Virus record (IMG/VR): IMGVR_UViG_3300021057_000274 | Span: 248,001 to 312,000 of that record | Length of the DNA stretch: 64,000 nt | Strand: one strand, 5' to 3' | In this document: positions 1 to 64,000 of the stretch, piece after piece | Layout of the letters: the number at the start of each line of letters is the position of its first letter | How positions within the stretch are numbered: position 1 is the stretch's first letter | Made by a program: the position numbers and the translations under genes | Notes under the pieces: generated by a model | Database searches by the model: none | What the model was told of the DNA's origin: nothing | Seen by the model: only the letters and a program-made list of their open reading frames with translations

Positions 1-15
1 GGGAGGCAGAACATC

Positions 16-312
16 GTGGTGACGCGTAACGCGAGCTACGAGGCTCCTGGAGCACAGATCGCTTCATCTCTAGATGAAGCGATCAAGCTCTGTAAGGCCG
101 TTGAAGCTCCGATCGCTTGGGTGATCGGTGGACAGCAGCTCTTCAAGGAAGCTCTCGACGTCGCGTCACTGATGAAGATCACCGTGATTCACCAAGACTT
201 TGAGGGTGACGCGTGGTTTCCGGAGTTCAAGCCTTGGATCTGGGAGGAGACGATGCGTGAGTCTTACGGCGGCCCGCTTCAGTTCGACTTCGTGACGTAC
301 GAGCTGCGTTAG
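16..312 (+). CDS. folA: Dihydrofolate reductase, C-terminal part (true start probably upstream of the window)
   Basis: WVIGGQQLFKEAL, ITVIHQDFEGDAWFPEF match the C-terminal half of DHFR. Confidence 0.85.
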   Translation: MVTRNASYEAPGAQIASSLDEAIKLCKAVEAPIAWVIGGQQLFKEALDVASLMKITVIHQDFEGDAWFPEFKPWIWEETMRESYGGPLQFDFVTYELR

Positions 313-635
313 ATCCCGCGGTCAGCTTCTTTCTTGCAGTGGTCAGGCTCAAGGATCACGTTGAGAATCGAGCAAATCACCTTGCAGAAGAGACAATCGC
401 TGCGCCCGCACTCCCACGAGATGGTCTTGTTACCGTTCCAACCGAAGAGAGCGGCGCCGGTGCGATCTAGGGTCTTGGCGATGTTGCTCGCGTAGGTGAA
501 GAGAACATCGGCAGCTGGATTTCCGAGCAAGTAGAGCAACAATCCGAACGCGACGGCTAGCAACGCGATCGGGCCAGAGATCAACGCTAGCACCGAAAAG
601 ATCAGCATCAACGCGATGACCGTCACGTACTTCAC
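309..635 (-). CDS. Small membrane protein with Cys/His motif, paralog of 52029..52391
   Basis: Two N-terminal hydrophobic helices, then D-R-x-G...TISWECG...CxFCxxxC...DHC. Confidence 0.6.
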   Translation of the reverse strand: MKYVTVIALMLIFSVLALISGPIALLAVAFGLLLYLLGNPAADVLFTYASNIAKTLDRTGAALFGWNGNKTISWECGRSDCLFCKVICSILNVILEPDHCKKEADRGI

Positions 636-958
636 GTGTGCACCGGGCCCTTCATGCAGTGCATGAGCTCATGACCGAGCGTCTCGACGCGACGGTGGTC
701 ATCGAAGCCCTTCGGCTCGAGGATGTAGATTCGGCAGACGTTTGAGGCTGGAGTTTGGAGCGCGCCGCCCTTGGAGCAACCGCGAAGCCCTTGCGCCTGG
801 TGGAGAACGTCGGTCGGACAGTGCTTGCGCAGCTCCTCTTCTGTCTTCACCATCGTCGTGATGACGTACATGCCGCCGCTCTCGCCCTGGGGCGGAGCCT
901 GATCACAGCTCATGAGGAGAGCCAGGGTCGGAAGGAGGAGAAGCTTTCTCATAGCCAA
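632..958 (-). CDS. Putative lipoprotein with HExxH zinc-peptidase motif
   Basis: Signal peptide with LLMSC lipobox; TLGHELMHC near C-terminus. Confidence 0.55.
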   Translation of the reverse strand: MAMRKLLLLPTLALLMSCDQAPPQGESGGMYVITTMVKTEEELRKHCPTDVLHQAQGLRGCSKGGALQTPASNVCRIYILEPKGFDDHRRVETLGHELMHCMKGPVHT

Positions 959-2193
959 CCGTACGTCTCGTAGTTGCCCTCGATGCGCTCGGGGACGATT
1001 GCTCCGCCCTTCATGGTAAGGTGGACCACGAGAGCGGTCGGCGGAAAATCGGTAGTCATCTTGGCATGGAGAAACTTGCCCTTCTCGCCCCCGGTGAGAC
1101 CCTTCTTCGTAGCTTCGGCCTCATACTCGTCATACTTGAGAGAAGCCTTCTTTCGCAGCTCCTTATAAGCTGCGGAGGCGCGATCGGCGTTGTACTCGAT
1201 CTTCGGCACTTCCCACGTGCGGTCGTTCTTGCCAGCGACCTTCTTCTTGAGCTCGTCGACGAAGATGCGAGCGTTGCCGATGTTGTAGACCATCTCGCCT
1301 AGACGAATCTTGTCGAGATAACCTTCTGACATGATCAGCTTGAGGAGCTCCTCGGGGCTATCCCCGCCAGGAGCCTTCGAGGACTTGAACTTGTCGAGGC
1401 GGGTCTTGATGTCTTGCGAAAGCTTGTCAGACCACGCTCTCTGGAGAGATTCAAAGTCTTGATACTTGCCTCCACCGACGCTGATCCTGTTACCCTTGAG
1501 GTTAGAGGTCTTCTTGTTCGACATGTCGGCGCCCTTGCGCCCCTCAGCGCGCTCGTCACGCTTTTGAGCGCGCTTTTTGTCAGCCATGACCGTCATGGAG
1601 CGAACATCTGCGTTCTCCTTGCGGGCAACCGTCAAGATCGCCTTGAAGAGCTTGCGGATCATCGCGACCGCGGTGATCGAGCTGACACCGTCTAGGAGGC
1701 GCTTCATCGTGAAGCCCTGATCCTCGTAGTCACGTCCGAGCTGGCCCGTGAGCTCACGGTACTCTTCCTCGGTAAAGACTCCCTTACCCTTCTCGCCCTT
1801 CTTGAAGAGCTCCGGCTCGGCGATCAGAGAGTAGACCTCAGCGTCACGTTGCTTACCGAACCCCCTGCGACCCTCCTTGATGACGGCGAGCACCTGGTCC
1901 TTGTTGTACTTGACAACGAGAGCGACCGCGCTCGGATTTTCCGTCAGGTTACGAAGCATCTCGTTAGGGTTGCCCTCAACGTTGATGACGACCTCTGAGT
2001 CTTGACCTAGCTCGTCACGAACGGAGGCGACTCGCTTTTCGCTCGAGTACGGAGTCCGCTTGCGGAGCATGCGGAGAAACGTTTTGTTCAGGACGTTGAG
2101 CTTGCCGAGCCCCTCGTAGAGCTCATAGTCGAGATCCTCTAGGGCGTCAAGGTTGCCGTTGATTTGGAGAAGCTCTACGAGAAGTTGGGTCAT
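949..2193 (-). CDS. Basic late protein, putative capsid-packaged cargo
   Basis: Long ORF; probable start ATG 2193 with RBS GAGGA; late promoter TAAATA on minus strand at 2220-2225; leader-like MTQLLVELL. Confidence 0.6.
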   Translation of the reverse strand: MTQLLVELLQINGNLDALEDLDYELYEGLGKLNVLNKTFLRMLRKRTPYSSEKRVASVRDELGQDSEVVINVEGNPNEMLRNLTENPSAVALVVKYNKDQVLAVIKEGRRGFGKQRDAEVYSLIAEPELFKKGEKGKGVFTEEEYRELTGQLGRDYEDQGFTMKRLLDGVSSITAVAMIRKLFKAILTVARKENADVRSMTVMADKKRAQKRDERAEGRKGADMSNKKTSNLKGNRISVGGGKYQDFESLQRAWSDKLSQDIKTRLDKFKSSKAPGGDSPEELLKLIMSEGYLDKIRLGEMVYNIGNARIFVDELKKKVAGKNDRTWEVPKIEYNADRASAAYKELRKKASLKYDEYEAEATKKGLTGGEKGKFLHAKMTTDFPPTALVVHLTMKGGAIVPERIEGNYETYGWL

Positions 2194-2219
2194 GAAAATC
2201 CTCTGCTTGTGGATGACCA

Positions 2220-2265
2220 TATTTATGTTTCACTTCAACAAGCTATTGCTAAAGACCGCTAAATA
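2220..2265. promoter_or_regulatory. Divergent pair of T4-type late promoters (TAAATA core)
   Basis: TATTTA at 2220-2225 (minus) and TAAATA at 2260-2265 (plus) between divergent late genes; resembles T4 gp55 consensus TATAAATA. Confidence 0.7.
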
Positions 2266-2285
2266 ATCTACCAGAGGAACTACAT

Positions 2286-3788
2286 GTGACATCTAGCGCC
2301 GACCTGATCAACGCACTACAGACCGAGGGAGCCCAGGTCTCGTTGAGCTTCACGAGATTGACGCCGACCACCGGAAAGCTGACCTGGACGCTTCCAGAGA
2401 CGCTGAAAGCTTATGACGGAATCTTGATCGTCAGCCACGTCGCTGAGATCAACCCCTCAAACTATCCGACCAACGGAGTCAAGTACACCGCGTCAGCCAA
2501 CTTGCTGACGCCAGCCGACTCGATCGGAAACGCACGCGTGGTCGCCGCGATCTACGGTGACAAGTCAACGAGCTCGGTCGACTTGACGGGGCTAGACTCC
2601 GGATCGGTCTATTACTTCGCTGGCTTCGCGGTCTCCAACGTTCGGTCATATCACCTCCCGGGGATCCGGTCTTACGGAGAGTCGCTCTCGGACGAGATCT
2701 ACGCAGGTGACATGCACAAGAGCTACGGCCCGCCTGCTAACCCGGTGGTCGGCGCGGTCTACTTTGATCGCGATCAGAAGCTCGTCTTCGTTTGGGACGG
2801 CTCAGCCTGGTTGCCGACCTCCGCCCACACCGTGATCACCGGGCAGTTTGACCCGGTGAGTCCGTTCACGGGGCTCCCTGAGGACTACCCGGCGCTGGGG
2901 GATTTTTACTTCAACACTACCCAGCAGATGCTCAAGGTTTGGAACGGCTCGGCGTGGCTTTCTGCTGAGTCGACCCAGGGCTCACCGAACTATGAGAAGC
3001 AAGGGGTAGGGACGACTGGCCGCGGATCAGCTCGAGTCAACATGATCGACATCCTCAAGCACCAGCTGGGTTACCCGAAGGTCTGCGTCGAGCTCACCGA
3101 CAGGCACTTCCAGATCGCGATCGACAACGCCCTCCAAGAGATTCGTCGGCGAACCGACTCGGCGTACAACAAGCAGTACTTCTTCATGAAGATGCACAAG
3201 AACCAGGGCATCTATTACTTGAACGACCCCTCGATCGGTACTGACAAGATCGTTGACGTTCTCAGGATTCACCGGCTCAACATGCTAGGCCTGGTCAACT
3301 TCGCGCCAGACAACATCTACGCGCAGCAGTTTCTCAACCAGTTCTTCGCGCCTGGCGTGCAATATGACCTCGTGTCGATTCACCTGATTCACTCGATGTC
3401 GGAGCTGTTCGGCCAGCTCTTCGCGGGTGAGGTCGCGTACAACTGGCGAGAAGCCTCCCGGCAGCTGTTCGTCCATCGCAACTTCGCGACCGACGAGAAG
3501 GTGATCGTTGAGACCTCCTGCGAGAAGCTCGAGGAGGAGATCCTGGTGGATCGCTGGATGCAGCAGTGGGTGCAGCAGTGGGCCGAGGCCGAGCTCATGA
3601 TGATGCTCTCTCACATCCGAGGCAAGTACGCGACGTTGCCAGGACCGGGAGGTGGCTTGTCGCTGAACGCGGCGGATCTTCGCTCCGAGGGACAGCGTTT
3701 GCAAGAGGATTGCGTGCAGCAGATCGCTGACATGCTAGTGGGTCAGCAGGGCCCTGACGGTTGGTACATTCCCATGGCGATCGGATAA
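2286..3788 (+). CDS. gp13: Neck protein gp13 homolog with N-terminal beta-sandwich and fibre-like repeats
   Basis: C-terminal LGYPKVCVELTDRHFQIAIDNAL and WVQQWAEAELMMMLSHIRGKYATLPGPGGGLSLN are typical of gp13. Confidence 0.8.
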   Translation: MTSSADLINALQTEGAQVSLSFTRLTPTTGKLTWTLPETLKAYDGILIVSHVAEINPSNYPTNGVKYTASANLLTPADSIGNARVVAAIYGDKSTSSVDLTGLDSGSVYYFAGFAVSNVRSYHLPGIRSYGESLSDEIYAGDMHKSYGPPANPVVGAVYFDRDQKLVFVWDGSAWLPTSAHTVITGQFDPVSPFTGLPEDYPALGDFYFNTTQQMLKVWNGSAWLSAESTQGSPNYEKQGVGTTGRGSARVNMIDILKHQLGYPKVCVELTDRHFQIAIDNALQEIRRRTDSAYNKQYFFMKMHKNQGIYYLNDPSIGTDKIVDVLRIHRLNMLGLVNFAPDNIYAQQFLNQFFAPGVQYDLVSIHLIHSMSELFGQLFAGEVAYNWREASRQLFVHRNFATDEKVIVETSCEKLEEEILVDRWMQQWVQQWAEAELMMMLSHIRGKYATLPGPGGGLSLNAADLRSEGQRLQEDCVQQIADMLVGQQGPDGWYIPMAIG

Positions 3789-3789
3789 C

Positions 3790-4416
3790 ATGAAGCTACA
3801 AGACATCCTAGAAGCGGCAGATGGCCGCATGCGTTTTAAGTATCGTGGCTTCGAGGTCTCGTTCTCCGAGGACGAGGATAACTTTTGGTGGATCAACTAC
3901 GAGCCGAACCTCCCATCGGAGTTTGACAAAAACAAGGTCTCCCACTGGCAAGACGGTGAGGAGAAGGCCAAGAAGGCGATCGACGCGTTTCTCGACTCGG
4001 GCGGTGACATCTCCAAGCTCAAGAAGACGAAGGTCGTCAAGCTGGGAGAGGGAGAGGACAAGTCAAGACACGAGCTCGAGTTGACCGCTGAAGAAGTGAA
4101 GCGCACGGTTCAGGGAGTCGCCAAGCTAACGATCAACGCGTGCCGGGAGGCTGTCGTCAATGACTACGAGGACGGTGATGAGTACTTCGAGACGGTGCCG
4201 TCGATCAAGCTCTCGTACGACTTTCACTACAAGAAGGGCGGCAAGGAGTATCACGAGGGTGAGATGACGGTCCACGTCTTCAGGCACCCGACCACTGGCT
4301 GGTACATCATCCGCGACGTCTACAGCGGCACGAGAGACATCGAGGTGGAGACCAAGGCCGAAGCTCTCCGAGAGCTCAAGAAGTACGTGTCGTCCTCTAA
4401 GCCGCGAGACCTCTGA
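3790..4416 (+). CDS. Hypothetical, putative capsid-packaged protein
   Basis: N-terminus MKLQDILEA; lies in late operon. Confidence 0.6.
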   Translation: MKLQDILEAADGRMRFKYRGFEVSFSEDEDNFWWINYEPNLPSEFDKNKVSHWQDGEEKAKKAIDAFLDSGGDISKLKKTKVVKLGEGEDKSRHELELTAEEVKRTVQGVAKLTINACREAVVNDYEDGDEYFETVPSIKLSYDFHYKKGGKEYHEGEMTVHVFRHPTTGWYIIRDVYSGTRDIEVETKAEALRELKKYVSSSKPRDL

Positions 4417-5357
4417 TGAAGCTAGACGAGCTATTGCTTGAGGGTGCTGGAGACCAGCCCAAGCTAAACTGGGGGAAGCTCCTTGATCTCATCAAGGACT
4501 GGGTGATCGATTGGATCAAGAAGCACAACGCGAACATTCCGATCACTCTCGGGCCAGACGGTCGGAAGCTCAAGCTCCATGACCTTCTCAAGGACACCGA
4601 TGAAGTTCACCCGTCATTTAGCGATCACGACGTCAATCGCGCTTGGGAGCGAGTCAGTGAGCATGGCCCCGGCCCCTTCTACGACGCGATCGAAAATTGC
4701 GTCGGAGAGCTGGGAGGAAATGTATATGACCACTACGTGAACCTCACGGCTGACGCTGCACGGCGGCTAAGGGTGCCGTATGACGAGATCAGCGAGCACA
4801 CAGTTAAGATCAAGTATCCGAAGCACTACGACATTAAAGAGACAGAGATCAAGCAGATGATCTGGAAGCTCTCGCCAGACATCCACCACTTCTTGAGAAG
4901 GATGGAGGAGGAGATCAAAGTCGAGACCAAGAAGAAGGCGAAGGAGTACGATGCTAAGCTTAAGACCGAGGCCGACGGCGTTTCGGCGGAGGAGCACAAG
5001 CGCTTCGTCGACTTCATCAGAAATAACTTCGACAATGAGATGACAGATTTCATCAAGTGGGTCAATGTGCAGAGGGAAAAGGGCAGGCTCGGTGATCCCA
5101 AGTGGATTAGGTTCTTGGCATGGATGCCGAAGTCCGCGATCGAAAAGCTCTCGAAGCCCGCTGACTTTGCTCCATATTTCAAGAAGGTAGCGGCCAAGAA
5201 GTTGAAGGACGAGCTCCGCAACGCGTTCGTTGAGTCTGCACGCTTTCAAAAGGATGAAAAGCTTCTCGAGTTTATGCTAAACAGGCACCTCTGGAACGCG
5301 GCGTGGCCTGAGATCGAGAGCTTCCTCAAGGGATGGATCGAGAAGAACGGTGGCTGA
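4416..5357 (+). CDS. Hypothetical, putative capsid-packaged protein
   Basis: N-terminus MKLDELLLEG; TGATG coupling to upstream gene. Confidence 0.6.
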   Translation: MKLDELLLEGAGDQPKLNWGKLLDLIKDWVIDWIKKHNANIPITLGPDGRKLKLHDLLKDTDEVHPSFSDHDVNRAWERVSEHGPGPFYDAIENCVGELGGNVYDHYVNLTADAARRLRVPYDEISEHTVKIKYPKHYDIKETEIKQMIWKLSPDIHHFLRRMEEEIKVETKKKAKEYDAKLKTEADGVSAEEHKRFVDFIRNNFDNEMTDFIKWVNVQREKGRLGDPKWIRFLAWMPKSAIEKLSKPADFAPYFKKVAAKKLKDELRNAFVESARFQKDEKLLEFMLNRHLWNAAWPEIESFLKGWIEKNGG

Positions 5358-6921
5358 GAACCCGAAGCTTACCTTCGCCCACGACGGCGCCAGGGGCGGG
5401 AAGTACGTCGTTCCGAAGCAACAGCTCGGAACTCTCGATTACTCGACCTCTGACTGCGCGACCGAGGAGGCGAAGTACCTCGCGGAGCTGATGGCCGAAT
5501 CGCTCAACATTGCGGCTGGACCGGTCAACATCTTTCCGCTCCTCGGCCTCTACAGCCAAGGCTCGACGATCGACCAGGCGGTCAACGGTTTTCCGATCTC
5601 GTCAGGCACTCCGTCAGGGTATGACGCCGCAGCTGCCTTCAACGTCAACGACGACTCGTGGCGGTCGGTTCAGCAAGGCGCCGCGGTCCTGACCGCGCCG
5701 GCCTACATCGGCTACAACTTCGGCACCAAGAAGGTCTGGGACGGCTCTCAGGAGCGCTACGTTCCAGCCGAGCCTGTTCGCAAGAAGATCGGCACGCTCA
5801 AGATTCGCCAGGGCGTCGACTCGCGTAACCGAGCGACCCAGGTGCGCGTCGAGGCGTCGGATAACGGCACGACCTGGCATCGTGTCGACGTCGTCACGCT
5901 CCCCGACTCATCGGCGCTTGAGACCGTTGGCATCCAGGCCGTCGCCGAGTACGCCCAGTGGCGATTCATCCCGACGTTCTTCAACGGCGTCGCCAGCAAC
6001 TTCCAGTGGGAGGTGGTCGAGATGCACCTGCTCGAGGAGACCCAGGTGACGCTCAACGCGATCGAGGACTACATCTTCCTCGAGAACCGCGATCGCTCGT
6101 ACGCCCAGTCATCGACGATGATCAAGTGCTCGTACGACCTGCTTGACGTGCAATCCGAGCTGGCGAAGTTCGGCATCAACCTGCCTCAGACCTACATCTT
6201 CACTTGTGCGTTCTCGACCATGGTCGGCGCGCTCGGCCGGCCGGTCGTCGTCGGTGACATCGTCGAGCTTCCGGGAGAGGTGCAGTACGACGCGAACCTT
6301 CGTCCCGTGCGGAAGTGGCTCGAGGTGACCGACGCAGGCTGGAGCACCGAGGGCTATACCCCTGACTGGAAGCCTCAGCTTTACAGGTTCTACGCGCAGC
6401 CGGTCAACCCGTCAGCCGAGCACCAGGACATCCTCGGCTTGCCGGGCGTCACCAACTCTAACCAGTCTGACGACAGCATCCTCAAGGACGGCTTCCTCTC
6501 TGACGACCTCGGCGTCAAGGTTAGCCAGGCCGTTAGCCAGGCGTCAAAGGAGGCCTCGCCGCAGCTCGGTCAAGACTCCTCAGGGATCGCCAGCGGAAAG
6601 CCCTTGGTCGGCAAGCCAGGTGAGTATGACGGGAATGACCTCTACGCCGAGGACGCGATTCCGCCTGACAACGCGACCTACACGATCGGCGACACCTTGC
6701 CGCTCCCGAGCACGATCTCCGACGGGCACTATCACCGCCAGACCTACGCTCTGGTGCCGCAGCAGATTCGTCCGCCTGACCGACTGCTCCAGTGGAACGC
6801 GACGACTGCTCGCTGGATCGTGAGAGAGACCAACATCAGGTCCGAGCCGACCTCGCACAAGAGGACGATCGCGAAGATGATCGCGTCTGACTCTAAGCAC
6901 TTACCTGACCAGAAGCTGTGA
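5350..6921 (+). CDS. gp14: Neck/head-closure protein gp14 homolog with N-terminal discoidin (F5/8 type C)-like domain
   Basis: IEDYIFLENRDRSY...ELAKFGI...LGRPVVVGDIVELP is gp14-like; YIGYNFG...RVEASDNGTTW...QWRF...WEVVEM is discoidin-like. Confidence 0.7.
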   Translation: MAENPKLTFAHDGARGGKYVVPKQQLGTLDYSTSDCATEEAKYLAELMAESLNIAAGPVNIFPLLGLYSQGSTIDQAVNGFPISSGTPSGYDAAAAFNVNDDSWRSVQQGAAVLTAPAYIGYNFGTKKVWDGSQERYVPAEPVRKKIGTLKIRQGVDSRNRATQVRVEASDNGTTWHRVDVVTLPDSSALETVGIQAVAEYAQWRFIPTFFNGVASNFQWEVVEMHLLEETQVTLNAIEDYIFLENRDRSYAQSSTMIKCSYDLLDVQSELAKFGINLPQTYIFTCAFSTMVGALGRPVVVGDIVELPGEVQYDANLRPVRKWLEVTDAGWSTEGYTPDWKPQLYRFYAQPVNPSAEHQDILGLPGVTNSNQSDDSILKDGFLSDDLGVKVSQAVSQASKEASPQLGQDSSGIASGKPLVGKPGEYDGNDLYAEDAIPPDNATYTIGDTLPLPSTISDGHYHRQTYALVPQQIRPPDRLLQWNATTARWIVRETNIRSEPTSHKRTIAKMIASDSKHLPDQKL

Positions 6922-8183
6922 AGTTAGCCGATCTCCTCCTCGAAAAGAGCAGCTACGTGATCGATAAAAAAGATCTCGTTTTCCTGAGCCACGCTCTCGA
7001 CAAGTACGAGAAGGGAGCGTCTGACGAGTGCTTCTTGAACGCGCTAGTGCAAGCGATCAAAATCGCGACCGACGGACAGGTCAAGCTCTTGATGAGTGAC
7101 CTCGAAGAGATTCTCGCCAATGATCACGGAATAGTTCCGACCTTGCATTACGTAGATGTCAAGAAGAAGCTAAAGAAGAACGTCGTCACGACTCATGACA
7201 TGAACAAGGTTCACCTTGATCTTAAGCTTAAAACTGTCAAGCACCCCTCGGAGGTCATTCCCTTTCTGAAGCAGGGAATTCCGGTGATCATCTCGATCAA
7301 CATTAATGATGCATTTTGGGACAGCTACGGCGCGGTAGTGGGTTGGAGAACTGAATTAATGATCAGGTCAACGCTCTCTAAGTACGGGGACACGCTGCCG
7401 AAGTCATACTACAAGAAGCTCAAGGCTGGCATCATCCCTTACCCGACCGTCGAGATGATGGATAGAGTTACCAAGGCTGGAACAGACATCTTTCACGCGA
7501 TCTTATGCGTCGGGTATGACGCAAAGGACAAAGCGTTCATCTGTCGTGACAATCTCACGAAGGAACATAGGGTCAAGTTCAGCGGGCTCTTTAAGGTCGA
7601 GGAGCAGTTCTTCTGGGACACCGAGCTCAAGAAGCGAAACCTGGCGGTAGTGCGTCACGGGCTGGCGGTCGACGTCGTGGTCAGCCACGCGGAGGGCCCG
7701 TCTGATCGCGTCAAGGAGCGGCTTGAAAATGTTCGCGCGAAATACGATGACGTGTTTCCGCCGTTCTTCATCGAGCTCACTAGACACATGGTGAAACTCT
7801 ATAGGGATGAGGTGAGAGAGAAGCTCGTTAAGGCTGACTGGTCGAACATCAAGGATGAGATTCACAATTATCTGAATGATAACTCCGCTGGAGAGGCCAG
7901 ATACCAGCTCGCCTCAAAGGTCACGAAGCACTTCAACGTCGAAGGCTTTGAAATGGAGGTTCGGAAAAATATCGACCGTCACCTTTACGCGATGCGCGAT
8001 GCTATCGAATTTGCGCGTAAAGAACGGAGCTTTTTCAATCGAATCTTAACAGATATTGACGCGTACTTGGACAAGCTTGACGTTAACGCTCTAGTTCAAC
8101 ACGTACTGGATCGGCCTAAGCCAGAGACTAAGCCAGAATCCAAGCCTAGCAGCGAACCGCAGATCTTTGACAGCTCAACTTAA
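6918..8183 (+). CDS. Papain-like cysteine peptidase domain protein with cargo leader
   Basis: MKLADLLLE leader; candidate catalytic Cys in DECFLNAL, His in FHAILCVGYD, followed by ICRDN. Confidence 0.55.
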   Translation: MKLADLLLEKSSYVIDKKDLVFLSHALDKYEKGASDECFLNALVQAIKIATDGQVKLLMSDLEEILANDHGIVPTLHYVDVKKKLKKNVVTTHDMNKVHLDLKLKTVKHPSEVIPFLKQGIPVIISININDAFWDSYGAVVGWRTELMIRSTLSKYGDTLPKSYYKKLKAGIIPYPTVEMMDRVTKAGTDIFHAILCVGYDAKDKAFICRDNLTKEHRVKFSGLFKVEEQFFWDTELKKRNLAVVRHGLAVDVVVSHAEGPSDRVKERLENVRAKYDDVFPPFFIELTRHMVKLYRDEVREKLVKADWSNIKDEIHNYLNDNSAGEARYQLASKVTKHFNVEGFEMEVRKNIDRHLYAMRDAIEFARKERSFFNRILTDIDAYLDKLDVNALVQHVLDRPKPETKPESKPSSEPQIFDSST

Positions 8184-8203
8184 AGGTTTACTTTTGGCAG
8201 CGG

Positions 8204-9103
8204 ATGGATAAAATCCAATCACGATTCCAGCTCTTCCTGAATGAAGGCGTGATCAAGCTCCCTCAGAAGCTGTTGAAGGACGCGACAGACCACTTCAATT
8301 ACTGGGCGCTGGCTCACGTCTTGCACCACGGGCTCAAGAAAGCTGGGAGAGATCGCGACGAGCAGCAATTTGTCCTCGCAGCGATCAAGAAGGCTGCCTT
8401 CGACGCCGGGGTCAAGATGCCGACCTCGACCGACATCGGGAAGGCAGGTCGGAACTCGACGCTCGTTCGTCGCTTCCAGCTGGGTGATCTGCCGGCGTCT
8501 TACCTCAAGAGCCTCACCCGCGTGAGCGGCGCGGAGGAGAGGGACGTCAAGCGACTCTTCGGCAGCATCGACATCAAGTTTAAGATCTTCTTCGTCCCCC
8601 ACTCTAAGACGAGAATCGGTCCGTACTGGTCGGCTGACGACCAAGAGATCGGAGTCTCGACCGTCCACGCGCACCTCTCCTCCAAGGACTTTAAGAACTT
8701 CTCGGATTACTCGCCTGCGACGATCTCGAAGCGGATGCACGTAGCTCTAGGGGACATCGAGCACGAGCTCACCCACGGAATCCAAGAGCTTGTGCTTCAA
8801 TTTCTGCACAAGGAGCAGAGCGACCCTAAGGGAGACTCCGCGCTTCACGGCAAGGGCGAGACCGAGTACTACTTGCTAGCTACCGAGTTCGACCCGTGGA
8901 TCAAGACCTCGGTGCGCCGCTTTAGAACGGTGGTGCAACACCACAAGGCGGAGCGCAACCTCACCAAGCAGAAGGAGCTCTTTCAGAGCTACTCTCAAGG
9001 TGACGGTAGCGACTTCTTCGCCGTTCTCAAGAAGCACGATCCGGAGCGCTGGAAGAAGGCGGTGCGGATCGCGTGGTCTAGCTACGAGGACAAGTACCTC
9101 TAA
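8204..9103 (+). CDS. Zincin-like metallopeptidase-motif protein with cargo leader
   Basis: IEHELTHGIQ (HExxH) followed by EYYLLATEFDPW; leader FQLFLNE|G. Confidence 0.5.
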   Translation: MDKIQSRFQLFLNEGVIKLPQKLLKDATDHFNYWALAHVLHHGLKKAGRDRDEQQFVLAAIKKAAFDAGVKMPTSTDIGKAGRNSTLVRRFQLGDLPASYLKSLTRVSGAEERDVKRLFGSIDIKFKIFFVPHSKTRIGPYWSADDQEIGVSTVHAHLSSKDFKNFSDYSPATISKRMHVALGDIEHELTHGIQELVLQFLHKEQSDPKGDSALHGKGETEYYLLATEFDPWIKTSVRRFRTVVQHHKAERNLTKQKELFQSYSQGDGSDFFAVLKKHDPERWKKAVRIAWSSYEDKYL

Positions 9104-9110
9104 GCACCAC

Positions 9111-9116
9111 TAAATA
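9111..9116 (+). promoter_or_regulatory. Late promoter, 5 nt before the gp15 start codon
   Basis: TAAATA-ggttc-GTG, no Shine-Dalgarno. Confidence 0.6.
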
Positions 9117-9121
9117 GGTTC

Positions 9122-9883
9122 GTGAGTCTACGAGCCTATTACTACAACAAGCAGCTCAAGAAGTTCATCACGGCGTTCGCCAACGTCTTCACGGGCCTCG
9201 AGGTGAGGACCGGGAAGGGCAAGGACGGCAGCGTCTCAACGATCCAGGTGCCGATCGTCTACGGGTCACGTGACCGCGTCGTTCAAGCGATCGCGTCCTC
9301 ACACACCCAGAACAAGCTCTACACCTTGCCGATGATGGCGTGCTACCTGCAGGCGATCATCATCGATCCGACCAGGCTTCACGGCGTTAACCAGATGGAC
9401 CGACGCCGCTATCTCCCGCAGGGCGGTGTCATCCCTGACGACATCAAAGCGCTCGTTCGGGTGATGCCGATCCCGTACACGATGCAGATGGAGCTGTCGG
9501 TTCACGCGTCGAACACCGATCAGCTCTTCCAGATGATGGAGCAGATCCTGATTCTCTTCGACTATGACATGCAGGTCGAGTTCAATGACGCCGGGCCAGA
9601 CTGGGCTCGCATCACGAAGCTCGTGCTGACGTCGATCAACAACGAGGAGGTCTACCCGGCTGGCACTGAAAAGCGGGCTCTAGTCTGGTCTCTCACCTTC
9701 GACCTTCCCGTCTGGTTGTCGCCGCCGGCCGAGATCCGCACGAACATCATCAACGACATCAAGATCCGGTTCGGCAACATCGACGGCTTCGAGCTCAACG
9801 AGATCGACGCCGACGGAAACCCAGCTCCGTTCAACGAGATCTTCACGTCGATCGACATAGCTTCCGATGACGTGCTACCTTGA
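9122..9883 (+). CDS. gp15: Tail terminator / sheath stabiliser gp15
   Basis: YYYNKQLKKFITAFANVF, IQVPIVYG, LPMM, PIPYTMQMELSVHASNTDQLFQMMEQILILF. Confidence 0.85.
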   Translation: MSLRAYYYNKQLKKFITAFANVFTGLEVRTGKGKDGSVSTIQVPIVYGSRDRVVQAIASSHTQNKLYTLPMMACYLQAIIIDPTRLHGVNQMDRRRYLPQGGVIPDDIKALVRVMPIPYTMQMELSVHASNTDQLFQMMEQILILFDYDMQVEFNDAGPDWARITKLVLTSINNEEVYPAGTEKRALVWSLTFDLPVWLSPPAEIRTNIINDIKIRFGNIDGFELNEIDADGNPAPFNEIFTSIDIASDDVLP

Positions 9884-9903
9884 CCTGAAAATTCACTCCT
9901 AGA

Positions 9904-9909
9904 TAAATA
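9904..9909 (+). promoter_or_regulatory. Late promoter for tail tube gene
   Basis: TAAATA upstream of RBS AGGAG and ATG 9943. Confidence 0.65.
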
Positions 9910-9942
9910 CCCTCGCTACCACTTGGAGCACTAGGAGAACGA

Positions 9943-10539
9943 ATGGGCACTCTCTCACAAATCGGCATTCCGGGCATCGGGAACACGATCCTTCACCCGA
10001 GGCAGAAGAACCGTTGGCGGGTCATCTTCAGCGGACTCGGCGGTCTTCTGGGAGCAAGCTCGACGGCTCCTAACGACCTCTCGCTCCAGCTGACCACCTT
10101 CACGCGTCCGAGCCTCTCGTACGAGGAGGTCCAGCTTGACCGCTACAACTCGCGCGTCTACGTCGCTGGCAAGCACACGTTTGACCCGTGCACCCTGACT
10201 GTTGAGGATGACATCACCAACCGCGCGGTGAGCGCGATCCAGAACCAGCTCGAGGCGCAGCAGCGCTTGATCGGCGCGACGGGCCCGTGGCTCAACACTG
10301 AAGCGACCGCGTTCGGCTACAAGTTCGGCATGATCTTCGAGGGCCTGGACGGCAACGAGACGGTCACCGAGACCTGGAAGTACGAGGGCTGCTTCATCCA
10401 AGCTGCTGACTTTGACCAGGGCGACTACGCGACCGGCGAGAAGTTCCTCATCACCGTCACCGTTCGTTACGACCACGTTCGTCATGACCTCGCCCCATCC
10501 GTCACCGGATCTGCCGTCGGCGGGTTGGTAAACGCGTAA
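9943..10539 (+). CDS. gp19: Tail tube protein gp19
   Basis: KNRWRVIF...RPSLSYEEV...YVAGKHTFDPCTLTVEDD...ETWKYEGCF...ITVTVRYD. Confidence 0.85.
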   Translation: MGTLSQIGIPGIGNTILHPRQKNRWRVIFSGLGGLLGASSTAPNDLSLQLTTFTRPSLSYEEVQLDRYNSRVYVAGKHTFDPCTLTVEDDITNRAVSAIQNQLEAQQRLIGATGPWLNTEATAFGYKFGMIFEGLDGNETVTETWKYEGCFIQAADFDQGDYATGEKFLITVTVRYDHVRHDLAPSVTGSAVGGLVNA

Positions 10540-10555
10540 GTAAGGGAGGTCCCCG

Positions 10556-10936
10556 ATGGACCTCCTTCGGGAGCTTACCCAGATCCTCGAGGGTCTTGAG
10601 GATCATAAAAAGTATCCGCTCGTTGATCGGGTCAACGCCGACCTGGTCAACGAGTTTATGCACAAGAAGCCTGCCCGCTGGGCTGACCTTGACAGCTCTG
10701 CCAAGAAGATTCCGCTTGAGCGAGTCAAGGCGATCTTCGGCGGAGATCTTCGCCGTCGCTCCTTTACGATCAAGAGCCTCTGGGGTGAGCGCCCCGAGAG
10801 CCCCTCCTCAGAATTTGTCGACTCTTTTAGAAATTACAAGGAGCCGATCGTGGTCGTAGATGACAAAAAGCACCCCAAGTACGTGATTCACTCCGGTGGC
10901 TTCAATTATCCGCGCTACATGACGGCCGTCAAGTGA
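10556..10936 (+). CDS. Hypothetical, putative capsid-packaged protein
   Basis: Leader MDLLRELTQILEG; RBS GGAGG. Confidence 0.6.
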   Translation: MDLLRELTQILEGLEDHKKYPLVDRVNADLVNEFMHKKPARWADLDSSAKKIPLERVKAIFGGDLRRRSFTIKSLWGERPESPSSEFVDSFRNYKEPIVVVDDKKHPKYVIHSGGFNYPRYMTAVK

Positions 10937-11886
10937 AACTTCTTGAAGAGCTCGTCCTCCTCCTAGAAGAGATCAGCGATCCCTACGTGGTTACGCTGGG
11001 GCGCCCTAAGAACTGGCGCCCGTTCAAGGATACGCCAGCAGGGGCGAACCTCGATGAAGATCCGCACACTTACTTGATGATCAAGACCAAGCAAACCGCT
11101 GGCATTCCCATGGCGGTGATCCGCGATCTGGGACTTAGTTACACAGACGGTGACGGCAAGATCCGGGGGAAGGCGCGCACTCTAGGGGTCGTGAAGGTGT
11201 CAACTCTAGAGGGCAAGGAAGCTGGCAAAAAGAGCCGGTCTGTCGGGTTCTACAGTTGGAAGCCTACCGGATTAGTTTTCTGGTTCAAGAATAAGTCTGA
11301 GAGCGAAGCTAAGGAAGCCATCGAGCAGCTGTTAGAGCCGGTGCTTAAGCGACAGAATAAGTACGTGGCCGCTCGAGAGAGGGCGAGAGAGACCGCGCCA
11401 CGGCGTCGAAAGGAAGCGGCAAAATATTATTCAGAGCGGCGCAAGAAGGAGCTTGAAGAGCTCAAGCAGAAATACGGAGCCGACATCGTGGAGCGAGTAA
11501 AGGTCAAGTCGATGTCCCACGAGGGTGATGACGGGTACCAATGGGCGATGTTCGTCGACGGCCGTCGAGTTCGATCAGGGATGAAGCAAGCCGAAGCTAG
11601 AGCCGCGCAACGCTCACAGTGGAGCTATCTGAAGCGGCTAAAGGAAATGACCCCCGAGGAGCGACTTAGGGAAATCAACGCCGCCCGCGGCCTGCAAGCT
11701 TACTTCATGCTTCAGGCTATGGAGGACGACGTTGATTTGCATCTCGCCGTGATCAAGCAGCACGCGAAAGAGCTAGTTGACGCGAACGACTTAGCCACTG
11801 ATACGATCGAGAACGCAAAGGTTAATGACGAACAGGCGAGGAAGATCTATAACGACCTCATCGCTAAGCTTAGGAAGAAGACATGA
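10933..11886 (+). CDS. Hypothetical basic protein, putative capsid-packaged
   Basis: Leader MKLLEELVLLLEE. Confidence 0.6.
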   Translation: MKLLEELVLLLEEISDPYVVTLGRPKNWRPFKDTPAGANLDEDPHTYLMIKTKQTAGIPMAVIRDLGLSYTDGDGKIRGKARTLGVVKVSTLEGKEAGKKSRSVGFYSWKPTGLVFWFKNKSESEAKEAIEQLLEPVLKRQNKYVAARERARETAPRRRKEAAKYYSERRKKELEELKQKYGADIVERVKVKSMSHEGDDGYQWAMFVDGRRVRSGMKQAEARAAQRSQWSYLKRLKEMTPEERLREINAARGLQAYFMLQAMEDDVDLHLAVIKQHAKELVDANDLATDTIENAKVNDEQARKIYNDLIAKLRKKT

Positions 11887-12224
11887 TCATCGTAGAACTG
11901 CTCGCCATCCTCGAGGCTAAGATCGATCCGAAGAAGTGGCCTGAGCTCAAGGCCTACTGGGACAAGTACGGCCACGGCACCAAGTTCGAAGACCTCGACG
12001 GTATCAAGGTACGAAGTGACGGCAACTACGTCGTCGTGCGCTGGAAGGAGGAGGGCGGCAAGGTAGGACTCGCCGACCTAGCGAAGTACACCGGAGGTCC
12101 GTGGGAGATGCAGAACGACAGCTTCGACGAGATCACCGAGGGTGACTGGCGGAAGCTGAAGATCGTTCCAGACTGCGACTGGTTCACGATTCCCGGCCAC
12201 CCCGACTACGACGAGGAAGAGTAA
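11883..12224 (+). CDS. Hypothetical, putative capsid-packaged protein
   Basis: Leader MIIVELLAILEA. Confidence 0.6.
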   Translation: MIIVELLAILEAKIDPKKWPELKAYWDKYGHGTKFEDLDGIKVRSDGNYVVVRWKEEGGKVGLADLAKYTGGPWEMQNDSFDEITEGDWRKLKIVPDCDWFTIPGHPDYDEEE

Positions 12225-12253
12225 GAAGCCTTGCACCACCAGGTCAGCTAGGC

Positions 12254-12259
12254 TAAATA
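12254..12259 (+). promoter_or_regulatory. Late promoter
   Basis: TAAATA in intergenic gap before 12306. Confidence 0.6.
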
Positions 12260-12305
12260 GGTAACCACCTCCGCGGTAGACGCGGTTAGCACGGGAAAGC
12301 TCAAG

Positions 12306-13328
12306 ATGGCGTTGGAACTTCTACTAGAATTGCTGGATTCGACCAGCGAGAAGTCTCCTGAGATTCAGGAGATGGCGCCATTCATCCACGCCATCGCGAG
12401 ACTCTTGTTCGGTACTAAGGCTCGCGCCGTCAAGGACTCTAAGCGCGGCAAGGAAGCCAAGTTCTTCGGGGTCGCTCACGAGCGAAGCCGGATCAAGGAC
12501 CCGAAGGGAAAGCCGCTGATGCTCACCTTCGATAACAGCACCGACTCCGGCGAGTTCGAGATCAACTCGCTACTCAAGCTCGATATCGAAAAGGACGGCG
12601 ACATCGACCTGGAGATCAAGAAGCTCTTCAAGGAGTTTCAGGTCAAGTCCAAGAAGAAGATGAACTACGTCATGCAGGGCGACCGCTACGTTCTGCGCGA
12701 GATCCACCTGGGCAAAGAGATCAACGAGCTCACCGTCGCGATGGTCGAGAAGCTCCTCAAGTTGCTCAGCAACAAACCCGAGAAGGTCGAGGAAGCCATG
12801 ACCTCTGGCGAAATTGTTGAGTTTATCAAGAAAGAGACAAGAGAAACTCAAAACTCAGATCATCCGGCTGGCGATCGCGCTTACGCAAGGGCGATCGACG
12901 ATGTCATCAAGAAGGCTAGCAAAGCTGATTTAAAGTTTGCGCAAGAACAGCTAAATGCTGCGATTAAAGAGGGCAGCTTCGGAACCGACACCCTCACCCC
13001 AGCTGCTGCAGGTAAAGTTTGGGGTAAGTTTGCTGGATGGCGCGCTGCCGTAAAGTTTCTCGGAGGTAAGCTTCCCAAGGACGTAGAAAGCGCATCGTAC
13101 CTCGACGATCTTTGGGACATCAAGCCGGGAAGGGTCGAGGAAGCGATGACGAAGAGCTTCATCACAGAGGCTGACTTCAACTTGATTCTTGACTGGTTCT
13201 CGTCGACGTCTGGCGGCCCGCAGATGGCTGACTACGCGGACAAGATCAAAGAGCGGATGCCAGGCGTGCAGCCTTGGACCTGGAAGCAAAATAAGCACTC
13301 TCTCATCAAGAAGCTCTCCAAGAAATAA
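12306..13328 (+). CDS. Modular putative capsid cargo with repeated KPxxVEEAMT linkers
   Basis: Leader MALELLLELL; VEEAMT occurs twice. Confidence 0.6.
   Translation: MALELLLELLDSTSEKSPEIQEMAPFIHAIARLLFGTKARAVKDSKRGKEAKFFGVAHERSRIKDPKGKPLMLTFDNSTDSGEFEINSLLKLDIEKDGDIDLEIKKLFKEFQVKSKKKMNYVMQGDRYVLREIHLGKEINELTVAMVEKLLKLLSNKPEKVEEAMTSGEIVEFIKKETRETQNSDHPAGDRAYARAIDDVIKKASKADLKFAQEQLNAAIKEGSFGTDTLTPAAAGKVWGKFAGWRAAVKFLGGKLPKDVESASYLDDLWDIKPGRVEEAMTKSFITEADFNLILDWFSSTSGGPQMADYADKIKERMPGVQPWTWKQNKHSLIKKLSKK
12785..13150 (+). repeat. 18-bp near-perfect direct repeat flanking a 348-nt in-frame cassette
   Basis: GGTCGAGGAAGCCATGAC at 12785-12802 and GGTCGAGGAAGCGATGAC at 13133-13150. Confidence 0.8.
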
Positions 13329-14551
13329 TGGCGGTCAAGCAATCCGACGTCCCGCAGATCGCTCAGCAGGTCGGCGTCGACCTCTCGAGGTCGAGCGCTG
13401 AGAGCGCGTCTAACCTGACCGCGCAGATCGCCGCCTGGAACGACCAGAACGCCAGCCCGGGTGACATCCTCGCGGCGACCCGCGGGATCCCGGGCACGGT
13501 CGGCGGGATTCCGGGGATCGGTAGCTCGATCCCCCAGATCGGCCGAATTCCGCTCCCGACCGCCGAGATCCCGAACATCTTGGGGCCGCTCAACCAGATC
13601 AACCTCGGCGTCGCTGGAACATGGGAGGCGACCCACTACGCGAACGATCTCAACGCCCACCACCCGAAGTTTAAGTTTCTCTTTAAGGTCGAGTTCCAGG
13701 GCTTCACGGCGAAGAACTTCTACCGGTATGTCCATCGCATCGACAAGCCCAAGGTGCGCTTCAACCACCAGGACATGAACTATTACAACTTTCGGACTCG
13801 CGTCTTGACCCACATGACGTTCGAGCCCCTCGCGATCACGTTTCTCGACGAGATCGGCAACAGCGTCAACAACTTCTTCGCCACCTACATGGCCGAGCGC
13901 TCGGGGCAGGGCGAGGGCCACGCCGACACTGACGCTGGTTTGGGCAAGGCTACCTCGACGAAGTCTTATCCCAACGGATATTCAGCCGGTCGTAAGATCA
14001 TCGTCGAGCAGATCTTTGCGAACGGCACTCACTCGAACTGGTTCACCTTCATCAACCCCCGCATCGAGGCGTTTGACTTCGATGAGCTGAACATGGAGGA
14101 CAGCCTGGGCTCGCTGCTCACGGTGATGTTCTCCTATGACGCGTTGACCTGTGACACCCACGAGCGATCGCGACTTTACGGCTGGGGTGAGACTGACCTG
14201 CTCAAGGGCGGCGACTATCCCGGCAAGAACGCGGGCGACGAGAGCGGCATGTATCGAGCTGGAGCCATCTCCGCGACGGGGAAGCCGACAGGCCGAGAGG
14301 TTAAGCCACCGACGACCTCGTCGAACTACGCGGCGCCTGACCTCGGGGAGTATCCTGACGAGGCCACGCAATCCGCGGCGCTAGAGGGACTAACCGCGCC
14401 GACGTACGAGGGGCCAAATCCAGAGGGGGCGCCAGCCTGGGTTTCAGAGAACTCCACCGATACGATCATCAATCGTAACGTCCAAGAGACCTTTACCTCA
14501 GTTCGCTCCGGGCTTAACCTCAATCCCCTGCTAGGCATCACCGTCAAATAG
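13328..14551 (+). CDS. Baseplate tail-tube-fold protein (gp48/gp54-like)
   Basis: PKFKFLFKVEF...IDKPKVRF...YNFRTRV...FEPLAITFLDE...LTVMFSYD tube fold. Confidence 0.7.
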   Translation: MAVKQSDVPQIAQQVGVDLSRSSAESASNLTAQIAAWNDQNASPGDILAATRGIPGTVGGIPGIGSSIPQIGRIPLPTAEIPNILGPLNQINLGVAGTWEATHYANDLNAHHPKFKFLFKVEFQGFTAKNFYRYVHRIDKPKVRFNHQDMNYYNFRTRVLTHMTFEPLAITFLDEIGNSVNNFFATYMAERSGQGEGHADTDAGLGKATSTKSYPNGYSAGRKIIVEQIFANGTHSNWFTFINPRIEAFDFDELNMEDSLGSLLTVMFSYDALTCDTHERSRLYGWGETDLLKGGDYPGKNAGDESGMYRAGAISATGKPTGREVKPPTTSSNYAAPDLGEYPDEATQSAALEGLTAPTYEGPNPEGAPAWVSENSTDTIINRNVQETFTSVRSGLNLNPLLGITVK

Positions 14552-14583
14552 CCTTCTAGATCTCGAAGCCGTTAAATATTCTA

Positions 14584-15090
14584 ATGGCTAAAGGAATCTA
14601 CACTCCAGAAAATCCAGCGAAGTATCACGGTGACGCACGCGCGTGTAAAGAATGCGGCTTCACCTTCAAGTCAGTAATGAGTCTTGCTCGTCACTTGACT
14701 CAAAAGCATGCAATAACTTGTCAAGCATACTGGGATAAGCACTTTCTGATTACGAATTGTATTGAATGTGGAAAACCAACCAAGTTCAAAGGCATTGGCA
14801 AAGGGTATGCTAAGGTATGCTCACATGTTTGTGGCGGGGTTAACTTTAGAAAGCAATTGAGAGCTGATCCTTACAAACAAGAGCAGTTTGCACGGCGAGT
14901 TTCATCTAATCAAAAAGCAATTTGGAGTCAACGTTCAGACAGCGAGAAGAAAGCTATTTTTGAGAAGATAGCCTATACTTCATTTAGATCTAAAATCGTT
15001 AATCGCCCAACAACGATCGTGTTTGACGACGCATGGTGGAAGTTACAAGCTCGTGTGTCACGAAATCTTGACGAGGTGTTCTTTGACTAA
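14584..15090 (+). CDS. AT-rich zinc-finger protein starting with a copy of the gp4 N-terminal motif; possible homing-endonuclease remnant
   Basis: MAKGIYTPENPAKYHGD, then CxxC-x12-H-x4-H and CIECG...CSHVC; clearly more AT-rich than flanks; TAAATA at 14573-14578. Confidence 0.55.
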   Translation: MAKGIYTPENPAKYHGDARACKECGFTFKSVMSLARHLTQKHAITCQAYWDKHFLITNCIECGKPTKFKGIGKGYAKVCSHVCGGVNFRKQLRADPYKQEQFARRVSSNQKAIWSQRSDSEKKAIFEKIAYTSFRSKIVNRPTTIVFDDAWWKLQARVSRNLDEVFFD

Positions 15091-15547
15091 TTTAGGAAAA
15101 AAGTCCAGGAACAGGGGAACGGCAAAGGGATTATTTAGACCTACCAATCCCCACAAATATCTGGGGGATCCATGCAAAATTCGCTTTCTCTCGAATTGGG
15201 AGCGCTTTTTCATGCAGTGGTGTGACCGAAACCCGAACATTCTCAGGTGGGGATCGGAGGAGTTTCGCATCCCCTACTTTCACCCTGTCAAGCAGAAGAT
15301 CTGCAACTACATTCCGGACTTCATCATCAAGTATCGGGACAAGGATGACCGCATCATCACCGAGATCCTCGAGGTGAAGCCGGCCAAGGAGGCCGTTCTC
15401 AACCTCCCGGGACGCAAGAAGATCTCGACCTACGACCAGGTTCAGCTGGCGATCAACAACGCAAAGTGGAAGGCCGCTAAGGAGTTCTGTGAGTCACACG
15501 GCATCAAGTTTCGTGTTCTCACCGAGCACCAGCTCTTTAGAAAATGA
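15083..15547 (+). CDS. gp4: Head completion nuclease gp4
   Basis: KGLFRPTNPHKYLGDP...SNWERFFMQWCDRNPNILRWGSEE...YIPDF...EVKP; probable TTG start 15083 after GAGGTG. Confidence 0.88.
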   Translation: MTNLGKKSRNRGTAKGLFRPTNPHKYLGDPCKIRFLSNWERFFMQWCDRNPNILRWGSEEFRIPYFHPVKQKICNYIPDFIIKYRDKDDRIITEILEVKPAKEAVLNLPGRKKISTYDQVQLAINNAKWKAAKEFCESHGIKFRVLTEHQLFRK

Positions 15548-16107
15548 CCAACAACTCAGATAACTCGCACGTTCTCAACGATCTCTTCAACGTCGGTGCC
15601 GCTCCGCCTCCTAAGGAGATCCAAGCGATCACCGACCCTGGCATCACGACCGCCCTCGTCCGTCCGTCGACCGGTGAGCGAGTCATCAGGCCTGAGGCTC
15701 CGCCAGCGGAAGAGGTGATCGCGGGTGAGGAGCGACTTGAGGATCTCGCGATCGACTCGAAGCTAGAACGGGTCCACGAGTCCGCGATCGAGGCTTACAA
15801 GTCACAGTTTAAGCTCTCTCAAGAGGTCGAGTCTCGCTTCTCAGCTAGAAACGCTGAGGTAGCCGCCCAGTACTTGAAGATCGCGCTCGACTCGGTCAGC
15901 CTGCGGGTTGACTCGAAGTTCAAGCGAAACAAGATCAAGCTCGCGCAGGAGAAGAAGGAGGAGGGGGCGAAGGGAAGGGGCACGATCCTCGTCGCGGACC
16001 GCAACGAGGTGCTTCGGGTCCTCAGTCAGGCGCTCCAGCAGAGCTCGCCGGCGGAGAAGACCGTCGAGGGTGAGGTGCTACCGGAGATGAAGAGTGAGGC
16101 TGAATGA
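15544..16107 (+). CDS. Probable terminase small subunit
   Basis: Helical protein between gp4 and terL; AEVAAQYLKIALD...ILVADRNEVLRVL pattern of jumbo-phage TerS. Confidence 0.6.
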   Translation: MTNNSDNSHVLNDLFNVGAAPPPKEIQAITDPGITTALVRPSTGERVIRPEAPPAEEVIAGEERLEDLAIDSKLERVHESAIEAYKSQFKLSQEVESRFSARNAEVAAQYLKIALDSVSLRVDSKFKRNKIKLAQEKKEEGAKGRGTILVADRNEVLRVLSQALQQSSPAEKTVEGEVLPEMKSEAE

Positions 16108-16801
16108 GCTCGTCGGAGTCAAGAAGCTCCAAAACTTTCGGACGGATGAGCTCGTCGACTTTCTAGATCTCTACACGCCCTACAAGCAATCTGGACGGGG
16201 TAATTTTTCGAGGGTCTTCGAGAAGGACGGAGAGATCTACAAGTTCTGGGCGCTTGACCCAGCTTATGAGCGCTTTGTCAAATATTGTTTGGCAAACAAG
16301 GGCAATAAGCATCTGCCGAGATTCTTATCTGACGTCAAGACCTTGACGGCGTTTCACACTAGGCACCGTGATCACCCGAGAAAGCTCAAGTACGTCAAGA
16401 TGGAGATCCTCGAGCCGTCTGAGATAAAGGACGCGTTCTTCAAGACCATTAACGATTACCTGTTCGGGCGTCCTCGTCGAGTGAGCGCCGACATCTTGAG
16501 GACTCGTGAAGAGGTATATCAAGAGTACGAGAAGCTTTACGGTAACAAGTATCAGAGCTTTCTTGAGACGGTTCTAGACGTGTGCGACCACGTGCGAAAG
16601 GGAGCTTCGTCGACCTTCTACCCCGACATCAGATCGGTAAACGTGATGGAGCGCGACGGGGTGCTAGTCCTCACGGATCCTGGGTATGACGAGAGGGAGA
16701 CGTACGACTGGGGAGACATCACTAGCCTCGAGGTTAGAAATCCCGACGAGCGAGTGAGCGGTCCGAAGCGTGACAAGAAAACTTTCAAGGGTACTCCATG
16801 A
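16094..16801 (+). CDS. Protein-kinase-like fold protein with cargo leader
   Basis: Gly loop GRGNFSRVF, IYKF, HLPRF, MEIL, catalytic PDIRSVNVM and VLTDP. Confidence 0.65.
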   Translation: MRLNELVGVKKLQNFRTDELVDFLDLYTPYKQSGRGNFSRVFEKDGEIYKFWALDPAYERFVKYCLANKGNKHLPRFLSDVKTLTAFHTRHRDHPRKLKYVKMEILEPSEIKDAFFKTINDYLFGRPRRVSADILRTREEVYQEYEKLYGNKYQSFLETVLDVCDHVRKGASSTFYPDIRSVNVMERDGVLVLTDPGYDERETYDWGDITSLEVRNPDERVSGPKRDKKTFKGTP

Positions 16802-17991
16802 AATTTGCCGCATTCCTGCAGCTGAACGAGGGCCTCTCAGACGACCTGGACAAGGCCGTCAAGCAACTTCTACCTCACTTGAAAGCGCTTGACTACAAGA
16901 GCACCGAGGAGAAGGTGCTCGACGCGGTGCAGCTCTTGCGAGACGGACTCGAGAGCGGAAAGATCTACAACGTCGACTATAACACCGCGAAGCAAGACCT
17001 CTCGCGCGCTCTCTCGCTGATCTGGGACGCGCAGTATAACCACAAGGTTGAGAACCACGACGGTAACACGAATAGGTGGGTATCTGAGAAGATCGGTCAC
17101 GACTTCTACTACACCAACGTCCAGCTCAACACGCTAGCCAAGGCCAAGCGCTACCTGGACAAGGTCGACCGTCAGCAGCTAGTCGCTGACCACGGGGAGA
17201 GCGCGGGGAAGATCATCGACGGCTTCAGGGACATGCTTGAGGCTGGATTAGTGTTCAACGAGGCGGTCAAGCAACTTAAGCCAAAGATCGTGATGGGACG
17301 CAAGCCAGCTCAAAACGCCGATCCGAACGCCTTCGTGTCGAAGCTGGGGAGCGTCGAGTCCCAGCAGCTGATTCACGACTCGTTGCTCAAGAGCGTTGAG
17401 GCTCAGCTAGACTCTTACGAGAAGAACATCAAGGCCTGGCTGCAAGGCCAGCTTGACCAGATCGAGAACGCAGGCGAGTACGAGTATCCGACACACCGGC
17501 AACGCGATCCGCAAACGATCTTTTTGGTCCAGCGTTGCTTCGAGTTCAAGCACGAGTACATCAACGGCAAGGAGCGGGGCGCCAGGTACTCGAACCTCAA
17601 GCTGAACGAGACGGGAAAGCACTTCCCAGCGAAAGAGGCGAAGCAGATGCGTGACTTCATCCAGACGCGCTTCCTCAACAAGGCGATCAAGAAGCTGAGC
17701 GACATCGTCGACAAGAAGGGTAACCTCGAGAAGATCGAGGAGCTCCCGCGTCGACCGGTCCACGTCAGCCGCGGCTCGGCGACGGTCGAGTGCGCCTTCA
17801 AGTTCTCCTTCGCCGACGGCTCTCACTTCTCGGTGATCAACAAGGCCGTCTCGAAGTTCTCCTACACAGGCAAGCCGTTCGACCAGTACCCGACCACCTT
17901 CCACGACGTCGTCTTTCCTGACGGCAGCAAGCTGCGGATTCCGTCAGAGGAAAAGATGGTCAAGGTCTTCACCACCGGGAAGAACGAGTGA
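16798..17991 (+). CDS. Hypothetical, putative capsid-packaged protein
   Basis: Leader MKFAAFLQLNE|G; long ORF. Confidence 0.6.
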   Translation: MKFAAFLQLNEGLSDDLDKAVKQLLPHLKALDYKSTEEKVLDAVQLLRDGLESGKIYNVDYNTAKQDLSRALSLIWDAQYNHKVENHDGNTNRWVSEKIGHDFYYTNVQLNTLAKAKRYLDKVDRQQLVADHGESAGKIIDGFRDMLEAGLVFNEAVKQLKPKIVMGRKPAQNADPNAFVSKLGSVESQQLIHDSLLKSVEAQLDSYEKNIKAWLQGQLDQIENAGEYEYPTHRQRDPQTIFLVQRCFEFKHEYINGKERGARYSNLKLNETGKHFPAKEAKQMRDFIQTRFLNKAIKKLSDIVDKKGNLEKIEELPRRPVHVSRGSATVECAFKFSFADGSHFSVINKAVSKFSYTGKPFDQYPTTFHDVVFPDGSKLRIPSEEKMVKVFTTGKNE

Positions 17992-18575
17992 AGCTCTCAA
18001 GCCTCCTCGAGGCCCCGCTCGTTGACGTCTCTTACCACAAGGGCGAGACGAGTGACCGAGACTATCAAGGCTCTGGCTTCTCAAAGGCGGATCTTCAAGT
18101 GATCTTGAAGAACATTCGTGAGGAGACCTATCTCCGAAAGCTCAAGAAGATCCCGTTCGATCTCTACGTTTACTTCATCGACGACGAGAGGTTGAACGCG
18201 TTAGGTAGCATTTTCCCCGAGCGACCGATCGCTCATGGAGAGCTGCGCAAGCACTTAGATAACGCGAGAGAGCACTCGAAGTCGGGATCGATCGCCACAA
18301 AGATTCACGGAACGATCGCCCTCTTCATCGGAGAAAAGATCCTCGCGAGGCTCGACAAGGAGCCCACCTCGGTTCACTTCGTCATGGGAGACAATTATTC
18401 GGATACCCACCCGATCGCTCCCACCCCGTGGATCGTCGTCCACCGCTTCCTCCACGCGGTAGCTCAAGATACCGAGATGCTCAGCGTGAAGCCGATCGAA
18501 AATCTCAGATCACTCATTAGCAAAAACTACCGCAAGCTCGTGAAGCATCTTTCGGGGAAGATCTACTACATCTGA
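17988..18575 (+). CDS. Cargo-leader protein with HxxxH motif, paralog of 45351..46172
   Basis: MKLSSLLE|APLVDV; WIVVHRFLH. Confidence 0.55.
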   Translation: MKLSSLLEAPLVDVSYHKGETSDRDYQGSGFSKADLQVILKNIREETYLRKLKKIPFDLYVYFIDDERLNALGSIFPERPIAHGELRKHLDNAREHSKSGSIATKIHGTIALFIGEKILARLDKEPTSVHFVMGDNYSDTHPIAPTPWIVVHRFLHAVAQDTEMLSVKPIENLRSLISKNYRKLVKHLSGKIYYI

Positions 18576-19489
18576 TGAACCTTCTCGAGATCCTCAACAA
18601 GCCAGCGGACTACAAGATCGACGTTGCCAAGAACGATCGCTTCGTCGCATCTGCGGTGATCAAGGGTCGAGAGATCGTCTTCGCCGTTGAGCTGATCGGG
18701 CGTGTGGATCCAGACTCAAAGTGGGTAGTGCGTGATGGTGATCGCGGGCAAGATATTTGGGAGATGTCGTTCGCCGAGATGCAACCCACCCACGCCGGGA
18801 TGAAGAAAGGCACCTATCAGCTCACCAAGTCTGGCGGTGAGTTCGAGGTCTTCGCGACCTGGCGAAAGTTCATGGAGGAGTTTCTCCAGCGCTACCATCC
18901 TGGCAAGATCGTCTTCACGGCCGACAAGGATCACAGCCGAGCTGATCTCTACGCCAAGCTGCTCAAGCGCTTTAACATGCCTGGCTACAAGGTTAATCGC
19001 GAGGAGTTCGGCAAGGTTGACAAGTTCGTGATCATCAAGGAGAGCCGCGAGTCTTACCAATATCCACCCTTCAAGAACGGCGAGATAGTTACGAGGGAGA
19101 ACATCAAGGACTGGGCAGACGTAAACGACGATCTCGGCGAGGTCGTTGACGAGCTCGGTTCAGATCTTAAACTTGTTTACGAACTTGCAAGTTATGAGTC
19201 GCTCGGCAAGGTAGCAGCTTGGTGGGATACCTTCGAGAGGGGCGGAATCAAGGCGCTCGCGGAGGATAAGTGGTGGTACGGCCTCGAGGTAGATCGAATC
19301 AACGACGTCGTCGAAGCGGTCAAGAAGGACAAGAAGATCTGGTTAGTCTTCGTCGCTGGCGATGCCGGCGAGACGATGGCAGCGAAGGGAGACGTGATCA
19401 CCGGTTATCACAGGCTAGCAGCATATAAGATCCTCGGTCTCAAGAAGATTCCGGTGATCTACGCTTACAGGGACGAAGATGTCAAGTAA
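18575..19489 (+). CDS. Two-module protein with C-terminal ParB/Srx-like domain
   Basis: Leader MNLLEIL; C-terminal VITGYHRLAAYKILGLKKIPVI. Confidence 0.55.
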   Translation: MNLLEILNKPADYKIDVAKNDRFVASAVIKGREIVFAVELIGRVDPDSKWVVRDGDRGQDIWEMSFAEMQPTHAGMKKGTYQLTKSGGEFEVFATWRKFMEEFLQRYHPGKIVFTADKDHSRADLYAKLLKRFNMPGYKVNREEFGKVDKFVIIKESRESYQYPPFKNGEIVTRENIKDWADVNDDLGEVVDELGSDLKLVYELASYESLGKVAAWWDTFERGGIKALAEDKWWYGLEVDRINDVVEAVKKDKKIWLVFVAGDAGETMAAKGDVITGYHRLAAYKILGLKKIPVIYAYRDEDVK

Positions 19490-21023
19490 AGAGTTTACAA
19501 AGAAGCCAAATCAAGAATACGCGTATTCGGCGCACGAGCTAGATGAGCTCAAGAAGTGCATGGCCGATCCGGTCTACTTCATCAGTAACTACTGCTACAT
19601 CCAGAACCAGGAGCTGGGACGAATCCTCTTCAAGCTCCGCCCCTACCAGGTTCGGATCATCAGAGCGTTTCAAAACAATCAACGAAACATCCTTCTGATC
19701 GGACGCCAGTCAGGGAAGACCGAGACGACCGCCGCATACGCGTACTGGTTCGCGATCTTTCACCCCGACAAGAACGTCCTCGTCGCCTCGAACAAGCAAA
19801 AGGGAGCGACCGACATCATGAACCGAATTCGGTACATGTATGAGAGCACACCTGACTTTCTCCGGCCGGGCTGCCCGTTCTACAACCGCGGCTCGATCGA
19901 GTTTGACAACAAGTCAAAGATCTTCTCCGAGGCGACCACCGAGAACACCGGTCGCGGTAAGTCTAACGCGCTGTTCATCTGCGACGAGCTAGCCCACGTC
20001 AAGAAGCGCATCCAGAAGCCGATGTGGGTGTCGATCTACCCGACGATCTCCTCAGGGAAGCTCAAGTGCATCATCATGTCGACGCCGAACGGAGACACGG
20101 ACCTCTTCTCCGAGCTGTGGCGCCAAGCCCTGTCGGAGACGAACGGATTCCACGCGGAATACGTTGACCTCTCAGAGGTGCCCGGACGCGACGAGAAGTG
20201 GCAGAAGGCGCAGATCGCTGACATCGGAGAGCTCGAGTTCAGGCAAGAGTATAAGTGTGAGTTTCTCTCGTCGGATCCCCTCTTGATCAACTCGCTCGTT
20301 CTCAACAGGCTCAAGCCAGAAGCGCCGATGTACGTTGACCGCGGGTTCGCGTTCTGGAAGGAGCCTGACCCACGAAAGACCTACGTGATCGGGGTTGACG
20401 TCGCGGAGGGCGTCGTCCAAGACTTCTCGACGATCGTGGTCTTCGAGCTAGACACTCTCGACCAGGTCGCCGAGTTTCGCAGCAACAAGGTCAAGGAGAA
20501 TCAGCTCTATGACGCGATTTGTTGGCTAGTAGGCAAGCTGCTCTCGATTCGAGATCCCCAGACTCGCCGTCGCGCCCAGATCTTTTGGTCGTTTGAAAAC
20601 AACTCGGCTGGCGCCGCCCTCGGCGCTCTTCACCTTGACAATGACAAGTTTCCAGAGGAGGCTGAGCTGCTCAACAGCCGCAAGGAGCGCTTCGGCATGC
20701 GGACGGTCAACAAGGCCAAGATCGAGGCTTGCCGCTTGCTCAAGAACCTCATCGAAAAGAAGAAGGGACACTTCAACATCAAGTCTGAAAAGCTGATCCA
20801 CGAGCTCAAGAACTACATCTCGACCGGCGCGTCGTATCAAGCCAAGCACGGGTCGACCGATGACTTGATCGCCGCGATCTTGATCGTCTGCCGAGTCATC
20901 CAGCAGATGTCGACCTTCGAGCCTGAGGTCTTTGATAAGCTCTATCGTGACCAGGGAGAGCAATTCGACGAGGTCGAGGGTAGCAGCGGATACCTCGAAC
21001 CTATGCCGTTCATGGTGGTATAA
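19479..21023 (+). CDS. gp17: Terminase large subunit gp17
   Basis: LRPYQ, Walker A GRQSGKT, Walker B FICDELAH, GVDVAEG RNase H domain, TDDLIAA. Confidence 0.95.
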   Translation: MSSKEFTKKPNQEYAYSAHELDELKKCMADPVYFISNYCYIQNQELGRILFKLRPYQVRIIRAFQNNQRNILLIGRQSGKTETTAAYAYWFAIFHPDKNVLVASNKQKGATDIMNRIRYMYESTPDFLRPGCPFYNRGSIEFDNKSKIFSEATTENTGRGKSNALFICDELAHVKKRIQKPMWVSIYPTISSGKLKCIIMSTPNGDTDLFSELWRQALSETNGFHAEYVDLSEVPGRDEKWQKAQIADIGELEFRQEYKCEFLSSDPLLINSLVLNRLKPEAPMYVDRGFAFWKEPDPRKTYVIGVDVAEGVVQDFSTIVVFELDTLDQVAEFRSNKVKENQLYDAICWLVGKLLSIRDPQTRRRAQIFWSFENNSAGAALGALHLDNDKFPEEAELLNSRKERFGMRTVNKAKIEACRLLKNLIEKKKGHFNIKSEKLIHELKNYISTGASYQAKHGSTDDLIAAILIVCRVIQQMSTFEPEVFDKLYRDQGEQFDEVEGSSGYLEPMPFMVV

Positions 21024-21035
21024 ATATTTGCTCTT

Positions 21036-21356
21036 ATGGCGACCGGCACTGTAGAAGTAAATTTTGGAGCTTTTCCAGGAGACTATGAGAAAACCGTGGA
21101 CGTCACTGGAGTAGCAGGATTCACCAGCACGTCTCTGCTCGAGGTGTGGGTGATGCCCATAGCCACGGCGACGCACACGGTCGACGAACACTTGATGGAG
21201 AGAATTCGAGTCCAAGCGTACTATCTCTCCGCAGGGTCGTTTCGAGTGGTAGCTCAGGATAACTCTGGGGTGATCTCGAAGCATCCGAACGATTCCCTGC
21301 AACCCCGCAAGCGGCGCTTGTATGGGTCTTATACGATAGGGTGGGCAACGACATGA
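21036..21356 (+). CDS. Late beta-rich protein, probable virion component
   Basis: TAAATA at 21021-21026; beta-strand-rich sequence. Confidence 0.5.
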   Translation: MATGTVEVNFGAFPGDYEKTVDVTGVAGFTSTSLLEVWVMPIATATHTVDEHLMERIRVQAYYLSAGSFRVVAQDNSGVISKHPNDSLQPRKRRLYGSYTIGWATT

Positions 21357-21970
21357 GCGCGCAGATCGCGGGAGATACCGGAGTACTGGTCGAGGTCGAT
21401 GAGGCGAAGAACTTGCAGGTGTTCCAGACTCATCCAGGCTATCCCTCCGCGGGGGGTTGGTACAGTGTTGCTGGCCGAAGCGGAACCGCGGCGATCGCCG
21501 CCGCGCTCGCCACCGACACCTCTCTCATGTCGGCTCGTCTATCCGTCTCCTCCACCCGCCGAGCGTATATCATGAGGATGCGAGTCAACATGGGAACGCT
21601 CACCGCAGGCGCAGCCGGTGGAGTTCCATCCATCTTAGGCTTGCAGAGATTCAACGGCGCTACCCCGTCCGGCGGCGTCCAGCGCACCGCGGCCCGTTTC
21701 GCTCTAAGCAAGGGCTCGGCATCGGACATCACCGACATCAGAGACAACAATGCGGCGCTGACGATGACGAGCGTAGCGTTTCTGGATGAGATCGCTTGGA
21801 CGTTGACTCCGACCAACGGCGCAGGTGTTTCAAACTATGACTGGATCATGGAACCGGATGCTCCGATCGAGCTAGCCCCGGGCGAAGGCCTCTGTCTTCG
21901 CACGAGGCAGGTCGGTCCAGCGACAGCGACGTGGTTTTTCACCTACTCAATGTATTGGTACGAAAGGTAA
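21353..21970 (+). CDS. Probable virion structural protein
   Basis: Gly/Ala/Thr-rich, late operon, ATGA overlap. Confidence 0.5.
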   Translation: MSAQIAGDTGVLVEVDEAKNLQVFQTHPGYPSAGGWYSVAGRSGTAAIAAALATDTSLMSARLSVSSTRRAYIMRMRVNMGTLTAGAAGGVPSILGLQRFNGATPSGGVQRTAARFALSKGSASDITDIRDNNAALTMTSVAFLDEIAWTLTPTNGAGVSNYDWIMEPDAPIELAPGEGLCLRTRQVGPATATWFFTYSMYWYER

Positions 21971-21972
21971 AA

Positions 21973-22329
21973 ATGTCCCACAAGGAATACATCTCAGGAT
22001 CGGCTTTCACGACAGACGAGCTTCCGATGGATTGCATCCGTTGGATTCCGCCAGCAGGCGGGACGTATCACGTCACGATCGCAGTGGTCGGACGTCGCAT
22101 CGATGGGCCTGGCGACATCGCTTTTACTCAGTTGGCGCTGTACACCAGCCGTGACGGAGTTCTCTCGCAAGTCGGAAAAGCGCCAGAGTCGAAGGTAACT
22201 TCTCACAACCAATATGCCGTGGACGTGACGATCAACAACCCTGAGATCGTGGTCTCCGTCTCTGGGTTAGCAGGTCACACCATCCAGTGGCAGGGCGAGA
22301 TCAACGGGTTCCAGCTCGGGCCGTTTTAA
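21973..22329 (+). CDS. Probable virion structural protein
   Basis: Beta-rich ORF in late operon. Confidence 0.45.
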   Translation: MSHKEYISGSAFTTDELPMDCIRWIPPAGGTYHVTIAVVGRRIDGPGDIAFTQLALYTSRDGVLSQVGKAPESKVTSHNQYAVDVTINNPEIVVSVSGLAGHTIQWQGEINGFQLGPF

Positions 22330-22348
22330 GATCATTGTAAATAACCTC

Positions 22349-22648
22349 ATGTCAGATCTTCTCTTTCTTCTCGCAATCTGCGTCGTTGTCGGATTCTCTC
22401 TCTATTTTTTCTCGAGACGCGAGGACGAGCAAGATGAGGAGGTAATGAAGAAGACCGACGCGTTTAGGAGTCCTGATCCTGCCAAGGATGAGGTAGCTCC
22501 GAGCGTCGTCAAGGAAGAGGTCTGGCCCTTCCCGACGGTTCGCCCAGAAGATCTAGGCGCAATCATCGGGGATCCAGACGTCCCAGCCCCTAAGAAGAAG
22601 CGCGTCACACGCAAGCGTAAGCCTGTAGCAAAGAAGCCACCTAAGTAA
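22349..22648 (+). CDS. Single-pass membrane protein, late and leaderless
   Basis: N-terminal hydrophobic helix; TAAATA at 22338-22343, 5 nt before ATG. Confidence 0.55.
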   Translation: MSDLLFLLAICVVVGFSLYFFSRREDEQDEEVMKKTDAFRSPDPAKDEVAPSVVKEEVWPFPTVRPEDLGAIIGDPDVPAPKKKRVTRKRKPVAKKPPK

Positions 22649-22694
22649 CTCCAAGCTACTTGATCTAAGTTCTCAACCATGAGGAGATCGAGTA

Positions 22695-22931
22695 GTGTCC
22701 TACGTCATCGAAAGTTCTTGGAAGTGCATGCACTGTGGTCAAGTGACAGAGTTCAAGTATGCTGGTGCCAACCCCGAGTTTTGTAGCAACGTTTGCAAGT
22801 TTAGGTGGCGCGACGAGCGCTGGCAGATCGAGAAGTTAATCGCAGACCTCTCAAGAAAATTTCCCGGTACTAAATTGGCGGATAAGATGCTTTCGCTATG
22901 GGATTCACGACGCAAGAGCGAGAAGCGGTAG
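22695..22931 (+). CDS. Small zinc-finger protein
   Basis: CMHCG...FCSNVC. Confidence 0.5.
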   Translation: MSYVIESSWKCMHCGQVTEFKYAGANPEFCSNVCKFRWRDERWQIEKLIADLSRKFPGTKLADKMLSLWDSRRKSEKR

Positions 22932-23371
22932 TCGCGAGATATCAGCGCAGGATCGAGCTCGGGCGTCTCACGTTTGCACCGATCGGTGTCGGGAATTACT
23001 GCACCGGCACGATCGTGCTAGTGGGAGAGCAAGCTTCAAACCCGACGGAGAAGACCGCCAACCAGCAGCCCTTTTGCTCCGATAAGGGCTGCTCTGGCTG
23101 GTTGAACTTGCTTCTCGAGCAAGAGCAGATTCCAGAGGAGAAGCTCTTCTGGCTTAACGCCAAGAACAACGACGGCACGCTGATTGATCCCAAGGTGATC
23201 GAGAACATCGCACCGAAGGTGGTGATCACCCTGGGAAAGACAGCGTGCGACCTCCTCTCGAGGTCTAACATCTCTTACCTCCACCACTATCATCCGCAGT
23301 ATTGGAAGCGCTTTCGGAACAAGCAGCGTTACCCGCTCTTGGACACTCTCGACGCCTTCGTCAGATACTGA
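22898..23371 (+). CDS. Uracil-DNA glycosylase superfamily protein
   Basis: IVLVGEQAS, F...GCSGWL, WLNA, VVITLGKTA, HHYHPQYWKRF. Confidence 0.6.
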   Translation: MGFTTQEREAVVARYQRRIELGRLTFAPIGVGNYCTGTIVLVGEQASNPTEKTANQQPFCSDKGCSGWLNLLLEQEQIPEEKLFWLNAKNNDGTLIDPKVIENIAPKVVITLGKTACDLLSRSNISYLHHYHPQYWKRFRNKQRYPLLDTLDAFVRY

Positions 23372-23415
23372 GAAAATATCATTAAGCAAGTCAGCGGTTT
23401 AGTATGGCTCATGAA

Positions 23416-23421
23416 TAAATA
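23416..23421 (+). promoter_or_regulatory. TAAATA promoter upstream of gp32
   Basis: Motif in AT-rich intergenic region. Confidence 0.45.
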
Positions 23422-23496
23422 CTTCGTGAACGCATCGAGCGATGCCCACACATTCATAACTGTGTAAGACCGCAATAATCGTAATAAGGGAAAGTC

Positions 23497-24408
23497 ATGG
23501 CTCTTGACCTCGCGCAGCTGAAAGCTGCATTCGCAAAGAAGTCCGAAACTTCCGGTGGTGAAAACACCGGCTTCTGGGATAAGTTCTATCCCTTCTACAA
23601 GATGGGCTTCGACGAGACGGTCGTCTTCCGCTTCCTTCCGGATCTGGATGACGAGAACCCGCTGGCGTTCATCGTCGAAAACATGTATCACAAGTTCAAG
23701 GTGAACGGTCAGGACAAGCGAGTTGCTTGCCTGAAGATGTACGGTGAGAAGTGCCCGGCCTGCGACCTGTCCAAGCAATTCTACGACCAGGGCAACAACG
23801 ACATGGGCCTGATGTTCTGGAGGAAGATCGATTACATCGCCCAGGGCCTGGTGCTGTCGTCTCCGTTCGAGTACCCGATCGCTCCGACCGAAAATCCGGT
23901 TCGCATGGTCTCGCTCATGAAGAAGATCTACAAGAAGATCGAGACCGAGATCGTCAAGGGCGACATGGACCAGATTCCGTGGGACCTGGTCAACGGATAC
24001 AACTTCAACATCAACAAGACCAAGCAAGGCGAATACGCCGACTACTCTGGCTCCGCCTTCGCCCGTCGGTCGTCAGCGATTCCCGAGGACCTGATCGCGC
24101 GCATGGAGCTTCACGACCTCAAGAAGTTCCGCTACGCCAAGGTCGAGCGCGAGCAGATCGAGGCGATGATCGAGGCCGCTCTCACCGGAAAGTCCTACGA
24201 GGCTGAGAAGGGCGCAGCGTCGCCGGCCGTCCAGGCGGCGATCAACGCGCCGAAGGCTGCTCAACCGGCTGAGGCCGTCGTGCAAGCGATGACCCAGGCA
24301 ACTCCGGCGGCGGCACCGACCGCAGCTGAGGCAGGCGGACAGAAGCTCTCCGCCTCCGAGATCCTGAAGAAGCTGAAAGAACGTTCGGCTGCTCAGCAGA
24401 GCAAGTAA
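23497..24408 (+). CDS. gp32: Single-stranded DNA-binding protein gp32
   Basis: VFRFLP, ACLKMYGEKCPAC, GYNFNINKTKQGEYADY, Ala-rich tail ending EILKKLK. Confidence 0.9.
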   Translation: MALDLAQLKAAFAKKSETSGGENTGFWDKFYPFYKMGFDETVVFRFLPDLDDENPLAFIVENMYHKFKVNGQDKRVACLKMYGEKCPACDLSKQFYDQGNNDMGLMFWRKIDYIAQGLVLSSPFEYPIAPTENPVRMVSLMKKIYKKIETEIVKGDMDQIPWDLVNGYNFNINKTKQGEYADYSGSAFARRSSAIPEDLIARMELHDLKKFRYAKVEREQIEAMIEAALTGKSYEAEKGAASPAVQAAINAPKAAQPAEAVVQAMTQATPAAAPTAAEAGGQKLSASEILKKLKERSAAQQSK

Positions 24409-24417
24409 CGAACGCGC

Positions 24418-24447
24418 GAGGCTACCTGTCTCACGACAGGTAGCCTC
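24418..24447 (+). other. Perfect 13-bp hairpin between gp32 and uvsX
   Basis: GAGGCTACCTGTC-TCAC-GACAGGTAGCCTC; no U tract. Confidence 0.7.
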
Positions 24448-24468
24448 TCATCTCTCTAAGGATTCACG

Positions 24469-25557
24469 ATGTCGAAGGTAGTTCTTCCCTTTCTCAAGAA
24501 GTTTAAGAAGCAGATCTCTGACCTCGAGAACGTCTCGCTCGAGTTTCGCCCACCCGCGTATTGGTACTCGACCGGAAACTACGCGGTCAACCGCATCCTC
24601 AGCGGTGACTACTTCAGAGGCATCCCGCAGGGGCGTGCGACGATCCTCGCCGGACCGTCAGATTCGGGCAAGTCCTTCCTCCTGAGCAACATCTATCGCG
24701 AGGCTCAAAAGGCCGGCGCGTTCATCCTCTCGATCGACTCAGAGGGTGCGCTTGACCCGACGTACCTCGGTAAGCTCGGCATCGACGTCAGCGAGGACAG
24801 GTTCCTCCCCGTCCAGGTCGTCACCGTCTCGGACGTCATCAAGGTCATCTCCGACTTCATCAAGCAGTACCAGGACACCTACGGCAAGTGGAACTTCAAC
24901 GCGCCTCAAGTCGTCATCGGCGTCGACTCACTCGACATGCTCCTCACGGACACCGAGGACGAGAACGTCAACAAGGGCGTGCAGAAGGGCGACCAGGGCC
25001 AACGGGCCAAGCAGCTCAAGGCGTTTCTCCGCGGCAACGTCGTCTCGCGGATCAAAGCGTTGCCGATGTCCTTCATCGGCACGCACCAGGTCTATCCGGC
25101 TGACGTGCTGGAGGGTGAGGGCAAGTGGAAGATCAACGGAGCGATCCGCTACTCCGCGTCACAGATCGCCCTCACCACCAAGCTCAAGCTGAAGGCTGAG
25201 GACCAGGTCACCGGCATCAGGATGTACGTCGAGACCTTCAAGTCGCGCTTCGCGAAGCTCGGATCGAAGGTTGAGGTGCTGGTCCCGTACGACAAGGGCA
25301 TGGCTCCGATGTCCGGGCTGACCGAGCTGCTCAAGCTTGACGGCGTCATCACCGAGCCGTCCAAGGGCTGGATGGCGGCTGAGTTTCCAGGCGAACCCGT
25401 CATGAAGTTTCAACGTAGCGACGTCGACGAGAAGCTCGCGATGAAGCTCCTCACTCACCCAGCTCTCAAGCGGATGGCTGCTCAGTTCGACGAGCTAGTC
25501 TCGACGCCAGAGCTAGATGTAACCGAAGAAGATGACGTGAAGGTGGTCACCGCATGA
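24469..25557 (+). CDS. uvsX: RecA-like recombinase UvsX
   Basis: YSTGNYAVNRILSG, Walker A GPSDSGKS, IDSEGA, VDSL, KSRFAK. Confidence 0.92.
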   Translation: MSKVVLPFLKKFKKQISDLENVSLEFRPPAYWYSTGNYAVNRILSGDYFRGIPQGRATILAGPSDSGKSFLLSNIYREAQKAGAFILSIDSEGALDPTYLGKLGIDVSEDRFLPVQVVTVSDVIKVISDFIKQYQDTYGKWNFNAPQVVIGVDSLDMLLTDTEDENVNKGVQKGDQGQRAKQLKAFLRGNVVSRIKALPMSFIGTHQVYPADVLEGEGKWKINGAIRYSASQIALTTKLKLKAEDQVTGIRMYVETFKSRFAKLGSKVEVLVPYDKGMAPMSGLTELLKLDGVITEPSKGWMAAEFPGEPVMKFQRSDVDEKLAMKLLTHPALKRMAAQFDELVSTPELDVTEEDDVKVVTA

Positions 25558-25802
25558 AAGCTACCGAATTTTGCTACTGGCTCCAAGGGTTCTTCGAGCT
25601 CTCTTCTGCCGGGCACCAAGTTGGAGGCCTCACTGCTCACCAGGCGGCGATGATCAAGAAGCATCTTGATCTGGTGTTCAAGCACGAGATCGACCCGTCG
25701 TATCCGACTCACCAGCAGGAGGAGCTGAACGCGATCCATGCCCCCAGCGGAGGCAGCGGAGTGATCAACCCAGGGATGTTCGACGGCCTGATTAGGTGCT
25801 GA
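25554..25802 (+). CDS. Phage hypothetical protein
   Basis: MKATEFCYWLQGFFEL N-terminus; coupled ORF. Confidence 0.6.
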   Translation: MKATEFCYWLQGFFELSSAGHQVGGLTAHQAAMIKKHLDLVFKHEIDPSYPTHQQEELNAIHAPSGGSGVINPGMFDGLIRC

Positions 25803-25803
25803 C

Positions 25804-26088
25804 ATGAAGGGAATGCTACGTGACCTAGTGATGATCCTTCCGATCTCGGAGGGAATGGGACAGACCGAGTCTGGAATCACGGTCGTCACCCATGACAAGG
25901 GGCCTAAGAAGGGCGTCGTCGTCGCGGTCGGACCAGGCAAGATGGTCAAGGGAAAGTTCGTCCCGACCACCGTCAAGCCAGGAGATCAGATCGTCTACGT
26001 TCTCAACAACTTGCAAGAGGTCAAGGTCAAGGGCGACGTCCTCCACGTCGTTCCAGAGACCGAGGTCCTCGCGACGCTTGCGCCGTGA
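25804..26088 (+). CDS. groES: Co-chaperonin GroES
   Basis: TESGI...KGVVVAVGPG...VKPGDQIVY...HVVPETEVLA. Confidence 0.85.
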   Translation: MKGMLRDLVMILPISEGMGQTESGITVVTHDKGPKKGVVVAVGPGKMVKGKFVPTTVKPGDQIVYVLNNLQEVKVKGDVLHVVPETEVLATLAP

Positions 26089-26291
26089 AATCGAAACCGC
26101 GGATAAAGCTGACGACGGTGGCACAAGCCGAGAGATCGGTCATCCACGCAGCCAAGCGATTGGTCAACGAGCGCATCGGGTACGAAGACTACGATAACCT
26201 TCTCCCCGGGGGAGTCGTAGGTGCGCTAGAAAAGCTGGAACGCTCCGTGGCTAAACTCGTCCGAATTCGCCGGGCTCAGGGAGCTAAGTGA
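26085..26291 (+). CDS. Hypothetical protein
   Basis: Coupled ORF in operon. Confidence 0.5.
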   Translation: MKSKPRIKLTTVAQAERSVIHAAKRLVNERIGYEDYDNLLPGGVVGALEKLERSVAKLVRIRRAQGAK

Positions 26292-26761
26292 GCCGCCTCA
26301 TCGCCGACGCGAAGCGTGCGATCAAGCAGAACCAGGTGCCTGCCAAGATCGCCGAATATGAGTTGCTGATCGACGAGTCAGAGAAGCTCTTCGAGCTCAA
26401 CGGCAAGAAGCTCGAGGACTCGGTCAAGAATCACGCCAAGGACCTCATGTTCTACGACATGATGCTCCAGGAGTGCAAGACGATCGAGTACATCGTCAAG
26501 CAAGAGATGGAGGCCGTTGAGTCGAACCTCTTCACCAAGCTGACGAGCATCGGTCACGGTCAGCGAGCGATCGGTACCAGGGAGGCACCCCAATACATCA
26601 AGGGAGATCCGGCGTACGTGAACCTCTACCAGATCTTGATCGAGGTGCAGTACACCCGCACGAGGTTAGAGGCTGTCGTCGAGGCTCTCAAGAGCATGGC
26701 GTACTCGCTCAACAACATCGTCAAGATTCGAGTGTCACAGCTCGAACATACCACACTGTGA
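26288..26761 (+). CDS. uvsY: Recombination mediator UvsY
   Basis: Coiled coil; YIKGDP; downstream of uvsX and upstream of uvsW; SMAYSLNNIVKIR. Confidence 0.75.
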   Translation: MSRLIADAKRAIKQNQVPAKIAEYELLIDESEKLFELNGKKLEDSVKNHAKDLMFYDMMLQECKTIEYIVKQEMEAVESNLFTKLTSIGHGQRAIGTREAPQYIKGDPAYVNLYQILIEVQYTRTRLEAVVEALKSMAYSLNNIVKIRVSQLEHTTL

Positions 26762-26768
26762 GAAAAGC

Positions 26769-27266
26769 ATGAAAGATAATCTAGAAGAGATCGGCGTCAA
26801 GCTAGAAACGCTCGAGAGTTTTCGTGAAACGATCAGGAGATTCTTTTCTGAGGCTGAAGTGATTCCGGTTCGCGGACCCTCTTTCGAGGTGCGTGACGGC
26901 AAGTATACGAAAACTCTCACCACTCGAGCGTTCGGGATCCAGGGAAAAGCTCCCTACAACCACACCATTCGCCCGGTCAGCGGCTACTGGATGGAAGATG
27001 ACTCGGAGAGGTCACGCTCGTTGCTCATCGAGCTCTGGTACTCTCACTTCGCTGAGCAATTCAAGAGCGCGAGGCAGATCTTCGTCAATCAGTTGCCGAA
27101 GGCAACGATCATTCCCTACTACACGATCTCGCCAGAGATCTACGAGAAGGTAGAGATGGAGACGTCGGAGAAGCACGTTCTCATCGACCAGCCGATCTTC
27201 TCCTTCAAGGACGTTCACCCCGTGTACATCGGTACGTGCTACGCGTCGCTCCACGTGATCTCATGA
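26769..27266 (+). CDS. Hypothetical protein
   Basis: ORF in operon. Confidence 0.5.
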   Translation: MKDNLEEIGVKLETLESFRETIRRFFSEAEVIPVRGPSFEVRDGKYTKTLTTRAFGIQGKAPYNHTIRPVSGYWMEDDSERSRSLLIELWYSHFAEQFKSARQIFVNQLPKATIIPYYTISPEIYEKVEMETSEKHVLIDQPIFSFKDVHPVYIGTCYASLHVIS

Positions 27267-27424
27267 GCCCAGACGTCATCGAAGAGCTCCTCGAGAGGAT
27301 CATCGATCGCATCGACAACAGCTCACTCCTCGGAGCGGCGTGGGACTGCCACTACGCGGATGAGCAAGAGAAGTTCAAGAACAGGCTGCGGAAAACTCTA
27401 AGGGAGGTACTAAGTGGAAGGTGA
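27263..27424 (+). CDS. Hypothetical protein
   Basis: ATGA overlap with upstream gene. Confidence 0.45.
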   Translation: MSPDVIEELLERIIDRIDNSSLLGAAWDCHYADEQEKFKNRLRKTLREVLSGR

Positions 27425-27701
27425 ACAATTGACTCTACCCGGGATCGAAGTTCAGAGCTTTTGCCCGGTTGGCTTGACGGGTGAGGACAAGGATAAGACC
27501 ATCGAGGAGCTTCAGCGGATGCTCTCGCTACAGTTCGAGGTCATCGACTCGGTGCTCAAGCTCAACGATCAGCTCTTGAAGATGCTTGAGGCAGAGATTC
27601 TCTCACTGGAGAAGAAGCTTGGAGACCAGAGACCCGAAGAGCGAAAGCAACAGCTCTCTCAGCTCCGCGCCCAGCAGCTCGACCGTCCCTTCTTCCGGTA
27701 G
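27414..27701 (+). CDS. Hypothetical coiled-coil protein
   Basis: RBS GGAGG; ORF in operon. Confidence 0.5.
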   Translation: MEGEQLTLPGIEVQSFCPVGLTGEDKDKTIEELQRMLSLQFEVIDSVLKLNDQLLKMLEAEILSLEKKLGDQRPEERKQQLSQLRAQQLDRPFFR

Positions 27702-27951
27702 AGTCGTCAACCTTCGGGTTGACGACTTCGACGTTTACATCGGTCGCGGCACGAAGTGGGGCAACCCCTTCGTCGTCGGCCGAGACGGAAGTCGGTCCAA
27801 GTGCGTCAAGCTCTACGCGGAGTGGCTGGCGACTCAGCATGAGCTGGTCGCCCAGGTTCGAGAGCTCAGGGGAAAGGTGCTCGGCTGCTATTGCAAGCCG
27901 AAGGCGTGTCACGGAGATCTTCTAGTAGAGCTAGCTAATGCTGACGACTGA
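27619..27951 (+). CDS. DUF4326-family protein
   Basis: DVYIGRGTKWGNPF...LRGKVLGCYCKPKACHGDLL; probable TTG start after GGAG. Confidence 0.8.
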   Translation: METRDPKSESNSSLSSAPSSSTVPSSGRVVNLRVDDFDVYIGRGTKWGNPFVVGRDGSRSKCVKLYAEWLATQHELVAQVRELRGKVLGCYCKPKACHGDLLVELANADD

Positions 27952-28306
27952 GAAGCTGATGAAGATGTTCGAGAGCCAACTCTCCAGGGCCATGGCTTTT
28001 CAAGAGAGTCAAATCCCGACGGTCTCAGACTTGACCGCAGAGCAACTCGAGATCTCAAAGAAGGTATACGGTGACGACTTGAGCGACGAGACGCTACGAG
28101 CTCGCTACGAGTCATGGGTCGGGAAAAAGCAACTCTTTTTCATGGCCGAGACATTCGTTGATGGTTTACTCAAGATTCAGGTCTTGGAAGTGCATGACAC
28201 CGATATTCCTAGCATGGCGGACAAGTGGGTAATCTCTCCATACGCTAACGACGACGGAATGGACAAACACGCTATCACGCTACCGCGGCTGAGAGAGCGT
28301 GTCTAA
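27938..28306 (+). CDS. Hypothetical protein
   Basis: ORF in operon. Confidence 0.5.
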   Translation: MLTTEKLMKMFESQLSRAMAFQESQIPTVSDLTAEQLEISKKVYGDDLSDETLRARYESWVGKKQLFFMAETFVDGLLKIQVLEVHDTDIPSMADKWVISPYANDDGMDKHAITLPRLRERV

Positions 28307-29714
28307 GATCTGCACCATCCACGTCCACGACGAGGTCAACTGCCGCGTCGACGGGCTTCAACCCCAGGACCTCCAGGTCATCTGGGAGAAGTTCGGGATC
28401 TTCGTTGACGGCTACTTTCACATGCCTGCGTACCAGCTCAGGCGGTGGGACGGGAAGATCCGGTTCTTCGACAAGAACGGCAAGACCTACACCAAGCTTC
28501 TTGACGAGATCGTTCCCTACCTTGACACGTGGGGCTACGAGGTCAAGCTAGAGGATCACCGCGTTCAAGCGCCGGTGATCACCGACAGGATCGGAGAGGA
28601 GTTCTTCAATCTCGACGACGGGTGGAAGCTCCGCCCCTACCAGGTCGAGGTCGTCAACGCGCTTCTCTCGGAGGGCTCAGGCTTCGCGGTCTGCGCGACC
28701 GGCGCTGGCAAGACGAGCATGTGCGCGGCGCTCGCGACCGTCCTCTACCTGAACGGTCTCCAGGTCCTCGTCATCGTGCCGTCATCCGACCTGGTCACTC
28801 AGACCGTCGATGACTTTCGTGACAAGCTCAGGATGTATCCGATCACGGTCGGCGAGTACTCCGGAAGCGACAAGGACATCGATCACCCGATCGTCGTCGG
28901 CACCTGGCAAGCGCTTCAAAATGTGCCGCACTACATGCAGTTCTTTCAAGCAGTTCTCGTTGACGAGGCGCACGGCGCGAAGGCGAACGTCATCAAGGAC
29001 TTGCTGAACAACCACGGAAAGCACATCTCTCACAGATATGGCTTCACCGGAACGTTTCCGAAGCCCAAGGCTGACCAGTATAACCTCAAGGCGTCGATCG
29101 GCCAGATCATTCGTGAGGTCACCGCGCGCTGGCTGATCGACCACGGCTACCTAGCGGAAATCGAGATCATCCCTGTCGAGACGGTCGACGAGGATCCTGA
29201 CCTACCCGACTACGCCTCAGAGCAGGCCTACCTCGCGAAGCACGGCGAGCGGACCGCCGCGATCGCGGCGTTCATCGCTGAGAAGCGCGCTGAGCTAGGC
29301 AACACTCTCGTGCTGATCAACCAACAGAAGCTCCAGCAGGGACGCGAGATGGCGGAGATGATCGACGGCGCGGTCTACATGGCGGGCGAGACGAAGAAGG
29401 ACTTTCGGCGCGAGTACTACGACCGCTTTGACACCAACGACCACGAGTGCGGGGTGCTGTCGGCGGGGATCGCGGCGGTTGGGATCGACATCCCACGGAT
29501 CTTCTGCGGTGCTCTGGTCGACGCACCGAAGTCGTTCGTCAAGTGCATCCAGGGCGTCGGGCGGACGCTCCGCAAGGCGGATGACAAGAACAGAGTCGTC
29601 GTCTTCGACGTCTACTCGAAGTTGAAGTACAGCAAGAAGCACTGGAGAGAGCGCAAGAAGTACTACGCTGAGGCGGAGTATCCGGTCAGCGACACCATCA
29701 AGCTGAGGTATTGA
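28299..29714 (+). CDS. uvsW: SF2 DNA helicase UvsW
   Basis: WDGKIRFF, LRPYQ, ATGAGKT, VDEAH, GFTGT, GIDIP, QGVGRTLR. Confidence 0.93.
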   Translation: MSKICTIHVHDEVNCRVDGLQPQDLQVIWEKFGIFVDGYFHMPAYQLRRWDGKIRFFDKNGKTYTKLLDEIVPYLDTWGYEVKLEDHRVQAPVITDRIGEEFFNLDDGWKLRPYQVEVVNALLSEGSGFAVCATGAGKTSMCAALATVLYLNGLQVLVIVPSSDLVTQTVDDFRDKLRMYPITVGEYSGSDKDIDHPIVVGTWQALQNVPHYMQFFQAVLVDEAHGAKANVIKDLLNNHGKHISHRYGFTGTFPKPKADQYNLKASIGQIIREVTARWLIDHGYLAEIEIIPVETVDEDPDLPDYASEQAYLAKHGERTAAIAAFIAEKRAELGNTLVLINQQKLQQGREMAEMIDGAVYMAGETKKDFRREYYDRFDTNDHECGVLSAGIAAVGIDIPRIFCGALVDAPKSFVKCIQGVGRTLRKADDKNRVVVFDVYSKLKYSKKHWRERKKYYAEAEYPVSDTIKLRY

Positions 29715-29715
29715 C

Positions 29716-30021
29716 ATGCAAACTTTAAAGTTGGCGCCTGAGTTGTTTCTGGCGCTAGAGAGAGGCATCAAGAAGGTTACCATCCGCCTGGGTCAACGCG
29801 ATGTCACGCTCGGACGTTTGCTTTTTGAGAGCACGACAAACGTTGACGTCAAGAAGTCGGTTTTCGTGAGAAGTGTCACCCTCACGCGCTTTATCGATCT
29901 CTCCCCTGATGTTGTACAAGCCGAGGGAGCTAAAGATCTAGATGAGCTCTACGAGGCGATGCGGAAGTTCTATCCTAACCTCATGTGGCATGACGTCGTC
30001 ACGGTGATCACATGGCTCTAA
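29716..30021 (+). CDS. ASCH domain protein
   Basis: LERGIKKVTIRLG...QAEGAKDLDELYEAMRKFYP...VTVI. Confidence 0.75.
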   Translation: MQTLKLAPELFLALERGIKKVTIRLGQRDVTLGRLLFESTTNVDVKKSVFVRSVTLTRFIDLSPDVVQAEGAKDLDELYEAMRKFYPNLMWHDVVTVITWL

Positions 30022-30287
30022 GCGTATCGCCGAGTCGCAAGATCTACTACGTATTCTCTGAGGCTGGAGGCGAGGTCGAAGCGATGTTCGACGAGCACGA
30101 TAACATGTTCTCGTACTGGTATTGCAATGACGCTCACTGGCGCAACGAATATTTCGGACACTTCATGAAACAGCTCGGTGTCGAGGTGATCGTGGCTTCC
30201 AGACATCCCGAAATCTATGAGCGACTGTTCCAGATCTTGAAGCGAGAACTCATCAAGGACGGAAACTGGAACGAGGAGGACGAGTGA
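30012..30287 (+). CDS. Hypothetical protein
   Basis: ORF in dense small-gene run. Confidence 0.5.
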   Translation: MALSVSPSRKIYYVFSEAGGEVEAMFDEHDNMFSYWYCNDAHWRNEYFGHFMKQLGVEVIVASRHPEIYERLFQILKRELIKDGNWNEEDE

Positions 30288-30535
30288 GCATCCTCTCCCA
30301 TCACGGACCAAAATCCAAGTGCTTCGCTCCCTGCCAGCCCGGCACCTTCTGCGCGTGCACAGGCAAGATGATTCCCTACGAGCTCGCCGCGCTCCCCTCA
30401 GAGAGCAGCCTCATCGCGACGGCTCTCACGATGTACGCCGAGTGGGTGCACGTGCATGACGGTGATTCTCAGCTAGAGGAGAAGCTCTGGGAGCTAGCCA
30501 CTAAGTATCGAAAGAAGCCCAACGATGAGACGTAA
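30284..30535 (+). CDS. Hypothetical Cys-containing protein
   Basis: Coupled ORF. Confidence 0.45.
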   Translation: MSILSHHGPKSKCFAPCQPGTFCACTGKMIPYELAALPSESSLIATALTMYAEWVHVHDGDSQLEEKLWELATKYRKKPNDET

Positions 30536-30848
30536 GATCTGCGTTCAGATTCAACCGAAGAAGACCGGACCGTACGGAGCCGCGATCGCGATCACGCGCT
30601 TGCTCGAGCTCGGCAAGAACGATGACATTCGTGAGCTCTTCATGTACCGCGGACGAGACCACGTCACCTTTACGTTCGTCGCGCGCAAGACAAGCTTGAT
30701 CATCAGAGAGATTCGCACGATTGAAAAGATCCTCTGGAAACAAGCCGAAAACGGAGGGATGATCGCGGTGCGAGAAGGCTCTCGCGGCTGGGATAATTAC
30801 ACCATGCTCTACGGCAAGGGTGGAGCCTACATCAAGGAGAACACATGA
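30525..30848 (+). CDS. Hypothetical protein
   Basis: Coupled ORF. Confidence 0.5.
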   Translation: MRRKICVQIQPKKTGPYGAAIAITRLLELGKNDDIRELFMYRGRDHVTFTFVARKTSLIIREIRTIEKILWKQAENGGMIAVREGSRGWDNYTMLYGKGGAYIKENT

Positions 30849-31120
30849 AGATCACGATCGCAGATTTTGACTACACCAAGTCCGACGGCGACACGACCCA
30901 CCGTCGCATCCTCGTGCTCGGCCGGCCGTCCGACTCTTACTTCGGCGTCGAGGTTGACTCGGAGAAGGACATTGACCGCTACGCCGCTTACCTTCTCGAG
31001 AAGGAGGAGATGGACGAGAAGCTCAAGAAGAAGCACAAGATCAACGACGCGACCGTGAGGTATCGTCGCTTCAAGGAGGACGGGATCACGGTCCTCGCCG
31101 AGGACAAGCGAGAGGTCTGA
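30845..31120 (+). CDS. Hypothetical protein, WYL/Sm-like beta pattern
   Basis: FDYTKSDGDTTHRRILV; RBS AGGAG. Confidence 0.5.
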   Translation: MKITIADFDYTKSDGDTTHRRILVLGRPSDSYFGVEVDSEKDIDRYAAYLLEKEEMDEKLKKKHKINDATVRYRRFKEDGITVLAEDKREV

Positions 31121-31302
31121 TGGCTAAGAAAAAACGGCCTCCTGAGATGCAGGAGGCCGTTGACCTCTTCATGAAGTTTCTCAACGAGGTCATGGAGGAG
31201 GACTTTCGCCGCATGCGCGCGGGTTACGAGACGATCGCCGAGCGCTCAGAGCGACTCTCTCGACGCGACGCGCGCGGGCGCTGGAAGAAAGCCGAGTCCT
31301 AA
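31120..31302 (+). CDS. Hypothetical protein
   Basis: RBS GAGG; coupled ORF. Confidence 0.45.
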   Translation: MAKKKRPPEMQEAVDLFMKFLNEVMEEDFRRMRAGYETIAERSERLSRRDARGRWKKAES

Positions 31303-31333
31303 ACTAACAATTTTCTTTCACGGAAATTTGAGT

Positions 31334-31339
31334 TACAAT
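31334..31339 (+). promoter_or_regulatory. Sigma70-like -10 element
   Basis: TACAAT in AT-rich intergenic gap. Confidence 0.5.
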
Positions 31340-31361
31340 CTCAAGGTCCAATCCAAAGGGA

Positions 31362-31874
31362 ATGATGCAATTCTTAGCTGACTTCAAATTTCCATACATC
31401 ATCGACAACGTCTCAGGTCCCGTCGTTCCGAAGTATTGCTGGTACTACGACGTTGAGGTCAACGACTTCCTCCTCAGGCCGATCCACCTTCTCGAGGAGA
31501 CCACTGGCCCGACGGTAACGGTGATGATCAACGGACTCACCTTCAAGGTTCCCGCCTCGTGGAACCTTCTCGTGGTCGACGAGGAGACCAAGCTCGTCGA
31601 CACGGTGCAGATCACGCAGTGCACCTCTAGCAACTACCAGGCGTTTCTGATGCACCCTGACGAAAACCGTCCCGCGTTCTCGTCGGTCGTGTTGCTTGAC
31701 CTCTCGATGAGAGAGGCCTGCGTTCACGTCACGATCCCGAAGATGCACATGATCCTCCACCCGGTCGGACCGATCACCAACGGTACCAAGGACCGCAACT
31801 TCTCTTGCTTGCTCTCGCCCCAAGACCTCGGCAAGCACATGATCGGGATGACGGCGATGGAGGTGTTGATCTGA
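31362..31874 (+). CDS. Hypothetical protein
   Basis: ORF after promoter. Confidence 0.55.
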   Translation: MMQFLADFKFPYIIDNVSGPVVPKYCWYYDVEVNDFLLRPIHLLEETTGPTVTVMINGLTFKVPASWNLLVVDEETKLVDTVQITQCTSSNYQAFLMHPDENRPAFSSVVLLDLSMREACVHVTIPKMHMILHPVGPITNGTKDRNFSCLLSPQDLGKHMIGMTAMEVLI

Positions 31875-31995
31875 ACCCGTACCTCTCGCCGAAAGCGATC
31901 AAGTTAGCCTCTACGTCTAGCAAGAGAGCCTCAATCATGAGGCTACAACGTGCTGGAATTCTCACGAAGACCGGCAGATTGGCAAAGCCTTACCG

Positions 31996-32193
31996 ATGAA
32001 AAAATACGAACAGCTCCAAACCCCCCGAGAGAAAGCGGCGCACCTCGAGGATCTCATGACTACTCTCTACAGCGGCCTGCGCGGCTGCTGTGGGCAGCTC
32101 CACGCGTACTCAGATAACCGCGAGCTCATCAAGCGCCTGCTCCAGGGAGAGCTAGAGCGCCAACAAGCCATCGCAAAGTGCAGAAGTACCTAG
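31996..32193 (+). CDS. Hypothetical protein
   Basis: ORF in operon. Confidence 0.45.
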   Translation: MKKYEQLQTPREKAAHLEDLMTTLYSGLRGCCGQLHAYSDNRELIKRLLQGELERQQAIAKCRST

Positions 32194-32717
32194 GACCAGA
32201 ACGCCGTGAAGGCACCTACGTAAGCGCAAAGTATAAGCAGAAGTCAGCGATCGATCTAATGGCCTGGGCAACTCTCTGCGGCATCCCCGAGCCGCTCCCG
32301 TTCGCGAAGTATCACACCACGATCCTCTACAGCCGAGTTCAGCTCCCCGCCGCTCACGGCCTCATCTATGACTCACGGAAGAGCGATGAGGTTTGGGAGT
32401 GTATGCCGATCGAGCTCAAGCTCTTCGAGTCACGCGGCCGTCTCGGCGAGGTCGGAAAAGCAGCGCTCTGCCTCGTTCTCAGCGCTCCTCAGATCGAGAA
32501 CATCCACGTGCAACTCCGCGCTGCAGGCGGCACCCACGACTTCGATGACTATGTTCCTCACCTCACCCTCACCTATAAGTGCCCACCCGACTTCGACCTC
32601 ACGAGCCTGCCACTCCCGACCGAGGCTCTCCTGGTAGATCAAGTCAAGGCTGAGCCGCTTGATCTAGAGTGGGCTGAAAAGAAGAAGGTAAAGACCGATG
32701 AGAAGCAAGCCAACTAA
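32178..32717 (+). CDS. acb1: Anti-CBASS nuclease Acb1 (2H phosphoesterase, T4 57B-like)
   Basis: GTYVSAKY, HTTILYSRV, GGTHDFDDYVPHLTLTY, EPLDLEW closely parallel T4 57B (HSTICYSRV, GATHDFDDYTPHITLSY, EPLKLDW). Confidence 0.85.
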   Translation: MQKYLGPERREGTYVSAKYKQKSAIDLMAWATLCGIPEPLPFAKYHTTILYSRVQLPAAHGLIYDSRKSDEVWECMPIELKLFESRGRLGEVGKAALCLVLSAPQIENIHVQLRAAGGTHDFDDYVPHLTLTYKCPPDFDLTSLPLPTEALLVDQVKAEPLDLEWAEKKKVKTDEKQAN

Positions 32718-32961
32718 CTCAAACTACCGCGACAACTATGACGCGATCTTCGGCAAGAAGAAGCCAGAGGTGACCTATGAGCTCTGGCAAGATCATCCCG
32801 GGAGCAACTCCTTCACGTTCATCAGCGAGACGAACGAGTCGTCTAGACGCTCCCTCGCGCCAGACGCGATCCTCCTAACGAAGATCACGTCGTCGTCGTT
32901 CTACCGCGCGAATCAGCTCAAGAACTCCTTCCTCAAGGAGTACACGAAGGAGCACAAGTGA
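32698..32961 (+). CDS. Hypothetical protein
   Basis: Coupled ORF. Confidence 0.5.
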   Translation: MRSKPTNSNYRDNYDAIFGKKKPEVTYELWQDHPGSNSFTFISETNESSRRSLAPDAILLTKITSSSFYRANQLKNSFLKEYTKEHK

Positions 32962-34103
32962 AGGCCGCGATCGACCTGATCTGCCGCAAGCTCGCGTCGA
33001 GCGAGTACTCTCACCAGGTGAGCTGGGCTCACCTCAGGGCCAACCAGCTCCGCAACATCGCGAGAGAGAACCCCGGCTGCGGGATCCCTGAGACGATCGA
33101 GGTCCAGGACTTTGACGGCCCTCGCCACTCCCGCGACTGGTCAGAGTACGACGTCGTCTACATCTACCACGGGATGGACTACAAGCCAGGCCCGTACATC
33201 AACGTCTTCGACGGTTTGGTCGAGCACGCCGCCAAGTTCTTCGAGCGCCTGATCTGGCCGCAGCATCGCCACATCAAGTTCGTCTCGCTCGACATCGAGA
33301 TGCCACCCTACGGTCGTCTCTGTCGAGACAAGAAGGGTACCCGCTCTGCCTACTGGGCGAACGTCGACTGGAACGCGGTGCAAGCCAAGTGCGAAGCGAT
33401 CACCGAGGTCGTCCGCGACCCATGCAAGCACTTCGCGCCGGGCAAGTACCGACATCTCGTGATCGGCGACTCTCACGCGCACTCGGCCTACAAGGCTACC
33501 TCGATGGTTCTCCGCAAGGACGAGCGTACTCTCGCTGGCGTGCTGCGCAAGGGCATCGAGAACGAGATCAAGGAGTACGGCGGTTGGGACATGAGCGAGA
33601 TCGACTCGCTCACTTGTTACTGGGGAAACATCGACATCCGTCACCACCTCTGCCGCACCGCTGATCCGCTTCAGGCGACTCGCGACCTGCTCAAGACCTA
33701 TGAGGACGCGTTGCTCAAGTTGAATCGTCCGATCGAGCTCGTGACGATGCTACCGATCGAGGATGAGTCGCGCCCCCTCCCAAAGTCGGGCTATTACGGT
33801 GATCGCTCTGACAACAAAACGCCCTTCTTTGGCTCTCGCGCTGAGCGCATCAAGGTCATGACCGCCTTCAATGATCTCCTTCGCGAGATGGCTGCGAGAA
33901 ACTCAGGCTGGACGATCTACGAGTGGCCCAAGCTCTGGTACGAAATGGACGGCGTCGAGTTCATGGACACGATCATGGAGCGCCCACGCTCGGTGCATCT
34001 AGCGAGAAAGTACTATCGTTGGGACCTCCTCAACAACGTACCCAACCCGAACCACGCGCCCGCCGCTGTGCCTGTCCCAAAGAAGAGCCTCCTCGAGTTC
34101 TGA
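32958..34103 (+). CDS. SGNH/GDSL-fold protein, putative DNA-modification enzyme
   Basis: VIGDSHAH block I, GNIDIRHH block III, SVHL block V; ends KKSLLEF. Confidence 0.65.
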   Translation: MKAAIDLICRKLASSEYSHQVSWAHLRANQLRNIARENPGCGIPETIEVQDFDGPRHSRDWSEYDVVYIYHGMDYKPGPYINVFDGLVEHAAKFFERLIWPQHRHIKFVSLDIEMPPYGRLCRDKKGTRSAYWANVDWNAVQAKCEAITEVVRDPCKHFAPGKYRHLVIGDSHAHSAYKATSMVLRKDERTLAGVLRKGIENEIKEYGGWDMSEIDSLTCYWGNIDIRHHLCRTADPLQATRDLLKTYEDALLKLNRPIELVTMLPIEDESRPLPKSGYYGDRSDNKTPFFGSRAERIKVMTAFNDLLREMAARNSGWTIYEWPKLWYEMDGVEFMDTIMERPRSVHLARKYYRWDLLNNVPNPNHAPAAVPVPKKSLLEF

Positions 34104-34104
34104 G

Positions 34105-34503
34105 ATGAGCGCTCGGCTCTACAAGTCGCACACCTACGTCGATGACTACACGGTCGTCGTACATGCCACCGGGTTTGACTTGAACGACCACCCGGACCTG
34201 CAAAATGATCTCCACATCAAGTGCGAAGCTATCTTCACTAAGTCGTTTGCGATATTTGACGGCATCGGGATGCTTGAGAACCTTCACACCGCGGAGACCG
34301 CGAGGGCTCTCCTCGATCGGCTCTCTAGCATCTTGACGGAGCAGATGGGGATTGAGGTTAAGATCATTGACTTTCAAGCCTCTTTAGACTTGCTGCACAT
34401 GAGGAATCTCGCTTACTTCAAGGTCAGCATCGATCCAGAGGTCTATAAGAACGCCGGAGCTAAGAGGTTGCTTGAGCTCCTCTGTCAACCAGCTCAAGAA
34501 TAA
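34105..34503 (+). CDS. Hypothetical protein
   Basis: ORF in operon. Confidence 0.5.
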   Translation: MSARLYKSHTYVDDYTVVVHATGFDLNDHPDLQNDLHIKCEAIFTKSFAIFDGIGMLENLHTAETARALLDRLSSILTEQMGIEVKIIDFQASLDLLHMRNLAYFKVSIDPEVYKNAGAKRLLELLCQPAQE

Positions 34504-34533
34504 ATACCCTCACGATGCGTTGCTTGTTAGAAT
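34501..34533 (+). promoter_or_regulatory. TAAAT-N20-GTTAGAAT promoter before ino1
   Basis: Same motif and spacing at 46459 and 62891. Confidence 0.6.
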
Positions 34534-34716
34534 AGCATCGTCGACCTACTCTCTGCTGAGCACAGTCTCGGACGAGCCAAAAGCCGGCAACACCAGGTGG
34601 TGTTGATCGTCGTAAAACTGATTCCGGTTCATAGCGGTCATCTAGGTTCATCCTCCTTGATCGTCGACGCAACGGCCGTGTAGCCGTTTTGAGCAACAGA
34701 CGTACAGGAAGCCAAA

Positions 34717-35859
34717 ATGTCTAAGAAAATTCGTGTCGCCGTAGCAGGCATCGGAAATTGCTTTTCCTCTCTCTATCAGGGTCTCGAGTTCTACAAGGAC
34801 ACCGACCCGGACAGCGGGATCATTCCGGGCGTGATGCACATGCGCATCGGTGGCTATCATCCGGCCGATATCCAGATCGTTGCGGCATTCGACGTCGATC
34901 GACGCAAGGTCGGTCGCCCCGTCGGCGAGGCGATCTTCGCTGCACCGAACTGCGCTCGCGTGTTCTGTCAGGATGTTCCGGACGGACCGATTGTGCAGAT
35001 GGGTCCGGTCATGGATGGGGTGTCGGATTACATGCAAGAGCAGCCAGAGAAGATCGGCTTTCGCGTCTCGAACGAGGAGCCGGTCAACATCGTTCAGGTT
35101 CTTCAAGATACGAAGGCAGACATTCTGATCAACTACCTCCCGGTCGGCTCCGAGACCGCCTCTAAGCATTACGCTCAGTGCGCGATCGCTGCTGGGGTCG
35201 CTTTCATGAATTGCATCCCGGTCTTCATCGCCTCTGATCCGGAGTGGGAGAAACGGTTCATCGAGGCTGGGCTTCCGATCATCGGCGATGACATGCGCAG
35301 CCAGTTCGGGGCGTCGATCATGTCGCAGATCCTCCAAGAGACCGCCTTCGATCGCGGCTGTGACGTGCTCTACCACCAGCAGATCAACATCGGGGGCAAC
35401 ACGGACTTCAACAACATGATGGTGCAAAGTCGGCTGAAGTCAAAGAAGATCTCGAAGGAGAACGTGATTCGCGCTCAGAACGACCTGCGCGGAATCCCGG
35501 TTGACCCCGACGCGCTCTTCGCCGGGCCCTCGACGTTCATCCCGTACCTCAAGGACAACAAGGTCGCGTACATCAATCACCGTCTGCTCGGGTTCGGCGG
35601 CGCTCCGATCGACATCGACGTCAAGCTCTCGGTGCAAGACTCCGAGAACTCGGCGGGGGTGGTGATCGACGCGGTGCGCTACCTCAAGGTCGCGAGAGAA
35701 GAGGGGATCGTCGGCGCTCTGCGCGGACCGTCGGCCTTCACCCAGAAGACCCCTCCACAGCAGATGCGCCTCAACGACGCGAAGGAGGAGTGTGACGCGT
35801 TCGCGAGGCGCGACCTGGCGGCGCTCAAGGCGGTCAACAAGTTCAAGAGCAAGATCTAA
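34717..35859 (+). CDS. ino1: myo-inositol-1-phosphate (inositol-3-phosphate) synthase, bacterial/archaeal type
   Basis: VAVAGIGNCFSSLYQG, VAAFDVD, NYLPVGSE, GDDMRSQFGA, NIGGNTDF, SKKISK, DSENSAG, KTPP. Confidence 0.93.
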   Translation: MSKKIRVAVAGIGNCFSSLYQGLEFYKDTDPDSGIIPGVMHMRIGGYHPADIQIVAAFDVDRRKVGRPVGEAIFAAPNCARVFCQDVPDGPIVQMGPVMDGVSDYMQEQPEKIGFRVSNEEPVNIVQVLQDTKADILINYLPVGSETASKHYAQCAIAAGVAFMNCIPVFIASDPEWEKRFIEAGLPIIGDDMRSQFGASIMSQILQETAFDRGCDVLYHQQINIGGNTDFNNMMVQSRLKSKKISKENVIRAQNDLRGIPVDPDALFAGPSTFIPYLKDNKVAYINHRLLGFGGAPIDIDVKLSVQDSENSAGVVIDAVRYLKVAREEGIVGALRGPSAFTQKTPPQQMRLNDAKEECDAFARRDLAALKAVNKFKSKI

Positions 35860-35870
35860 CCAAGGAATCA

Positions 35871-37097
35871 ATGAGCACCAACTCGATCTACAACTTCAAC
35901 GTCGGAGTACACAGCGCAGAGGAAGCGGCAGGCATGTCGATCCTGGCGATGCAGGAGCGCTTTCGCAAGCTCGGCGTCTCGTTCTTCAGCTGGGAGAAGG
36001 AGATGGTCGTTAACATGCCGAAGAAGCTCTTTCTCGACGAGGTGCTCAGGATCATCGAGGAGCTAGACGAGAGCATCAGCTACACCAACGTGATGGTGCT
36101 CTCGCCTGGCATCGTCGAGATAACGCTCTCGAAGCAACGGCCAGAGAGCATGCTCGAGACCCAGGACGAGCTTCGAGTCTACATCAAGCTCAACAGCTGG
36201 GAGTACTACGACGAGTACGGTGAGGAGACTCAGTTCCCCTTCGTCACCCAAAAGGACGAGATGGTCTGCGTCGCGAACATCGAGGTGATGGGACAGAGCT
36301 GGCTCGCCGAGATCTTCATCCCGAAGCTGCTCGAGTGCGTCAATCAGCACCGCCAGTCCGACAAGATCTCGCTCATCAAGTGGCTCTACTCGTCTCAGCA
36401 TGGCACCGCGAGCAAGGTCTTTCAGATTCGCAAGGACTGGGAGATCAACCCCGTCTACTACCCGTGGCTCAAGCAGCATCTCAGCGAGCTAAACATCGCT
36501 GGGGAGGAGAGCCTTCGTCCCTACTACCACGCCTTCCTCAAGAGCCAGTCACAGATCCTCGTGCTCTTCGGTGAACCTGGCACCGGCAAGACGTCGTTCA
36601 TCCGTGACATGATCTGCGAGATGGGACTCAACGCGCTCATCTCGTACGACCTCAAGGTGCTGACGTCGGATCACACGTTCATCGAGTACCTGACGAGCGA
36701 CATCTTCGACCTGATCGTGGTCGAGGACGCTGACGACCTGCTCACCTCCTCCCGGAGCGAGAACAACAAGGTCATCTCGAAGATCCTCAACGTCTCGGAC
36801 GGCATCATCAAGCTCCCCAAGAAAAAGATGATCTTCACGACGAACTTGCGCGACGTCAGCGAGATCGACAACGCGGTCTACCGTCTCGGTCGCTGCTTCG
36901 ACGTCGTTAACTTCAGAAAGCTCGACCACGTTGAGGCTCAGAGCGTCGCTGACGCGCTTGACATCAAGCTTCCAGAGAAGAAGGGCGACAGCTACGCATT
37001 GTCAGACCTCTTCTTCTTGAAGAACCTCGGGAACAGCGATGATCCGTTCGTCAAGCGCAACGAGGAGCGTCTCAAGAAGAAGCTAGGCTTCGTTTGA
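35871..37097 (+). CDS. AAA+ ATPase
   Basis: GEPGTGKTS, LIVVEDAD, ILNVSDG, IFTTN, RLGRCFD. Confidence 0.85.
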   Translation: MSTNSIYNFNVGVHSAEEAAGMSILAMQERFRKLGVSFFSWEKEMVVNMPKKLFLDEVLRIIEELDESISYTNVMVLSPGIVEITLSKQRPESMLETQDELRVYIKLNSWEYYDEYGEETQFPFVTQKDEMVCVANIEVMGQSWLAEIFIPKLLECVNQHRQSDKISLIKWLYSSQHGTASKVFQIRKDWEINPVYYPWLKQHLSELNIAGEESLRPYYHAFLKSQSQILVLFGEPGTGKTSFIRDMICEMGLNALISYDLKVLTSDHTFIEYLTSDIFDLIVVEDADDLLTSSRSENNKVISKILNVSDGIIKLPKKKMIFTTNLRDVSEIDNAVYRLGRCFDVVNFRKLDHVEAQSVADALDIKLPEKKGDSYALSDLFFLKNLGNSDDPFVKRNEERLKKKLGFV

Positions 37098-37693
37098 CGA
37101 TTCACAATCTCTTTCCGATCCCAATCGGCTCTTACAAGATCGGAAGAGAGCTGACGCTTGATGAGCTAAAGTATCTCGACGGCTTACTAAGACGACCGAA
37201 CGTCGGAAACGCTACCAGTTGCAGCTCAACGATCCTTGAGAGCCAGGAGCTGAGCGAGCTTACAAGGTTCATCCTCGGATCACTTAAGAGCTACTTCATC
37301 CAGGTCTACGACCCGCTCCACGACGTTAAGCTCAAGATCACCCAGAGCTGGTGCAACTACACGAAGCCCGGTCAGCATCACCACAAGCACAACCACGGCA
37401 ACAGCTTCATCTCAGGCGTGTTCTACGTCAAGGCCGACAAGATGATCGATAAGCTTTACTTTTATCAGGACGCGTATCAGCAACTCCAAATTCAGCCCAA
37501 AGTTTGGAATCTCTGGAACGCGCGCTCGTGGTGGCTAGAGGTAGGAGCTGGTGACTTACTCCTCTTCCCCTCTGCCTTGACCCACGAAGTAGCCGCGGTT
37601 GAGGGCACCGAAGAGCGAATCAGCATCTCCTTCAACACCTTCCCCATCGGAATCCTCGGGGACGAGAGAGATCTAACGCTGGTAAAAGTTTAG
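37094..37693 (+). CDS. 2OG-Fe(II) oxygenase (TIGR02466-like)
   Basis: SWCN...HHKHNHGNSFISGVFYV...GDLLLFPSALTHEV...RISISFN. Confidence 0.85.
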   Translation: MTIHNLFPIPIGSYKIGRELTLDELKYLDGLLRRPNVGNATSCSSTILESQELSELTRFILGSLKSYFIQVYDPLHDVKLKITQSWCNYTKPGQHHHKHNHGNSFISGVFYVKADKMIDKLYFYQDAYQQLQIQPKVWNLWNARSWWLEVGAGDLLLFPSALTHEVAAVEGTEERISISFNTFPIGILGDERDLTLVKV

Positions 37694-38470
37694 CAGAGCT
37701 TGAAAGAGCTTAGGTCTGTCGCACGCGTACATCCCAGCGCAGTTTAGGCAATTGTATTCAATCACCTTGAAGCTGCCGTCGGTCATCCGCACGAAGTCGA
37801 CAACGTAGTTTCGAGCTGGCGCGTAGTGAAGCTTGACGACGTTGAAGAACGACGTGACGTCTCGCACCTCGCTAGGCGTCAAGCGCTCGTAAGTGATCTT
37901 CGCTCCGATCTTGTAGACCGAAGAGGTGATAAGCTTGCCGTCAACGACGAAGTTGCGGTACTCCCTCTCCATCCCGTCGACGAGAGTTGCGCACAGCACT
38001 TGCTCGTCGTTCGGATGGTCGGAGAACGATGAGTCTTGGATCGACTTGCCAAAGATCGCGGCGTAGGGAGTTTGACCCTCCTCAACGATCGTGCCGGCGA
38101 ACGCTTTCAAGTCCCGCGTCGGCTTGATGAAGACGGGAGCAGTGACTGGCACGTCGCGAATCGTGCCGAAGCGCGCGAAGAAGGCGTGCGAGTTGAGGAG
38201 CAACTTTCCGAGGGCCTTGTGGTAGAAGGCCTGATCAAACGCGAGCGGGTCATAGTTCACGACGGCGCTGTGCGGAAGCACGCCGCGCTCCCGCATCTTC
38301 AGCATCTTCGTCGATCCGAGCATGATGACTCGGTCGTACTCGTAAAACTTCTCGAGCTCGACGATCTCGTCACTGAATGGGATTAACCCGAACCAGATCG
38401 GATCATGAACTCCGATCGACTGGAGCGCGAGCTGGTTCTCCATCAGCTCTTGCTCGCGCATGTGACTCAA
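37673..38470 (-). CDS. ATP-grasp protein (DUF4343/R2K-like)
   Basis: FIKPTRDLKAFAG, EYRNFVVDGKLITSSVY, YVVDF, VIEYN...AGMY. Confidence 0.8.
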   Translation of the reverse strand: MSHMREQELMENQLALQSIGVHDPIWFGLIPFSDEIVELEKFYEYDRVIMLGSTKMLKMRERGVLPHSAVVNYDPLAFDQAFYHKALGKLLLNSHAFFARFGTIRDVPVTAPVFIKPTRDLKAFAGTIVEEGQTPYAAIFGKSIQDSSFSDHPNDEQVLCATLVDGMEREYRNFVVDGKLITSSVYKIGAKITYERLTPSEVRDVTSFFNVVKLHYAPARNYVVDFVRMTDGSFKVIEYNCLNCAGMYACDRPKLFQALLNFYQR

Positions 38471-38489
38471 CTGAACTCCGAAGGTGATC

Positions 38490-38582
38490 TTAGGGATGTG
38501 ATTTTCTCCAGGGACACCAAACGGATGGCCATTGCGGATGACTAAAGATCGAGCGCTTGCAGTGCTTGCACACGGGGATCAT
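38490..38582 (-). CDS. Small Cys-rich peptide (30 aa, not in supplied ORF track)
   Basis: MIPVCKHCKRSIFSHPQWPSVWCPWRKSHP; ATG 5 nt after minus-strand TACAAT. Confidence 0.4.
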   Translation of the reverse strand: MIPVCKHCKRSIFSHPQWPSVWCPWRKSHP

Positions 38583-38587
38583 GAGAA

Positions 38588-38640
38588 ATTGTAACATCTC
38601 CGTCAACTATTGTACATCGCGTCAAGATCTATGTTAGAAT
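38588..38640. promoter_or_regulatory. Back-to-back sigma70-like promoters sharing palindromic TGTACA
   Basis: TGTACA at 38611-38616; TAGAAT at 38635-38640 (+) and TACAAT at 38588-38593 (-). Confidence 0.55.
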
Positions 38641-38646
38641 TTGACG

Positions 38647-39090
38647 ATGGTAGAGTTGAGAGATCTCGAGCTGAAAGATACAGCGGAGCTTTACGCGCTG
38701 ATCGAGATCTCGCGCAAGGATCTTCTCAATCTCTGGTGGGCGGAGTCAGCGACGTTCGAGTCGACAGCCCAGTTCATCGAGAACGCTAGACGGAGCTCGA
38801 ATCACGTCAAGGCGATCGTCGTTGACGGTCAGATCGCCGGCTGCATCTCTCTCATCGACATGCCAGACGGGAGCTTTCAGCTCGGGTACTGGTTAGGGAC
38901 TCCGCATCGCGGAAAGAGACACATTCAGCACGCGGTCGAGAAGATCAAGACCTTAGCAGAAGCGTACAGGCGTCAGATCATCGTGCGCATCAAGTCCAAG
39001 AACGTGAAGAGCCTGAGCGTCGTCAAGGGCGCAGGCTTCACGCATGTTGGCAACGACGGAGAGTGGACCTGGCACGTTTGGCGGCCGTAA
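38647..39090 (+). CDS. GNAT acetyltransferase (RimJ/RimL type)
   Basis: IAGCISL...LGYWLGTPHRGK...NVKSLSVVKGAGF. Confidence 0.85.
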   Translation: MVELRDLELKDTAELYALIEISRKDLLNLWWAESATFESTAQFIENARRSSNHVKAIVVDGQIAGCISLIDMPDGSFQLGYWLGTPHRGKRHIQHAVEKIKTLAEAYRRQIIVRIKSKNVKSLSVVKGAGFTHVGNDGEWTWHVWRP

Positions 39091-40232
39091 ACATTCTTCC
39101 CGACTTCAAGCAAGATCTGGATCGTAGCCTCATCCCGCAGATCCAGCGCTTCTGGACCAAGATCAACGAGCGTCAGCTCCACTTCATGGGAGTGCCAGGC
39201 TTTGAGACCTACGACACCGACGGAGATGAAGCTCTCGGGCGAGACGTCGAGTTCTTCCACTTCAGCATCTGCGCTGATGCCCGCATGCGCTACCTCGGAG
39301 AGAACTTCGTTCTCAACGATGATCAGCTCCTTGACCCCGTCAACAAGCTCTCTAACGCGGTCGTCGCGCACCTGTACGGCGGCCGTCGGATTTACTCGCT
39401 CTTCACGGGCGTCACTGACCCTCGCAAGGCGTACCTGGACTTTTCGCGAGTGGGAAGTGACCCTGACTACGTCAGGATGGTGCGTAGCAACGCTGAATAC
39501 GCGAAGCTACACGGTTTCAAGTTCTACGGCACAACGGAGCTACACACGTCTCTCCAGACTGCTGCGCGAAATTTCTGCCGAGACAAGTATGGTGATCCTG
39601 GCCGACCCGCAAGCAATGTCGACATTATCGAGTGGATCGCCTCCTGGCGCGACAAGGGGTTATTTGAAGCGCTTCTCGGGGCGACATCACTGGGAGAGAC
39701 CTTTGAGCACATCAAGTCCCTACCAGGAGTTGGCGCATACTACGGATACCACCTCGCCGTAGATTGCTCGCTCTTCCCGTTCACGAGATACCACCATGAC
39801 GAGCCGTTTTGCGTGCCCGGCGGCGGTTGCCAAACGACGTTGAAGATGCTCTTCCCGAGGCTCACCGCGTCGAAGAAGTTTCCCTTCGGCGAGGCGGTGG
39901 TCTGGATCGAGCAGAACCAGAAGGACCTGTTTCCGACGCTCCAGTTCCATCCGGCCCTTTGGAACATCGAGCGAGACGGGAAGAAGGTCTTTCCCTTCGA
40001 GCAGAACAAGCTGATGGTCTACGGTCTCGAGGTCGGGCTTTGCCAATTCGGAGTTTATTGCCACCTCAAGAAGAATCCTCACCTGATCGAGCGCCGCAAG
40101 GTCGGCGTCGATCCTGACCTGACGCCCCTCATCCTGCGAGAGCAGGGCGCGCCAGTTACCCCCGAGGAGCTGCGTGAGCTTCAGAGCGAAGCCGCGGCCC
40201 CGACGGCCACGAAGGGTCTCCTGGAGTTCTGA
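39063..40232 (+). CDS. aGPT-Pplase / amino-acid:DNA-transferase-like base hypermodification enzyme (HhH helical fold)
   Basis: IKSLPGVGAYYGYHLAVD HhH, VPGGGC loop, LEVGLCQFGVY; ends KGLLEF. Confidence 0.7.
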   Translation: MDLARLAAVNILPDFKQDLDRSLIPQIQRFWTKINERQLHFMGVPGFETYDTDGDEALGRDVEFFHFSICADARMRYLGENFVLNDDQLLDPVNKLSNAVVAHLYGGRRIYSLFTGVTDPRKAYLDFSRVGSDPDYVRMVRSNAEYAKLHGFKFYGTTELHTSLQTAARNFCRDKYGDPGRPASNVDIIEWIASWRDKGLFEALLGATSLGETFEHIKSLPGVGAYYGYHLAVDCSLFPFTRYHHDEPFCVPGGGCQTTLKMLFPRLTASKKFPFGEAVVWIEQNQKDLFPTLQFHPALWNIERDGKKVFPFEQNKLMVYGLEVGLCQFGVYCHLKKNPHLIERRKVGVDPDLTPLILREQGAPVTPEELRELQSEAAAPTATKGLLEF

Positions 40233-40432
40233 TGGGTCACTACTCTGAGCAGTACGAAGCTTCCGCTCGCGAGGAAGCGAAGCGCGAGAAGAAGCGTGCT
40301 CGACAGCAGCTGACGGCGATGGCGGAATTTCGCGACCAGCTGATCGGCAACATCGGTGCCGACGGCATCTCGCCGCGGCACCTGGACGCTTTTCAAGACA
40401 TGATGAACGAGACGAAGCTGCGCGCGAGATGA
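40232..40432 (+). CDS. Hypothetical protein
   Basis: TGATG coupled ORF. Confidence 0.5.
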   Translation: MGHYSEQYEASAREEAKREKKRARQQLTAMAEFRDQLIGNIGADGISPRHLDAFQDMMNETKLRAR

Positions 40433-40665
40433 AGCACAGCGAGCTTTTTTTAGACGTGTACATCAAGCCCGTCCAACCAGTCGAGTACTTTACCGTCTCG
40501 GTAGATGTCGGTGACGGCGAGGTGATCGTGCGAGATCTCACGATCTTGAAGAGCCGTAACGCAGATCTAACGCCAGAGCAGGAGAAGCTCTGGGAGATCT
40601 TCGCCTCCGCTGGATTCGTAGCCAGTCGCAAATTTTCAATTAACAAAGACCTCAAGATAGGATAA
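40429..40665 (+). CDS. Hypothetical protein
   Basis: Coupled ORF. Confidence 0.45.
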   Translation: MKHSELFLDVYIKPVQPVEYFTVSVDVGDGEVIVRDLTILKSRNADLTPEQEKLWEIFASAGFVASRKFSINKDLKIG

Positions 40666-40677
40666 AATCTAACAAAT

Positions 40678-41400
40678 ATGCTCACTGGCTCTTACTATAA
40701 GAAGGGCGAGGGGTTCGTGGATGTACCCCTTAAGCAACACAAGACCGGGCTCTACTTCCGTCCTGGCTCCCACGATCGCGCGGCGATCGTCGACTGTACC
40801 GGCGGGCGCGACTACGTCACCGTCAACTGCGCTGGGCACCGCGTCCTCGACCTGGGCGGCAACATCGGCGCGTTCATCTTCAAGGCCGCTAGGGAGGGAG
40901 CAGAGCGAGTACTCTCGTTCGAGCCCGAGCCCAGCAACTTCAAGGTGCTCCAGGCCAACCTCGAGCACGCGATCAAGCCGCTCAACAGCTCGACGATCGT
41001 CGAGGCTCGCCAGCAGGCGGTCGCCGACAAGCATGACAAGCTCGAGCTGATCGTCGGCGGCAGCTACAGCACGGGCACCCCGTCGCTGACCGCCAAGAAG
41101 GGCAAGGACAAGGTCGGCATCCTCGTTGACGTCGTGCCGTTCAAGGAGGTCTGCGAGGAGTTCAAGCCGACGCTCCTCAAGATGGACATTGAGGGCGCCG
41201 AGTACTCGTTCATCTTCGACGGCCTTCCGGAGTCGATCCGCGAGTTCGTCTTCGAGATCCACGGTCAGAACGCTCGCGAGAACGAGCTGATGCACAAGTG
41301 CTGGGAGATGTACACGAGGGACTGGGACGTCGTCTCACGCTTCGATCGCAAGTTCTTCGGTAAGACCCACCTGATCATCGCTCACCTCAAGCGGAAGTGA
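40678..41400 (+). CDS. FkbM-family SAM-dependent methyltransferase
   Basis: VLDLGGNIGAF, VLSFEPEPSNF, LLKMDIEGAEY. Confidence 0.88.
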   Translation: MLTGSYYKKGEGFVDVPLKQHKTGLYFRPGSHDRAAIVDCTGGRDYVTVNCAGHRVLDLGGNIGAFIFKAAREGAERVLSFEPEPSNFKVLQANLEHAIKPLNSSTIVEARQQAVADKHDKLELIVGGSYSTGTPSLTAKKGKDKVGILVDVVPFKEVCEEFKPTLLKMDIEGAEYSFIFDGLPESIREFVFEIHGQNARENELMHKCWEMYTRDWDVVSRFDRKFFGKTHLIIAHLKRK

Positions 41401-41633
41401 CCACGACGCCGATCCTCCCGACCGCGGGGGAGGAGATGACTGGGAATGAGCTGATCGCTCAGCTGCGTGAGCATCAGCTCACGCACAAGATCTGGGCAGA
41501 GTGGTTCGAAGCGCATCCGGAAGATCCTCGACAACACACCGAGGGAATCGGCGACGCGGTCTTCCATCGGCAGATCGAGGCGAAGTACTCAGAGATGATC
41601 CGCTGTGTGCAACGATTGATGAGTGAAGCCTGA
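41397..41633 (+). CDS. Hypothetical protein
   Basis: Coupled ORF. Confidence 0.5.
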   Translation: MTTTPILPTAGEEMTGNELIAQLREHQLTHKIWAEWFEAHPEDPRQHTEGIGDAVFHRQIEAKYSEMIRCVQRLMSEA

Positions 41634-42925
41634 TGCGCGTCGTGATCATCGGACAGCAGCTGAACCGCAACCACGCGGATCGGTTAAAGGGCGGCATTCA
41701 GACCTGTGAGCGCCTCCACGTCAAGCTGCTCAACGAGCTCGGGCACGAGATCCACTTCATCGCGGCCGCCGACACCGAACCCTTCACTCCCCACGCCAAG
41801 CTTCACCTCCTGGAGCTGCCGTCCGAAGAGACGCTCGGCGAGCTCTCGAGAGCTGACAAGGCTAAGGTCAGCCGCCAGAAGACCGTTGAGATCCGTGACA
41901 CGATCAGCGAGATTCGTCCTGACTTCATCATCAACCACAGCTACTCGAGCTCGCACGTCCGACTGCTCGCTGATCACGTCGAGCAGGGAATTCCGGGAAT
42001 CTTCTTCAACCACCAAAATCCAGTCGTCGCGAGCGACATCAGTCTGATCGCCAAGCTCGAGCAGTACATTCGCATGACTAAGCTTGGAGGAGCGCTTGTC
42101 TGCGTCTCTCCGTTCTCCCGTGACCTCTGGCGGAGGGCGATCCGCAAGCGCCTCAAGTCAGCGTCGTTCGCCTTCGTCGAGGAGGAGATGATCGACCAGG
42201 TTTATAACATGGTCTGCCCGCCAGCGTATATCGACCAGGTTAAGGTGTGGCGCTCTGATCCGAGCAACATCTTCGTGATCATCAGTCGCCCGACCAGGGA
42301 GAAGAACGTCGCTGGCTTTCTTGAGGTCTACGAGAGATCGCGTCTTAAGAATCCGGTGGTCATCTTTCTCGCTGTCGGCGGTGACCTCGAGAGCAACGAG
42401 TACTGGTTAGCCGAGCTGAAACCGATCATCGAGAGGCTCAAGGAGCAAGGTGTTCCGATCAAGGTGCGATCGAACGCTCCGCGCGCTGACGTCCTCTCTG
42501 CGCTTGAGACGGCCGCCTTCAACGTCATCCCGTGGGTCGACGAGTCGGCCTCGATCGTCGCGCTTGAGGGGGCTCAGTACGGCACGATCCCGCTCATGAT
42601 GTCGAAGACGCGTGAGGACGGATCACTGACCGGTCACGCGGCCCAATCACTCATCCAGCTCAACTCCCCCTACCTCGAGATGCTCCCAGCAGGTCGCAAG
42701 CATCAAGAGCGCGCGGCAGCCAGGCTTCGCGACACGGTTCAAAGCTACGAGATGAGTTCGCCCGACGAGCAGTACAAGATCAGAAACTATTTGCGAGATC
42801 GTACTCTACGAAAGCACTCGCTTACGTGCCGAGTTAATGATCTTGCTGACATCATGGCTGAGGTGAGATTTCGCGTGAGCTCGCATGCGACGATTCCAGC
42901 CATCGTACGTTTATTGGAGATGTGA
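41633..42925 (+). CDS. GT-B fold glycosyltransferase (GT4-like)
   Basis: MRVVII...GGIQ...LGHEIHF, VCVSPF, ISRPTREKN, ESASIVALEGAQYGTIP; ends IVRLLEM. Confidence 0.8.
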   Translation: MRVVIIGQQLNRNHADRLKGGIQTCERLHVKLLNELGHEIHFIAAADTEPFTPHAKLHLLELPSEETLGELSRADKAKVSRQKTVEIRDTISEIRPDFIINHSYSSSHVRLLADHVEQGIPGIFFNHQNPVVASDISLIAKLEQYIRMTKLGGALVCVSPFSRDLWRRAIRKRLKSASFAFVEEEMIDQVYNMVCPPAYIDQVKVWRSDPSNIFVIISRPTREKNVAGFLEVYERSRLKNPVVIFLAVGGDLESNEYWLAELKPIIERLKEQGVPIKVRSNAPRADVLSALETAAFNVIPWVDESASIVALEGAQYGTIPLMMSKTREDGSLTGHAAQSLIQLNSPYLEMLPAGRKHQERAAARLRDTVQSYEMSSPDEQYKIRNYLRDRTLRKHSLTCRVNDLADIMAEVRFRVSSHATIPAIVRLLEM

Positions 42926-43095
42926 TGACTTTTGATTACGGCCTCATGGCGCAAACGGTGAAAGCTTTCTCAGACGTGATGGAGCAGATCCAGAAATCTG
43001 AGCAGTGTTCTACCGCGATTCGGGTCGGTGCGCTCCAAGCTCAAGCTGGTCTTACTCCGCTGATGAGGGCGATCCTGGAAGAGTATAAGAAGTGA
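42925..43095 (+). CDS. Small hypothetical protein (56 aa, not in supplied track)
   Basis: MTFDYGLMAQ...ILEEYKK fills the gap with coupled start and stop. Confidence 0.5.
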   Translation: MTFDYGLMAQTVKAFSDVMEQIQKSEQCSTAIRVGALQAQAGLTPLMRAILEEYKK

Positions 43096-43475
43096 ACTCG
43101 TTCGACATCGACGGTGTTATCTACATCAGCGCTGAGTTAGGCGGAATCTTTCCAGGACCGCATGACGTGATCATCACCGGGCGCAGCTTCGAGGAGGCTC
43201 CTGAGACGATCGCGATGCTCACTAAGCGTGGCATCTCGAACTACGTCTACTTCAACCCGCTCCCGTTCGCTCAAAAGACTCGGGTATCGTCTGGAGAGCA
43301 CAAGGCCCGCATCTTAAATAATCTAAGAGAACAAGGCATCAAGGTCGGCATTCACTTCGAGGATGACCCGATCCAGGCTCAAGTGATCGCTGATCAAGCC
43401 CCACACGTCGCGATCGTTCTCCTCCAGCATGACCTGACAGAGAGGGAAAATGTCCGTCACCCGATGCCAGACTGA
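43092..43475 (+). CDS. Capless HAD-superfamily phosphatase
   Basis: SFDIDGVI motif I, ITGRS motif II, HKARIL, HFEDDP motif IV. Confidence 0.8.
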   Translation: MNSFDIDGVIYISAELGGIFPGPHDVIITGRSFEEAPETIAMLTKRGISNYVYFNPLPFAQKTRVSSGEHKARILNNLREQGIKVGIHFEDDPIQAQVIADQAPHVAIVLLQHDLTERENVRHPMPD

Positions 43476-43489
43476 CATTTTCTGGGGAA

Positions 43490-43495
43490 TAAATA
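43490..43495 (+). promoter_or_regulatory. Late promoter
   Basis: TAAATA then RBS AGGAG. Confidence 0.65.
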
Positions 43496-43513
43496 AGCTC
43501 ATAGGAGACTTAT

Positions 43514-44149
43514 ATGATCCCAGATCTTCCCGAAAATGGCATTCTCATGCCTAAGATGGTCAACCGGTTTCGTGTCACTTTTCATCGATGTCACAACCTC
43601 AAGCGCGTCGCTGAGGGGCTCAGCCTTCAGGTTCTCGACGTCTCCCTGCCGTCCGTTGATCGGCTCCTCTCCACCTCGCGGAGTCGAGGTAAGAAGGTCT
43701 ACGGGCTCGAGACCGAGGAGGGGGCTCTAACCCTCACGTTTGAGGATGACCTCCAGTCTCGCGCGATCACGGCGATTTATGACGAGCTGATCGTTGATGA
43801 GGGAAACAGCTTCACCGTTCGCGTCGACTTCTTTAACGGCAACGGAGACGTGACCGAGACGTATGAGTTTAGAGGATCAGTCGGACCGATCACCGGCCCG
43901 ATCTTTGATTATTCTGGCGGTGACTCAGGAAATCGCTCCGCCTCGATCAGGTTTCCGAGCTATGTGAACACGACAACCGACGCGCTCAGCAAAGAAACGC
44001 TCGCTCTCATGAAGTTGATCTCGACCGCTGAGCTTAATTACGGTTGGGGTGAGAAGAGGCCGGGGGTAGTGCGCCGTAGCTTGAGCATCAACGTCGGGAA
44101 CGCCTTCACTCACTCCATCGTCACCAAGCGTCCGACGGAGGCGAAATGA
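43514..44149 (+). CDS. Tail-tube (gp19) paralog with C-terminal extension
   Basis: ILMPKMVNRFRVTF, LSLQV, LTLTFEDD, VTETYEF align with ILHPRQKNRWRVIF, LSLQL, CTLTVEDD, VTETWKY of 9943..10539. Confidence 0.7.
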   Translation: MIPDLPENGILMPKMVNRFRVTFHRCHNLKRVAEGLSLQVLDVSLPSVDRLLSTSRSRGKKVYGLETEEGALTLTFEDDLQSRAITAIYDELIVDEGNSFTVRVDFFNGNGDVTETYEFRGSVGPITGPIFDYSGGDSGNRSASIRFPSYVNTTTDALSKETLALMKLISTAELNYGWGEKRPGVVRRSLSINVGNAFTHSIVTKRPTEAK

Positions 44150-45354
44150 GCTTGAAGTGGGGAACGATCGTTCCGCTCATCGGCGGGCTCACCTTGGCTG
44201 GAAAGCGAGCGACCGGCCAGGACCCAAACTTCCTCCTGACATATACGCCGTTCGGAGAGAACGAGAAGAACGTGCGCGCCTACTTCCCGAACGTTCCCTA
44301 TCACCAGCTCGACACCGAGGACCGCGGCGGCTTCGACGTCGCGGCGAACAGAGACGTTGACTTCGTTCAGGCCCTCTGTCCCTGCGCCGGACTCTCGCTG
44401 CTGAGCTCAGGCTCCCCCGAGCAGCGCGCTAAGCAAAACTACTGGATGCTCGAGACCGCCAAGTTCATGACGGGCGAGCTTCGTCCGCGGGTCTTCTGGG
44501 GCGAGAACGCTCCGGGTCTCTATAGCAACACCGGCGAGCACGTGCGTAACGAGCTCCGCCAGATCGGGGAGAGGAACGGCTACTCGTTCTCCGTCTACGC
44601 GACGTCAACTCACTTCCACGGAATTCCTCAGACCCGCAAGCGCACGTTCTACTTCTTCTGGCGTGACGGTGAGGCGCCGGTGATGGAGTACTACCGAAAG
44701 CCTGTCAAGAACTTCACCGAGTACATGCGTGAGGTGCCGAAGGACTCGATTCACCACACCGCCGACGACATCCAGGCGGCGCGTGACACTCTCAACACCA
44801 ACCCGTTCATCATGTTCCTCCAGGAGAAGCATGACGGCAAGGGCATCGAGAAGATGCGCGAGTGGCTGGTGCGAAAGGACATGAAGAGCTTCACCCTCAA
44901 CACTTACCTGTTGCTCAGCGAGCAGTTCGAGGAGTGCATGGACTGGCTGAAGCAGCGCGGCCACGACAAGCACCTTCGTCTCGCTCAAAAGGTCTGGGAG
45001 AAGGTGACCTCGAAGGGCGGCTTCTGGGACGGCAGCTTCCCGATGTATCGCGGCGACCTGATGTTCGCGACCCTCATCTCTCGGACGCTCTACGCGATTC
45101 ACCCTGAGGAGGAGCGCGTTCTGACGACACGCGAGATGATGCATCTGATGGGGATGCCGCATGACCTGCCGTTGGTGACGGGCGGCTTGAATCACATCTG
45201 CCAGAACGTGCCGGTGTCGACGGGCGCTGACATGACTAACGAGGTGATCGCTTACCTGAGGGGCGAGCGGGAGAGCAGCGGGGCGCGGTTCACGATGCAG
45301 AGCAACATCACCCAGCGCATTGACCACAGCGAGTCGGCGCTGCTAAGCTTTTAG
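44146..45354 (+). CDS. C5 DNA cytosine methyltransferase-like protein
   Basis: CPCAGLS (motif IV), GENAPG (VI), IPQTRKRTF (VIII), LTTREMMHLMGMP (IX), CQNVPV (X); ends ALLSF. Confidence 0.85.
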   Translation: MSLKWGTIVPLIGGLTLAGKRATGQDPNFLLTYTPFGENEKNVRAYFPNVPYHQLDTEDRGGFDVAANRDVDFVQALCPCAGLSLLSSGSPEQRAKQNYWMLETAKFMTGELRPRVFWGENAPGLYSNTGEHVRNELRQIGERNGYSFSVYATSTHFHGIPQTRKRTFYFFWRDGEAPVMEYYRKPVKNFTEYMREVPKDSIHHTADDIQAARDTLNTNPFIMFLQEKHDGKGIEKMREWLVRKDMKSFTLNTYLLLSEQFEECMDWLKQRGHDKHLRLAQKVWEKVTSKGGFWDGSFPMYRGDLMFATLISRTLYAIHPEEERVLTTREMMHLMGMPHDLPLVTGGLNHICQNVPVSTGADMTNEVIAYLRGERESSGARFTMQSNITQRIDHSESALLSF

Positions 45355-46172
45355 ATCCCCTGGTCGAACTTGGTGACGTAGACGCCCCTCGCTTCGGCTA
45401 GGATCTTCTCAAAGATCCTAGCTCCGCTCTCTGCGAGCTTATCTAAGCCTCGTTGAAGGACCTCGTTCTTCGCCTTGGCGAACTCGACCTTGTCCTTGAA
45501 CATGTATTGAGTGAAGAGCTCCGTGGTCAGCTCCTCTTGTTGCACGTCGATCAAGTGCTGCTTCGACTTCGTGATCACGAAGTTCTTGATGAACCAATCC
45601 ATGGGCGTAGAGTCCTCGCTAGGTTCGTCACCCCAGCGGCTTGAAGCCCAATCGTCGATCTCTTGCTCGTACTTCTCTAGCTCCTTGGCCATCTGTGACG
45701 TCGAGAGCGTGATGGTGTGGAGGAAGTCGTGCACGAATCCCCAACCCGAGTAGTGAGTGATGTCCTCGTACCCCCTCTTTGGTCCGTGATCCTCGAAGAC
45801 GTAGACGTTGATCGCGTTAGAGTGATAGGGCAGGAGCGCTTTGACACGCTCTGAAGAAGAGTTGATGAGATGTGCGATCGCAACGGCTAGATACTCGAAG
45901 TCAACCTTAAGGTAGAAGAAGTCGTTAGTCGCGTCGCGAATCCGCTCTGGGTTGTGTTGCTTAGCGTCTTTCCAGATCTCGTTGTAGGTAACGCCGCGCA
46001 CGAGGTTGTAGTAGATCGGCGTCTTGACCTTTCCGAGCACTCGCTTAGCGACCTTTAAGACCGACTCATCTGTCATCTTGCCGATCTTGGATTTCGCGTA
46101 GCGCGGCGCCCTGAGTTGAACGTGGTTGACGTCCTCTAGAGGCGCCTCTGTGAGGAGCTCAGAGATCTTCAC
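45351..46172 (-). CDS. Cargo-leader protein with HxxxH motif, paralog of 17988..18575
   Basis: MKISELLTE|APLEDV; WGFVHDFLH. Confidence 0.6.
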   Translation of the reverse strand: MKISELLTEAPLEDVNHVQLRAPRYAKSKIGKMTDESVLKVAKRVLGKVKTPIYYNLVRGVTYNEIWKDAKQHNPERIRDATNDFFYLKVDFEYLAVAIAHLINSSSERVKALLPYHSNAINVYVFEDHGPKRGYEDITHYSGWGFVHDFLHTITLSTSQMAKELEKYEQEIDDWASSRWGDEPSEDSTPMDWFIKNFVITKSKQHLIDVQQEELTTELFTQYMFKDKVEFAKAKNEVLQRGLDKLAESGARIFEKILAEARGVYVTKFDQGI

Positions 46173-46368
46173 GAGCGGGGTGCTTGGGCTTGCGACGAAA
46201 CTGGGTCTGATCGCGAAAAGATCGGCCGCTAGGGATCGGCGGGCGGCGAGAGCCTGGCGTGCGCTTGCAGTTCGACGAGTGCTTCTCCGTCGTCGTCTTG
46301 CAATCGGGGCAAGGTTGGATTCTCAATTTCCCGCTCATGATCTCGATCAGCTCTCTCAGCAATTCCAT
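46159..46368 (-). CDS. Small basic zinc-binding protein with cargo-like leader
   Basis: MELLRELIE; CPDC...H..NC; RBS AGGAG; late promoter 46386-46391 (-). Confidence 0.55.
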   Translation of the reverse strand: MELLRELIEIMSGKLRIQPCPDCKTTTEKHSSNCKRTPGSRRPPIPSGRSFRDQTQFRRKPKHPAREDL

Positions 46369-46458
46369 GTCTTCTCCTAAGAGCTTATTTACCTCTAGAC
46401 GAGGTGAGAAATCATCTCTGGCTCAGTCCTGTACAGGTCCTCAACTCCAGCTTAGGCA

Positions 46459-46491
46459 TAAATATCCTAGGATCGCAACCAAGGTTAGAAT
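46459..46491 (+). promoter_or_regulatory. TAAAT-N20-GTTAGAAT promoter before nrdA leader
   Basis: Same motif and spacing as 34501 and 62891. Confidence 0.6.
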
Positions 46492-46498
46492 AACTCAA

Positions 46499-46721
46499 GC
46501 TGTAACGTTTGACCGCTTAGCGGCTCAGAACAAGTACAGGTCAAGTAAGAATAATTGCCTTGCCGGCGATCCTAACAATAAAAAGACTGCGGTCGAGCAT
46601 GTGACCAGCGGACCGGCGCAAGCGGCGATTGCCCTTCACAGCGAGAGCTGATTTAGGAGCTGCCGTGTTCATGAAAAGTGATCACGGAGCTCCTTTTCTT
46701 TTTCGCTGTGCGACATAGCGA
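46499..46721 (+). ncRNA. Putative structured leader or small RNA upstream of nrdA
   Basis: ORF-free about 240 nt with several stems (46509-46544; 46553-46630; 46656-46693; 46703-46721). Confidence 0.4.
46656..46703 (+). terminator. Intrinsic-terminator-like hairpin 31 nt before nrdA start
   Basis: GGAGCT-G-CCGTG...CACGG-AGCTCC followed by TTTTCTTTTT. Confidence 0.55.
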
Positions 46722-46734
46722 CAGAGAATGAGAG

Positions 46735-49092
46735 ATGTCGATCCAAGTTACGAAGCGCAACGGAGAGCGCGAACCGCTCGACGTTGAGAAGATGCACCGG
46801 GTGTTGGAGTGGGCCTGCGAGGAGCTAGCAGGTGTTTCGGTCTCCGACATCGAGATGAAGTCCCACATTCAATTTTACGACGGAATCGCTACCTCAGAGA
46901 TTCACGACATCACCACCTCGGCGGCCGAGGACCTGATCTCGGAGGAGCGCCCCAACTACCAGTACGTCGCCGCGCGAATGATGATCTTCGACCTGCGGAA
47001 GAAGGTCTTCGGCTCGTACGAGCCCATCCGCCTTCTCGACATCGTCAAGCGCAACGCTGAGAGGGGCATCTACGACAAGAACATCCTGTCATGGTATACC
47101 GAGGAGGAGTGGCTCAAGCTAGGCTCCTATCTCAAGCATGAGCGTGACTTCAAGCTGACGGCGGCGGCGGTCAAGCAGATCAAGGATAAGTACCTCATCC
47201 AGGACCGGTCGACACGTACCTACTACGAGACCCCGCAGATCGCGTTCATGTTGATCGCGGCGACTGGCTTTCACAAGTACCCGAAGGCGACCAGGCTCCA
47301 GTACGTGCGCGACATGTACGACGCCATCTCGAAGTTTCAGGTCTCCCTCCCCACTCCGATCCTCGGTGGCCTTCGCTCGAGCATCAAGCAGTTCAGCTCG
47401 TGCGTCTTGATCGATGTCGGTGACAGCCTTGAGTCGCTGACCGACGCGACCAAGATGATGACCAAGTACGTCTCGAAGCGAGCCGGACTTGGCATCAACG
47501 GCGGGAGGATTCGTGCGCTCGGGTCGAAGGTCGGCAAGGGTGAGATCGTCCACACCGGCGTCACCCCGTACTATCGGATGTTCGAGTCGGCGATCAAGAG
47601 CTGTTCAGCTGGCGGCATCCGTGACGCCGCGGCGACGCTCTACGCTCCCGTTTGGCATCGCGAGATCGAGGACATCATGGTCCTCAAGAACAACAAGGGC
47701 ACTCACGAGACCCGAGTGCGTCGCCTTGATTACGCGATCCAGTGGGACACCTATCTGCTTCGCCGGGCGGCCAAGAAGCAACCGATCACCCTGTTCTCTC
47801 CCCATGAGGTTCCTGATCTCTATGAGGCGTACTTTGGCAAGGATCGCAAGAAGTTCGAGGAGCTCTACGAGAGCTACGAGAGAGATCCAGCGATCAAGTA
47901 CAAGAAGGTGGTTGACGGGCGTGAGCTACTGACGACGTTTCTCAAGGAGTCACAAGAGACCGGTCGTCTCTATGGGTTCCTCGCGGACAACGTCAACCTC
48001 CACACCCCGTTCAAGGACCCGATCTTCATGTCGAACCTGTGCGTCGAGATCTGTCTCCCGACGACTCCAGTTCTCAACAAGTACTCGAACTTTGAGGAGC
48101 GTGACGACTTCGCCAAGGACGCGACGGTAGACTTCGAGGGACTCATCCAGCTCTGCACGCTCGCGGCGGTTAACCTCGGGAGCCTCAACCTCGACGAGAC
48201 GCACGACATGGAGAAGCGGATGGATCTCCTCGTGCGCTTCCTCAACGAGCTGATCGACTATCAGGACTACCCGGTGCCTCAAGCCTACCGAGCGACGATG
48301 AAGTACCGTCCGCTCGGCATCGGCGCGATCAACTACGCGTACCTCCTGGCGAAGAACGGACTCAAGTACTCCGACCCGGAGAGCCACAACCTGACTCACC
48401 GTGTCGCCGAGCAGATGTACTACTTCGCGCTCAAGGCGTCAAACAACTTGGCCAAGGAGCGAGGCGCTTGCAACGGCTTCGTTGACACGATCTACGCGGA
48501 CGGCAAGCTCTTGATCGACACCTACGCCAGGACGGTCGACGAGGTGCACACCGAAAAGCTCCATCTCGCGTGGGACGAGCTTCGCCGAGAGGTCAAGGAG
48601 CACGGCGTGCGCAACGCGACGCTCCTCGCTTTCATGCCGTCAGAGTCATCTAGCTCTGTTTCAAACGCGACGAGCGGGGTCGATCCGATCCGCTCCGTCG
48701 TCACCCGAAAGGCGAACAAGAAGACGTCGTTCGTTCAGGTCGCGCCCGAGGCGATGCGATTGAAGAACCAATATCACCTGCTCTGGGACATGACCGCGAG
48801 GGACATGGACGGCGTCATCAAGAACATGGCCGTGCTTCAAAAGTTTACGTGCCAGTCGATCTCGACCAACTTCTCCTACAACCCAGAGCACTACCCCGAG
48901 AAGAAGATCCCTCTCGAGGTGCTGATCAACCACTTTCTCCTGGCGACAAAGCTAGGCCTGAAGACCAGGTACTACGTCAACACCAAGGGAGAGCGTGACC
49001 ACACCGAGGAAGCTGAGAAGCAACCCGCCACCGTCGTTGAAGTCACCCCTGAGCTAGCCCCCGAGGGTGACTGCGACTCTTGCAAGATCTGA
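46735..49092 (+). CDS. nrdA: Ribonucleotide reductase class Ia alpha subunit
   Basis: ATP cone VTKRNGERE, QFSSCVLI, SNLCVEICLP, CTLAAVNLG, MPSESSS, C-terminal CDSCKI. Confidence 0.97.
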   Translation: MSIQVTKRNGEREPLDVEKMHRVLEWACEELAGVSVSDIEMKSHIQFYDGIATSEIHDITTSAAEDLISEERPNYQYVAARMMIFDLRKKVFGSYEPIRLLDIVKRNAERGIYDKNILSWYTEEEWLKLGSYLKHERDFKLTAAAVKQIKDKYLIQDRSTRTYYETPQIAFMLIAATGFHKYPKATRLQYVRDMYDAISKFQVSLPTPILGGLRSSIKQFSSCVLIDVGDSLESLTDATKMMTKYVSKRAGLGINGGRIRALGSKVGKGEIVHTGVTPYYRMFESAIKSCSAGGIRDAAATLYAPVWHREIEDIMVLKNNKGTHETRVRRLDYAIQWDTYLLRRAAKKQPITLFSPHEVPDLYEAYFGKDRKKFEELYESYERDPAIKYKKVVDGRELLTTFLKESQETGRLYGFLADNVNLHTPFKDPIFMSNLCVEICLPTTPVLNKYSNFEERDDFAKDATVDFEGLIQLCTLAAVNLGSLNLDETHDMEKRMDLLVRFLNELIDYQDYPVPQAYRATMKYRPLGIGAINYAYLLAKNGLKYSDPESHNLTHRVAEQMYYFALKASNNLAKERGACNGFVDTIYADGKLLIDTYARTVDEVHTEKLHLAWDELRREVKEHGVRNATLLAFMPSESSSSVSNATSGVDPIRSVVTRKANKKTSFVQVAPEAMRLKNQYHLLWDMTARDMDGVIKNMAVLQKFTCQSISTNFSYNPEHYPEKKIPLEVLINHFLLATKLGLKTRYYVNTKGERDHTEEAEKQPATVVEVTPELAPEGDCDSCKI

Positions 49093-49093
49093 G

Positions 49094-50251
49094 ATGACCA
49101 ACACCGTCTTCAACCTCAACAAGGTTGACCTCAACGAGCAACCGATGTTTTTCGGCAAGAAGGCGAACATCGCTCGCTACGACCAGGAGAAGTATCCCGC
49201 CTTTTCAAAGGCTACCAAGACCATGAAGAGCTTCTTCTGGAACCCCGAGGAGATCAACCTCCAGAAGGACGCATCGGACTTCAAGGCGTTATCAGACCAC
49301 GAGAAGCACATCTTCACGAAAAACATCGCGTACCAGGTGCTGCTTGACAGCGTTCAGGAGCGCGGCCCGCTCTATGCCTTTTTGCCGTGGTGCACTCTCC
49401 CGGAGCTCGAAGCCTCACTGATCTGGTGGGCGGCGTTCGAGCAGATCCACAGCCAGTCCTACCAATGGATCTTGCAAAACCTCTTTCCGGACCCCGCGAC
49501 GATCTTCGACACGATCATGGACGACTCGAACATCATGACCCGGGCCGGCGCGATCATCAAGTACTACGATGACTTCGTCCAGTACTCCGAGCAGTACCGT
49601 GTGCTGGGGCCGGGCACTCACCGCCTGATCACGTATCCTGAAGGGCCGCACGCGCCCCAGACCAAGGAGGACTTCGAGCTCTCGGAGTACGAGCTGAAGC
49701 GCAAGCTCTACCTCGCGCTCGTCTCGGTCTACGCTCTCGAGTCGATCCGCTTCTACGTCTCGTTCGCGTGCAGCTTCGCGTTCGGGCAGCAAGGCAAGAT
49801 GAAGGGGAACGCAGACATCATCAAGCTGATCGCGAAGGATGAGGCGCAGCACGTCGGGATCACAGTAAACATCCTCCGCAACTTGATGCGCAAGGAGGGC
49901 GACAAGGACTTCGTCAAGATCGCCAAGGACGAGGAGGAAACGGTCTACCAGATCTTCGACGAGGTGGTCAGCCAAGAGAAGGAGTGGGCGGCATACCTGT
50001 TCAAGGATGGCTCGATCGTCGGCTTGAACGAGACGCTCCTCTGTCAGTATCTCGAGTATCTGGCGAATAAGCGCCTTCGCGGTCTCGGCTTGAAGTCGCG
50101 CTATGACGCGAACGTCAATCCGTTCGGCTGGATCACGACCTGGCTCTCCTCCGAGGACGAGCAGGTGGCCCCGCAGGAGAAGGAGGTTACCTCCTACCTG
50201 GTGAACGTGCTCGACACGAACGTCAACGAAGAAAACCTGATCGAAATTTGA
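49094..50251 (+). CDS. nrdB: Ribonucleotide reductase class Ia beta subunit
   Basis: FFWNPEEI, LLDSVQ, EQIHSQSY, ALESIRFYVSFACSFAF, DEAQH, VAPQE. Confidence 0.96.
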   Translation: MTNTVFNLNKVDLNEQPMFFGKKANIARYDQEKYPAFSKATKTMKSFFWNPEEINLQKDASDFKALSDHEKHIFTKNIAYQVLLDSVQERGPLYAFLPWCTLPELEASLIWWAAFEQIHSQSYQWILQNLFPDPATIFDTIMDDSNIMTRAGAIIKYYDDFVQYSEQYRVLGPGTHRLITYPEGPHAPQTKEDFELSEYELKRKLYLALVSVYALESIRFYVSFACSFAFGQQGKMKGNADIIKLIAKDEAQHVGITVNILRNLMRKEGDKDFVKIAKDEEETVYQIFDEVVSQEKEWAAYLFKDGSIVGLNETLLCQYLEYLANKRLRGLGLKSRYDANVNPFGWITTWLSSEDEQVAPQEKEVTSYLVNVLDTNVNEENLIEI

Positions 50252-50252
50252 C

Positions 50253-50597
50253 ATGAAGTTAAACGAGCTCCAGCGAAAATTCTATCACGTGACGTTCGCC
50301 CAGAACGTGTCAAGCATCTTACGGCATGGGTTGGGTGGCAAGAGAGCTACCCAGCGCTGGAGCTTCTCGAATGGAAGGGTTTGTCTAGCCGATTCGATTG
50401 AGAAGGCTAAGAGATATGCGAACTCGGTCGGACAGCCAGATGAGTGGGATGGAAAGTTCGTTGTTATAGAGGTCGAGATTCCAGATGAGTCGAAACTCAG
50501 CCAAGACTCGAACATCGACGGCAAGACCGCCGATGGATACTTTGAGTATGACGGCGTGATTCCTCCCTCACATCTCAAGGTGCACGACACTTACTAG
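50253..50597 (+). CDS. ADP-ribosyltransferase/KptA-fold protein with cargo leader
   Basis: FYHVT...SILRHGL...VCLADS...VIEVEI...IPPSHL; leader MKLNEL. Confidence 0.65.
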   Translation: MKLNELQRKFYHVTFAQNVSSILRHGLGGKRATQRWSFSNGRVCLADSIEKAKRYANSVGQPDEWDGKFVVIEVEIPDESKLSQDSNIDGKTADGYFEYDGVIPPSHLKVHDTY

Positions 50598-50626
50598 TTT
50601 GAGATGGGTGGAGCTAAATATGCTCC

Positions 50627-51025
50627 ATGAAGATCTCCGAGCTCTACGAGTCAAGGTGGATTGAGAGCCCCAGGCTTGACGTCTCTACTGAGGGTAACTC
50701 CAAGCGAGTCTTCTTCACCGCTAAGCTGAAGAAGGACCACCGTCGTGATTGGGACAAGGACGAGGTAGCTGTCGAGGCGACCGTTGACCTTGACAAGCCA
50801 GTCGCTCGCATCAACCAGATCAACGCGTGGATGTCACACCGTAGCCTCGGGCAAGAGCTTCTCTCGCACATCCTCTTTCACCTCAAGAAGAACGGCTATA
50901 AGAAGGTGACCGCTTACACCGAGCGGTTCAACTTCAATCCGCAATCCATGGTCAAGCGGCTCGGAGCTGTTGAGACAGGGAAGACCGAGCACGGCGTGAC
51001 CTGGGAGTGGGACCTTGAGGCTTGA
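50627..51025 (+). CDS. GNAT-like protein with cargo leader
   Basis: MKISELYE|S; INQINAW...RSLGQELLSHI; TAAATA at 50615-50620. Confidence 0.55.
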   Translation: MKISELYESRWIESPRLDVSTEGNSKRVFFTAKLKKDHRRDWDKDEVAVEATVDLDKPVARINQINAWMSHRSLGQELLSHILFHLKKNGYKKVTAYTERFNFNPQSMVKRLGAVETGKTEHGVTWEWDLEA

Positions 51026-52001
51026 TGAGATCTCGCAGCGCGCCAGCAGCTGGGAGGATCTGCCGTTCAGAGCTGCTACCGGTGAGGGGCCCTCTCTAGA
51101 GGACGTCGTTCCTGAGCGCGCCCCGAACGGCGATTTCATCTTCTACCACGGTACGTCTCTCACAACCGCCGAGAAGATCGTCAAGGACAAGATGATCATG
51201 CGAGACGACCTCGGTTACTCAGGGATAGGTACTACCCGCGGAGCCGTTAGCGTCTACGGCATCATGAAAGCTTCTAAGGAAAATCTCCGTCGCAGACTCA
51301 AGATGGTGCCAGGGATGATGCATGACGACCCAAAGGCTGAAAAGAGCGCGGTTCTTCGAGTGCGCATCTCCCGAGATTGGTTCAAGGCCCATCCAGATTC
51401 GGTCTCTAGAGAGACCGGAGGCTCTGGAAAGAACCAGTTCTTGATTCGCCCGCCGCGCGGAGAAAAGGGTGTGCCGCTAGAGCACGCTGAGATCGTACGG
51501 GCAGCTGGAGAGGAGCTGCGCGAGACGGTCAAGAGCCAGGACGTCGGAGTCTTCGTCACTTCTGCCTTCGAGAACGCGGGGATCAAGAACGTCAAGATCG
51601 TCGGGTCGCTGATGCGAAAGGGCAAGGGAAACGACATCGACGTCAAGGTCGACGCACCAGGGAGATTTGAGGCCGTCGAGTCAAGGGCCTTCAGCGTCGC
51701 TCACAAGCTGTCCAAGATGATCGGCGAGTACTCGAGAGGAAAGCATGATCGCGTCGACGTCTTCTTGAAGATGCAACCAGAGTGGGTCAATGACCGCGCG
51801 ACCGCTAAGCTGATCATCAGGCGGTACCTGGATGACCATGACGAAAACTTCCCGAACTACGGCGGATCTGACGGGATCTATCATGAGCCTGAGGTCGTGG
51901 ACATCAACAAGGTCAAGTACTTGATCATCTCCGTCGGCGGAGGGTGGATGATCCAACGTGGATATTGGCTCCATGAACCTGAAGATACGGTCAAGGGGTA
52001 A
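51015..52001 (+). CDS. ART-like domain fused to Pol-beta-type nucleotidyltransferase domain
   Basis: FYHGTS...AVLRVRI N-terminal module; IVGSLMRKGKGNDIDVKV and RVDVF C-terminal module. Confidence 0.6.
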   Translation: MRLDEISQRASSWEDLPFRAATGEGPSLEDVVPERAPNGDFIFYHGTSLTTAEKIVKDKMIMRDDLGYSGIGTTRGAVSVYGIMKASKENLRRRLKMVPGMMHDDPKAEKSAVLRVRISRDWFKAHPDSVSRETGGSGKNQFLIRPPRGEKGVPLEHAEIVRAAGEELRETVKSQDVGVFVTSAFENAGIKNVKIVGSLMRKGKGNDIDVKVDAPGRFEAVESRAFSVAHKLSKMIGEYSRGKHDRVDVFLKMQPEWVNDRATAKLIIRRYLDDHDENFPNYGGSDGIYHEPEVVDINKVKYLIISVGGGWMIQRGYWLHEPEDTVKG

Positions 52002-52028
52002 ATAGCTAGCAACCGCGGGGAGAGTGTC

Positions 52029-52391
52029 ATGAGCGTGAACTGGAAGCGCTGGAGAGCGAAGGTCAAGCTCTACTTCATTAGGCTCTTCGTGTTGTGGCTT
52101 CCGTTCTCGCTGGGTTGCTTGGTCGCGATCCCGGTCTCCCTCGTCGCCGTTCTCAGCAACAGCACCTACGCGAAAAACATGTTGCTCGGCATGGATCGGC
52201 TCGCGGCGTCGGTCCTCCATTGGACCGGCAAGAACACGATCAGCGCCGAGTGCGGTGCGGTTCTACAACCCCCGCTTACCTTCGCTGAGCTCTCGATGCG
52301 TTGCATCTTCTGCATGCTTCTCTGCAGGATGATCGAGCTGTTTGACGCTGGACACTGTAAAAACAACGCGATCGATGAAAAACTCATCTAG
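52029..52391 (+). CDS. Membrane protein, paralog of 309..635
   Basis: TM helix; MDRLAA...TISAECG...CIFCMLLC...GHC; TAAATA at 51999-52004. Confidence 0.6.
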   Translation: MSVNWKRWRAKVKLYFIRLFVLWLPFSLGCLVAIPVSLVAVLSNSTYAKNMLLGMDRLAASVLHWTGKNTISAECGAVLQPPLTFAELSMRCIFCMLLCRMIELFDAGHCKNNAIDEKLI

Positions 52392-52457
52392 AAGTGATCT
52401 CGTAGATAAATACTGGTCGAATCGGTCGCAGGACCGTAACCTACTCAGGAGATCTAC

Positions 52458-52781
52458 ATGACTGCAGGAAAGCTTTGGACCGTCGAGGTCACCGATACGG
52501 GCGGCGGTGTCCTTCGCCTCGATTCAGCGTTGTACGAGGATGTGAACTACAACGCCGTTGCGCCGCACAACGCGTCACACGTCGTTCAGGTTCGCCAGAA
52601 CCTCATCAAGGACATGAAGCCCTTCACGACTAGCAACACCGCCGTCAAGGCGTCGTACAAGGTCGAGAAGTTTCTCATCGCAGGTGACCTTGCGGCTCAC
52701 GTCGCTAAGTCGCTCACGACGCTCACCTCTGACGCGGGTACCGACATCGGTGCCGCGGGTTACACCGTCAGCGCCGCCTAA
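52458..52781 (+). CDS. Late small protein, probable virion component
   Basis: TAAATA at 52407-52412, RBS AGGAG, followed by terminator. Confidence 0.55.
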   Translation: MTAGKLWTVEVTDTGGGVLRLDSALYEDVNYNAVAPHNASHVVQVRQNLIKDMKPFTTSNTAVKASYKVEKFLIAGDLAAHVAKSLTTLTSDAGTDIGAAGYTVSAA

Positions 52782-52802
52782 TAGCGGTTCAGCAGATGTG
52801 AC

Positions 52803-52830
52803 AAAGGCCACCCTCGGGTGGCCTTTTCAT
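52803..52830. terminator. Bidirectional intrinsic terminator
   Basis: AAAGGCCACC-CTCG-GGTGGCCTTTTCAT between convergent genes. Confidence 0.85.
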
Positions 52831-52843
52831 TTGGCGCGGTAGC

Positions 52844-53191
52844 CTAAGATTTTATCGCGTAGTTGATCTCGTGGTACGCGCGCTCAAGATTTTCAAGCGC
52901 TTCTGCGATCGTGTTATGGGTGTCGATGAGATAGCCCTTATAGTTGGACGGGGCATGATCGCCGTGCGCGATGCCGTTAGGCTTCTTGGGGAAGTCGGCT
53001 TCATGCCTCAGGCGATTCGCGATCTCACGATGCTTAGCAGCCTCCGTGAGAAGAGCCTTTTGATCACAGATCGTGGCGAGGGCTTTCGCGAGCCTGTCGT
53101 ACTCTTTGAAGCCCTCCATGTCACGTCCCTTTTTAGGTTTCGAGGGAATTCCCTTGGGCCAGGCTTCAACGAGAAAAGCTTTAAGTTTCAT
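52844..53191 (-). CDS. Putative capsid-packaged internal protein
   Basis: MKLKAFLVE|A; RBS AAGGA; minus-strand TAAATA at 53209-53214. Confidence 0.65.
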   Translation of the reverse strand: MKLKAFLVEAWPKGIPSKPKKGRDMEGFKEYDRLAKALATICDQKALLTEAAKHREIANRLRHEADFPKKPNGIAHGDHAPSNYKGYLIDTHNTIAEALENLERAYHEINYAIKS

Positions 53192-53404
53192 GGTGATTTC
53201 CTTTCGTCTATTTACCGCAAGTTCTTTCCTATAGCCCAACCATTAGCCAAATAAGCAGCCAATTCAATTATCACCGCCGAGGGCTTTTGGGATAATGTGA
53301 TGGCGCTCTTTGTAACCTTTGATCTTACGGGCTTTGGATCGATGACAGATCTCGAGATACCATTTTGTGTACTTATTATCTAAGAACATGATACTATACC
53401 CGAT

Positions 53405-54712
53405 ATGGCGATCGTAAACAAAAAGCGGCTCAAACAATATCTAGAAGCAGAGCAAAACGTGCTTTTTCGGGGTGCGCACGGCATCGGCAAAACGGCTATC
53501 GTTAAGGAGATATTTGCCGAGGGCGGAGGGAAGTGGAAATATTTTTCAGCGTCCACTATGGATCCTTGGGTTGACTTTGTCGGTGTGCCGAAAGTGATTA
53601 CAGATTTGTCTGGAAATCATTCTCTAGAGCTTGTTCGCCCTACCGAATTTGATGATGTTGAATACTTATTCTTCGACGAGTTCAACCGCGCGCCTGACAA
53701 GGTGCTCAACGCGACGATGGAGCTCATCCAGTTCAAGAGCATCAACGGTCACAAGCTCAAGCGCCTCAAGGTGATCTGGGCGGCGATCAACCCCGAGGAC
53801 GACGCCGACACCTACAAGGTCAACCACCTCGACCCCGCGCACCTCGATCGATTTCAAGTTCACATCGACCTGCCGTACGACGTTGACGTTGACTACTTCA
53901 AGGGAAAGTATCCCACGCTGTGGAAGGCGTTCGTTGACTGGTGGAAGGATCTCCCGGAGGACGTCAAGAAGGAGGTCTCACCTCGGCGCCTCGACTACGC
54001 CGCGACCGCTTACCAGAAGGACTTTCGCCTCGAGGACTTTCTCCCGTTCAAGTCGAACGTCAAGAAGCTTCGAGACATGCTCAAGTCGATCCCGTTCGCC
54101 GAGGAGCTGAGCCAGATCAAGAACGGCACCGAGGCGCACTCGTTCCTCAAGAACCCGAACAACACCCTGCAGCTCCTCAAGATGGTGCGGCAGAACGACT
54201 CGAACGCGACAGACTTCTTCACGAAGTACGCGTACGGCATGCCCCAGGAGCTTGCGGCGCCGTTCACCGAGCTCCTCGAGGCCAGGAACATGGGCTTCAT
54301 GCGGAAAGAGGTCACCACCCTAGCAGCCATCCTGGAGAAGATTCCAGTCACTGGCGCTAGCTCGTCGGGTACCCTCGTCGCCGGAATGATCAACGCCGTC
54401 GATTGGGACGTCATCATGAAGGGGAAGTCACCCGAGAACGAGATGCGCGCCCTGCTGACGACGAAGGGGCATCTGGTCTCCAGGTTCACGAATCGAGCGA
54501 GCGACGCCTTTCAGAACGCGACCAAAGCGCAGCTCGAGCGCATCTTGTGGGGCCCCCTCGGGAGGGTCGGCAACGAGATCTCGAACTTCCAGGTCATGCT
54601 CGCCGCGGCTAGCAAGATCAGAGCGTTTGACAACGCGAACGAGGTGCGGATGATCAACGCCAAGCTCGAGGCGACCGGGCTCTTGGACTGGAAAATCATC
54701 TCTCCGCCGTGA
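53405..54712 (+). CDS. MoxR-like AAA+ ATPase
   Basis: GAHGIGKT, LFFDEFNRA, WAAINP, LDPAHLDRF, VSPRR. Confidence 0.88.
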   Translation: MAIVNKKRLKQYLEAEQNVLFRGAHGIGKTAIVKEIFAEGGGKWKYFSASTMDPWVDFVGVPKVITDLSGNHSLELVRPTEFDDVEYLFFDEFNRAPDKVLNATMELIQFKSINGHKLKRLKVIWAAINPEDDADTYKVNHLDPAHLDRFQVHIDLPYDVDVDYFKGKYPTLWKAFVDWWKDLPEDVKKEVSPRRLDYAATAYQKDFRLEDFLPFKSNVKKLRDMLKSIPFAEELSQIKNGTEAHSFLKNPNNTLQLLKMVRQNDSNATDFFTKYAYGMPQELAAPFTELLEARNMGFMRKEVTTLAAILEKIPVTGASSSGTLVAGMINAVDWDVIMKGKSPENEMRALLTTKGHLVSRFTNRASDAFQNATKAQLERILWGPLGRVGNEISNFQVMLAAASKIRAFDNANEVRMINAKLEATGLLDWKIISPP

Positions 54713-56055
54713 TCAAGCCTGTCCCCGAGAAGGAGCTCCTCAAGATCGCGGCGGCTCTAGAGGACTACCACAAGATCTTCTACACCTTCTGGGAGATGTC
54801 GGACGTCTTGTATGACGACTCTCTCCCGACCGCGGCCGTCGAGTTCTTGAAGGGGGAGCGAAAGCCTCGGCTGTTGATCAACGAGGAGTTCTGGAAGAAG
54901 CTCAACCACCGGGAGCGGCTGTTCGTCGCTTGCCACGAGTGCCTCCACGTCATCCTCGATCACGGACAACGCAACGGGAGGGAGGTCAAGGGATCGACCC
55001 CGCACCTGGTCAACGTCGCCCAGGACATCACGATCAACGAGATGATCGTCGACGTCTTCGGTTACGAGCGCAAGGACTTCAGGAAGTGGAAGGATCTCTG
55101 CTGGATCGACACGTGCTTCGATGACCCGACGATCGTCAAGCGAAACCAGAAGTTCACGTATTACCTCGAGATGCTGATCAAGCACGGGAAGAAAGATCTT
55201 CCGAAGGTCTTCGATCGGCACCAGCCCTCTCAGTCTGACGAGAAGAAGTCGGGATCTCAGCCCAGTGACCCGAAGCCAAGCCCCGGCGACCCGAAGTCTG
55301 CTGATCCTGCGCCGACGGGTGAAGAGGAGTCTCAAGAGCAGCGTGACGCCAGGCAATCGGCGGCTGAGAAGCTCGCGGCTGATCTCTCGCCTGAGGAGAT
55401 CCATGACATCATGGAGGCTGGCGAGCTGGGCGGTGACCTGGCCGCCGCGATAAACGCGGTCCTCGGCGACAAGAAGGAGCGAGCTCGGGTGAGGTTCGCG
55501 AAGATGGTCGCTCGGCTGAAGCGGACACGAATGAAGCTCAAGGAGAGCGAATTCGAGACGTTCTCCCGAGATGATCGGCGCTTCGACGATGTCGTGCGAT
55601 CGTACGGCGCCGTGCTTCCCGGGAAGGGTGAGGCCTTCAGGCCCGCCAAGGATCGCATCCTCGCGTACGTCTACATGGACGTCTCGATGTCGTGCGTCGC
55701 GTATCTGCCGATCTTCGAGAAGATCTGGGCCGCGTTTGACGCCGAAAAGGACATCTTCGAGTGTGAGACGTACATCTTCGACACGAAGGTGACCCCTCAC
55801 AAGCCGGGAGACGACGCGCGCGTCGGCGGAGGGACCTGGTTCAACATCATCGAGGAGAGCGTTCTCGGGCGCAAGGCCGAGACAGGCCGCTACCCCGACG
55901 CGGTCTTCGTCATCACCGACGGCGACTGCGCGCCGAGTACCGCGGTCGACCCGCTGGTGCCTGAGCGATGGGTCTGGCTGCTGATCGATCGCGCCGAGCT
56001 CAAGTACATCCCGAAAGGATCTAGGTGGTACTGGATCAAGGACGTAGTTTTCTAA
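54709..56055 (+). CDS. HExxH metallopeptidase plus VWA domain protein (DUF2201-like), MoxR partner
   Basis: ACHECLHVILDH, VNVAQDITIN, YMDVSMS, GGGTWF, VITDG. Confidence 0.85.
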   Translation: MIKPVPEKELLKIAAALEDYHKIFYTFWEMSDVLYDDSLPTAAVEFLKGERKPRLLINEEFWKKLNHRERLFVACHECLHVILDHGQRNGREVKGSTPHLVNVAQDITINEMIVDVFGYERKDFRKWKDLCWIDTCFDDPTIVKRNQKFTYYLEMLIKHGKKDLPKVFDRHQPSQSDEKKSGSQPSDPKPSPGDPKSADPAPTGEEESQEQRDARQSAAEKLAADLSPEEIHDIMEAGELGGDLAAAINAVLGDKKERARVRFAKMVARLKRTRMKLKESEFETFSRDDRRFDDVVRSYGAVLPGKGEAFRPAKDRILAYVYMDVSMSCVAYLPIFEKIWAAFDAEKDIFECETYIFDTKVTPHKPGDDARVGGGTWFNIIEESVLGRKAETGRYPDAVFVITDGDCAPSTAVDPLVPERWVWLLIDRAELKYIPKGSRWYWIKDVVF

Positions 56056-56083
56056 ATCACCGCCTGATGTTACAATCTATCCG

Positions 56084-56491
56084 ATGGTAGGCACGAAGCT
56101 CTGGTCGCGGTTGAGGAAGCGTCGCGAAGCGGTTAAGGCGCAGACGCCGAAGCTCGAGAAGCCAAACTGGAGAGAGGTTCAAGTTTCAGCGGCGAGGTTT
56201 CAGGCCCAGCAAGCTCGTGAGGTCGCGAAGCGCCGAGAGCTCAATCCTGATCTCAGCCACGTGCCCAGCCTCGGCGAGTACGTGCCGCAGCCGATCGTCG
56301 ATCCGCTCGCGCACGTGCCGCCGGAGGACCGGGAGGAGTATCGCCGCCGCGAGGAGATCGCTCGCCGCGAGACGGCTGAGAAGATGAAGAAAGTGGCGCC
56401 GCTCTACAACAAGGGCGGTCCGCAGTACATCGGTGACGACCCGCAGCTCGTCGGTAGCGTCGCGTCAGGAACAAACAGGAGACGAAGCTGA
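56084..56491 (+). CDS. Hypothetical protein of T4-like phage type
   Basis: APLYNKGGPQYI motif; TACAAT at 56071-56076. Confidence 0.55.
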   Translation: MVGTKLWSRLRKRREAVKAQTPKLEKPNWREVQVSAARFQAQQAREVAKRRELNPDLSHVPSLGEYVPQPIVDPLAHVPPEDREEYRRREEIARRETAEKMKKVAPLYNKGGPQYIGDDPQLVGSVASGTNRRRS

Positions 56492-56658
56492 TGCTCAGCT
56501 GGTCGATCGGATTTTTCATCATCGCTGTCATCTCAGCCGTCTACGGATTTTCGAACATTGACCCGGCTGGCGCGCCTGAGATCGCGAGGATCATCTTCGT
56601 GGTCTCCGTCGTGTTGTTCATGTTCTCGCTGCTCGCAGAGCTGTTTCGTCGGCCATGA
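56491..56658 (+). CDS. DUF1328/YtjA-like small membrane protein (not in supplied track)
   Basis: MLSWSIGFFIIAVISAVYGFSNIDPAGAPEIARIIFVVSVVLFMFSLLAELFRRP. Confidence 0.7.
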   Translation: MLSWSIGFFIIAVISAVYGFSNIDPAGAPEIARIIFVVSVVLFMFSLLAELFRRP

Positions 56659-56822
56659 GACTGAGCTTGCTCTTGCTCGTCCTCCTGGGAGGATGCTCGC
56701 CGATCGTGGTTCATGAGGACGCGATCATCACCTGCTGGGCGAATGATCGTGTCGACGCCGACTGGATGTACTGCAAGCGAAAGCCGCGCTTTGACGGCAC
56801 TACTGGCGATCCTTCGAAGTGA
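56655..56822 (+). CDS. Small lipoprotein (not in supplied track)
   Basis: MRLSLLLLVLLGGC lipobox; two further Cys. Confidence 0.55.
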   Translation: MRLSLLLLVLLGGCSPIVVHEDAIITCWANDRVDADWMYCKRKPRFDGTTGDPSK

Positions 56823-56910
56823 AGCGTTTGATCGGTGACCTCTTATTCATCGTCGGAACGTTTACTCTCTTTCTAGTCTTGATCGCGCCGCCGGGTTCAA
56901 TTCTCTACAG

Positions 56911-57336
56911 GTGGCTTCATTGAAGATCATCGAGACCGGCCATGTCTACGACCTGAAGAACCTGGAGTCGCCTGGGTTCCAGAGGCTCACGTTCATCAAG
57001 CGGTCAGGCGGCGCGATTCAGTACGCTGACGAGCATCCGGGCACGAACACTCAAGAGGTGCTTCGCGCGCTGATCGAGCGCACCGAGTATCTCAACTCGG
57101 TCATTCCCTGCGCCGAGACTCAGGACGCAGTTTACTTTTTGCGAATGGCGCTGTACAGCTACGAGGTGAGAGCCTGGCGAAGGAAGCAAGAAAAGCTGAA
57201 CAAGAAGGCGCCGCAGCACAACGACGCGGCGACGATGAGCGCTCACCGCGACGATTTCAAGGATATTCCCTTTTCATGGCACAACATCGAGGAGTTACCC
57301 GTGGGAGAGGACGGACATGTCATTGTACAGACCTGA
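56911..57336 (+). CDS. Tad1-like cyclic-nucleotide sponge candidate
   Basis: GHVYDL...QRLTFIK...HPGTNTQEVLRALIER...ETQDAVYFLRMAL...R..RR parallels the Tad1 layout H-x-Y...IKFQKG...HGV...LL..V.DR...REN..A......AL.W...R..DR. Confidence 0.55.
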   Translation: MASLKIIETGHVYDLKNLESPGFQRLTFIKRSGGAIQYADEHPGTNTQEVLRALIERTEYLNSVIPCAETQDAVYFLRMALYSYEVRAWRRKQEKLNKKAPQHNDAATMSAHRDDFKDIPFSWHNIEELPVGEDGHVIVQT

Positions 57337-57835
57337 AGAGTTTGCTCTGGCGTTAGCTAGAGAGGTCATCGACGCCGAGGCGAAGGGTCACACTCACACC
57401 ATCTCGACTCTCGCGCTCGCGAGAGTGCTCACGGAGCAAGTGAGCACTCACACCGCGCTGACGCTCGCCCGCGCCGTTCTCAAGCTGAAAAATCCTTTGG
57501 CTCCCACGCGAGAGGATATAGAATATTTCGACCGGCGCCGCGATGAGGCGTTCGAGAACTTGAAGCTCCCTCAATTCAGGAGGAAGGATGCTGATCTCAA
57601 GAGAGGCGATCGAGGCCTTCCTAGCAAGGCCAAAGCCCAGGATGCCAGCGCACATGCTAGAGACCTATCTCCTGGAGCTGGAGGCGCGAATGCGCCTCAA
57701 CCCGTCGAGCTACACGAGGGAGACGGAGGACGGTCCAGCGCTCTTCAACGGGAACCCGGACCTGTCGTATCCGGTGATCTCGGACACTCTCCTGATCATC
57801 GAAATCCTGAAGAAAAGGTACCCGGACCTGACTGA
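57317..57835 (+). CDS. Hypothetical protein (3' part overlaps next gene)
   Basis: RBS GAGGA; internal repeat TLALAR/TLARAV. Confidence 0.4.
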   Translation: MSLYRPEEFALALAREVIDAEAKGHTHTISTLALARVLTEQVSTHTALTLARAVLKLKNPLAPTREDIEYFDRRRDEAFENLKLPQFRRKDADLKRGDRGLPSKAKAQDASAHARDLSPGAGGANAPQPVELHEGDGGRSSALQREPGPVVSGDLGHSPDHRNPEEKVPGPD

Positions 57836-57884
57836 CGAGGAGAAGCAAAAGGGTTGCTTGCGTCCAGTCTGGAGGGACATGTGA
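57588..57884 (+). CDS. Hypothetical protein
   Basis: Strong RBS AGGAGG. Confidence 0.55.
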   Translation: MLISREAIEAFLARPKPRMPAHMLETYLLELEARMRLNPSSYTRETEDGPALFNGNPDLSYPVISDTLLIIEILKKRYPDLTDEEKQKGCLRPVWRDM

Positions 57885-58087
57885 AGATCACGGTAACCGC
57901 GCGCACGGTTAAGCCCGAGATAGAGTCTGGTGACTGGACTCCTGAGGGGCAAAAACGCAGGGAGGGTCGATGGAACCAAGTCGGAGAGATCACCAATCGG
58001 TCAGACTCGCACGGCACCGTCTACGAGCTGACGTTCAAGGACAAGCATAAGGCTTGGTACGAGCCCCGGGAGCTGATCCTGGAGTGA
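57881..58087 (+). CDS. Small SH3-like hypothetical protein
   Basis: GEIT...VYELTF...AWYEPRELILE. Confidence 0.5.
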   Translation: MKITVTARTVKPEIESGDWTPEGQKRREGRWNQVGEITNRSDSHGTVYELTFKDKHKAWYEPRELILE

Positions 58088-58106
58088 ACATTCTAAGGTA
58101 AAGGGC

Positions 58107-58868
58107 ATGAGCAGAGACGACATCGGTGACAGGTTCAAGGACTACGAGGCGAGCTTCGACTATACGCTCCCTCGGCGAGTGCCCATGATCATCAGGGTAG
58201 ACGGACGAGCGTTTCACGGCATCAACCTCGAGAAGCCCTTCGACGAGCAGTTTTGGGAGTACATGGCCGCGACCGCGGTGGCCCTCTGCAAGGAGATCCA
58301 GGGCGCAGTCATGGCCTACTTCCAGTCAGACGAGATCTCGATCGTCGTGCGAGACGACTTTGACGATCGCACCGAAGCGTGGATGAAGAAGCGCTTGTCC
58401 AAGATCTTAAGCCTCTCGGCGGCGACCGCGTCGGTCTCGTTCAACGCCGCGGTGCGCGGCGCGCTGATTCAGCGTAACATCGGTGATCGCCAGTTTGACA
58501 GCCGGGTGCTCCTGGTGCCGAGCGTGTCCGAGGTGGTCAATTACATGATCTGGCGTCAACAAGACGCGATGCGCAACTCGATCAGCATGGTCGCCCAATC
58601 GATCTTTACCCAGGGGCAGCTCAACGGAGTGCCGACGATCGATCTGCTCGAGATGATTCGTGACGCCGGCCACCCTTGGGAGGATTACGCTCTCAAGTTT
58701 CAACGCGGGTGTGTCGTGCACAAGATCGCGACGATCTCTCCCTTCGTCGATCCCCGCAACGGGAGCGTCGTGACACCGACCCGAAGACACTGGAACGTGG
58801 ACATCGGGACTCCGATCTTCACGGAGCATCGTGACTACCTCAAGAGCATCTACGAAAATCACCCGTGA
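58107..58868 (+). CDS. tRNA-His guanylyltransferase Thg1-like protein
   Basis: IIRVDGRAFH, KPFD, YFQSDEISIV, FDSRV, NYMIWRQQDAMRNSI. Confidence 0.93.
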   Translation: MSRDDIGDRFKDYEASFDYTLPRRVPMIIRVDGRAFHGINLEKPFDEQFWEYMAATAVALCKEIQGAVMAYFQSDEISIVVRDDFDDRTEAWMKKRLSKILSLSAATASVSFNAAVRGALIQRNIGDRQFDSRVLLVPSVSEVVNYMIWRQQDAMRNSISMVAQSIFTQGQLNGVPTIDLLEMIRDAGHPWEDYALKFQRGCVVHKIATISPFVDPRNGSVVTPTRRHWNVDIGTPIFTEHRDYLKSIYENHP

Positions 58869-59068
58869 CGTTTTACGTCCTGCTCGCGGTGATCCAGATT
58901 CTCCCTTCTCACCCTGACTTCGGCACCCTCAAGCTCCCGGCGGTCTCTCTCACGGAGATCGTAGCTAGCTCAACCGAGTGCTACGCTAAGCTGAGGACGA
59001 TCGCCGCTAACGTTGAAGCCGAGGGCAATCTCAAGATTCGCGAAGCGAGGTGCAGCCGCTTTGAGTAG
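58865..59068 (+). CDS. Hypothetical protein
   Basis: Coupled ORF. Confidence 0.4.
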   Translation: MTFYVLLAVIQILPSHPDFGTLKLPAVSLTEIVASSTECYAKLRTIAANVEAEGNLKIREARCSRFE

Positions 59069-59072
59069 GATG

Positions 59073-59101
59073 TTTACTTTCTCGGCAGCTTGATGTACAA
59101 T
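59073..59101 (+). promoter_or_regulatory. Sigma70-like promoter
   Basis: TTTACT-17nt-TACAAT. Confidence 0.65.
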
Positions 59102-59137
59102 AATCGGGCATGAATAACATTCCAAAAAGAAAAAAGA

Positions 59138-59728
59138 TTGATCCAAAAAGAAGAACAAGCTAACGATTGGTTTAGCTCCGACCCGCACTACCACCACTCT
59201 AAGATCATCCAGTATTGCAACAGACCGTACGCCTCCAAGCAGGAGATGAACGAAGCGCTGATCGCCAACTGGAACGCGGTTGTCAAGCCTCAGGATAACG
59301 CTTATTGCCTGGGCGACTTTGTCTTCGGTGACGAGCGAGACGCGATCAAGATCGTCAATCGGCTTAACGGTAACAAGCGTTGGATCCGAGGGAATCATGA
59401 CAGCAAGCTGTGGCGAAGCAAGGAGCTGCGCTCGCTCTTCTCGTGGACCGGTGACTACCTCGAGCTGAAGATCGCTGACCCCGACGCCGATCGCGGAATC
59501 CAGATGATCTGCTTGTTCCACTACCCGATGATCGTGTGGAACAAGTCACACCGCGGCTCGTGGCACCTGCATGGCCACTGCCACAACAAGCTCAAGTACC
59601 CGTTCGAGGCTCGCATCCTCGACGTCGGTGTCGACGGTCACGGATATCGCCCGATCTCATATCAGGAGGTCAAGGCGATCATGAGAAAGAAGAAGTTCAC
59701 CGCGGTAGACCATCACGTAGAGCTCTGA
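59138..59728 (+). CDS. Calcineurin-like metallophosphoesterase
   Basis: FSSDPHYHH, CLGDF, IRGNHD, LFHYP, HLHGHCH, DVGVD. Confidence 0.9.
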   Translation: MIQKEEQANDWFSSDPHYHHSKIIQYCNRPYASKQEMNEALIANWNAVVKPQDNAYCLGDFVFGDERDAIKIVNRLNGNKRWIRGNHDSKLWRSKELRSLFSWTGDYLELKIADPDADRGIQMICLFHYPMIVWNKSHRGSWHLHGHCHNKLKYPFEARILDVGVDGHGYRPISYQEVKAIMRKKKFTAVDHHVEL

Positions 59729-59743
59729 GATGTAAATAGGCTC

Positions 59744-60310
59744 ATGGATCTCCTCCGTGAACTTATCAACGTTTCAGAAGCTACAGAGAAAGAGCTGATC
59801 GACCAGTTTGAGGACTGGGACGACAAGCAGCTCAAGCAAGCCGCTGAGATGGGCAACGAGGAGGCCGGGCGTGAGCTGTCTCGACGCGCAAAGTTCGGCA
59901 CTAGAAACTACGACAAGCCGGGTCAAAAGCCCTTCATGGAGGCGACGATCGACGCCTTCAAGCAGATGACCGAGATTAAGTTTGATCCAGATCGCACCGA
60001 TCCGGCCGACATCTTCATCGAGATGCGCAAGATCATCGCTCAGGTGGCATATACCTTCCTGGTACACGAGAAACAGCAACACGACAAGCGCCAAGCGCAT
60101 GATGAGGACGAGGACAAGACCGAGTTCAACTTCTCGTTCGACGCGCTCGCCGACGAATGCCAAGACGTGTGGCGTCAAGTCAAGACCTTCGCGGATGACA
60201 GAATGAACAGCCACAGTGACTGGCTCGAGTACATCCATGACGGCACCTTCCTAGATCTTCCGAAGGATCCTCCGCTGTCAGGTTTTGCTGGAAAAAAGAA
60301 GTCCAAGTGA
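59744..60310 (+). CDS. Putative capsid-packaged protein, leaderless late gene
   Basis: MDLLRELINVSE|A; TAAATA at 59733-59738. Confidence 0.6.
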   Translation: MDLLRELINVSEATEKELIDQFEDWDDKQLKQAAEMGNEEAGRELSRRAKFGTRNYDKPGQKPFMEATIDAFKQMTEIKFDPDRTDPADIFIEMRKIIAQVAYTFLVHEKQQHDKRQAHDEDEDKTEFNFSFDALADECQDVWRQVKTFADDRMNSHSDWLEYIHDGTFLDLPKDPPLSGFAGKKKSK

Positions 60311-60645
60311 AGCTCAAGACGTTTCTAGCTGAGGGGAAGGGCAAGCTCACCGAGAGGGACGTCGGCCGAGACGCTGAGGTGATCTTCCGCATCACCACGA
60401 ACGCCGTGAAGTTCGACGACGACATCTATGGCTTCGGCTACTTTGGTAAGATCATCGAGGTCACTGACAAGCACGTAGTGTTCGAGGCGGAGCGCGCTGG
60501 TCAGTATACGGCTTACACCGCTCCTGGAAACGGCGTCGAGCTCAAGGGCAGTCACAAGATCAAGATCACGATGGATCTAGATAAGGCGAGTCGCGTTGAC
60601 GCGCATCCAGACGATGACTTCATCGCAATTCACTTTGCTGCTTAA
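60307..60645 (+). CDS. Putative capsid-packaged protein
   Basis: MKLKTFLAE|G, very like the T4 internal-protein leader MKTYQEFIAE. Confidence 0.6.
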   Translation: MKLKTFLAEGKGKLTERDVGRDAEVIFRITTNAVKFDDDIYGFGYFGKIIEVTDKHVVFEAERAGQYTAYTAPGNGVELKGSHKIKITMDLDKASRVDAHPDDDFIAIHFAA

Positions 60646-60716
60646 TTTCACTAAAATCCGTATCACTCTTCTCAAAATGTGATACAATCGCTCTGATATT
60701 CAGAACGGAGGCGTTC

Positions 60717-61757
60717 TTGAAGGCAGAGATCAAGTGGAACGGCACCAGAGGGAAGTACGAGCTGGTCGCCAAGGGCAAGGTCCTCTCCCGCTCAAAGCGG
60801 TTTGAACACTTAGAGTACCTGGTCCGCACCCAAAAGTACGACAAGATCGTCAAGGCGGGAGTCACCGACTGCGAGGTCGTGTCACATCCTGGAGACGGCG
60901 TGACCGTCTCGACCCCAGACGCGACGGAGGTTTACGCGGGCTTCTCGATCGATGAGCGCTTCGCTCACACCGAGCAGCTCGTTTACATGGTCATCAACGG
61001 CACGGCGAAGTCTTGCCTGATCACCGGTGAGGGCGGCGTCGGAAAGACGTACCTCGTCGTCAAGTGCCTCGAGACCGCCGGCAAGGTCAACGTCAACAAG
61101 TGCGCGCCGACGATCGAAGAGCTCGAGGAGGTCAAGGTCTCCGTCGAGGACGACGAGATCGTCATCGAGCAGAAGGTCGCCAAAGCGATGAACCGTCCGA
61201 CAGGTGACTTCGTCGTCGTCAAGGGCTACGCCTCGGCCGCGGCGCTCTACCGCATTCTCTGGGAGAACCGCAACCGCATCATCATCTTCGATGACTGCGA
61301 CTCGGTGTTCAAGCACACTGACGCGCTGATGCTGCTCAAGTCAGCGCTCGACTCCTACGAGGAGCGTTGGGTAGCATGGAACGTCGAGCGCCAGCGAGAG
61401 ACCGACCTTCCGGACTCGTTTCAGTTCAAGGGAGCGATCATCTTCATCTCTAACCTCCCCCTCGAGAAGATCGATGAGGCGGTGCGCACACGCTGCTTCA
61501 AGGTCGACATCTCGATGACCAAGCAGCAGCGGATCGCTCGGATTCGCTCACAGCTTCCGAACGTCATGATCGAGAATCCAAAGGTCACGCCGCAGGTTCG
61601 CGAGGAGGCTCTCGCCCTGATGGAGAAGCACCTCAAGGTGATCAAGGATGTCAACTTCCGGTCGCTGATGAACGTCATCTCGGTGAGAATCGACCCGAAC
61701 GTCGGACAGAAGCCCGACTGGGAGAAGCTCGGTCTCTTTGTTCTCTTGGAGCGCTGA
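60717..61757 (+). CDS. AAA+ ATPase
   Basis: GEGGVGKT, IIFDDCD, IIFISN, AVRTR; TACAAT at 60683-60688; RBS GGAGG. Confidence 0.85.
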   Translation: MKAEIKWNGTRGKYELVAKGKVLSRSKRFEHLEYLVRTQKYDKIVKAGVTDCEVVSHPGDGVTVSTPDATEVYAGFSIDERFAHTEQLVYMVINGTAKSCLITGEGGVGKTYLVVKCLETAGKVNVNKCAPTIEELEEVKVSVEDDEIVIEQKVAKAMNRPTGDFVVVKGYASAAALYRILWENRNRIIIFDDCDSVFKHTDALMLLKSALDSYEERWVAWNVERQRETDLPDSFQFKGAIIFISNLPLEKIDEAVRTRCFKVDISMTKQQRIARIRSQLPNVMIENPKVTPQVREEALALMEKHLKVIKDVNFRSLMNVISVRIDPNVGQKPDWEKLGLFVLLER

Positions 61758-61758
61758 C

Positions 61759-62106
61759 ATGAAGGCGACGATGGAGCAGTACTTGGTATGGTGGGTCAAT
61801 CAGGTGGATTGCGAGGCGATCGGTGAGAAGCTCAACCAGGCTCTCCCGACGGCGCCGGTCTACTTGCAGACCCAGTACATCTCCAGATATGGCCGCGGCG
61901 GCAGAGGGAGACTCTGGATCTCTCCGCTGTTGAACTTGCCCAGCGACGTCGCGATCGACCCGTGGCCATCCACTCCGCTCGGAGAGGTTCTCGCCGGCGA
62001 TTACGGCGGCATCGTCATCAAGGCCGAGGACGCGCCGTGGGCGCTGCCAGGCGTCATCACCGATCTCAAGCTGCGCCGAGTCTACCCGATTACCGTGGAG
62101 CGCTAA
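61759..62106 (+). CDS. Hypothetical protein
   Basis: ORF in operon. Confidence 0.5.
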   Translation: MKATMEQYLVWWVNQVDCEAIGEKLNQALPTAPVYLQTQYISRYGRGGRGRLWISPLLNLPSDVAIDPWPSTPLGEVLAGDYGGIVIKAEDAPWALPGVITDLKLRRVYPITVER

Positions 62107-62109
62107 ATC

Positions 62110-62673
62110 ATGTCCTCTCTCCGTGAGCAACTCCTCCAGCTTCTGGCCAACAAGGGGCACTCGCCCGTCGTCGAGGTCATCGGCATCATCTTCGATGACC
62201 AGTATCTCGAGAAGGGCATGCAAGCTCGCGTAGTCGAGATTCATGAGGGGGTCGAGGGCGATCCCCAGATGGACGAGATCATCCTCGACTTCAGCGACTT
62301 TGTCAGATCGAACCGGGCTCTCGAGCGACCCTCCTACTACGATCGAGCTGGCGTGCCGCGCTTGACCGCGACGGAGTCAGGGCACGTCCCGAAGAACAAT
62401 CGGGAAGAGATCTACATCATGCACGACCAGTACGACAAGTGCTTGAAGCTCAACGACCGCCCGCTCTTCTTCGAATATCTTCGTCTGGTCGAGAGCGGAG
62501 ACATCGGTAGATCGACTCCGATGGTCACCTACGTTGAGTGGCTTGAGCGCGGCGACGCGGCGTTTCGCAAGGCGGCCGAGATCGTGCGCGAGCAGGGTAA
62601 GCTCCACAGGTGCAGCGCGCTCTCGATCGAGAGCACTTGCGCGGCGCTCTACGCGGCGAAGCTCGATGGCTAA
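62110..62673 (+). CDS. Hypothetical protein
   Basis: ORF in operon. Confidence 0.5.
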   Translation: MSSLREQLLQLLANKGHSPVVEVIGIIFDDQYLEKGMQARVVEIHEGVEGDPQMDEIILDFSDFVRSNRALERPSYYDRAGVPRLTATESGHVPKNNREEIYIMHDQYDKCLKLNDRPLFFEYLRLVESGDIGRSTPMVTYVEWLERGDAAFRKAAEIVREQGKLHRCSALSIESTCAALYAAKLDG

Positions 62674-62893
62674 GGAGCACTTGAAGCTTCCCGAGTTCGA
62701 CAGGGTCGAGAAAGAGCTCGAGCTCATCTCGAGCGACTCCAACGTTCGCCTCGTGGTTGACTTCGACGACGTTAACCATGACGTCGTGGAGGAGCTGACG
62801 AAGCTGATCGTCAAGGCGGTCAATAACATTCCCGTCGAGGAGTGGAGAGGGGCTGTCAAGGCGGGTAGAGATCGTCATCGGGAAGATCACTAA
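62666..62893 (+). CDS. Hypothetical protein
   Basis: Overlapping start; ORF in operon. Confidence 0.45.
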   Translation: MAKEHLKLPEFDRVEKELELISSDSNVRLVVDFDDVNHDVVEELTKLIVKAVNNIPVEEWRGAVKAGRDRHREDH

Positions 62894-62923
62894 ATTCCTA
62901 GCTCTTCCAGAGTGTGTTAGAAT
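62891..62923 (+). promoter_or_regulatory. TAAAT-N20-GTTAGAAT promoter before dCMP deaminase
   Basis: Same spacing as 34501 and 46459. Confidence 0.6.
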
Positions 62924-62931
62924 TTCACTCT

Positions 62932-63486
62932 GTGAGACAACGAAAATCTCTCGATGAAACTTATCTCAGAATGGCTGAGGAGCTGGCGGACGGTAGAGTC
63001 TACGCCACCCGAGCTCAGGTCGGCGCCCTCCTGGTCAAGAACAAGACCATCATCGCCGAGGGATACAACGGCATGCCCGAGGGGTTTCCGAACGAGGACG
63101 TCGAGTACGTTGACGCGGAGGGGAACCTCCGTACGAGTCCCCTCGTTATTCACGCCGAGGCCAACATCTTCGACAAGCTCTCGAAGAACGGCTCGAACGC
63201 TGGTGCTCGTGACGCTACTCTCTATTGTAGCTTTTCTCCTTGCGTTCCCTGCGCTCTCCGCATCATCAATAACAGGGTCAAGAGGGTCGTCTTTCGAAAC
63301 CTATATCGGGACGTCACTTGCTTCGAGTATCTCAAGAAGGCCAACATCGAGATCGTTCACCTGCCATCCAGGGAGACCGTAGATGTCGAATCAGTGCGCG
63401 CTTCTCCACCCTATTTCTCGCGGAGTTGGAAGTTTCTCGCCGAGATTATCGCTCGTGTCAGTCGTCGTGGATCGCGAGCGTCGTAA
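62932..63486 (+). CDS. dCMP deaminase
   Basis: YLRMA, QVGALLVK, GYNGMP, IHAEANI, SPCVPCA, RVVF...YRD. Confidence 0.93.
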   Translation: MRQRKSLDETYLRMAEELADGRVYATRAQVGALLVKNKTIIAEGYNGMPEGFPNEDVEYVDAEGNLRTSPLVIHAEANIFDKLSKNGSNAGARDATLYCSFSPCVPCALRIINNRVKRVVFRNLYRDVTCFEYLKKANIEIVHLPSRETVDVESVRASPPYFSRSWKFLAEIIARVSRRGSRAS

Positions 63487-63673
63487 CAAGATCTACGCGA
63501 TCATTCGCGAGAGCCGAAAGGTCTTTCCCAAGGCCGAAGAGCAAGCGCGGCGAAAGAAGTGGGTGAGAGCTCGCCTCTTCATGACGTTCAGGGGCATCAA
63601 GGAGGTCAAGGTCCGCATGGACGGCGCGAGGAACGTCACGACCGCGCGCAGCTTGCCAGGGCTTGAGCTCTAA
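63383..63673 (+). CDS. Hypothetical basic protein (start uncertain)
   Basis: ORF overlapping the deaminase tail. Confidence 0.35.
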   Translation: MSNQCALLHPISRGVGSFSPRLSLVSVVVDRERRNKIYAIIRESRKVFPKAEEQARRKKWVRARLFMTFRGIKEVKVRMDGARNVTTARSLPGLEL

Positions 63674-64000
63674 GCCTCTCGACCTCGGAGACCGGCTCCT
63701 CTGGCCTGACGGCGTCAGCACGGTAACGCCAGAGAAGCTTTCCGACTACATCGTCAAGGTCGGAGCTAGTAAGCTGGCGGTGACGGAGCTCACGCCAGAG
63801 ATCGAGCAGTTCAACCAGACCTCCGACGCTCAGATCGGCGTCAAGACCGACGTTGACCCGACTCTCTTTCCTCCAGCATGGACGCTTCCAGAGCGGTATA
63901 AATATCTGGATCTTGAGTCGTACCTTGTCGGGCTAGCTGATAAGATCGAGCGAGACGAGCTCTACGAGAAGCGATTGCAACGCCTCTCGGAGGAGATCGA
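63663..64000 (+). CDS. 5' part of a small DnaE (Pol III alpha)-fragment-like protein, truncated by window end
   Basis: Open frame LSSKPLDLGDRLLWPDG...WTLPERYKYLDLESYL...KRLQRLSEEI resembles the N-terminus of the split DnaE-like gene of jumbo phages. Confidence 0.5.
   Translation, partial: MSSKPLDLGDRLLWPDGVSTVTPEKLSDYIVKVGASKLAVTELTPEIEQFNQTSDAQIGVKTDVDPTLFPPAWTLPERYKYLDLESYLVGLADKIERDELYEKRLQRLSEEI

Follow-up and report, generated by a model that had tools for sequence, protein, structure and literature searches.

Why should some 21 genes in one stretch of a phage genome, encoding unrelated proteins, begin with a similar short leader? The window, that is, the whole 64,000-nucleotide stretch of DNA analysed, belongs to an uncultivated jumbo phage from a soil metagenome, with a genome of about 390 kb, whose nearest cultured relative is Ralstonia phage RsoM2USA. 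A preliminary description had proposed that about 21 unrelated late proteins share a leader resembling the capsid-targeting sequence (CTS) of phage T4 and form an arsenal of enzymes injected into the host. The likeliest account of these genes, with a probability of roughly 60%, is a much expanded T4-type capsid-targeting system through which the tagged proteins would be packaged, cleaved and injected. On the same estimate, each cargo gene would encode an unrelated protein fronted by a short N-terminal propeptide that is amphipathic and resembles those used for capsid targeting in T4. Megablast and blastn searches of the window DNA against a phage collection gave no matches, and no tRNA genes were found in the window.

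The leader motif and its statistics

All 21 N-termini read on translation exactly as first described, and BLASTP detected no paralogy among the cargo proteins, in agreement with the view that they are mutually unrelated. The putative propeptide follows the consensus M-(K/R/D)-h-x-(E/D)-h-h-x-E, with Ala or Gly usually the next residue, and its length among the window genes is 8-14 aa. The idea of a common leader on all 21 genes was sustained in part: the motif stands well above chance, but the full form, with h-h-(x)-E within 14 residues, is present in only about 15 of them, while the remaining six carry only a short MKLxE[LI] form without a second h-h-x-E site. A leave-one-out PSSM likewise indicates a heterogeneous set, only 11 of the 21 leader N-termini reaching p<0.01. 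The residue after the leader Glu (the arrow in the sequences below) is A, G or S in 9 of 16 cases against a background of 19% (p=0.001), and K, E, L or I replaces the small residue at several sites.

Among the 94 N-termini of the window, [KR][LI]x[ED][LIF] occurs at residues 2-6 in eight, compared with 0.07 expected from 17,760 internal windows, and [KR][LIF]xx[LF]LxE occurs in five N-termini and in none of those internal windows. A pattern derived from T4 only (M, 1-2 residues, then h-x-x-h-h-(x)-E) is found in 9 of the 94, against 0.93 expected (Poisson 6e-7). An EM two-component mixture fitted to the N-termini was overfitted, placing 54 of 94 in the 'motif' class, and was kept as a global statistic alone (LLR 214 versus 140 +/- 9 in decoys).

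Most of the start sites are unambiguous, as 19 of the 21 are the first start codon of their open reading frame. For the two exceptions, 2193(-) and 53191(-), the chosen ATG is favoured because a TAAATA box lies between it and the upstream start; in the former case, the box at 2220-2225 overlaps the upstream ATG. A metagenome gene caller agrees on 53191 and prefers 2220 over 2193 and 3829 over 3790.

Such a set might also be produced without any targeting function, by selection by eye from A/T-rich, helix-forming coding starts in a GC-rich genome. The first ten codons are indeed rich in A/T-ending codons relative to gene bodies (GAA 35% vs 14%; AAA 33% vs 8%), and half of the 21 score poorly in the leave-one-out PSSM. 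This explanation is nevertheless very unlikely, given that core genes of the same phage start with MS, MT or MA and lack the pattern, that the pattern is tied to fixed positions and closes with an E, after which comes A/G, and that it persists in relatives of 41-42% GC. Moreover, the leader is conserved in orthologues while the adjoining linker varies, and even the unbiased T4-derived pattern shows a roughly ten-fold enrichment.

Selection acts on the leader at the protein rather than the DNA level, because Leu is encoded by all six codons and Glu by both, and no upstream sequence is common to the genes. On these grounds, DNA-level explanations, for instance a recombination cassette or an enhancer of translation, were rejected. 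Signal peptides of the Sec, Tat or lipoprotein kind, which require a basic n-region and then an uninterrupted hydrophobic core, were rejected too, since each leader contains 1-3 acidic residues and lacks any hydrophobic stretch. The window does contain N-termini that are truly signal-like (309-635, 632-958 and 56655-56822), and these are unlike the leaders.

Late-operon slots and relatives

The leader genes had been placed mostly in late operons or behind TAAATA promoters. This hexamer occurs 21 times in the window, against 3.5 expected, and lies upstream of known structural genes and of six leader genes, for which late expression is predicted. None of the 42 genes in the 21-45 kb block, which is of replication type, carries a leader (Fisher 5e-7). 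The sequencing runs are soil metagenomes and one metatranscriptome containing 5% of the sampled words.

Cargo genes lie between conserved neck, tail and terminase genes. A gp13-like neck gene without a leader (2286..3788, plus strand; PF26809 Phage_T4_gp13; 41% identity to RsoM2USA ORF401) bounds the first cargo slot. Another leaderless neck-module gene (5350..6921, plus strand; 46% identity to RsoM2USA ORF402) lies between cargo slots, and the T4-type large terminase gene (19479..21023, plus strand; Pfam Terminase_6N, 2.7e-15; homologue of RsoM2USA ORF253) closes the slot at 16094-19489. All 21 cargo genes lack a homologue in RsoM2USA, whereas 23 of the 73 other genes of the window have one. 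The equivalent RsoM2USA slots (ORF403-405 and ORF254-258) hold genes non-homologous to the window cargo that start, for example, MTFKAFLQE↓T, MTTFKEYLTE↓M or MRLKQFLME↓A, and the cargo-slot layout of relative L012 matches that of the window. Across 79 related contigs, 30 of 934 N-termini near capsid genes fit the T4-derived pattern, against 8.3 expected.

The protease, scaffold and capsid genes of the same phage lie 7-11 kb upstream of the window on the same contig (L028). The protease (L028:6740-7363) is a Peptidase_S77, the gp21-type prohead protease (Pfam 6e-29), and adjoins the portal, scaffold and capsid genes. The scaffold (L028:9049-9966) has a weak T4_CASP match and a conserved N-terminus, MDEILKKLLE↓S, and a YLTE↓TAA site, of the h-x-E↓TAA form, is conserved in the capsid protein. 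Two leader genes, starting ...KVSFKDLLE↓G and MELLLELLALRE↓A, are located inside this head module.

In RsoM2USA, a leader is present in 2 of the 10 abundant virion gel bands: ORF89, MKTFKQFLSE↓S, which is nearly the T4 ipI/ipIII leader, and ORF132, MKTFKQFLNTLME↓A. The virion-packed chitinase, lipase and M23 peptidase of XacN1 all lack it. Ten RsoM2USA leader proteins gave no Pfam or PHROG matches. About 45 RsoM2USA paralogues start MKLxEI, a number that seems implausibly high for proteins carried in the head; the short form may therefore have a different meaning. The leader-like genes also include some located after nrdAB and one for a phosphoribosyltransferase, whose products are not obvious head proteins.

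These observations bear on the view that the motif is an address elsewhere than the capsid interior (the neck/tail assembly line, a membrane or a chaperone) or a degradation or regulatory tag. It would suit this view that 13 of the 21 leader genes are interspersed not among head genes but among genes for the neck, tail completion and terminase, and that those paralogues carry the MKLxE[LI] form. The view appears quite unlikely, however, because the leader is acidic and amphipathic and not a Sec, Tat or lipoprotein signal, T4 prohead propeptides are the nearest known sequences to it, it also occurs on genes inside the head module, and it ends in an L/I-x-E site typical of gp21-type proteases.

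Cargo genes and their predicted functions

Cargo genes are on the plus strand unless marked (-). The first, a 414-aa ORFan (949..2193(-)) with a weak short leader (MTQLLVE↓LLQ), has no Pfam or PHROG match. Directly 3' of the gp13-like gene lies a 208-aa ORFan (3790..4416) with a full leader, MKLQDILE↓A (PSSM p=0.001), whose start is uncertain (3829 in the gene caller). It is followed by a 313-aa ORFan (4416..5357) with one of the strongest leaders, MKLDELLLE↓G, for which an Atlas search was uninformative.

The 421-aa product of 6918..8183 (MKLADLLLE↓K) is a papain-fold cysteine peptidase with conserved C38 and H193 and a helical C-terminal half. Its Pfam C39_2 match is sub-threshold, and its AF2 model, disordered at residues 1-33, matches xylellain, C39-like peptidases and cathepsin S. 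Homologues start MKFKEFLME↓K, MKFKSYLTE↓A or MKLWELLLE↓K, that is, in either of two leader dialects. The adjacent 299-aa zincin-like protein (8204..9103) has a 14-residue leader, MDKIQSRFQLFLNE↓G, and a HELTH motif at 187. Its PHROG matches include 'virion structural protein', it weakly matches an XbC2 structural protein, and its orthologues in relatives L011 and L012 retain ...YLNE↓GLIKLP. Four further ORFans complete this region: 126 aa (10556..10936; full 12-residue leader MDLLRELTQILE↓G, PSSM p=0.0003), 317 aa (10933..11886; full leader MKLLEELVLLLE↓E), an acidic 113 aa (11883..12224; MIIVELLAILE↓A, a full leader of offset type) and 340 aa (12306..13328; MALELLLE↓LLD, with TAAATA upstream at 12254).

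In the slot before the terminase, a 235-aa kinase-like protein (16094..16801) has only the short leader MRLNE↓LVG; it matches PHROG 15752, a T7 gp0.7-type protein kinase (E 6e-7), and has no PDB sequence match. Next come a 397-aa ORFan (16798..17991; full 11-residue leader MKFAAFLQLNE↓G; Atlas search uninformative), a 195-aa ORFan (17988..18575; full leader MKLSSLLE↓A) and, immediately 5' of the large terminase, a 304-aa protein matching phrog_16075 (18575..19489; short leader MNLLE↓ILN).

Beyond the replication-type block, a 273-aa ORFan (45351..46172(-); MKISELLTE↓A) has no homologue besides itself; its KISELLTE is identical at 6 of 8 positions to KINELLRE of the T4 gp24 propeptide. A 69-aa basic CxxC protein (46159..46368(-)) begins MELLRELIE↓I, with TAAATA upstream at 46386-46391. 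The 114-aa ART-fold protein (50253..50597) bears MKLNE↓LQRK as an extension before a domain starting at FYHVTF. Its Pfam PARP match is sub-threshold, and its AF2 model (pLDDT 75) matches Tpt1/KptA, pertussis S1, DarT and Arr; of its homologues, one is without the extension and a second reads MTLEEIF.... The remaining genes encode a 132-aa ORFan (50627..51025; short leader MKISE↓LYE↓S; TAAATA at 50615), a 328-aa protein with a TTG start (51015..52001; short leader MRLDE↓ISQ), a 115-aa basic ORFan (52844..53191(-); full leader MKLKAFLVE↓A; TAAATA at 53209-53214), a 188-aa acidic ORFan (59744..60310; MDLLRELINVSE↓A; TAAATA at 59733) and a 112-aa ORFan (60307..60645; full leader MKLKTFLAE↓G of T4 IP type). 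For 51015..52001, the nucleotidyltransferase lead comes from Atlas feature matches to NTP_transf_2 (score 0.90), with no Pfam match.

Of the domains first listed, the papain-like peptidase fold of 6918..8183 and the ART fold of 50253..50597 were confirmed by structural models, the kinase-, zincin- and NTase-like assignments are held with lower confidence, and neither GNAT nor ParB was confirmed for any of the 21 leader genes; the sole ParB-like motif belongs to a leader gene that lies beyond the window. Pfam and PHROG searches returned nothing for most cargo proteins, and PDB sequence searches with them gave no matches. The term 'enzyme arsenal' therefore fits a minority of the cargo, most of which consists of ORFans.

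The proposed modular, 'plug-in' character is supported, as the leader can move between orthologues and between domains. Orthologues exchange leader dialects, an ART-type domain occurs without a leader elsewhere, and another domain recurs inside giant polyvalent proteins. The latter, the 'DNPGG...NEGNHRI' domain, belongs to a leader gene of the head module; every stand-alone copy bears a leader of its own, while within polyvalent proteins, which reach 5,812 aa, the domain is internal, alongside LPD38 or ART-PolyVal domains.

Most tagged proteins might instead be core, scaffold or shell accessories that answer to a prohead signal and end up degraded or capsid-bound rather than injected. T4 gp24 (shell) and gp67/gp68 (core, degraded) bear similar N-termini (PMC5694885), the scaffold's own N-terminus is leader-like, and most cargo proteins are ORFans without an enzyme signature. 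Such a role is unlikely for most of them, considering that several have folded enzyme-like domains (papain-like, ART fold, kinase-like), that one cargo domain is typical of injected polyvalent proteins, and that hypervariability among relatives suits host-interaction genes better than assembly parts.

Comparison with T4 and other delivery systems

The likeness to the T4 CTS is upheld by close T4 leaders, an S77 protease in the same genome and the two RsoM2USA virion bands. The published CTS is MKTYQEFIAE (PMC8442874), and T4 internal head proteins all use a CTS (PMC5694885); T4 N-termini read from NC_000866 are MKTYQEFIAE↓A (ipII/ipIII), MAKINELLRE↓S (gp24) and MELITELFDE↓D (Alt). T4 internal proteins share with the window genes an M-K-x-h-x-x-h-h-x-E leader (~10-19 residues) followed by Ala, a gp21-type protease in the genome, and diverse cargo at variable loci in which the leader alone is conserved (PMC3012670). 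They differ in number, with three tagged genes in T4 versus at least 15-25 in 82 kb here, and in the scattering of the tagged genes of this phage over neck, tail, terminase and head operons. The main dialect is K-L-x-E-L-L-x-E in the window versus K-T-Y-Q-E-F-I-A-E in T4 internal proteins, and many window cargo proteins, whose cleavage and packaging are predicted, are of considerable size (200-420 aa) without being particularly basic.

Two leaders of the window, MKISELLTE↓A and MELLRELIE↓I, agree nearly residue for residue with those of gp24 and Alt, respectively, although the window proteins showed no sequence homology to Alt or gp24. T4 packs Alt, an ADP-ribosyltransferase, in its head and injects it; the window ART-fold protein also has an N-terminal extension but is only 114 aa, Tpt1/KptA-like, and limited to the short MKLNEL form. 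The leader alone does not imply injection, because a gp24-type propeptide is also present on a T4 shell protein.

In phiKZ-like giants (SPN3US, 201phi2-1), many non-essential proteins reside inside the head, a gp21-related protease cuts after Glu, and propeptides are thought to direct proteins to the prohead (PMC5694885). Their ejection and inner-body proteins have propeptides mostly of more than 100 residues and form paralogue families; leaders of 8-14 aa on unrelated cargo set the window genes outside this class. Polyvalent proteins of phages and conjugative elements, described by Iyer, Aravind and co-workers (as cited in PMC7824862), have the 'DNPGG...NEGNHRI' module in common with this phage, and in either case effector domains would be delivered together with the DNA. 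They fuse many domains in one giant, whereas the window phage has single domains, each with its own short leader. N-terminal processing is not mentioned in the PA5oct or phAPEC6 papers, nor is the leader in the Aravind jumbo-phage survey.

Under the T4-type reading, transcription of the leader genes would take place late, starting at TAAATA promoters or reading through the neck, tail and terminase operons. The leader would then dock each cargo protein onto the gp22-like scaffolding core during prohead formation, and the cut after the leader Glu would be made by the phage's own S77 prohead protease of gp21 type, whose gene lies about 11 kb upstream of the window. Matured cargo would be retained in the head and exit with the DNA. 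We infer docking, cleavage, head retention, injection and a role of the cargo in the host by analogy, injection from T4 only. The presence of some 15-20 unrelated tagged proteins suggests a large protein set, predicted to be packaged, that is co-delivered with DNA.

In the RsoM2USA/XacN1 branch of T4-superfamily jumbo phages, the T4 capsid-targeting propeptide may have become a general loading system for dozens of single-domain effectors per genome, a generalization at somewhat less than even odds. Such a system would possibly use two interchangeable leader dialects, gp24-type K-I-x-E-L-L-x-E and IP-type K-T-F-K-Q-F-L-x-E, both resembling the scaffold N-terminus. Its effector genes, exchanged within fixed late-operon slots, could tentatively be regarded as the unbundled counterpart of giant polyvalent proteins, and its effectors so far might comprise the papain-like peptidase, the ART fold, and kinase-like, NTase-like and polyvalent-protein domains.

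If the leaders act as in T4, a short tag would predict the head-delivered proteins of uncultivated jumbo phages from sequence alone. Host defences would encounter these before any other phage proteins, and the set would form a catalogue of candidate anti-defence or takeover factors, mostly ORFans. It would also supply new variants of the leader with which foreign proteins could be loaded into phage capsids, a use to which the T4 CTS has already been put, and would connect delivery by tagged single domains with delivery by fused polyvalent proteins.

The phage and its leader-bearing genes

The window belongs to an uncultivated jumbo phage sequenced in a soil metagenome. The window (GC about 57%) is held by ENA contig k141_1025171 (395,674 bp), which derives from the same phage as IMGVR_UViG_3300021057_000274 (389,331 bp), and the analysis covered about 92 kb of it. 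A nucleotide-level search of a phage collection gave no match to the window; by protein, the nearest cultured relative is the Ralstonia phage RsoM2USA (60% identity in NrdA and 46% in a neck protein), followed by the Xanthomonas phage XacN1 (33%). Phages of the RsoM2USA/XacN1 type belong to the T4 superfamily as distant members (PMC5852040).

The preliminary description attributed a T4-like N-terminal leader to 21 window genes, here named by start coordinate, and all 21 N-termini read as it gave them. The first start codon of the ORF is used in 19 of these genes; at 2193(-) and 53191(-), a TAAATA box falls between an upstream start and the chosen ATG, which makes the chosen starts likelier. 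The metagenome gene caller selects the same start at 53191, a different start from 2193, and 3829 in place of 3790. Within a rough set of 94 window genes, [KR][LI]x[ED][LIF] occupies residues 2-6 of 8 N-termini, where the rate in 17,760 internal windows predicts 0.07, and [KR][LIF]xx[LF]LxE is present at 5 N-termini but in 0 internal windows. Circularity was avoided with a pattern taken from T4 leaders alone (M, one or two residues, then h-x-x-h-h-(x)-E, where h is hydrophobic), which matches 9/94 N-termini versus 0.93 expected (Poisson 6e-7). A leave-one-out PSSM gives p<0.01 in 11 of the 21 genes, and the residue following the leader Glu is A/G/S in 9/16 cases versus a 19% background (p=0.001). 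The proposal of one shared leader holds for about 15 genes with the full form, h-h-(x)-E within 14 residues, whereas six (2193, 16094, 18575, 50253, 50627 and 51015) have only a short MKLxE[LI]. Leu is encoded by all six of its codons and Glu by both, and the upstream sequences are unlike each other, so the leader is conserved as protein rather than as DNA. The cargo proteins are unrelated, as had been described, with BLASTP among the 21 giving no similarity. Codons ending in A/T are enriched in the first ten codons of these genes relative to gene bodies (GAA 35% vs 14%, AAA 33% vs 8%); it reflects the relaxed mRNA structure usual around start codons and, in a GC-rich genome, slightly confounds the analysis of any N-terminal motif.

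T4 gp21 cuts after L/I-x-E. The T4 N-termini, taken from NC_000866, are MKTYQEFIAE↓A for ipII and ipIII, MKTFKEFTS...ITE↓A for ipI, MAKINELLRE↓S for gp24, MELITELFDE↓D for Alt and MLKEQLIAE↓A for gp22, the arrow marking cleavage (predicted in the phages studied here) after the leader Glu. The capsid targeting sequence (CTS) was published as MKTYQEFIAE (PMC8442874); all T4 internal head proteins join the core via the CTS, which gp21 then removes (PMC5694885), and the T-even internal proteins are diverse, with the CTS alone conserved (PMC3012670). The suggested likeness to these leaders is borne out: 46172 (MKISELLTE↓A) agrees with the gp24 propeptide at 6/8 positions, 46368 is similar to Alt, 60307 and 53191 are similar to the internal-protein leaders, and MKTFKQFLSE of RsoM2USA is almost identical to that of ipI/ipIII. 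In T4, the gp24-type propeptide also marks a shell protein, so what a leader predicts is that a protein enters the prohead, not that it is injected.

Head-assembly module and probable late expression

The 18 kb that precede the window on its contig (locus L028) encode, in order, a portal protein, a Peptidase_S77 prohead protease (L028:6740-7363; Pfam 6e-29), a 135-aa ORF (L028:7367-7774), two leader-bearing proteins of 168 aa (MTMTATKVSFKDLLE↓G) and 217 aa (MELLLELLALRE↓A), a scaffold protein (L028:9049-9966) and a major capsid protein in which a YLTE↓TAA site is conserved. The phage thus has the enzyme and the scaffold by which the T4 system is defined, and leader genes lie within the head module itself. 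Scaffold N-termini resemble the leader, both here (MDEILKKLLE↓S) and in RsoM2USA (MDEILQKLLSSELL) and T4 gp22, so the leader may be a mimic of the scaffold's N-terminal helix.

TAAATA occurs 21 times in the window versus 3.5 expected, a six-fold excess, with nearly all copies directly 5' of a gene on the matching strand (for example 2260, 9111, 9904, 12254, 14573, 21021, 43490, 46386-, 50615, 53209- and 59733). It precedes known structural genes, stands directly ahead of six leader genes, and is probably the core of a T4-like late promoter. Between 21 and 45 kb, in a block of 42 replication-type genes, no leader was found (Fisher 5e-7). This distribution, together with the placement of TAAATA, makes late expression of the leader genes likely. 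Just beyond the window end, a 145-aa leader-type gene (L102:12091-12528, window coordinates 64200-64637; VKITELLSE↓S) has replication-type neighbours (dCMP deaminase, clamp loader), which indicates that leaders are not restricted to structural clusters.

Variable cargo in conserved genomic slots

Searched by tblastn against RsoM2USA, none of the 21 leader genes finds a match, compared with 23/73 other genes (Fisher 0.001). The leader genes are nevertheless framed by window genes with such matches: a gp13-like neck gene (2286-3788), a second neck gene (5350-6921), a gp15-like gene (9122-9883), a structural protein (9943-10539), homologues of RsoM2USA ORF261, 260 and 259 (13328-16107) and the large terminase (19479-21023). 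The equivalent RsoM2USA slots hold other genes with N-termini of like kind: ORF403 (MTFKAFLQE↓T), ORF404 (MTTFKEYLTE↓M) and ORF405 (MKLEDLFE↓T) between the neck genes, and ORF258 (MRLKQFLME↓A), ORF256 (MKFSDYILE↓S), ORF255 (MNQTFKQFLTE↓T) and ORF254 (MTTFKEYLLE↓G) adjoining the terminase. A relative with 42% GC (L012) has the same layout, and its 8204 orthologue retains ...YLNE↓GLIKLP. Three window genes (9943-10539, 13328-14551 and 43514-44149) are distant paralogues of one another, each related to the RsoM2USA ORF356 virion structural protein family; TAAATA precedes two of them. Between conserved structural genes, an ORF at 15212-15547 has a Tn7 TnsA-like N-terminal endonuclease domain (precomputed Pfam match) and may be a mobile or homing element.

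The leader is also portable. Homologues of 6918 begin MKFKEFLME↓K, MKFKSYLTE↓A or MKLWELLLE↓K, so two leader dialects are interchangeable on one protein. In 50253, the ART-fold domain starts at FYHVTF after an N-terminal extension; one homologue, in another contig of 362 kb, begins at the domain with no space for an extension, and a second has a different one (MTLEEIF...). The head-module protein at L028:8265-8918 has 627 relatives; its domain begins at DNPGG, with NEGNHRI inside, and also occurs internally in giant proteins as long as 5,812 aa with LPD38 or ART-PolyVal domains. Stand-alone copies of 180-190 aa possess leaders of their own (MRVIELLAE↓R, MKLFELLKE↓D, MTSFKIFLHE↓E, MRLSEICLTE↓D), and one adjoins a head-core gene and a terminase.

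The list of activities proposed for the cargo holds in part, the Cys peptidase and the ART fold being confirmed. The 6918-8183 product adopts a papain fold, as indicated by a sub-threshold C39_2 match, by conservation of Cys38 and His193, and by an AF2 model whose core matches xylellain, C39-like peptidases and cathepsin S; residues 1-33 of the model are disordered. The 50253-50597 product has an ADP-ribosyltransferase fold (model pLDDT 75) matching Tpt1/KptA, pertussis toxin S1, DarT and Arr. Assignments of lower confidence are the kinase (16094-16801, matching a T7 gp0.7-type kinase PHROG at 6e-7), the zincin-like protein (8204-9103, which contains HELTH and is weakly linked to virion structural proteins) and the NTase (51015-52001, a lead only). 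No GNAT domain was found among the cargo, and a ParB-like motif occurs only in a head-module gene outside the window, without Pfam confirmation; the other cargo genes are ORFans. Elsewhere in the window, genes for a MoxR-like AAA ATPase (AAA_3, sub-threshold) and, after it, a putative metallopeptidase (DUF2201_N) at 53405-56055 look like a conserved pair. A Thg1-type tRNA-His guanylyltransferase (4.9e-26; 58107-58868) and a C5 cytosine DNA methylase (7.5e-15; 44146-45354) are also encoded, and ARAGORN detected no tRNA genes in the window despite the former.

Indirect evidence for packaging, and the probable nature of the system

Ten abundant bands of RsoM2USA virions have been identified by mass spectrometry (PMC8504454), and two of the ten bear the leader: ORF89 (MKTFKQFLSE↓S) and ORF132 (MKTFKQFLNTLME↓A); these ORF numbers agree with the GenBank tags. 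Around the capsid gene of 79 related contigs, the T4-derived pattern occurs in 30/934 N-termini versus 8.3 expected (e.g. MKTFKRFLTE↓A). Counting against a packaging role, the leader is absent from all three XacN1 virion enzymes checked (chitinase, lipase and M23 peptidase).

The short MKLxE[LI] start is shared with about 45 RsoM2USA paralogues, each of about 200 aa, and, upstream of the window, with a phosphoribosyltransferase; this form could be a leader that has degenerated, or something else. The tandem RsoM2USA paralogues (L004:25363-32072, L004:39177-50000 and L005:1-11225, at about 175-211 kb of the record) almost all begin MKLxEI or MRLxEI, and many conserve a Trp at about residue 15; Pfam gave no match for the one copy searched.

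A literature search returned no description of such an expanded leader system in this phage group. With a probability of roughly 60%, the leaders represent a T4-type capsid-targeting/propeptide system, much enlarged in this jumbo phage and distributed over its late operons.

What the first reader, a model, noticed from the sequence alone, without database searches (positions are those of the whole stretch)
12306..13328. Cassette-built polyprotein with repeated protease-site-like linkers
Seen: KPEKVEEAMT and KPGRVEEAMT split the protein into three modules. At DNA level an 18-bp repeat (17/18 identical) flanks a 348-nt, visibly more AT-rich middle module. Each repeat contains an in-frame ATG right after EEA. 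Known: gp21-type proteases cut after Glu. Inference: cargo domains are chained behind one leader, released by the prohead protease, and swapped by recombination at the linker.
Basis: partly seen in the sequence, partly recalled or inferred. Interest (0 to 1): 0.6.

Follow-up and report, generated by a model that had tools for sequence, protein, structure and literature searches.

The report
Phage internal protein carrying swappable cargo
A giant T4-like soil phage encodes a probably head-packaged protein made of three unrelated modules joined by two near-identical linkers that look like prohead-protease cut sites, and relatives show that such modules are swapped like cassettes; cutting itself is untested.

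Summary
ORF 12306-13328 (340 aa) has KPEKVEEAMT and KPGRVEEAMT 116 codons apart, a match no shuffle reached (0/300). The middle module has GC3 0.44-0.51 against about 0.80 on either side.

The host is a 389-kb T4-like jumbo myovirus with a gp21-type protease. About 25 of its genes, this ORF's three upstream neighbours included, start with a short leader resembling the T4 capsid targeting sequence. This ORF has a variant of that leader.

Module 1 is a basic domain with no Pfam or PHROG hit. It is conserved in 33 distinct metagenomic relatives, always behind such a leader. Their C-terminal parts vary combinatorially: none, A', A'-B, A-B, B, X-Y, C, D, or 2-3 here. Nearly every junction carries [LIV]-x-E-[A/G/S].

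Modules 2 and 3 occur elsewhere as stand-alone small genes, or directly behind a leader. AlphaFold models fold the modules separately and leave the linkers disordered.

The cassette architecture and the foreign origin of module 2 are therefore well supported. Head packaging and cutting at VEE|A are inferred from motifs only. An in-frame Shine-Dalgarno-like site plus ATG at both linkers is a live rival. I rate this a new variant of CTS-tagged internal proteins, of moderate interest.

The parts
12253..12261 (+). CTAAATAGG motif 45 nt upstream of the start codon; candidate late-promoter-like element
   Evidence: It occurs twice in the window (also at 9110, before gp15), against 0.07 expected. Of 18 CTAAATA sites in the genome, 13 lie within 120 nt upstream of a start. 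These include the scaffold, gp13-like and gp15 genes and 5 leader-tagged genes. A promoter role is inferred.
12306..13328 (+). The ORF: 340 aa, 38.3 kDa. Its stop overlaps the ATG of the next gene, a tail-tube paralog at 13328-14551.
   Evidence: It is identical in contigs of two soil metagenome runs.
12306..12338 (+). N-terminal leader, aa 1-11 (acidic and Leu-rich, ending LLE8-LLD11): a variant of the CTS-like leader
   Evidence: A related leader sits on the three upstream genes (10556, 10933, 11883). By regex it is found on 25 of 543 N-termini against 12 of 2209 internal Met (p 2.5e-10). This ORF itself is not caught by that regex. Family members carry leaders such as MTTFKEFLAE (L017), compared with the T4 CTS MKTYQEFIAE (PMC8442874).
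12339..12770 (+). Module 1, aa 12-155: conserved basic alpha/beta domain (pI 9.3) with an invariant FDNSTDSGEFE core
   Evidence: All 21 word-search homologs and 14 IMG/VR loci match this part only. AF2 pLDDT is above 90 over about aa 20-155. There is no Pfam or PHROG hit. GC3 of aa 1-163 is 0.83.
12774..12803 (+). Linker 1, KPEKVEEAMT: predicted cut VEE163|A164; in-frame ATG165 preceded by GAGGAA
   Evidence: pLDDT is below 50 at aa 158-163. The DNA repeat copy is 12770-12802.
12795..13142 (+). Module 2, aa 164-279: four-helix bundle cassette of foreign composition (GC3 0.51; 0.44 over aa 167-263)
   Evidence: The homologs are: P0023 (118 aa, stand-alone); L009:2463-2843 and P0030 (leader plus module); and P0027 (leader, another domain, then the module). 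The AF2 model with alignment A3 gives pLDDT about 90.
13122..13151 (+). Linker 2, KPGRVEEAMT: predicted cut VEE279|A280; in-frame ATG281 preceded by GAGGAA
   Evidence: pLDDT is below 50 at model residues 110-120, which are aa 273-283. The DNA repeat copy is 13118-13150.
13143..13325 (+). Module 3, aa 280-340: small basic helical cassette with a conserved PGV-PWTW motif
   Evidence: P0024, P0026 and P0029 are stand-alone homologs that begin MTE. P0028, P0031 and P0032 are a leader plus this module. GC3 is 0.79. pLDDT is about 80-85.
10556..12224 (+). Three upstream genes (10556-10936, 10933-11886, 11883-12224), each with the same type of leader ending I/L-L-E|G/E/A
   Evidence: None has a Pfam or PHROG hit.

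Best explanation
The gene encodes a capsid-targeted internal protein of a T4-like jumbo phage that serves as a carrier for two extra cargo cassettes.

Proposed steps:
1. A short acidic, Leu-rich N-terminal leader, of the same type as the T4 capsid targeting sequence, takes the protein into the scaffolding core of the prohead.
2. Module 1 (basic, conserved, about 16-18 kDa) is the family's own internal-protein domain.
3. Two unrelated small domains follow: module 2 (12.6 kDa four-helix bundle) and module 3 (7 kDa). Each sits behind a disordered linker ending V-E-E|A.
4. The phage's gp21-type prohead protease cuts after these Glu residues. The head then holds three separate polypeptides, which leave with the DNA at infection.
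5. The cassettes are exchangeable. Module 2 came recently from a lower-GC phage, by recombination at or next to the linker, which is now present twice.

Shown: the repeat; the modular and combinatorial architecture; the autonomy of modules 2 and 3; the foreign codon usage of module 2; disordered linkers in the models; the presence of the protease; and enrichment of the leader at N-termini.

Inferred: packaging into the head, cleavage at the linkers, ejection, and the recombination mechanism. The function of the cargo is unknown.
For: Genome context:
- The genome is a 389-kb T4-like myovirus. It has a portal, a gp21-type protease (PF03420, 1e-29; 37% identical to T4 gp21, with the GELNHP and GVSSRG blocks kept), a scaffold-like gene next to them and a major capsid protein.
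- The capsid protein has a YLTE|T site upstream of the conserved RRxIP block, where T4 has FLTE|A.

The leader:
- It is enriched at N-termini: 25 of 543 against 12 of 2209 internal Met.
- Thirteen of the 25 lie in the 238-267 kb structural block. One lies between the protease and the scaffold-like gene.
- Leaders end [LI]-x-E|[AGS].
- Family member L017 starts MTTFKEFLAE, compared with the T4 CTS MKTYQEFIAE (PMC8442874).

T4 precedent (PMC9026906):
- gp21 cuts after L/I-X-E, and the first bond identified was Glu-Ala.
- Fusions to the C-terminus of IPIII are packaged and delivered.

The family:
- 33 distinct members share the leader plus basic module 1, with pI 9.1-9.6 in the 22 computed.
- Their tails are combinatorial: N, N-A', N-A'-B, N-A-B, N-B, N-X-Y, N-C, N-D and N-2-3.

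Junction motif:
- [LIV]xE[AGS] occurs 31 times in cassette-bearing tails, against 8.8 +/- 2.9 in shuffles.
- It occurs 0 times in tails under 60 aa, which lack cassettes, although many of these are E-rich.
- In alignment A3, every module-2 or module-3 homolog with an N-terminal extension has a hydrophobic-x-E (ALNE|A, KLNE|E, ELFE|A, KLQE|S, FITE|S) where this ORF has VEE|A.

Other points:
- Linkers are disordered and modules are folded in the AF2 models.
- Module 2 has GC3 0.44-0.51 against 0.80.
Against: - There is no proteomic or biochemical evidence. No cultured phage carries module 1.
- P3 is Val, not the classical Leu or Ile of T4. The motif is short, and other L-x-E and I-x-E sites sit inside the folded module 1 (LRE132, INE141).
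- This ORF's own leader ends LLD11. In T4, Asp at the cut position blocks processing though not targeting (PMC9026906), so the leader may stay on.
- P0003's second junction has Leu where this ORF has the P1 Glu (IELAM).
- The gene always sits between the tail-tube gene and a tube paralog, which would also fit a tail role.
- Relatives are not independent, so the motif enrichment is inflated.
- No relative differs only by module 2. The only two runs holding the locus show one form.
- The complex prediction for protease plus linker gave no answer.
Confidence: 0.5

Rival explanations
1. Uncut multidomain fusion. Three formerly separate small genes were fused in frame and the protein works intact. 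The linkers are flexible spacers, and their similarity reflects a duplicated junction rather than a protease site.
For: Modules 2 and 3 exist as separate genes elsewhere. The linkers are disordered. V at P3 departs from the T4 motif (PMC9026906). P0003's second junction lacks the Glu.
Against: The same hydrophobic-x-E-[AGS] motif recurs at almost every junction in a family spanning 36-58% GC, but not in E-rich tails without cassettes. It aligns with the ends of N-terminal leaders in leader-tagged homologs.
Confidence: 0.2
2. Nested genes by internal translation initiation. The repeated 18 nt is a ribosome-binding site plus start codon (GAGGAA, 3 nt, ATG). Leaderless products of modules 2+3 (176 aa) and module 3 (60 aa) would be made in the cytoplasm, in addition to or instead of proteolytic release.
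For: Both linkers have GAGGAAGC[C/G]ATG, with GAGG ending 5 nt before the ATG. Both use GAA for the second Glu, although GAA is only 16.8% of Glu codons. P0003's first junction reads AAGGAGGGGATG. Stand-alone homologs begin MT- at about the same place. T4 itself has annotated in-frame internal starts in genes 17 and 21.
Against: Only about a third of this phage's genes have a Shine-Dalgarno core, and 10.7% of internal ATGs have one by chance. The low-GC clade has no Met at its junctions but keeps the x-E-A motif. In module 3 the stand-alone start aligns 5 residues after the linker's Met. This rival does not exclude cleavage.
Confidence: 0.15
3. Tail-associated protein. The conserved module 1 acts in tail-tube assembly or sits in the tail, and the variable C-terminal domains are decorations. 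The leader is not a capsid signal.
For: Synteny is strict in six contexts: gp15, tube (198 aa), 0-3 small genes, this gene, then a tube paralog of 404-485 aa. The stop and the next start often overlap.
Against: The same leader is carried by genes scattered through the structural block, one next to the protease and scaffold-like genes. It resembles the T4 CTS. Basic small proteins are typical of T4 internal proteins (PMC9026906). No tail family hit was found, and the fold matches are weak.
Confidence: 0.1
4. Chance repeat in a low-complexity, Glu/Lys-rich protein with no functional meaning.
For: The protein is rich in K and E.
Against: None of 300 shuffles reached 8/10. The boundaries coincide with homology boundaries, disorder in the models and the GC3 change-points.
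Confidence: 0.01

Closest known systems
T4 internal proteins IPI, IPII, IPIII and Alt with the capsid targeting sequence (Mullaney & Black 1996; reviewed in PMC9026906 and PMC3012670)
   Same: A short N-terminal leader is shared by otherwise unrelated, mostly small basic proteins of one phage. The leader ends in a hydrophobic-x-Glu site. A gp21-type protease is present. The cargo set is highly variable between related phages.
   Different: No sequence homology to the IPs was found. Here one conserved carrier domain is followed by a chain of extra domains, each behind its own Glu-Ala linker. T4 IPs are single-domain proteins cut once. Packaging and cleavage are not shown here.
[quoted passage not shown]
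   Same: The architecture is leader, internal protein, then foreign protein at the C-terminus. In T4 such fusions are packaged and delivered into the host.
   Different: Those fusions are man-made. This one would be a natural counterpart, with protease-type linkers between carrier and cargo.
Polyvalent proteins of phages and conjugative elements (Iyer et al. 2017, PMC5512222)
   Same: Several unrelated, shuffled domains sit in one polypeptide, encoded among late or structural genes. They are proposed to be packaged, injected and sometimes cut into separate effectors. Solo versions of the domains exist elsewhere.
   Different: This protein is much smaller (340 aa, 3 domains). It has none of the catalogued conflict domains and no peptidase domain of its own. 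Release would depend on the prohead protease acting in trans.
Multi-site processing of head and ejection proteins in phiKZ, 201phi2-1 and SPN3US (PMC5694885, PMC10052503)
   Same: A gp21-related protease cuts after Glu at a three-residue motif in many head proteins, some at several sites. N-terminal propeptides act in targeting.
   Different: The motif there is A/S/G-x-E. Those proteins are not described as cassettes joined by repeated linkers. The phage lineage is different.
In-frame internal translation starts in T4 genes 17 and 21 (T4 annotation; PMC9026906)
   Same: An in-frame ATG preceded by a Shine-Dalgarno-like sequence lies inside a late gene.
   Different: Here the sites coincide with domain boundaries and with a protease-type motif. 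No expression data exist.

Membership tests
CTS-tagged internal head proteins (T4 IP/Alt type) | A short N-terminal leader shared by otherwise unrelated proteins of the same phage | tested here: met
   By regex, 25 of 543 N-termini against 12 of 2209 internal Met carry it. The three upstream genes and all family members have it. This ORF has a variant (MALELLLELLD) that the regex does not catch.
CTS-tagged internal head proteins (T4 IP/Alt type) | The leader ends in the protease motif (L/I-x-E) and is removed | tested here: inconclusive
   Neighbours end ILE|G, LLE|E and ILE|A. This ORF has LLE8 and then LLD11, and Asp blocks processing in T4 (PMC9026906). Removal cannot be tested with these tools.
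CTS-tagged internal head proteins (T4 IP/Alt type) | The genome encodes a gp21-type prohead protease | tested here: met
   PF03420 at 1e-29; phrog_207 at 1e-61; 37% identity to T4 gp21 with the GELNHP and GVSSRG blocks kept.
CTS-tagged internal head proteins (T4 IP/Alt type) | The protein is physically present inside the head and is ejected | not testable with these tools
   No proteome exists for this phage. No cultured phage carries module 1.
CTS-tagged internal head proteins (T4 IP/Alt type) | Sequence homology to T4 IPI, IPII, IPIII or Alt | tested here: not met
   tblastn of the whole ORF and of module 1 against 50,697 phage records, T4 included, gave no match. There is no Pfam or PHROG hit. 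The resemblance is in design, not in descent.
Polyvalent proteins (Iyer et al. 2017) | Two or more unrelated, independently occurring domains in one phage-encoded polypeptide in a late-gene context | tested here: met
   There are three modules with no mutual similarity. Solo versions of modules 2 and 3 occur elsewhere. The gene lies in the structural block.
Polyvalent proteins (Iyer et al. 2017) | Contains catalogued conflict or effector domains, often with an internal peptidase (MPTase) | tested here: not met
   No Pfam hit for any module down to E = 1. Fold searches were uninformative.
Protease-processed polyprotein | The cognate protease motif recurs at domain boundaries in accessible linkers | tested here: met
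   VEE|A occurs twice, in segments with pLDDT below 50. The family-wide junction motif is enriched and aligns with leader ends.
Protease-processed polyprotein | Cleavage products observed | not testable with these tools
   No proteomic data exist. The complex prediction gave no answer.
Nested genes with internal in-frame starts | An in-frame start codon with a ribosome-binding site at proper spacing, conserved among relatives | tested here: inconclusive
   GAGGAA-N3-ATG occurs at both linkers, and AAGGAGGGG-ATG in P0003. The low-GC clade has no Met at its junctions. The background rate of SD-like internal ATGs is 10.7%.

The most novel reading that the evidence does not exclude
A clade of T4-like jumbo phages uses a conserved basic internal protein as a natural carrier. 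Small cargo domains also circulate among phages of 23-58% GC as solo or leader-tagged genes. In these phages they are plugged in behind the carrier through standardised linkers that the prohead protease can cut. One targeting leader would then load several separate proteins into the head for injection. This would be a natural counterpart of the engineered T4 expression-packaging-processing system, and a minimal, trans-processed form of polyvalent protein.
Probability: 0.4. Interest if true: 0.7.

Novelty: new variant of a known kind. Interest (0 to 1): 0.55.

Why it matters
**What it would show.** If the cuts are real, phages would not only tag single proteins for head packaging, as T4 does. 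They would also chain exchangeable cargo behind one carrier and let the maturation protease separate the pieces.

**What it opens up.**
- It gives a simple sequence rule (leader, carrier, hydrophobic-x-Glu-Ala linker) for finding injected proteins in uncultured jumbo phages. These proteins are the likely early counter-defence or host-takeover factors.
- It offers natural linker and carrier parts for packaging foreign proteins in phage heads.

**What stands even without cleavage.** The locus is a clean case of in-frame acquisition of a foreign domain, with the junction sequence duplicated. The basic module-1 family is conserved and has no annotation.

Tried and rejected
**Searches that gave nothing useful**
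- Pfam and PHROGs found nothing for the ORF or its separate modules. The only hits (BPS1 at E 0.005, TrkH at E 0.36) are below cut-off and were rejected.
- blastn and tblastn against 50,697 phage records gave no match for the locus, the ORF or module 1.
- The word search with module 2 alone found nothing. The exhaustive HMMER search was needed.
- The ESM Atlas feature search gave no usable hit. The PD-(D/E)XK-like and NucS-like structural neighbours (TM about 0.5) rest on the Atlas's own poor model, so I did not adopt them.

**Fold searches**
- Foldseek against PDB and BFVD had no hit at E <= 0.001.
- For module 1, VIA gave a best Z of 6.0 (T4 MotA C-terminal domain). Type III secretion chaperones scored about Z 4.
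- For module 2, the best Z was 6.0, to unrelated helical proteins.
- The Atlas shape search stayed below TM 0.4.
- All of these are below the level the tool notes call meaningful. No fold assignment is made.

**Other tests**
- The complex prediction for protease plus linker gave no answer, so it is neither for nor against.
- Laying contigs of the two soil runs that hold the locus showed one identical three-module form and no deletion variant. Contigs drop rare variants, and these runs may be the source of the record.
- The closest cultured relative, RsoM2USA (capsid protein 55% identical), lacks the family and the synteny. It does have similar leaders.

**Rejected ideas**
- Whole-module tandem duplication: there is no similarity between the modules.
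- Intein or intron: the frame is continuous and no hallmark residues are present.
- Overlapping antisense gene as the cause of low GC3: only the spurious antisense frames usual in GC-rich DNA are seen.
Full report
**1. The observation**

The ORF at 12306-13328 (+) encodes 340 aa.
- KPEKVEEAMT occupies aa 157-166 and KPGRVEEAMT aa 273-282.
- At the DNA level the 18-nt cores at 12785 and 13133 are 17/18 identical and 348 nt apart. The repeat finder extends them to 33 nt at 79% identity.
- A pair of 10-mers with 8 identities was never reached in 300 shuffles of the protein.
- Apart from the linkers, the three parts share no similarity.
- The middle part is only slightly lower in total GC. Its third-position GC is 0.51 against 0.83 and 0.79.
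- An unbiased change-point scan places a segment with GC3 0.44 at aa 167-263..270, against 0.80 outside.
- Only 2.1% of equally long coding windows in the genome are as low.

**2. Where it lies**

- The window is bases 248001-312000 of a 389,331-bp IMG/VR virus record. The locus was found in soil metagenome runs.
- The record is a T4-like jumbo myovirus. Just upstream lie a portal, a gp21-type protease, a scaffold-like gene, the major capsid protein and the tail sheath. The scaffold label rests on position and composition only; its one PHROG hit has no function assigned.
- In the window lie gp13-like, gp15, tail tube, a long tube paralog, gp4 and the large terminase.
- The protease is 37% identical to T4 gp21 and keeps the GELNHP and GVSSRG blocks.
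- The capsid protein has YLTE|T upstream of the conserved RRxIP block, where T4 has FLTE|A. That this is the maturation site is my inference from T4.
- The closest cultured phages are Ralstonia RsoM2USA and Xanthomonas XacN1, with capsid protein 55% and 52% identical.

**3. The leader**

- The three genes upstream of the ORF start with M-x-L-L-x-E-L...[IL]-L-E followed by G, E or A. The ORF itself has a variant of this.
- A loose pattern for this leader matches 25 of 543 predicted N-termini, but only 12 of 2209 internal Met positions (odds ratio 8.8, p 2.5e-10).
- Thirteen of the 25 lie in the 238-267 kb structural block. One lies between the protease and the scaffold-like gene.
- RsoM2USA has similar leaders, for example MTTFKEYLLEG. 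So do small genes on contigs of 23-47% GC (L009, L010, L012, L013).
- One member of the module-1 family starts MTTFKEFLAE (L017). That shares 6 of 10 residues with the T4 capsid targeting sequence MKTYQEFIAE (PMC8442874).

What is known for T4 (PMC9026906; PMC3012670):
- The first 10 residues of the internal proteins target them to the prohead core.
- gp21 cuts after L/I-X-E, and the first bond identified was Glu-Ala.
- Asp at the cut position blocks processing but not targeting.
- Proteins fused to the C-terminus of IPIII are packaged and delivered.
- The internal proteins of T-even phages are diverse, with only the leader conserved.

**4. The family and its cassettes**

- The word search found 21 relatives. 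All match aa 1 to about 155 only. Their lengths run from 187 to 387 aa.
- An IMG/VR scan added 14 loci. Together these make 33 distinct sequences.
- Module 1 has an invariant FDNSTDSGEFE core. It is basic in every one of the 22 members computed, with pI 9.1-9.6.
- It is modelled with pLDDT above 90 as an alpha/beta domain.
- It has no Pfam, PHROG or convincing fold match.
- Synteny is constant in six contexts: gp15, tube (198 aa), 0-3 small genes, this gene, then the tube paralog.

Behind module 1 the proteins differ. BLAST among the tails gives these architectures:

| Architecture | Members |
|---|---|
| Short acidic or Pro/Glu/Lys-rich tail only | many |
| A' | P0004 |
| A'-B | P0005, P0009 |
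| A-B | P0012, P0015, P0017, P0020 |
| B | P0016, L025 |
| X-Y | P0003 |
| C | P0021 |
| D | P0010 |
| 2-3 | this ORF |

**5. Modules 2 and 3 are autonomous**

The exhaustive HMMER search with aa 164-340 found 10 further proteins. One, a 2903-aa repeat protein, I set aside.
- Module 2 occurs as a stand-alone 118-aa protein (P0023). It also occurs directly behind a leader (P0030, and the gene next to P0023, which is L009:2463-2843). In P0027 it follows a leader and another domain.
- Module 3 occurs as stand-alone proteins of 52-93 aa that begin MTE (P0024, P0026, P0029). It also occurs behind leaders (P0028, P0031, P0032).
- With these sequences as an alignment, AlphaFold models module 2 as a confident four-helix bundle and module 3 as a small helical domain.
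- Residues 273-283, which are the second linker, fall below pLDDT 50. The first linker is likewise disordered.
- No fold match was informative, so the cargo function is unknown.

**6. The linkers as cut sites**

- In alignment A3, every homolog with an N-terminal extension has a hydrophobic-x-Glu immediately before the domain. The sites are ALNE|A, KLNE|E, ELFE|A, KLQE|S and FITE|S. This ORF has VEE|A at the same alignment place.
- Within the module-1 family the junctions read VKE|A, LSE|A, LTE|G, LNE|A, LDE|A, LKE|G and LKE|A.
- [LIV]xE[AGS] occurs 31 times in the 15 tails of 60 aa or more, against 8.8 +/- 2.9 in shuffles. No shuffle of 500 reached 31.
- It never occurs in the tails under 60 aa, which carry no cassette, although many of these are Glu-rich.
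- The sequences are related, so this count is not a probability. The contrast is still consistent.
- P0016 (N-B) keeps both VKEA and LSEA side by side, where N-A-B proteins have cassette A between them.

Against the cut-site reading:
- P3 is Val here rather than Leu or Ile.
- P0003's second junction has Leu in place of the P1 Glu.
- L-x-E motifs also lie inside the folded module 1.
- This ORF's own leader ends in Asp.
- No cleavage data exist.
- A complex prediction for the protease with the linker gave no answer.

**7. The origin of module 2**

- The low-GC3 segment coincides with the homology-defined module.
- Its relatives come from contigs of 24-47% GC.
- The linker is present on both sides, with the same GAG-GAA codon pair, although GAA is only 16.8% of Glu codons in this genome.
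- I infer an in-frame acquisition by recombination at or next to the linker, with the linker duplicated.
- No close relative with an N-3 architecture was found. The two runs that hold the locus carry the same form.

**8. Rivals**

- *Internal translation starts.* Both linkers read GAGGAAGC[C/G]ATG, a Shine-Dalgarno-like core 5 nt before an in-frame ATG. P0003's first junction reads AAGGAGGGGATG. T4 has such nested starts in genes 17 and 21. However, only a third of this phage's genes have such a core, and 10.7% of internal ATGs have one by chance. The low-GC clade also has no Met at its junctions. This may act alongside cleavage.
- *An uncut fusion.* It fits the architecture but not the recurrence of the motif.
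- *A tail role.* It fits the synteny but not the distribution of the leader or its likeness to the T4 CTS.

**9. Verdict**

The cassette architecture is well supported, as are the autonomy of the modules and the foreign origin of module 2. Head targeting is a reasonable inference. Cleavage at VEE|A is plausible but untested.

The closest known things are:
- the CTS-tagged internal proteins of T4;
- their engineered IPIII-cargo fusions;
- the polyvalent proteins of Iyer et al. (PMC5512222);
- the multi-site processing of head proteins in phiKZ-like phages (PMC5694885).

The ORF is not homologous to any of them. In design, it is a new variant of a known kind.

Noticed in passing
window 14584-15090 (+) and 15023-15547 (+): A 168-aa ORF has the lowest GC3 in the window (0.39) and weak C2H2 zinc-finger hits. 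It starts with AKGIYTPENPAKYHGD, a copy of the conserved N-terminus of the gp4-like head-closure gene just downstream (AKGLFRPTNPHKYLGD; 32/60 nt identical). The gp4-like frame has no Met at the conserved position, and its first 60 or so codons are also low in GC3. This looks like a mobile, homing-endonuclease-like insertion with a duplicated or co-converted flank. It would be a second case in this locus of foreign DNA flanked by a repeated piece of host coding sequence.
   Followed up: partly
window 9110-9118 and 12253-12261; genome-wide in G000: The CTAAATA(GG) motif occurs 18 times in the genome, and 13 of these lie within 120 nt upstream of a start. Many are only 8-13 nt before the ATG. 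The genes include the scaffold-like, gp13-like and gp15 genes, this ORF and five leader-tagged genes. It resembles the T4 late promoter TATAAATA.
   Followed up: partly
G000 238216-238869 (L002:10216-10869), 244875-245708 (L002:16875-17708), window 16094-16801: Other leader-tagged genes carry recognisable or suggestive cargo. One has a phosphoribosyltransferase domain (Pfam 2.8e-10). One has a T7 gp0.7-like kinase PHROG hit (6e-7). A 217-aa protein between the protease and the scaffold-like gene has a GNHR motif that reminded me of ParB-type nucleases, but it has no family hit.
   Followed up: partly
window 3790, 4416, 6918, 10556, 10933, 11883, 16094, 18575, 45351(-), 50627, 59744 (gene starts): About 25 genes of the 389-kb genome share the M-K/R-L-x-E/D-L-L...E leader. 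Thirteen of them lie in the 238-267 kb structural block. They form a candidate catalogue of head-packaged proteins.
   Followed up: partly
L009 2077-2433 and 2463-2843; L010 1004-1770: In another phage, two paralogs of module 2 sit side by side, one without and one with the leader (MILKELLALNE|A...). Both the tagged and the untagged form of one cargo can therefore coexist.
   Followed up: no
L014 (Ralstonia phage RsoM2USA 162710-175408): The closest cultured relative has a block of genes with T4-CTS-like starts (gp254 MTTFKEYLLEG, gp255, gp256, gp258) downstream of its gp4-like gene. ORF257, in that block, is reported as an abundant virion band (PMC8504454).
   Followed up: partly
window 13328-14551 (+), especially 13360-13600: The long tail-tube paralog has an N-terminal extension of about 100 aa. 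It is very GC-rich (0.69-0.72) and has repeated IPG/IGxIP motifs, which echo the IGIPGIG at the start of the 198-aa tube protein.
   Followed up: no
G000 as a whole: IMG/VR classes this 389-kb T4-like record as a provirus, 98% complete by CheckV. The gene content seen here is that of a lytic T4-like jumbo phage, so the label looks doubtful.
   Followed up: no

What the first reader, a model, noticed from the sequence alone, without database searches (positions are those of the whole stretch)
32958..45354. Candidate inositol-based DNA hypermodification pathway
Seen: one 12.4-kb island encodes inositol-1-phosphate synthase, a HAD phosphatase, an aGPT-Pplase-like base transferase, a GT-B glycosyltransferase, an FkbM methyltransferase, an SGNH enzyme, a GNAT, an ATP-grasp, a 2OG-Fe(II) oxygenase and a C5 cytosine methyltransferase. 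Known: aGPT-Pplase/AADT enzymes of phiW-14, ViI and M6 replace a phosphorylated hydroxymethyl group on DNA with an amine or hydroxyl nucleophile; Ino1 plus a phosphatase yields free myo-inositol. Inference: the phage may attach inositol (optionally glycosylated, O-methylated or acylated) to a pyrimidine in its DNA. I do not know of such a base being described.
Basis: partly seen in the sequence, partly recalled or inferred. Interest (0 to 1): 0.92.

Follow-up and report, generated by a model that had tools for sequence, protein, structure and literature searches.

The report
Phage inositol-linked DNA base modification island
A jumbo phage carries a gene island that pairs inositol-making enzymes with DNA-base-modifying enzymes, and the same pairing recurs in dozens of other phages, so these viruses probably decorate their DNA with an inositol-derived group that has never been described.

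Summary
The window is part of a 389-kb T4-like jumbo phage contig from IMG/VR.

Among 79 viral loci holding a homologue of the 389-aa "aGPT-Pplase-like" protein:
- Ino1 is present in 75; the other four are cut at a contig end.
- Its 127-aa HAD phosphatase partner is present in 73.
- The SGNH-fold protein is present in 71.
- The C5-methyltransferase is present in 42.

After dereplication at 70% identity, Ino1 is present in 19 of 19 lineages. Ino1+HAD also recurs next to TET/JBP plus a P-loop kinase (including Caulobacter phage Cr30) and inside 7-deazaguanine clusters (Menderavirus).

- The transferase-like protein is PF18723 (old Pplase clade 1), not the proven clade-2 AADT. It does keep the catalytic Glu-x3-Cys motif.
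- No 5-hmdU kinase or hydroxymethylase was found in the window or 20 kb downstream.
- Relatives carry a T4 gp42-like, cytosine-type hydroxymethylase, so the target is probably 5hmC rather than thymine.
- GT4, FkbM, GNAT, ATP-grasp and the 2OG oxygenase are lineage-specific extras.

The chemistry is unproven. Novelty: a new variant of a known kind. Interest is high.

The parts
32958..34103 (+). SGNH-fold protein (381 aa), a core component; SGNH domain plus an extra N-terminal domain
   Evidence: Invariant GDSH and G.ID.RHH motifs. Model pLDDT 90.9; top PDB matches are SGNH esterases and PatB. Present in 71 of 79 related loci. Fused to the PF18723-like domain in Aeromonas phage 44RR2.8t ORF233c.
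34105..34503 (+). 132-aa ORF of unknown function
   Evidence: No Pfam or PHROG hit. No homologue in related loci at E 1e-5.
34717..35859 (+). myo-inositol-3-phosphate synthase homologue (Ino1), a core component
   Evidence: PF01658. TIGR03450 1.3e-109, full length. PDB 1gr0 4.5e-100. Present in 75 of 79 loci and 19 of 19 lineages.
35871..37097 (+). AAA+ ATPase (408 aa), conserved only in the closest jumbo-phage relatives
   Evidence: PF00004 8.6e-10. Sits at the same position in L039, L122 and L124.
37094..37693 (+). 2OG-Fe(II) oxygenase (PF13759 / TIGR02466), a window-specific accessory
   Evidence: Absent from all related loci. Not the TET/JBP family.
37673..38470 (-). ATP-grasp ligase (R2K clade), a window-specific accessory
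   Evidence: PF18299 4e-19. Absent from related loci.
38641..39090 (+). GNAT acetyltransferase, a window-specific accessory
   Evidence: PF13302 2.3e-12. Absent from related loci.
39063..40232 (+). PF18723 (Pplase clade 1 / 'HMUDK_hel')-like helix-hairpin-helix protein (389 aa), a core component and candidate base-flipping transferase
   Evidence: PF18723 48.2 bits. Model pLDDT 90. BFVD matches with probability 1.0 to the SP10 5-hmdU DNA kinase helical part and to Pplase1 proteins of phiW-14 and phiRSL1. Best PDB match is the PaMx11 gp46 glycinyltransferase. E323 and C327 are invariant, the same E-x3-C motif as the catalytic pair of M6 gp51.
40232..40665 (+). two small ORFs (66 and 78 aa) of unknown function
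   Evidence: No family hits.
40678..41400 (+). FkbM-family O-methyltransferase, a recurrent accessory
   Evidence: PF05050 7.7e-15. A homologue lies within the cassette, next to Ino1, HAD or the PF18723-like gene, in L046, L058, L072, L073 and L102 and is present in L124.
41397..41633 (+). 78-aa ORF of unknown function
   Evidence: No family hit.
41633..42925 (+). GT4 (GT-B) glycosyltransferase, conserved only in the closest relatives
   Evidence: PF13439 / PF00534. Homologues in L041/L042, L122 and L124.
43092..43475 (+). minimal HAD phosphatase (127 aa), the obligate partner of Ino1 and a core component
   Evidence: HAD motifs I-IV present. Co-occurs with Ino1 in nearly all Ino1 loci, including phages Moby, Cr30 and RP13, and in 73 of 79 loci.
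43514..44149 (+). 211-aa ORF of unknown function
   Evidence: No family hit. Not found in related loci.
44146..45354 (+). C5 cytosine DNA methyltransferase-family enzyme, a frequent component
   Evidence: PF00145 7.5e-15. Motifs I (PLIGG), IV (CPC), VI (ENA), VIII (Q.R.R) and X (QNV) conserved. Present in 42 of 79 loci and 11 of 19 lineages.

Best explanation
The island is a DNA pyrimidine hypermodification pathway with a dedicated donor-supply module.

Proposed steps:
1. Ino1 cyclises glucose-6-phosphate to inositol-3-phosphate.
2. The small HAD phosphatase removes the phosphate, either from free inositol phosphate or after transfer. (Inferred from family membership.)
3. The PF18723-like helix-hairpin-helix protein flips out a 5-hydroxymethyl pyrimidine in phage DNA. 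In relatives this is most likely 5hmC, made by a gp42-like enzyme. The protein uses its invariant Glu-x3-Cys pair to attack C6 and generate an exocyclic C5-methylene, as the clade-2 AADTs do.
4. An inositol hydroxyl adds to that methylene, giving a 5-(inositol-O-methyl) pyrimidine. (Inferred.)
5. The SGNH-fold protein is the obligate catalytic partner of the PF18723-like protein. It occupies the slot that the P-loop kinase holds in the SP10 kinase-Pplase1 fusion. It probably activates or acylates the hydroxymethyl or cyclitol hydroxyl. (Inferred, the weakest step.)
6. The C5-methyltransferase-family enzyme acts on cytosine in the same DNA.
7. In this phage, FkbM (O-methylation), GT4 (glycosylation), ATP-grasp plus GNAT (aminoacylation and acetylation) and the 2OG oxygenase tailor the appended group. 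The AAA+ ATPase is an accessory of unknown role.

The likely purpose is protection of phage DNA from host nucleases.

Shown here: gene content, folds, motifs and co-occurrence. Not shown: any substrate, product or target base.
For: Co-occurrence:
- 79 IMG/VR loci hold a homologue of the 389-aa protein. They carry Ino1 (75), HAD (73), the SGNH-like protein (71) and the C5 methyltransferase (42), in compact cassettes such as Ino1-HAD-PF18723L-SGNHL-C5MT.
- Dereplicated at 70% identity: Ino1 19/19, HAD 17/19, SGNH-like 17/19, C5 methyltransferase 11/19.

Genomic position:
- In T4-like relatives the cassette lies between gp43 and uvsX/gp41, where T4 has gene 42 and beta-gt.
- It sits next to a gp42-like hydroxymethylase that keeps Cys148 and Asp179, and next to dCMP deaminase, dUTPase and a MazG-like protein.

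The PF18723-like protein:
- PF18723 membership.
- Structure matches to Pplase1 proteins and the SP10 kinase helical domain, probability 1.0, and to the PaMx11 5-PmdU glycinyltransferase.
- Invariant E323..C327, matching the catalytic E243..C247 of M6 gp51. Mutagenesis of that pair is reported in PMC8989533.

The SGNH partner:
- Aeromonas phage 44RR2.8t fuses the SGNH-like and PF18723-like domains.
- That phage has gene 42 and gp56 but no alpha- or beta-glucosyltransferase.

Other contexts for Ino1+HAD:
- It lies beside Tet_JBP, Ploopntkinase3 and a 427-aa family with the same invariant E-x3-C motif, in about 20 loci including Caulobacter phage Cr30.
- It lies inside FolE/QueC/DpdA/QueE clusters.

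Ino1 itself is about 50% identical to a solved inositol-3-phosphate synthase.
Against: - There are no chemical data.
- The window and 20 kb downstream hold no ThyA/gp42-like enzyme, TET, 5-HMUDK or AADT. For this phage, neither the starting base nor the activation step is identified.
- Clade-1 Pplase (M6 gp55) was dispensable for the reconstituted M6 reaction (PMC8989533). Pfam now treats the domain as a helical accessory of the kinase, so it may only bind DNA.
- The SGNH-like protein stands alone in Aeromonas phage 25, next to a UDP-galactopyranose mutase. It may therefore act on the appended sugar or polyol, not on the base.
- An unactivated ether formation in water is thermodynamically weak.
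- Most cassettes lie in the hypervariable early region of T4-like genomes, where unrelated auxiliary genes also accumulate.
Confidence: 0.5

Rival explanations
1. Ino1+HAD is an auxiliary metabolic module whose inositol serves something other than DNA, such as an osmolyte, a lipid or glycan precursor, or host metabolic rewiring. On this reading it sits beside DNA-modification genes only because both accumulate in the variable early region of T4-like genomes.
For: - Published annotations treat the phage Ino1 as a horizontally acquired bacterial-like gene with no assigned role (PMC9025141).
- The cassettes lie in the replication and nucleotide-metabolism region.
Against: - Co-occurrence is 19 of 19 lineages, with direct adjacency and overlapping stop/start codons.
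- The module independently recurs next to TET/JBP plus a kinase, and next to QueC.
- In the window, modification genes are inserted between Ino1 and its HAD partner.
Confidence: 0.17
2. The pathway does modify DNA, but the cyclitol is not the final adduct. Three variants:
- The Ino1 homologue makes a different cyclitol phosphate, for example a five-membered one.
- Inositol is converted onward, for example to a uronic acid or sugar nucleotide, which GT-type enzymes attach.
- Inositol phosphate is a transient carrier or leaving group.
For: - The second-best PDB hit is a five-membered cyclitol-phosphate synthase of the same family, 6k96, E 2e-59.
- NAD-dependent epimerase/dehydratase genes accompany the cassette in 14 loci and in L124.
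- GT4 is conserved in the closest relatives.
- TIGR03450 scores below its equivalog cut-off, 366.7 against 638.
Against: - The protein is much closer to a true inositol-3-phosphate synthase (339 bits) than to the five-membered cyclitol synthase (205 bits).
- Most cassettes contain no glycosyltransferase, oxygenase or nucleotidyltransferase.
Confidence: 0.15
3. The island is a post-replicative cytosine pathway of the methyltransferase-dioxygenase-glycosyltransferase type. The C5 methyltransferase makes 5mC, the 2OG oxygenase makes 5hmC, and GT4 glycosylates it. Ino1 is unrelated.
For: - A C5 methyltransferase with intact motifs, a 2OG-Fe(II) oxygenase and a GT-B enzyme are all present.
- Such pathways are known in phages (PMC13229309; bioRxiv 10.1101/2023.12.21.572611).
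Against: - The oxygenase is PF13759 / TIGR02466, not Tet_JBP.
- It is absent from every related locus, including the closest relatives that keep the C5 methyltransferase and GT4.
- This reading does not explain the universal SGNH-like, PF18723-like, Ino1 and HAD core.
Confidence: 0.08
4. In this phage the island builds a free mycothiol-like pseudo-disaccharide (acyl-aminoacyl-aminosugar-inositol) as a small-molecule product. The steps would mirror mycothiol synthesis: Ino1, a GT4 MshA-like enzyme, a phosphatase, a deacetylase, a ligase and a GNAT.
For: The gene set parallels the mycothiol pathway (my own knowledge of that pathway): Ino1 (best NCBIfam model 'mycothiol_INO1'), GT4, HAD phosphatase, SGNH esterase fold, ATP-grasp ligase and GNAT.
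Against: - GT4, ATP-grasp and GNAT are missing from almost all cassettes, whereas the DNA-directed PF18723-like protein is universal.
- GT4 has no detectable sequence match to MshA or to any solved structure.
- SGNH enzymes are esterases or O-acyltransferases, not N-deacetylases.
Confidence: 0.05

Closest known systems
Thymidine hypermodification pathways of phages M6, ViI, PaMx11, phiW-14, SP10 and SH-Ab 15599 (5-hmdU DNA kinase + AADT/Pplase2 + tailoring enzymes)
   Same: - A Pplase-superfamily helix-hairpin-helix protein with the conserved Glu-x3-Cys motif.
- Location among nucleotide-metabolism genes.
- Tailoring enzymes such as an acetyltransferase.
- The logic of appending a small metabolite to a C5-hydroxymethyl pyrimidine (PMC8989533, PMC13458397).
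   Different: - No PF18748 kinase and no PF18724 AADT. The Pplase-like protein is clade 1, whose function is unproven.
- The obligate partner is an SGNH-fold protein.
- The donor would be a phage-made cyclitol rather than a host amino acid or polyamine.
- The neighbouring hydroxymethylase in relatives is cytosine-type.
T-even hmC glucosylation (T4 gene 42 + alpha/beta-GT) and RB69/DLP3 arabinosyl-5-hydroxycytosine
   Same: - In T4-like relatives the cassette occupies the gene 42 / beta-gt position and sits next to a gp42-like enzyme.
- The phage also encodes supply of its own donor, as RB69 and DLP3 do for UDP-arabinose (PMC13326640).
   Different: - The core cassette has no glycosyltransferase.
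- The donor is not a nucleotide sugar.
- The attachment chemistry must differ.
Phage C5-methyltransferase / TET(5mYOX) / glycosyltransferase and T-dioxygenase pathways; trypanosome base J
   Same: - A second set of Ino1+HAD loci, including Cr30, sits beside Tet_JBP, a P-loop kinase and, in Cr30, a weak TAGT-like protein.
- A C5 methyltransferase is frequent in the cassette.
   Different: - The window itself has no Tet_JBP domain.
- Its 2OG oxygenase belongs to another family and is not conserved in relatives.
Phage 7-deazaguanine DNA modification clusters (FolE, QueC, QueE, DpdA)
   Same: Ino1-HAD is inserted directly before QueC in Menderavirus phages and in three metagenomic lineages.
   Different: A different base and different chemistry. 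No such genes are in the window.
Bacterial inositol use: mycothiol and phosphatidylinositol synthesis (Ino1, GT4 MshA/PimA, phosphatase)
   Same: Ino1 followed by a phosphatase, with a GT4 enzyme nearby. Dephosphorylation may follow transfer, as in phosphatidylinositol-phosphate synthesis (my own knowledge).
   Different: The context is viral DNA metabolism. No lipid or thiol pathway genes are present.

Membership tests
Canonical thymidine hypermodification system (5-HMUDK + AADT) | P-loop 5-hmdU DNA kinase (PF18748) | tested here: not met
   No island protein hits PF18748, whereas M6 gp54 does. tblastn with M6 gp54 against the window gave only chance hits.
Canonical thymidine hypermodification system (5-HMUDK + AADT) | Clade-2 Pplase / amino acid:DNA transferase (PF18724) | tested here: not met
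   No PF18724 hit in the island. M6 gp51 hits it at 1.4e-46. hhalign of A2 against gp51 shows no similarity.
Canonical thymidine hypermodification system (5-HMUDK + AADT) | Source of 5hmdU (ThyA-like dUMP hydroxymethylase or T-dioxygenase) | tested here: inconclusive
   None found in the 64-kb window or in 20 kb downstream. About 300 kb of the genome was not examined.
PF18723 (Pplase clade 1 / 5-hmdU DNA kinase helical domain) | Pfam score above the gathering threshold, and a whole-length fold match | tested here: met
   48.2 bits against a cut-off of 25; the HMM match covers model positions 140-274 only. Foldseek BFVD gives probability 1.0 and TM 0.5-0.7 to Pplase1 / HMUDK_hel proteins of SP10, phiW-14, phiRSL1 and Lucky3.
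PF18723 (Pplase clade 1 / 5-hmdU DNA kinase helical domain) | Conserved Glu-x3-Cys near the C-terminus (catalytic in clade 2) | tested here: met
   E323 and C327 are invariant in 33 sequences. The same motif occurs in M6 gp55 and gp51.
myo-Inositol-3-phosphate synthase | Full-length homology to characterised enzymes | tested here: met
   PDB 1gr0, E 4.5e-100 over residues 2-362. PF01658.
myo-Inositol-3-phosphate synthase | Equivalog-level score (TIGR03450 cut-off 638 bits) | tested here: not met
   366.7 bits. The product identity is therefore inferred, not assured.
HAD phosphatase | Motifs I (DxD), II (T/S), III (K) and IV (DD) | tested here: met
   D5, D7, T29, K71, D91 and D92 are conserved across 15 sequences. 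The Pfam score is below threshold, 19.3 against 26.4.
SGNH/GDSL hydrolase | SGNH fold with a block I GDS serine | tested here: met
   Foldseek PDB gives probability 1.0 to many SGNH esterases and acetyltransferases. GDSH is invariant. Assignment of blocks III and V was not resolved.
C5 cytosine DNA methyltransferase | Motifs I (AdoMet loop), IV (PC), VI (ENV), VIII (QxRxR) and X | tested here: met
   PLIGG, CPC, ENA, Q.R.R and QNV are conserved in 31 sequences. PF00145 7.5e-15.
Methyltransferase-TET-glycosyltransferase cytosine hypermodification | Tet_JBP (PF12851) dioxygenase | tested here: not met
   The island oxygenase is PF13759 / TIGR02466. tblastn with a phage Tet_JBP protein found nothing in the window.

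The most novel reading that the evidence does not exclude
Many T4-like and jumbo phages replace or decorate a pyrimidine in their DNA with an ether-linked cyclitol (myo-inositol, sometimes O-methylated or glycosylated). This would be a class of DNA adduct never reported. It would be made without a nucleotide-sugar donor and without a base kinase, by a new two-enzyme pair: an SGNH-fold protein plus a clade-1 Pplase-like protein. The Ino1+HAD pair would be a portable donor-supply module. It also serves TET/kinase thymine pathways (Cr30) and possibly 7-deazaguanine pathways (Menderavirus).
Probability: 0.4. Interest if true: 0.9.

Novelty: new variant of a known kind. Interest (0 to 1): 0.82.

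Why it matters
- Known phage DNA hypermodifications use sugars, amino acids or polyamines. A carbocyclic polyol on a base would be a new chemical class of natural DNA.
- It would give clade-1 Pplase proteins, whose role has been open since 2013, and a new SGNH family a function on DNA.
- It would explain why inositol synthase genes occur in phages of hosts that do not use inositol lipids.
- The cassette is common in environmental T4-like phages: 166 confirmed matches in IMG/VR with one pattern search.
- Cultured relatives of three related kinds exist, so the prediction can be tested directly by mass spectrometry. Cr30 (TET/JBP context), Menderavirus (7-deazaguanine context) and RP13 encode Ino1+HAD. 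Aeromonas 44RR2.8t carries only the SGNH-like/PF18723-like fusion.
- Such DNA would probably resist many restriction enzymes and could supply new tools for DNA labelling.

Tried and rejected
- Megablast of the island against 50,697 phage records found no match.
- Direct tblastn/phmmer of M6 gp51, gp52, gp53, gp54, gp55 and gp58 against the window gave only chance hits.
- My first assumption, that the 381-aa protein was the aGPT-Pplase, was wrong. It has the SGNH fold.
- Profile searches of A1, A2, A3 and of GT4 against PDB sequences gave nothing.
- NCBIfam gave no hit for the 389-aa or 381-aa proteins.
- hhalign of A2 against M6 gp55 was weak (E 0.013) though colinear. Against gp51 and gp54 there was nothing.
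- The 427-aa family of the TET context compared with A2, gp51 and gp55 gave only weak colinear alignments, E 0.03-0.14. Its Pplase-like nature rests mainly on the shared E-x3-C motif.
- The search for a ThyA/gp42-like enzyme, TET, kinase or 427-aa-family gene in the window plus 20 kb downstream was negative.
- One contig look-up failed because of a GTG start codon.
- The C-terminal extension of the longer PF18723-like proteins has no Pfam hit.
- Homologues of the C5 methyltransferase carry only generic names.
- Literature searches found no paper linking inositol to DNA modification. The mentions of inositol are incidental glycosyltransferase names.
- Nothing is published on DNA modification in Cr30.

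Full report
**What is in the window**

The window is bases 248001-312000 of IMG/VR contig IMGVR_UViG_3300021057_000274 (389,331 bp). It is a phage with a T4-like core: gp32, UvsX, UvsW, a gp15-like protein, a T4-type terminase and class I ribonucleotide reductase. It has no nucleotide-level relative among 50,697 phage records.

Region 32958-45354 is a tightly packed run of genes, almost all on one strand.

| Gene | Coordinates | Evidence |
|---|---|---|
| SGNH-fold protein | 32958-34103 | |
| Ino1 | 34717-35859 | |
| 2OG-Fe(II) oxygenase | 37094-37693 | |
| ATP-grasp (minus strand) | 37673-38470 | |
| GNAT | 38641-39090 | |
| PF18723-family protein | 39063-40232 | |
| FkbM methyltransferase | 40678-41400 | |
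| GT4 glycosyltransferase | 41633-42925 | |
| HAD phosphatase | 43092-43475 | |
| C5 cytosine methyltransferase | 44146-45354 | |

**Which protein is which**

The 389-aa protein hits Pfam PF18723. In the current Pfam this family is called "5-hmdU DNA kinase, helical domain".

I calibrated against the experimentally studied phage M6:
- gp51, the proven glycine:DNA transferase, is PF18724 (ADDT, the old aGPT-Pplase2).
- gp54, the kinase, is PF18748.
- gp55 is a full-length PF18723 protein (the old aGPT-Pplase1).

gp55 was not needed in the M6 reconstitution (PMC8989533).

The AlphaFold model of the 389-aa protein (pLDDT 90) gave these matches:
- Probability 1.0 and TM 0.5-0.7 to Pplase1 / HMUDK_hel proteins of SP10, phiW-14, phiRSL1 and others.
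- The best PDB match, although weak, is the PaMx11 5-PmdU glycinyltransferase, followed by helix-hairpin-helix DNA glycosylases.

In an alignment of 33 homologues, E323 and C327 are invariant. The same Glu-x3-Cys-x-aromatic motif is found in M6 gp55 and in M6 gp51. In gp51, mutation of either residue abolishes activity (PMC8989533). This suggests a catalytic role, not merely a DNA-binding one.

The 381-aa protein has no Pfam hit. It has invariant GDSH and RHH motifs, and its model (pLDDT 90.9) matches SGNH esterases and PatB O-acetyltransferases.

**The co-segregation test**

I tested this in two directions.

Starting from Ino1 (32 viral loci):
- The 127-aa HAD gene accompanies Ino1 almost everywhere, including in the cultured phages Moby, Cr30 and RP13. 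Ino1+HAD is a conserved two-gene module.
- In the window the two genes are separated by 7 kb of inserted genes.

Starting from the 389-aa protein (79 viral loci kept out of 166 confirmed matches):
- Ino1 is present in 75. The four exceptions are cut off by a contig end.
- HAD is present in 73, the SGNH-like gene in 71 and the C5 methyltransferase in 42.
- The usual form is a compact cassette, Ino1-HAD-PF18723L-SGNHL-(C5MT) or SGNHL-Ino1-HAD-PF18723L.
- After clustering the PF18723-like proteins at 70% identity there are 19 lineages. Ino1 is in 19, HAD in 17, SGNH-like in 17 and the C5 methyltransferase in 11.

Distribution of the accessory genes:
- GT4 is kept only in the closest relatives (L041/L042, L122, L124).
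- The AAA+ ATPase is kept only in L039, L122 and L124.
- FkbM recurs in about six loci, within the cassette next to Ino1, HAD or the PF18723-like gene.
- The 2OG oxygenase, ATP-grasp, GNAT and the 211-aa ORF are unique to the window.

**Genomic setting in relatives**

In the T4-like relatives the cassette lies between the DNA polymerase and uvsX/gp41. Upstream it is often preceded by a MazG-like protein, a dUTPase, a dCMP deaminase and a short thymidylate-synthase homologue. This is where T4 carries gene 42 and beta-glucosyltransferase.

The thymidylate-synthase homologue is present in 35 loci. It aligns with T4 gp42 and keeps both the catalytic Cys148 and Asp179, the residue that specifies cytosine (the role of Asp179 is my own knowledge).

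Aeromonas phage 44RR2.8t provides three further observations:
- It has gene 42 and gp56 but no alpha- or beta-glucosyltransferase.
- Its ORF233c is a 795-aa fusion of the SGNH-like and PF18723-like domains.
- That fusion lies next to a sodium:solute symporter of the sugar type.

Bacillus phage SP10 fuses its 5-hmdU kinase to a PF18723 domain (PMC8989533). By analogy, the SGNH-like domain occupies the slot of the enzyme that acts on the flipped-out hydroxymethyl base.

**Ino1+HAD in other DNA-modification contexts**

TET/JBP context. The loci whose Ino1 is closest to the window's (about 79% identity) carry this order: a 427-aa protein, Ino1, HAD, a P-loop kinase (PF18751), then Tet_JBP (PF12851).
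- Each of these partner genes is found in 17 to 22 of the fetched loci, including Caulobacter phage Cr30, where Tet_JBP is confirmed.
- The 427-aa family has an invariant E-x3-C motif in the same sequence context.
- It aligns weakly but colinearly with the PF18723-like profile and with M6 gp51.
- That context therefore holds a hydroxylase and a kinase, with the 427-aa family as a weakly supported candidate transferase. Together with an inositol supply, this resembles the canonical thymine pathway.

7-deazaguanine context. Ino1-HAD sits directly before QueC inside FolE/QueC/DpdA/QueE clusters in Menderavirus phages and in three metagenomic lineages.

Recurrence beside three different base-modification systems is the strongest argument that the product of Ino1+HAD is used for DNA modification.

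**What remains unknown for this phage**

- No ThyA/gp42-like enzyme, TET, 5-HMUDK or AADT was found in the 64-kb window or in 20 kb downstream. About 300 kb of the genome could not be examined.
- The target base, the activation step and the role of the SGNH-like protein are all inferred.
- The SGNH-like protein also occurs alone in Aeromonas phage 25, next to a UDP-galactopyranose mutase. It may therefore act on an appended sugar or polyol rather than on the base.
- The C5 methyltransferase has all its catalytic motifs and co-occurs with gp42-like genes in 20 loci. Its role in DNA that already contains hmC is unclear. One possibility is that it catalyses C6-activated chemistry on 5hmC, which C5 methyltransferases can do in vitro. 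This comes from my own knowledge and was not tested.

**Comparison with what is known, and novelty**

The system works like the known 5-hydroxymethyl-pyrimidine hypermodification pathways. It fails the membership test for the canonical kinase+AADT system. It uses a different enzyme pair, and a donor that the phage makes itself.

Searches of 8.4 million papers and preprints found nothing linking inositol to DNA modification. Published phage genome papers treat Ino1 as an unexplained bacterial-like gene.

I rate it a new variant of a known kind. Interest is high because cultured phages with related cassettes make it directly testable.

**Verdict**

- Observation: confirmed.
- Interpretation: partly supported.
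- Best explanation (an inositol-derived DNA pyrimidine hypermodification): confidence about 0.5.

Noticed in passing
window 32178-32717: An Acb1 (anti-CBASS) homologue, PF23474 2e-25, lies directly upstream of the island. It keeps this position in relatives L040-L042, L046, L122 and L124.
   Followed up: partly
L012 8634-13372; L119-L121; L002 (Caulobacter phage Cr30) 4709-13602: A second Ino1+HAD context with the order 427-aa protein, Ino1, HAD, Ploopntkinase3, Tet_JBP. The 427-aa family has an invariant E-x3-C motif. Cr30 also has a weak TAGT-like protein (E 8.5e-4) just upstream of Ino1. Cr30 is a cultured, tractable model.
   Followed up: partly
L001 (Stenotrophomonas phage Moby) 11201-16615; L020, L032, L033: Ino1-HAD is inserted inside 7-deazaguanine clusters (FolE, QueC, DpdA, QueE), with a conserved Ino1-HAD-QueC adjacency in three lineages. 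This raises the possibility of an inositol-bearing 7-deazaguanine.
   Followed up: partly
L038 (Aeromonas phage 44RR2.8t) 5408-9388; L126: ORF233c is a 795-aa fusion of the SGNH-like and PF18723-like domains. It lies next to a phage-encoded Na+/solute symporter (PF00474 6e-53). The phage has gene 42 and gp56 but no glucosyltransferase.
   Followed up: partly
L127 (Aeromonas phage 25) 1776-5047: Here the SGNH-like protein stands alone, without a PF18723-like partner. It is preceded by a UDP-galactopyranose mutase (PF03275 5e-54) and an unknown 358-aa protein.
   Followed up: partly
L072 9929-11479, L076 9956-11419, L084 9953-11512: In one marine lineage the PF18723-like protein is 487-519 aa long, with a C-terminal extension of about 130-150 aa that has no Pfam hit. 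The L076 and L084 loci lack the C5 methyltransferase, whereas L072 has one.
   Followed up: partly
window 58107-58868: A Thg1-family tRNA-His guanylyltransferase homologue (PF04446 4.9e-26) encoded by the phage.
   Followed up: no
window 53405-56055: An adjacent pair: a MoxR-like AAA_3 ATPase and a DUF2201 putative metallopeptidase.
   Followed up: no
window 62914-63486; L125 11554-12087: A dCMP deaminase (PF00383 8e-20). Just beyond the window there is a 177-aa ORF with a DNA_pol3_alpha hit, possibly a fragment or a split gene.
   Followed up: no
window 45351-46172 (minus strand): A 273-aa ORF on the opposite strand, between the C5 methyltransferase and the ribonucleotide reductase. It has no family hit and was not found in relatives.
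   Followed up: no
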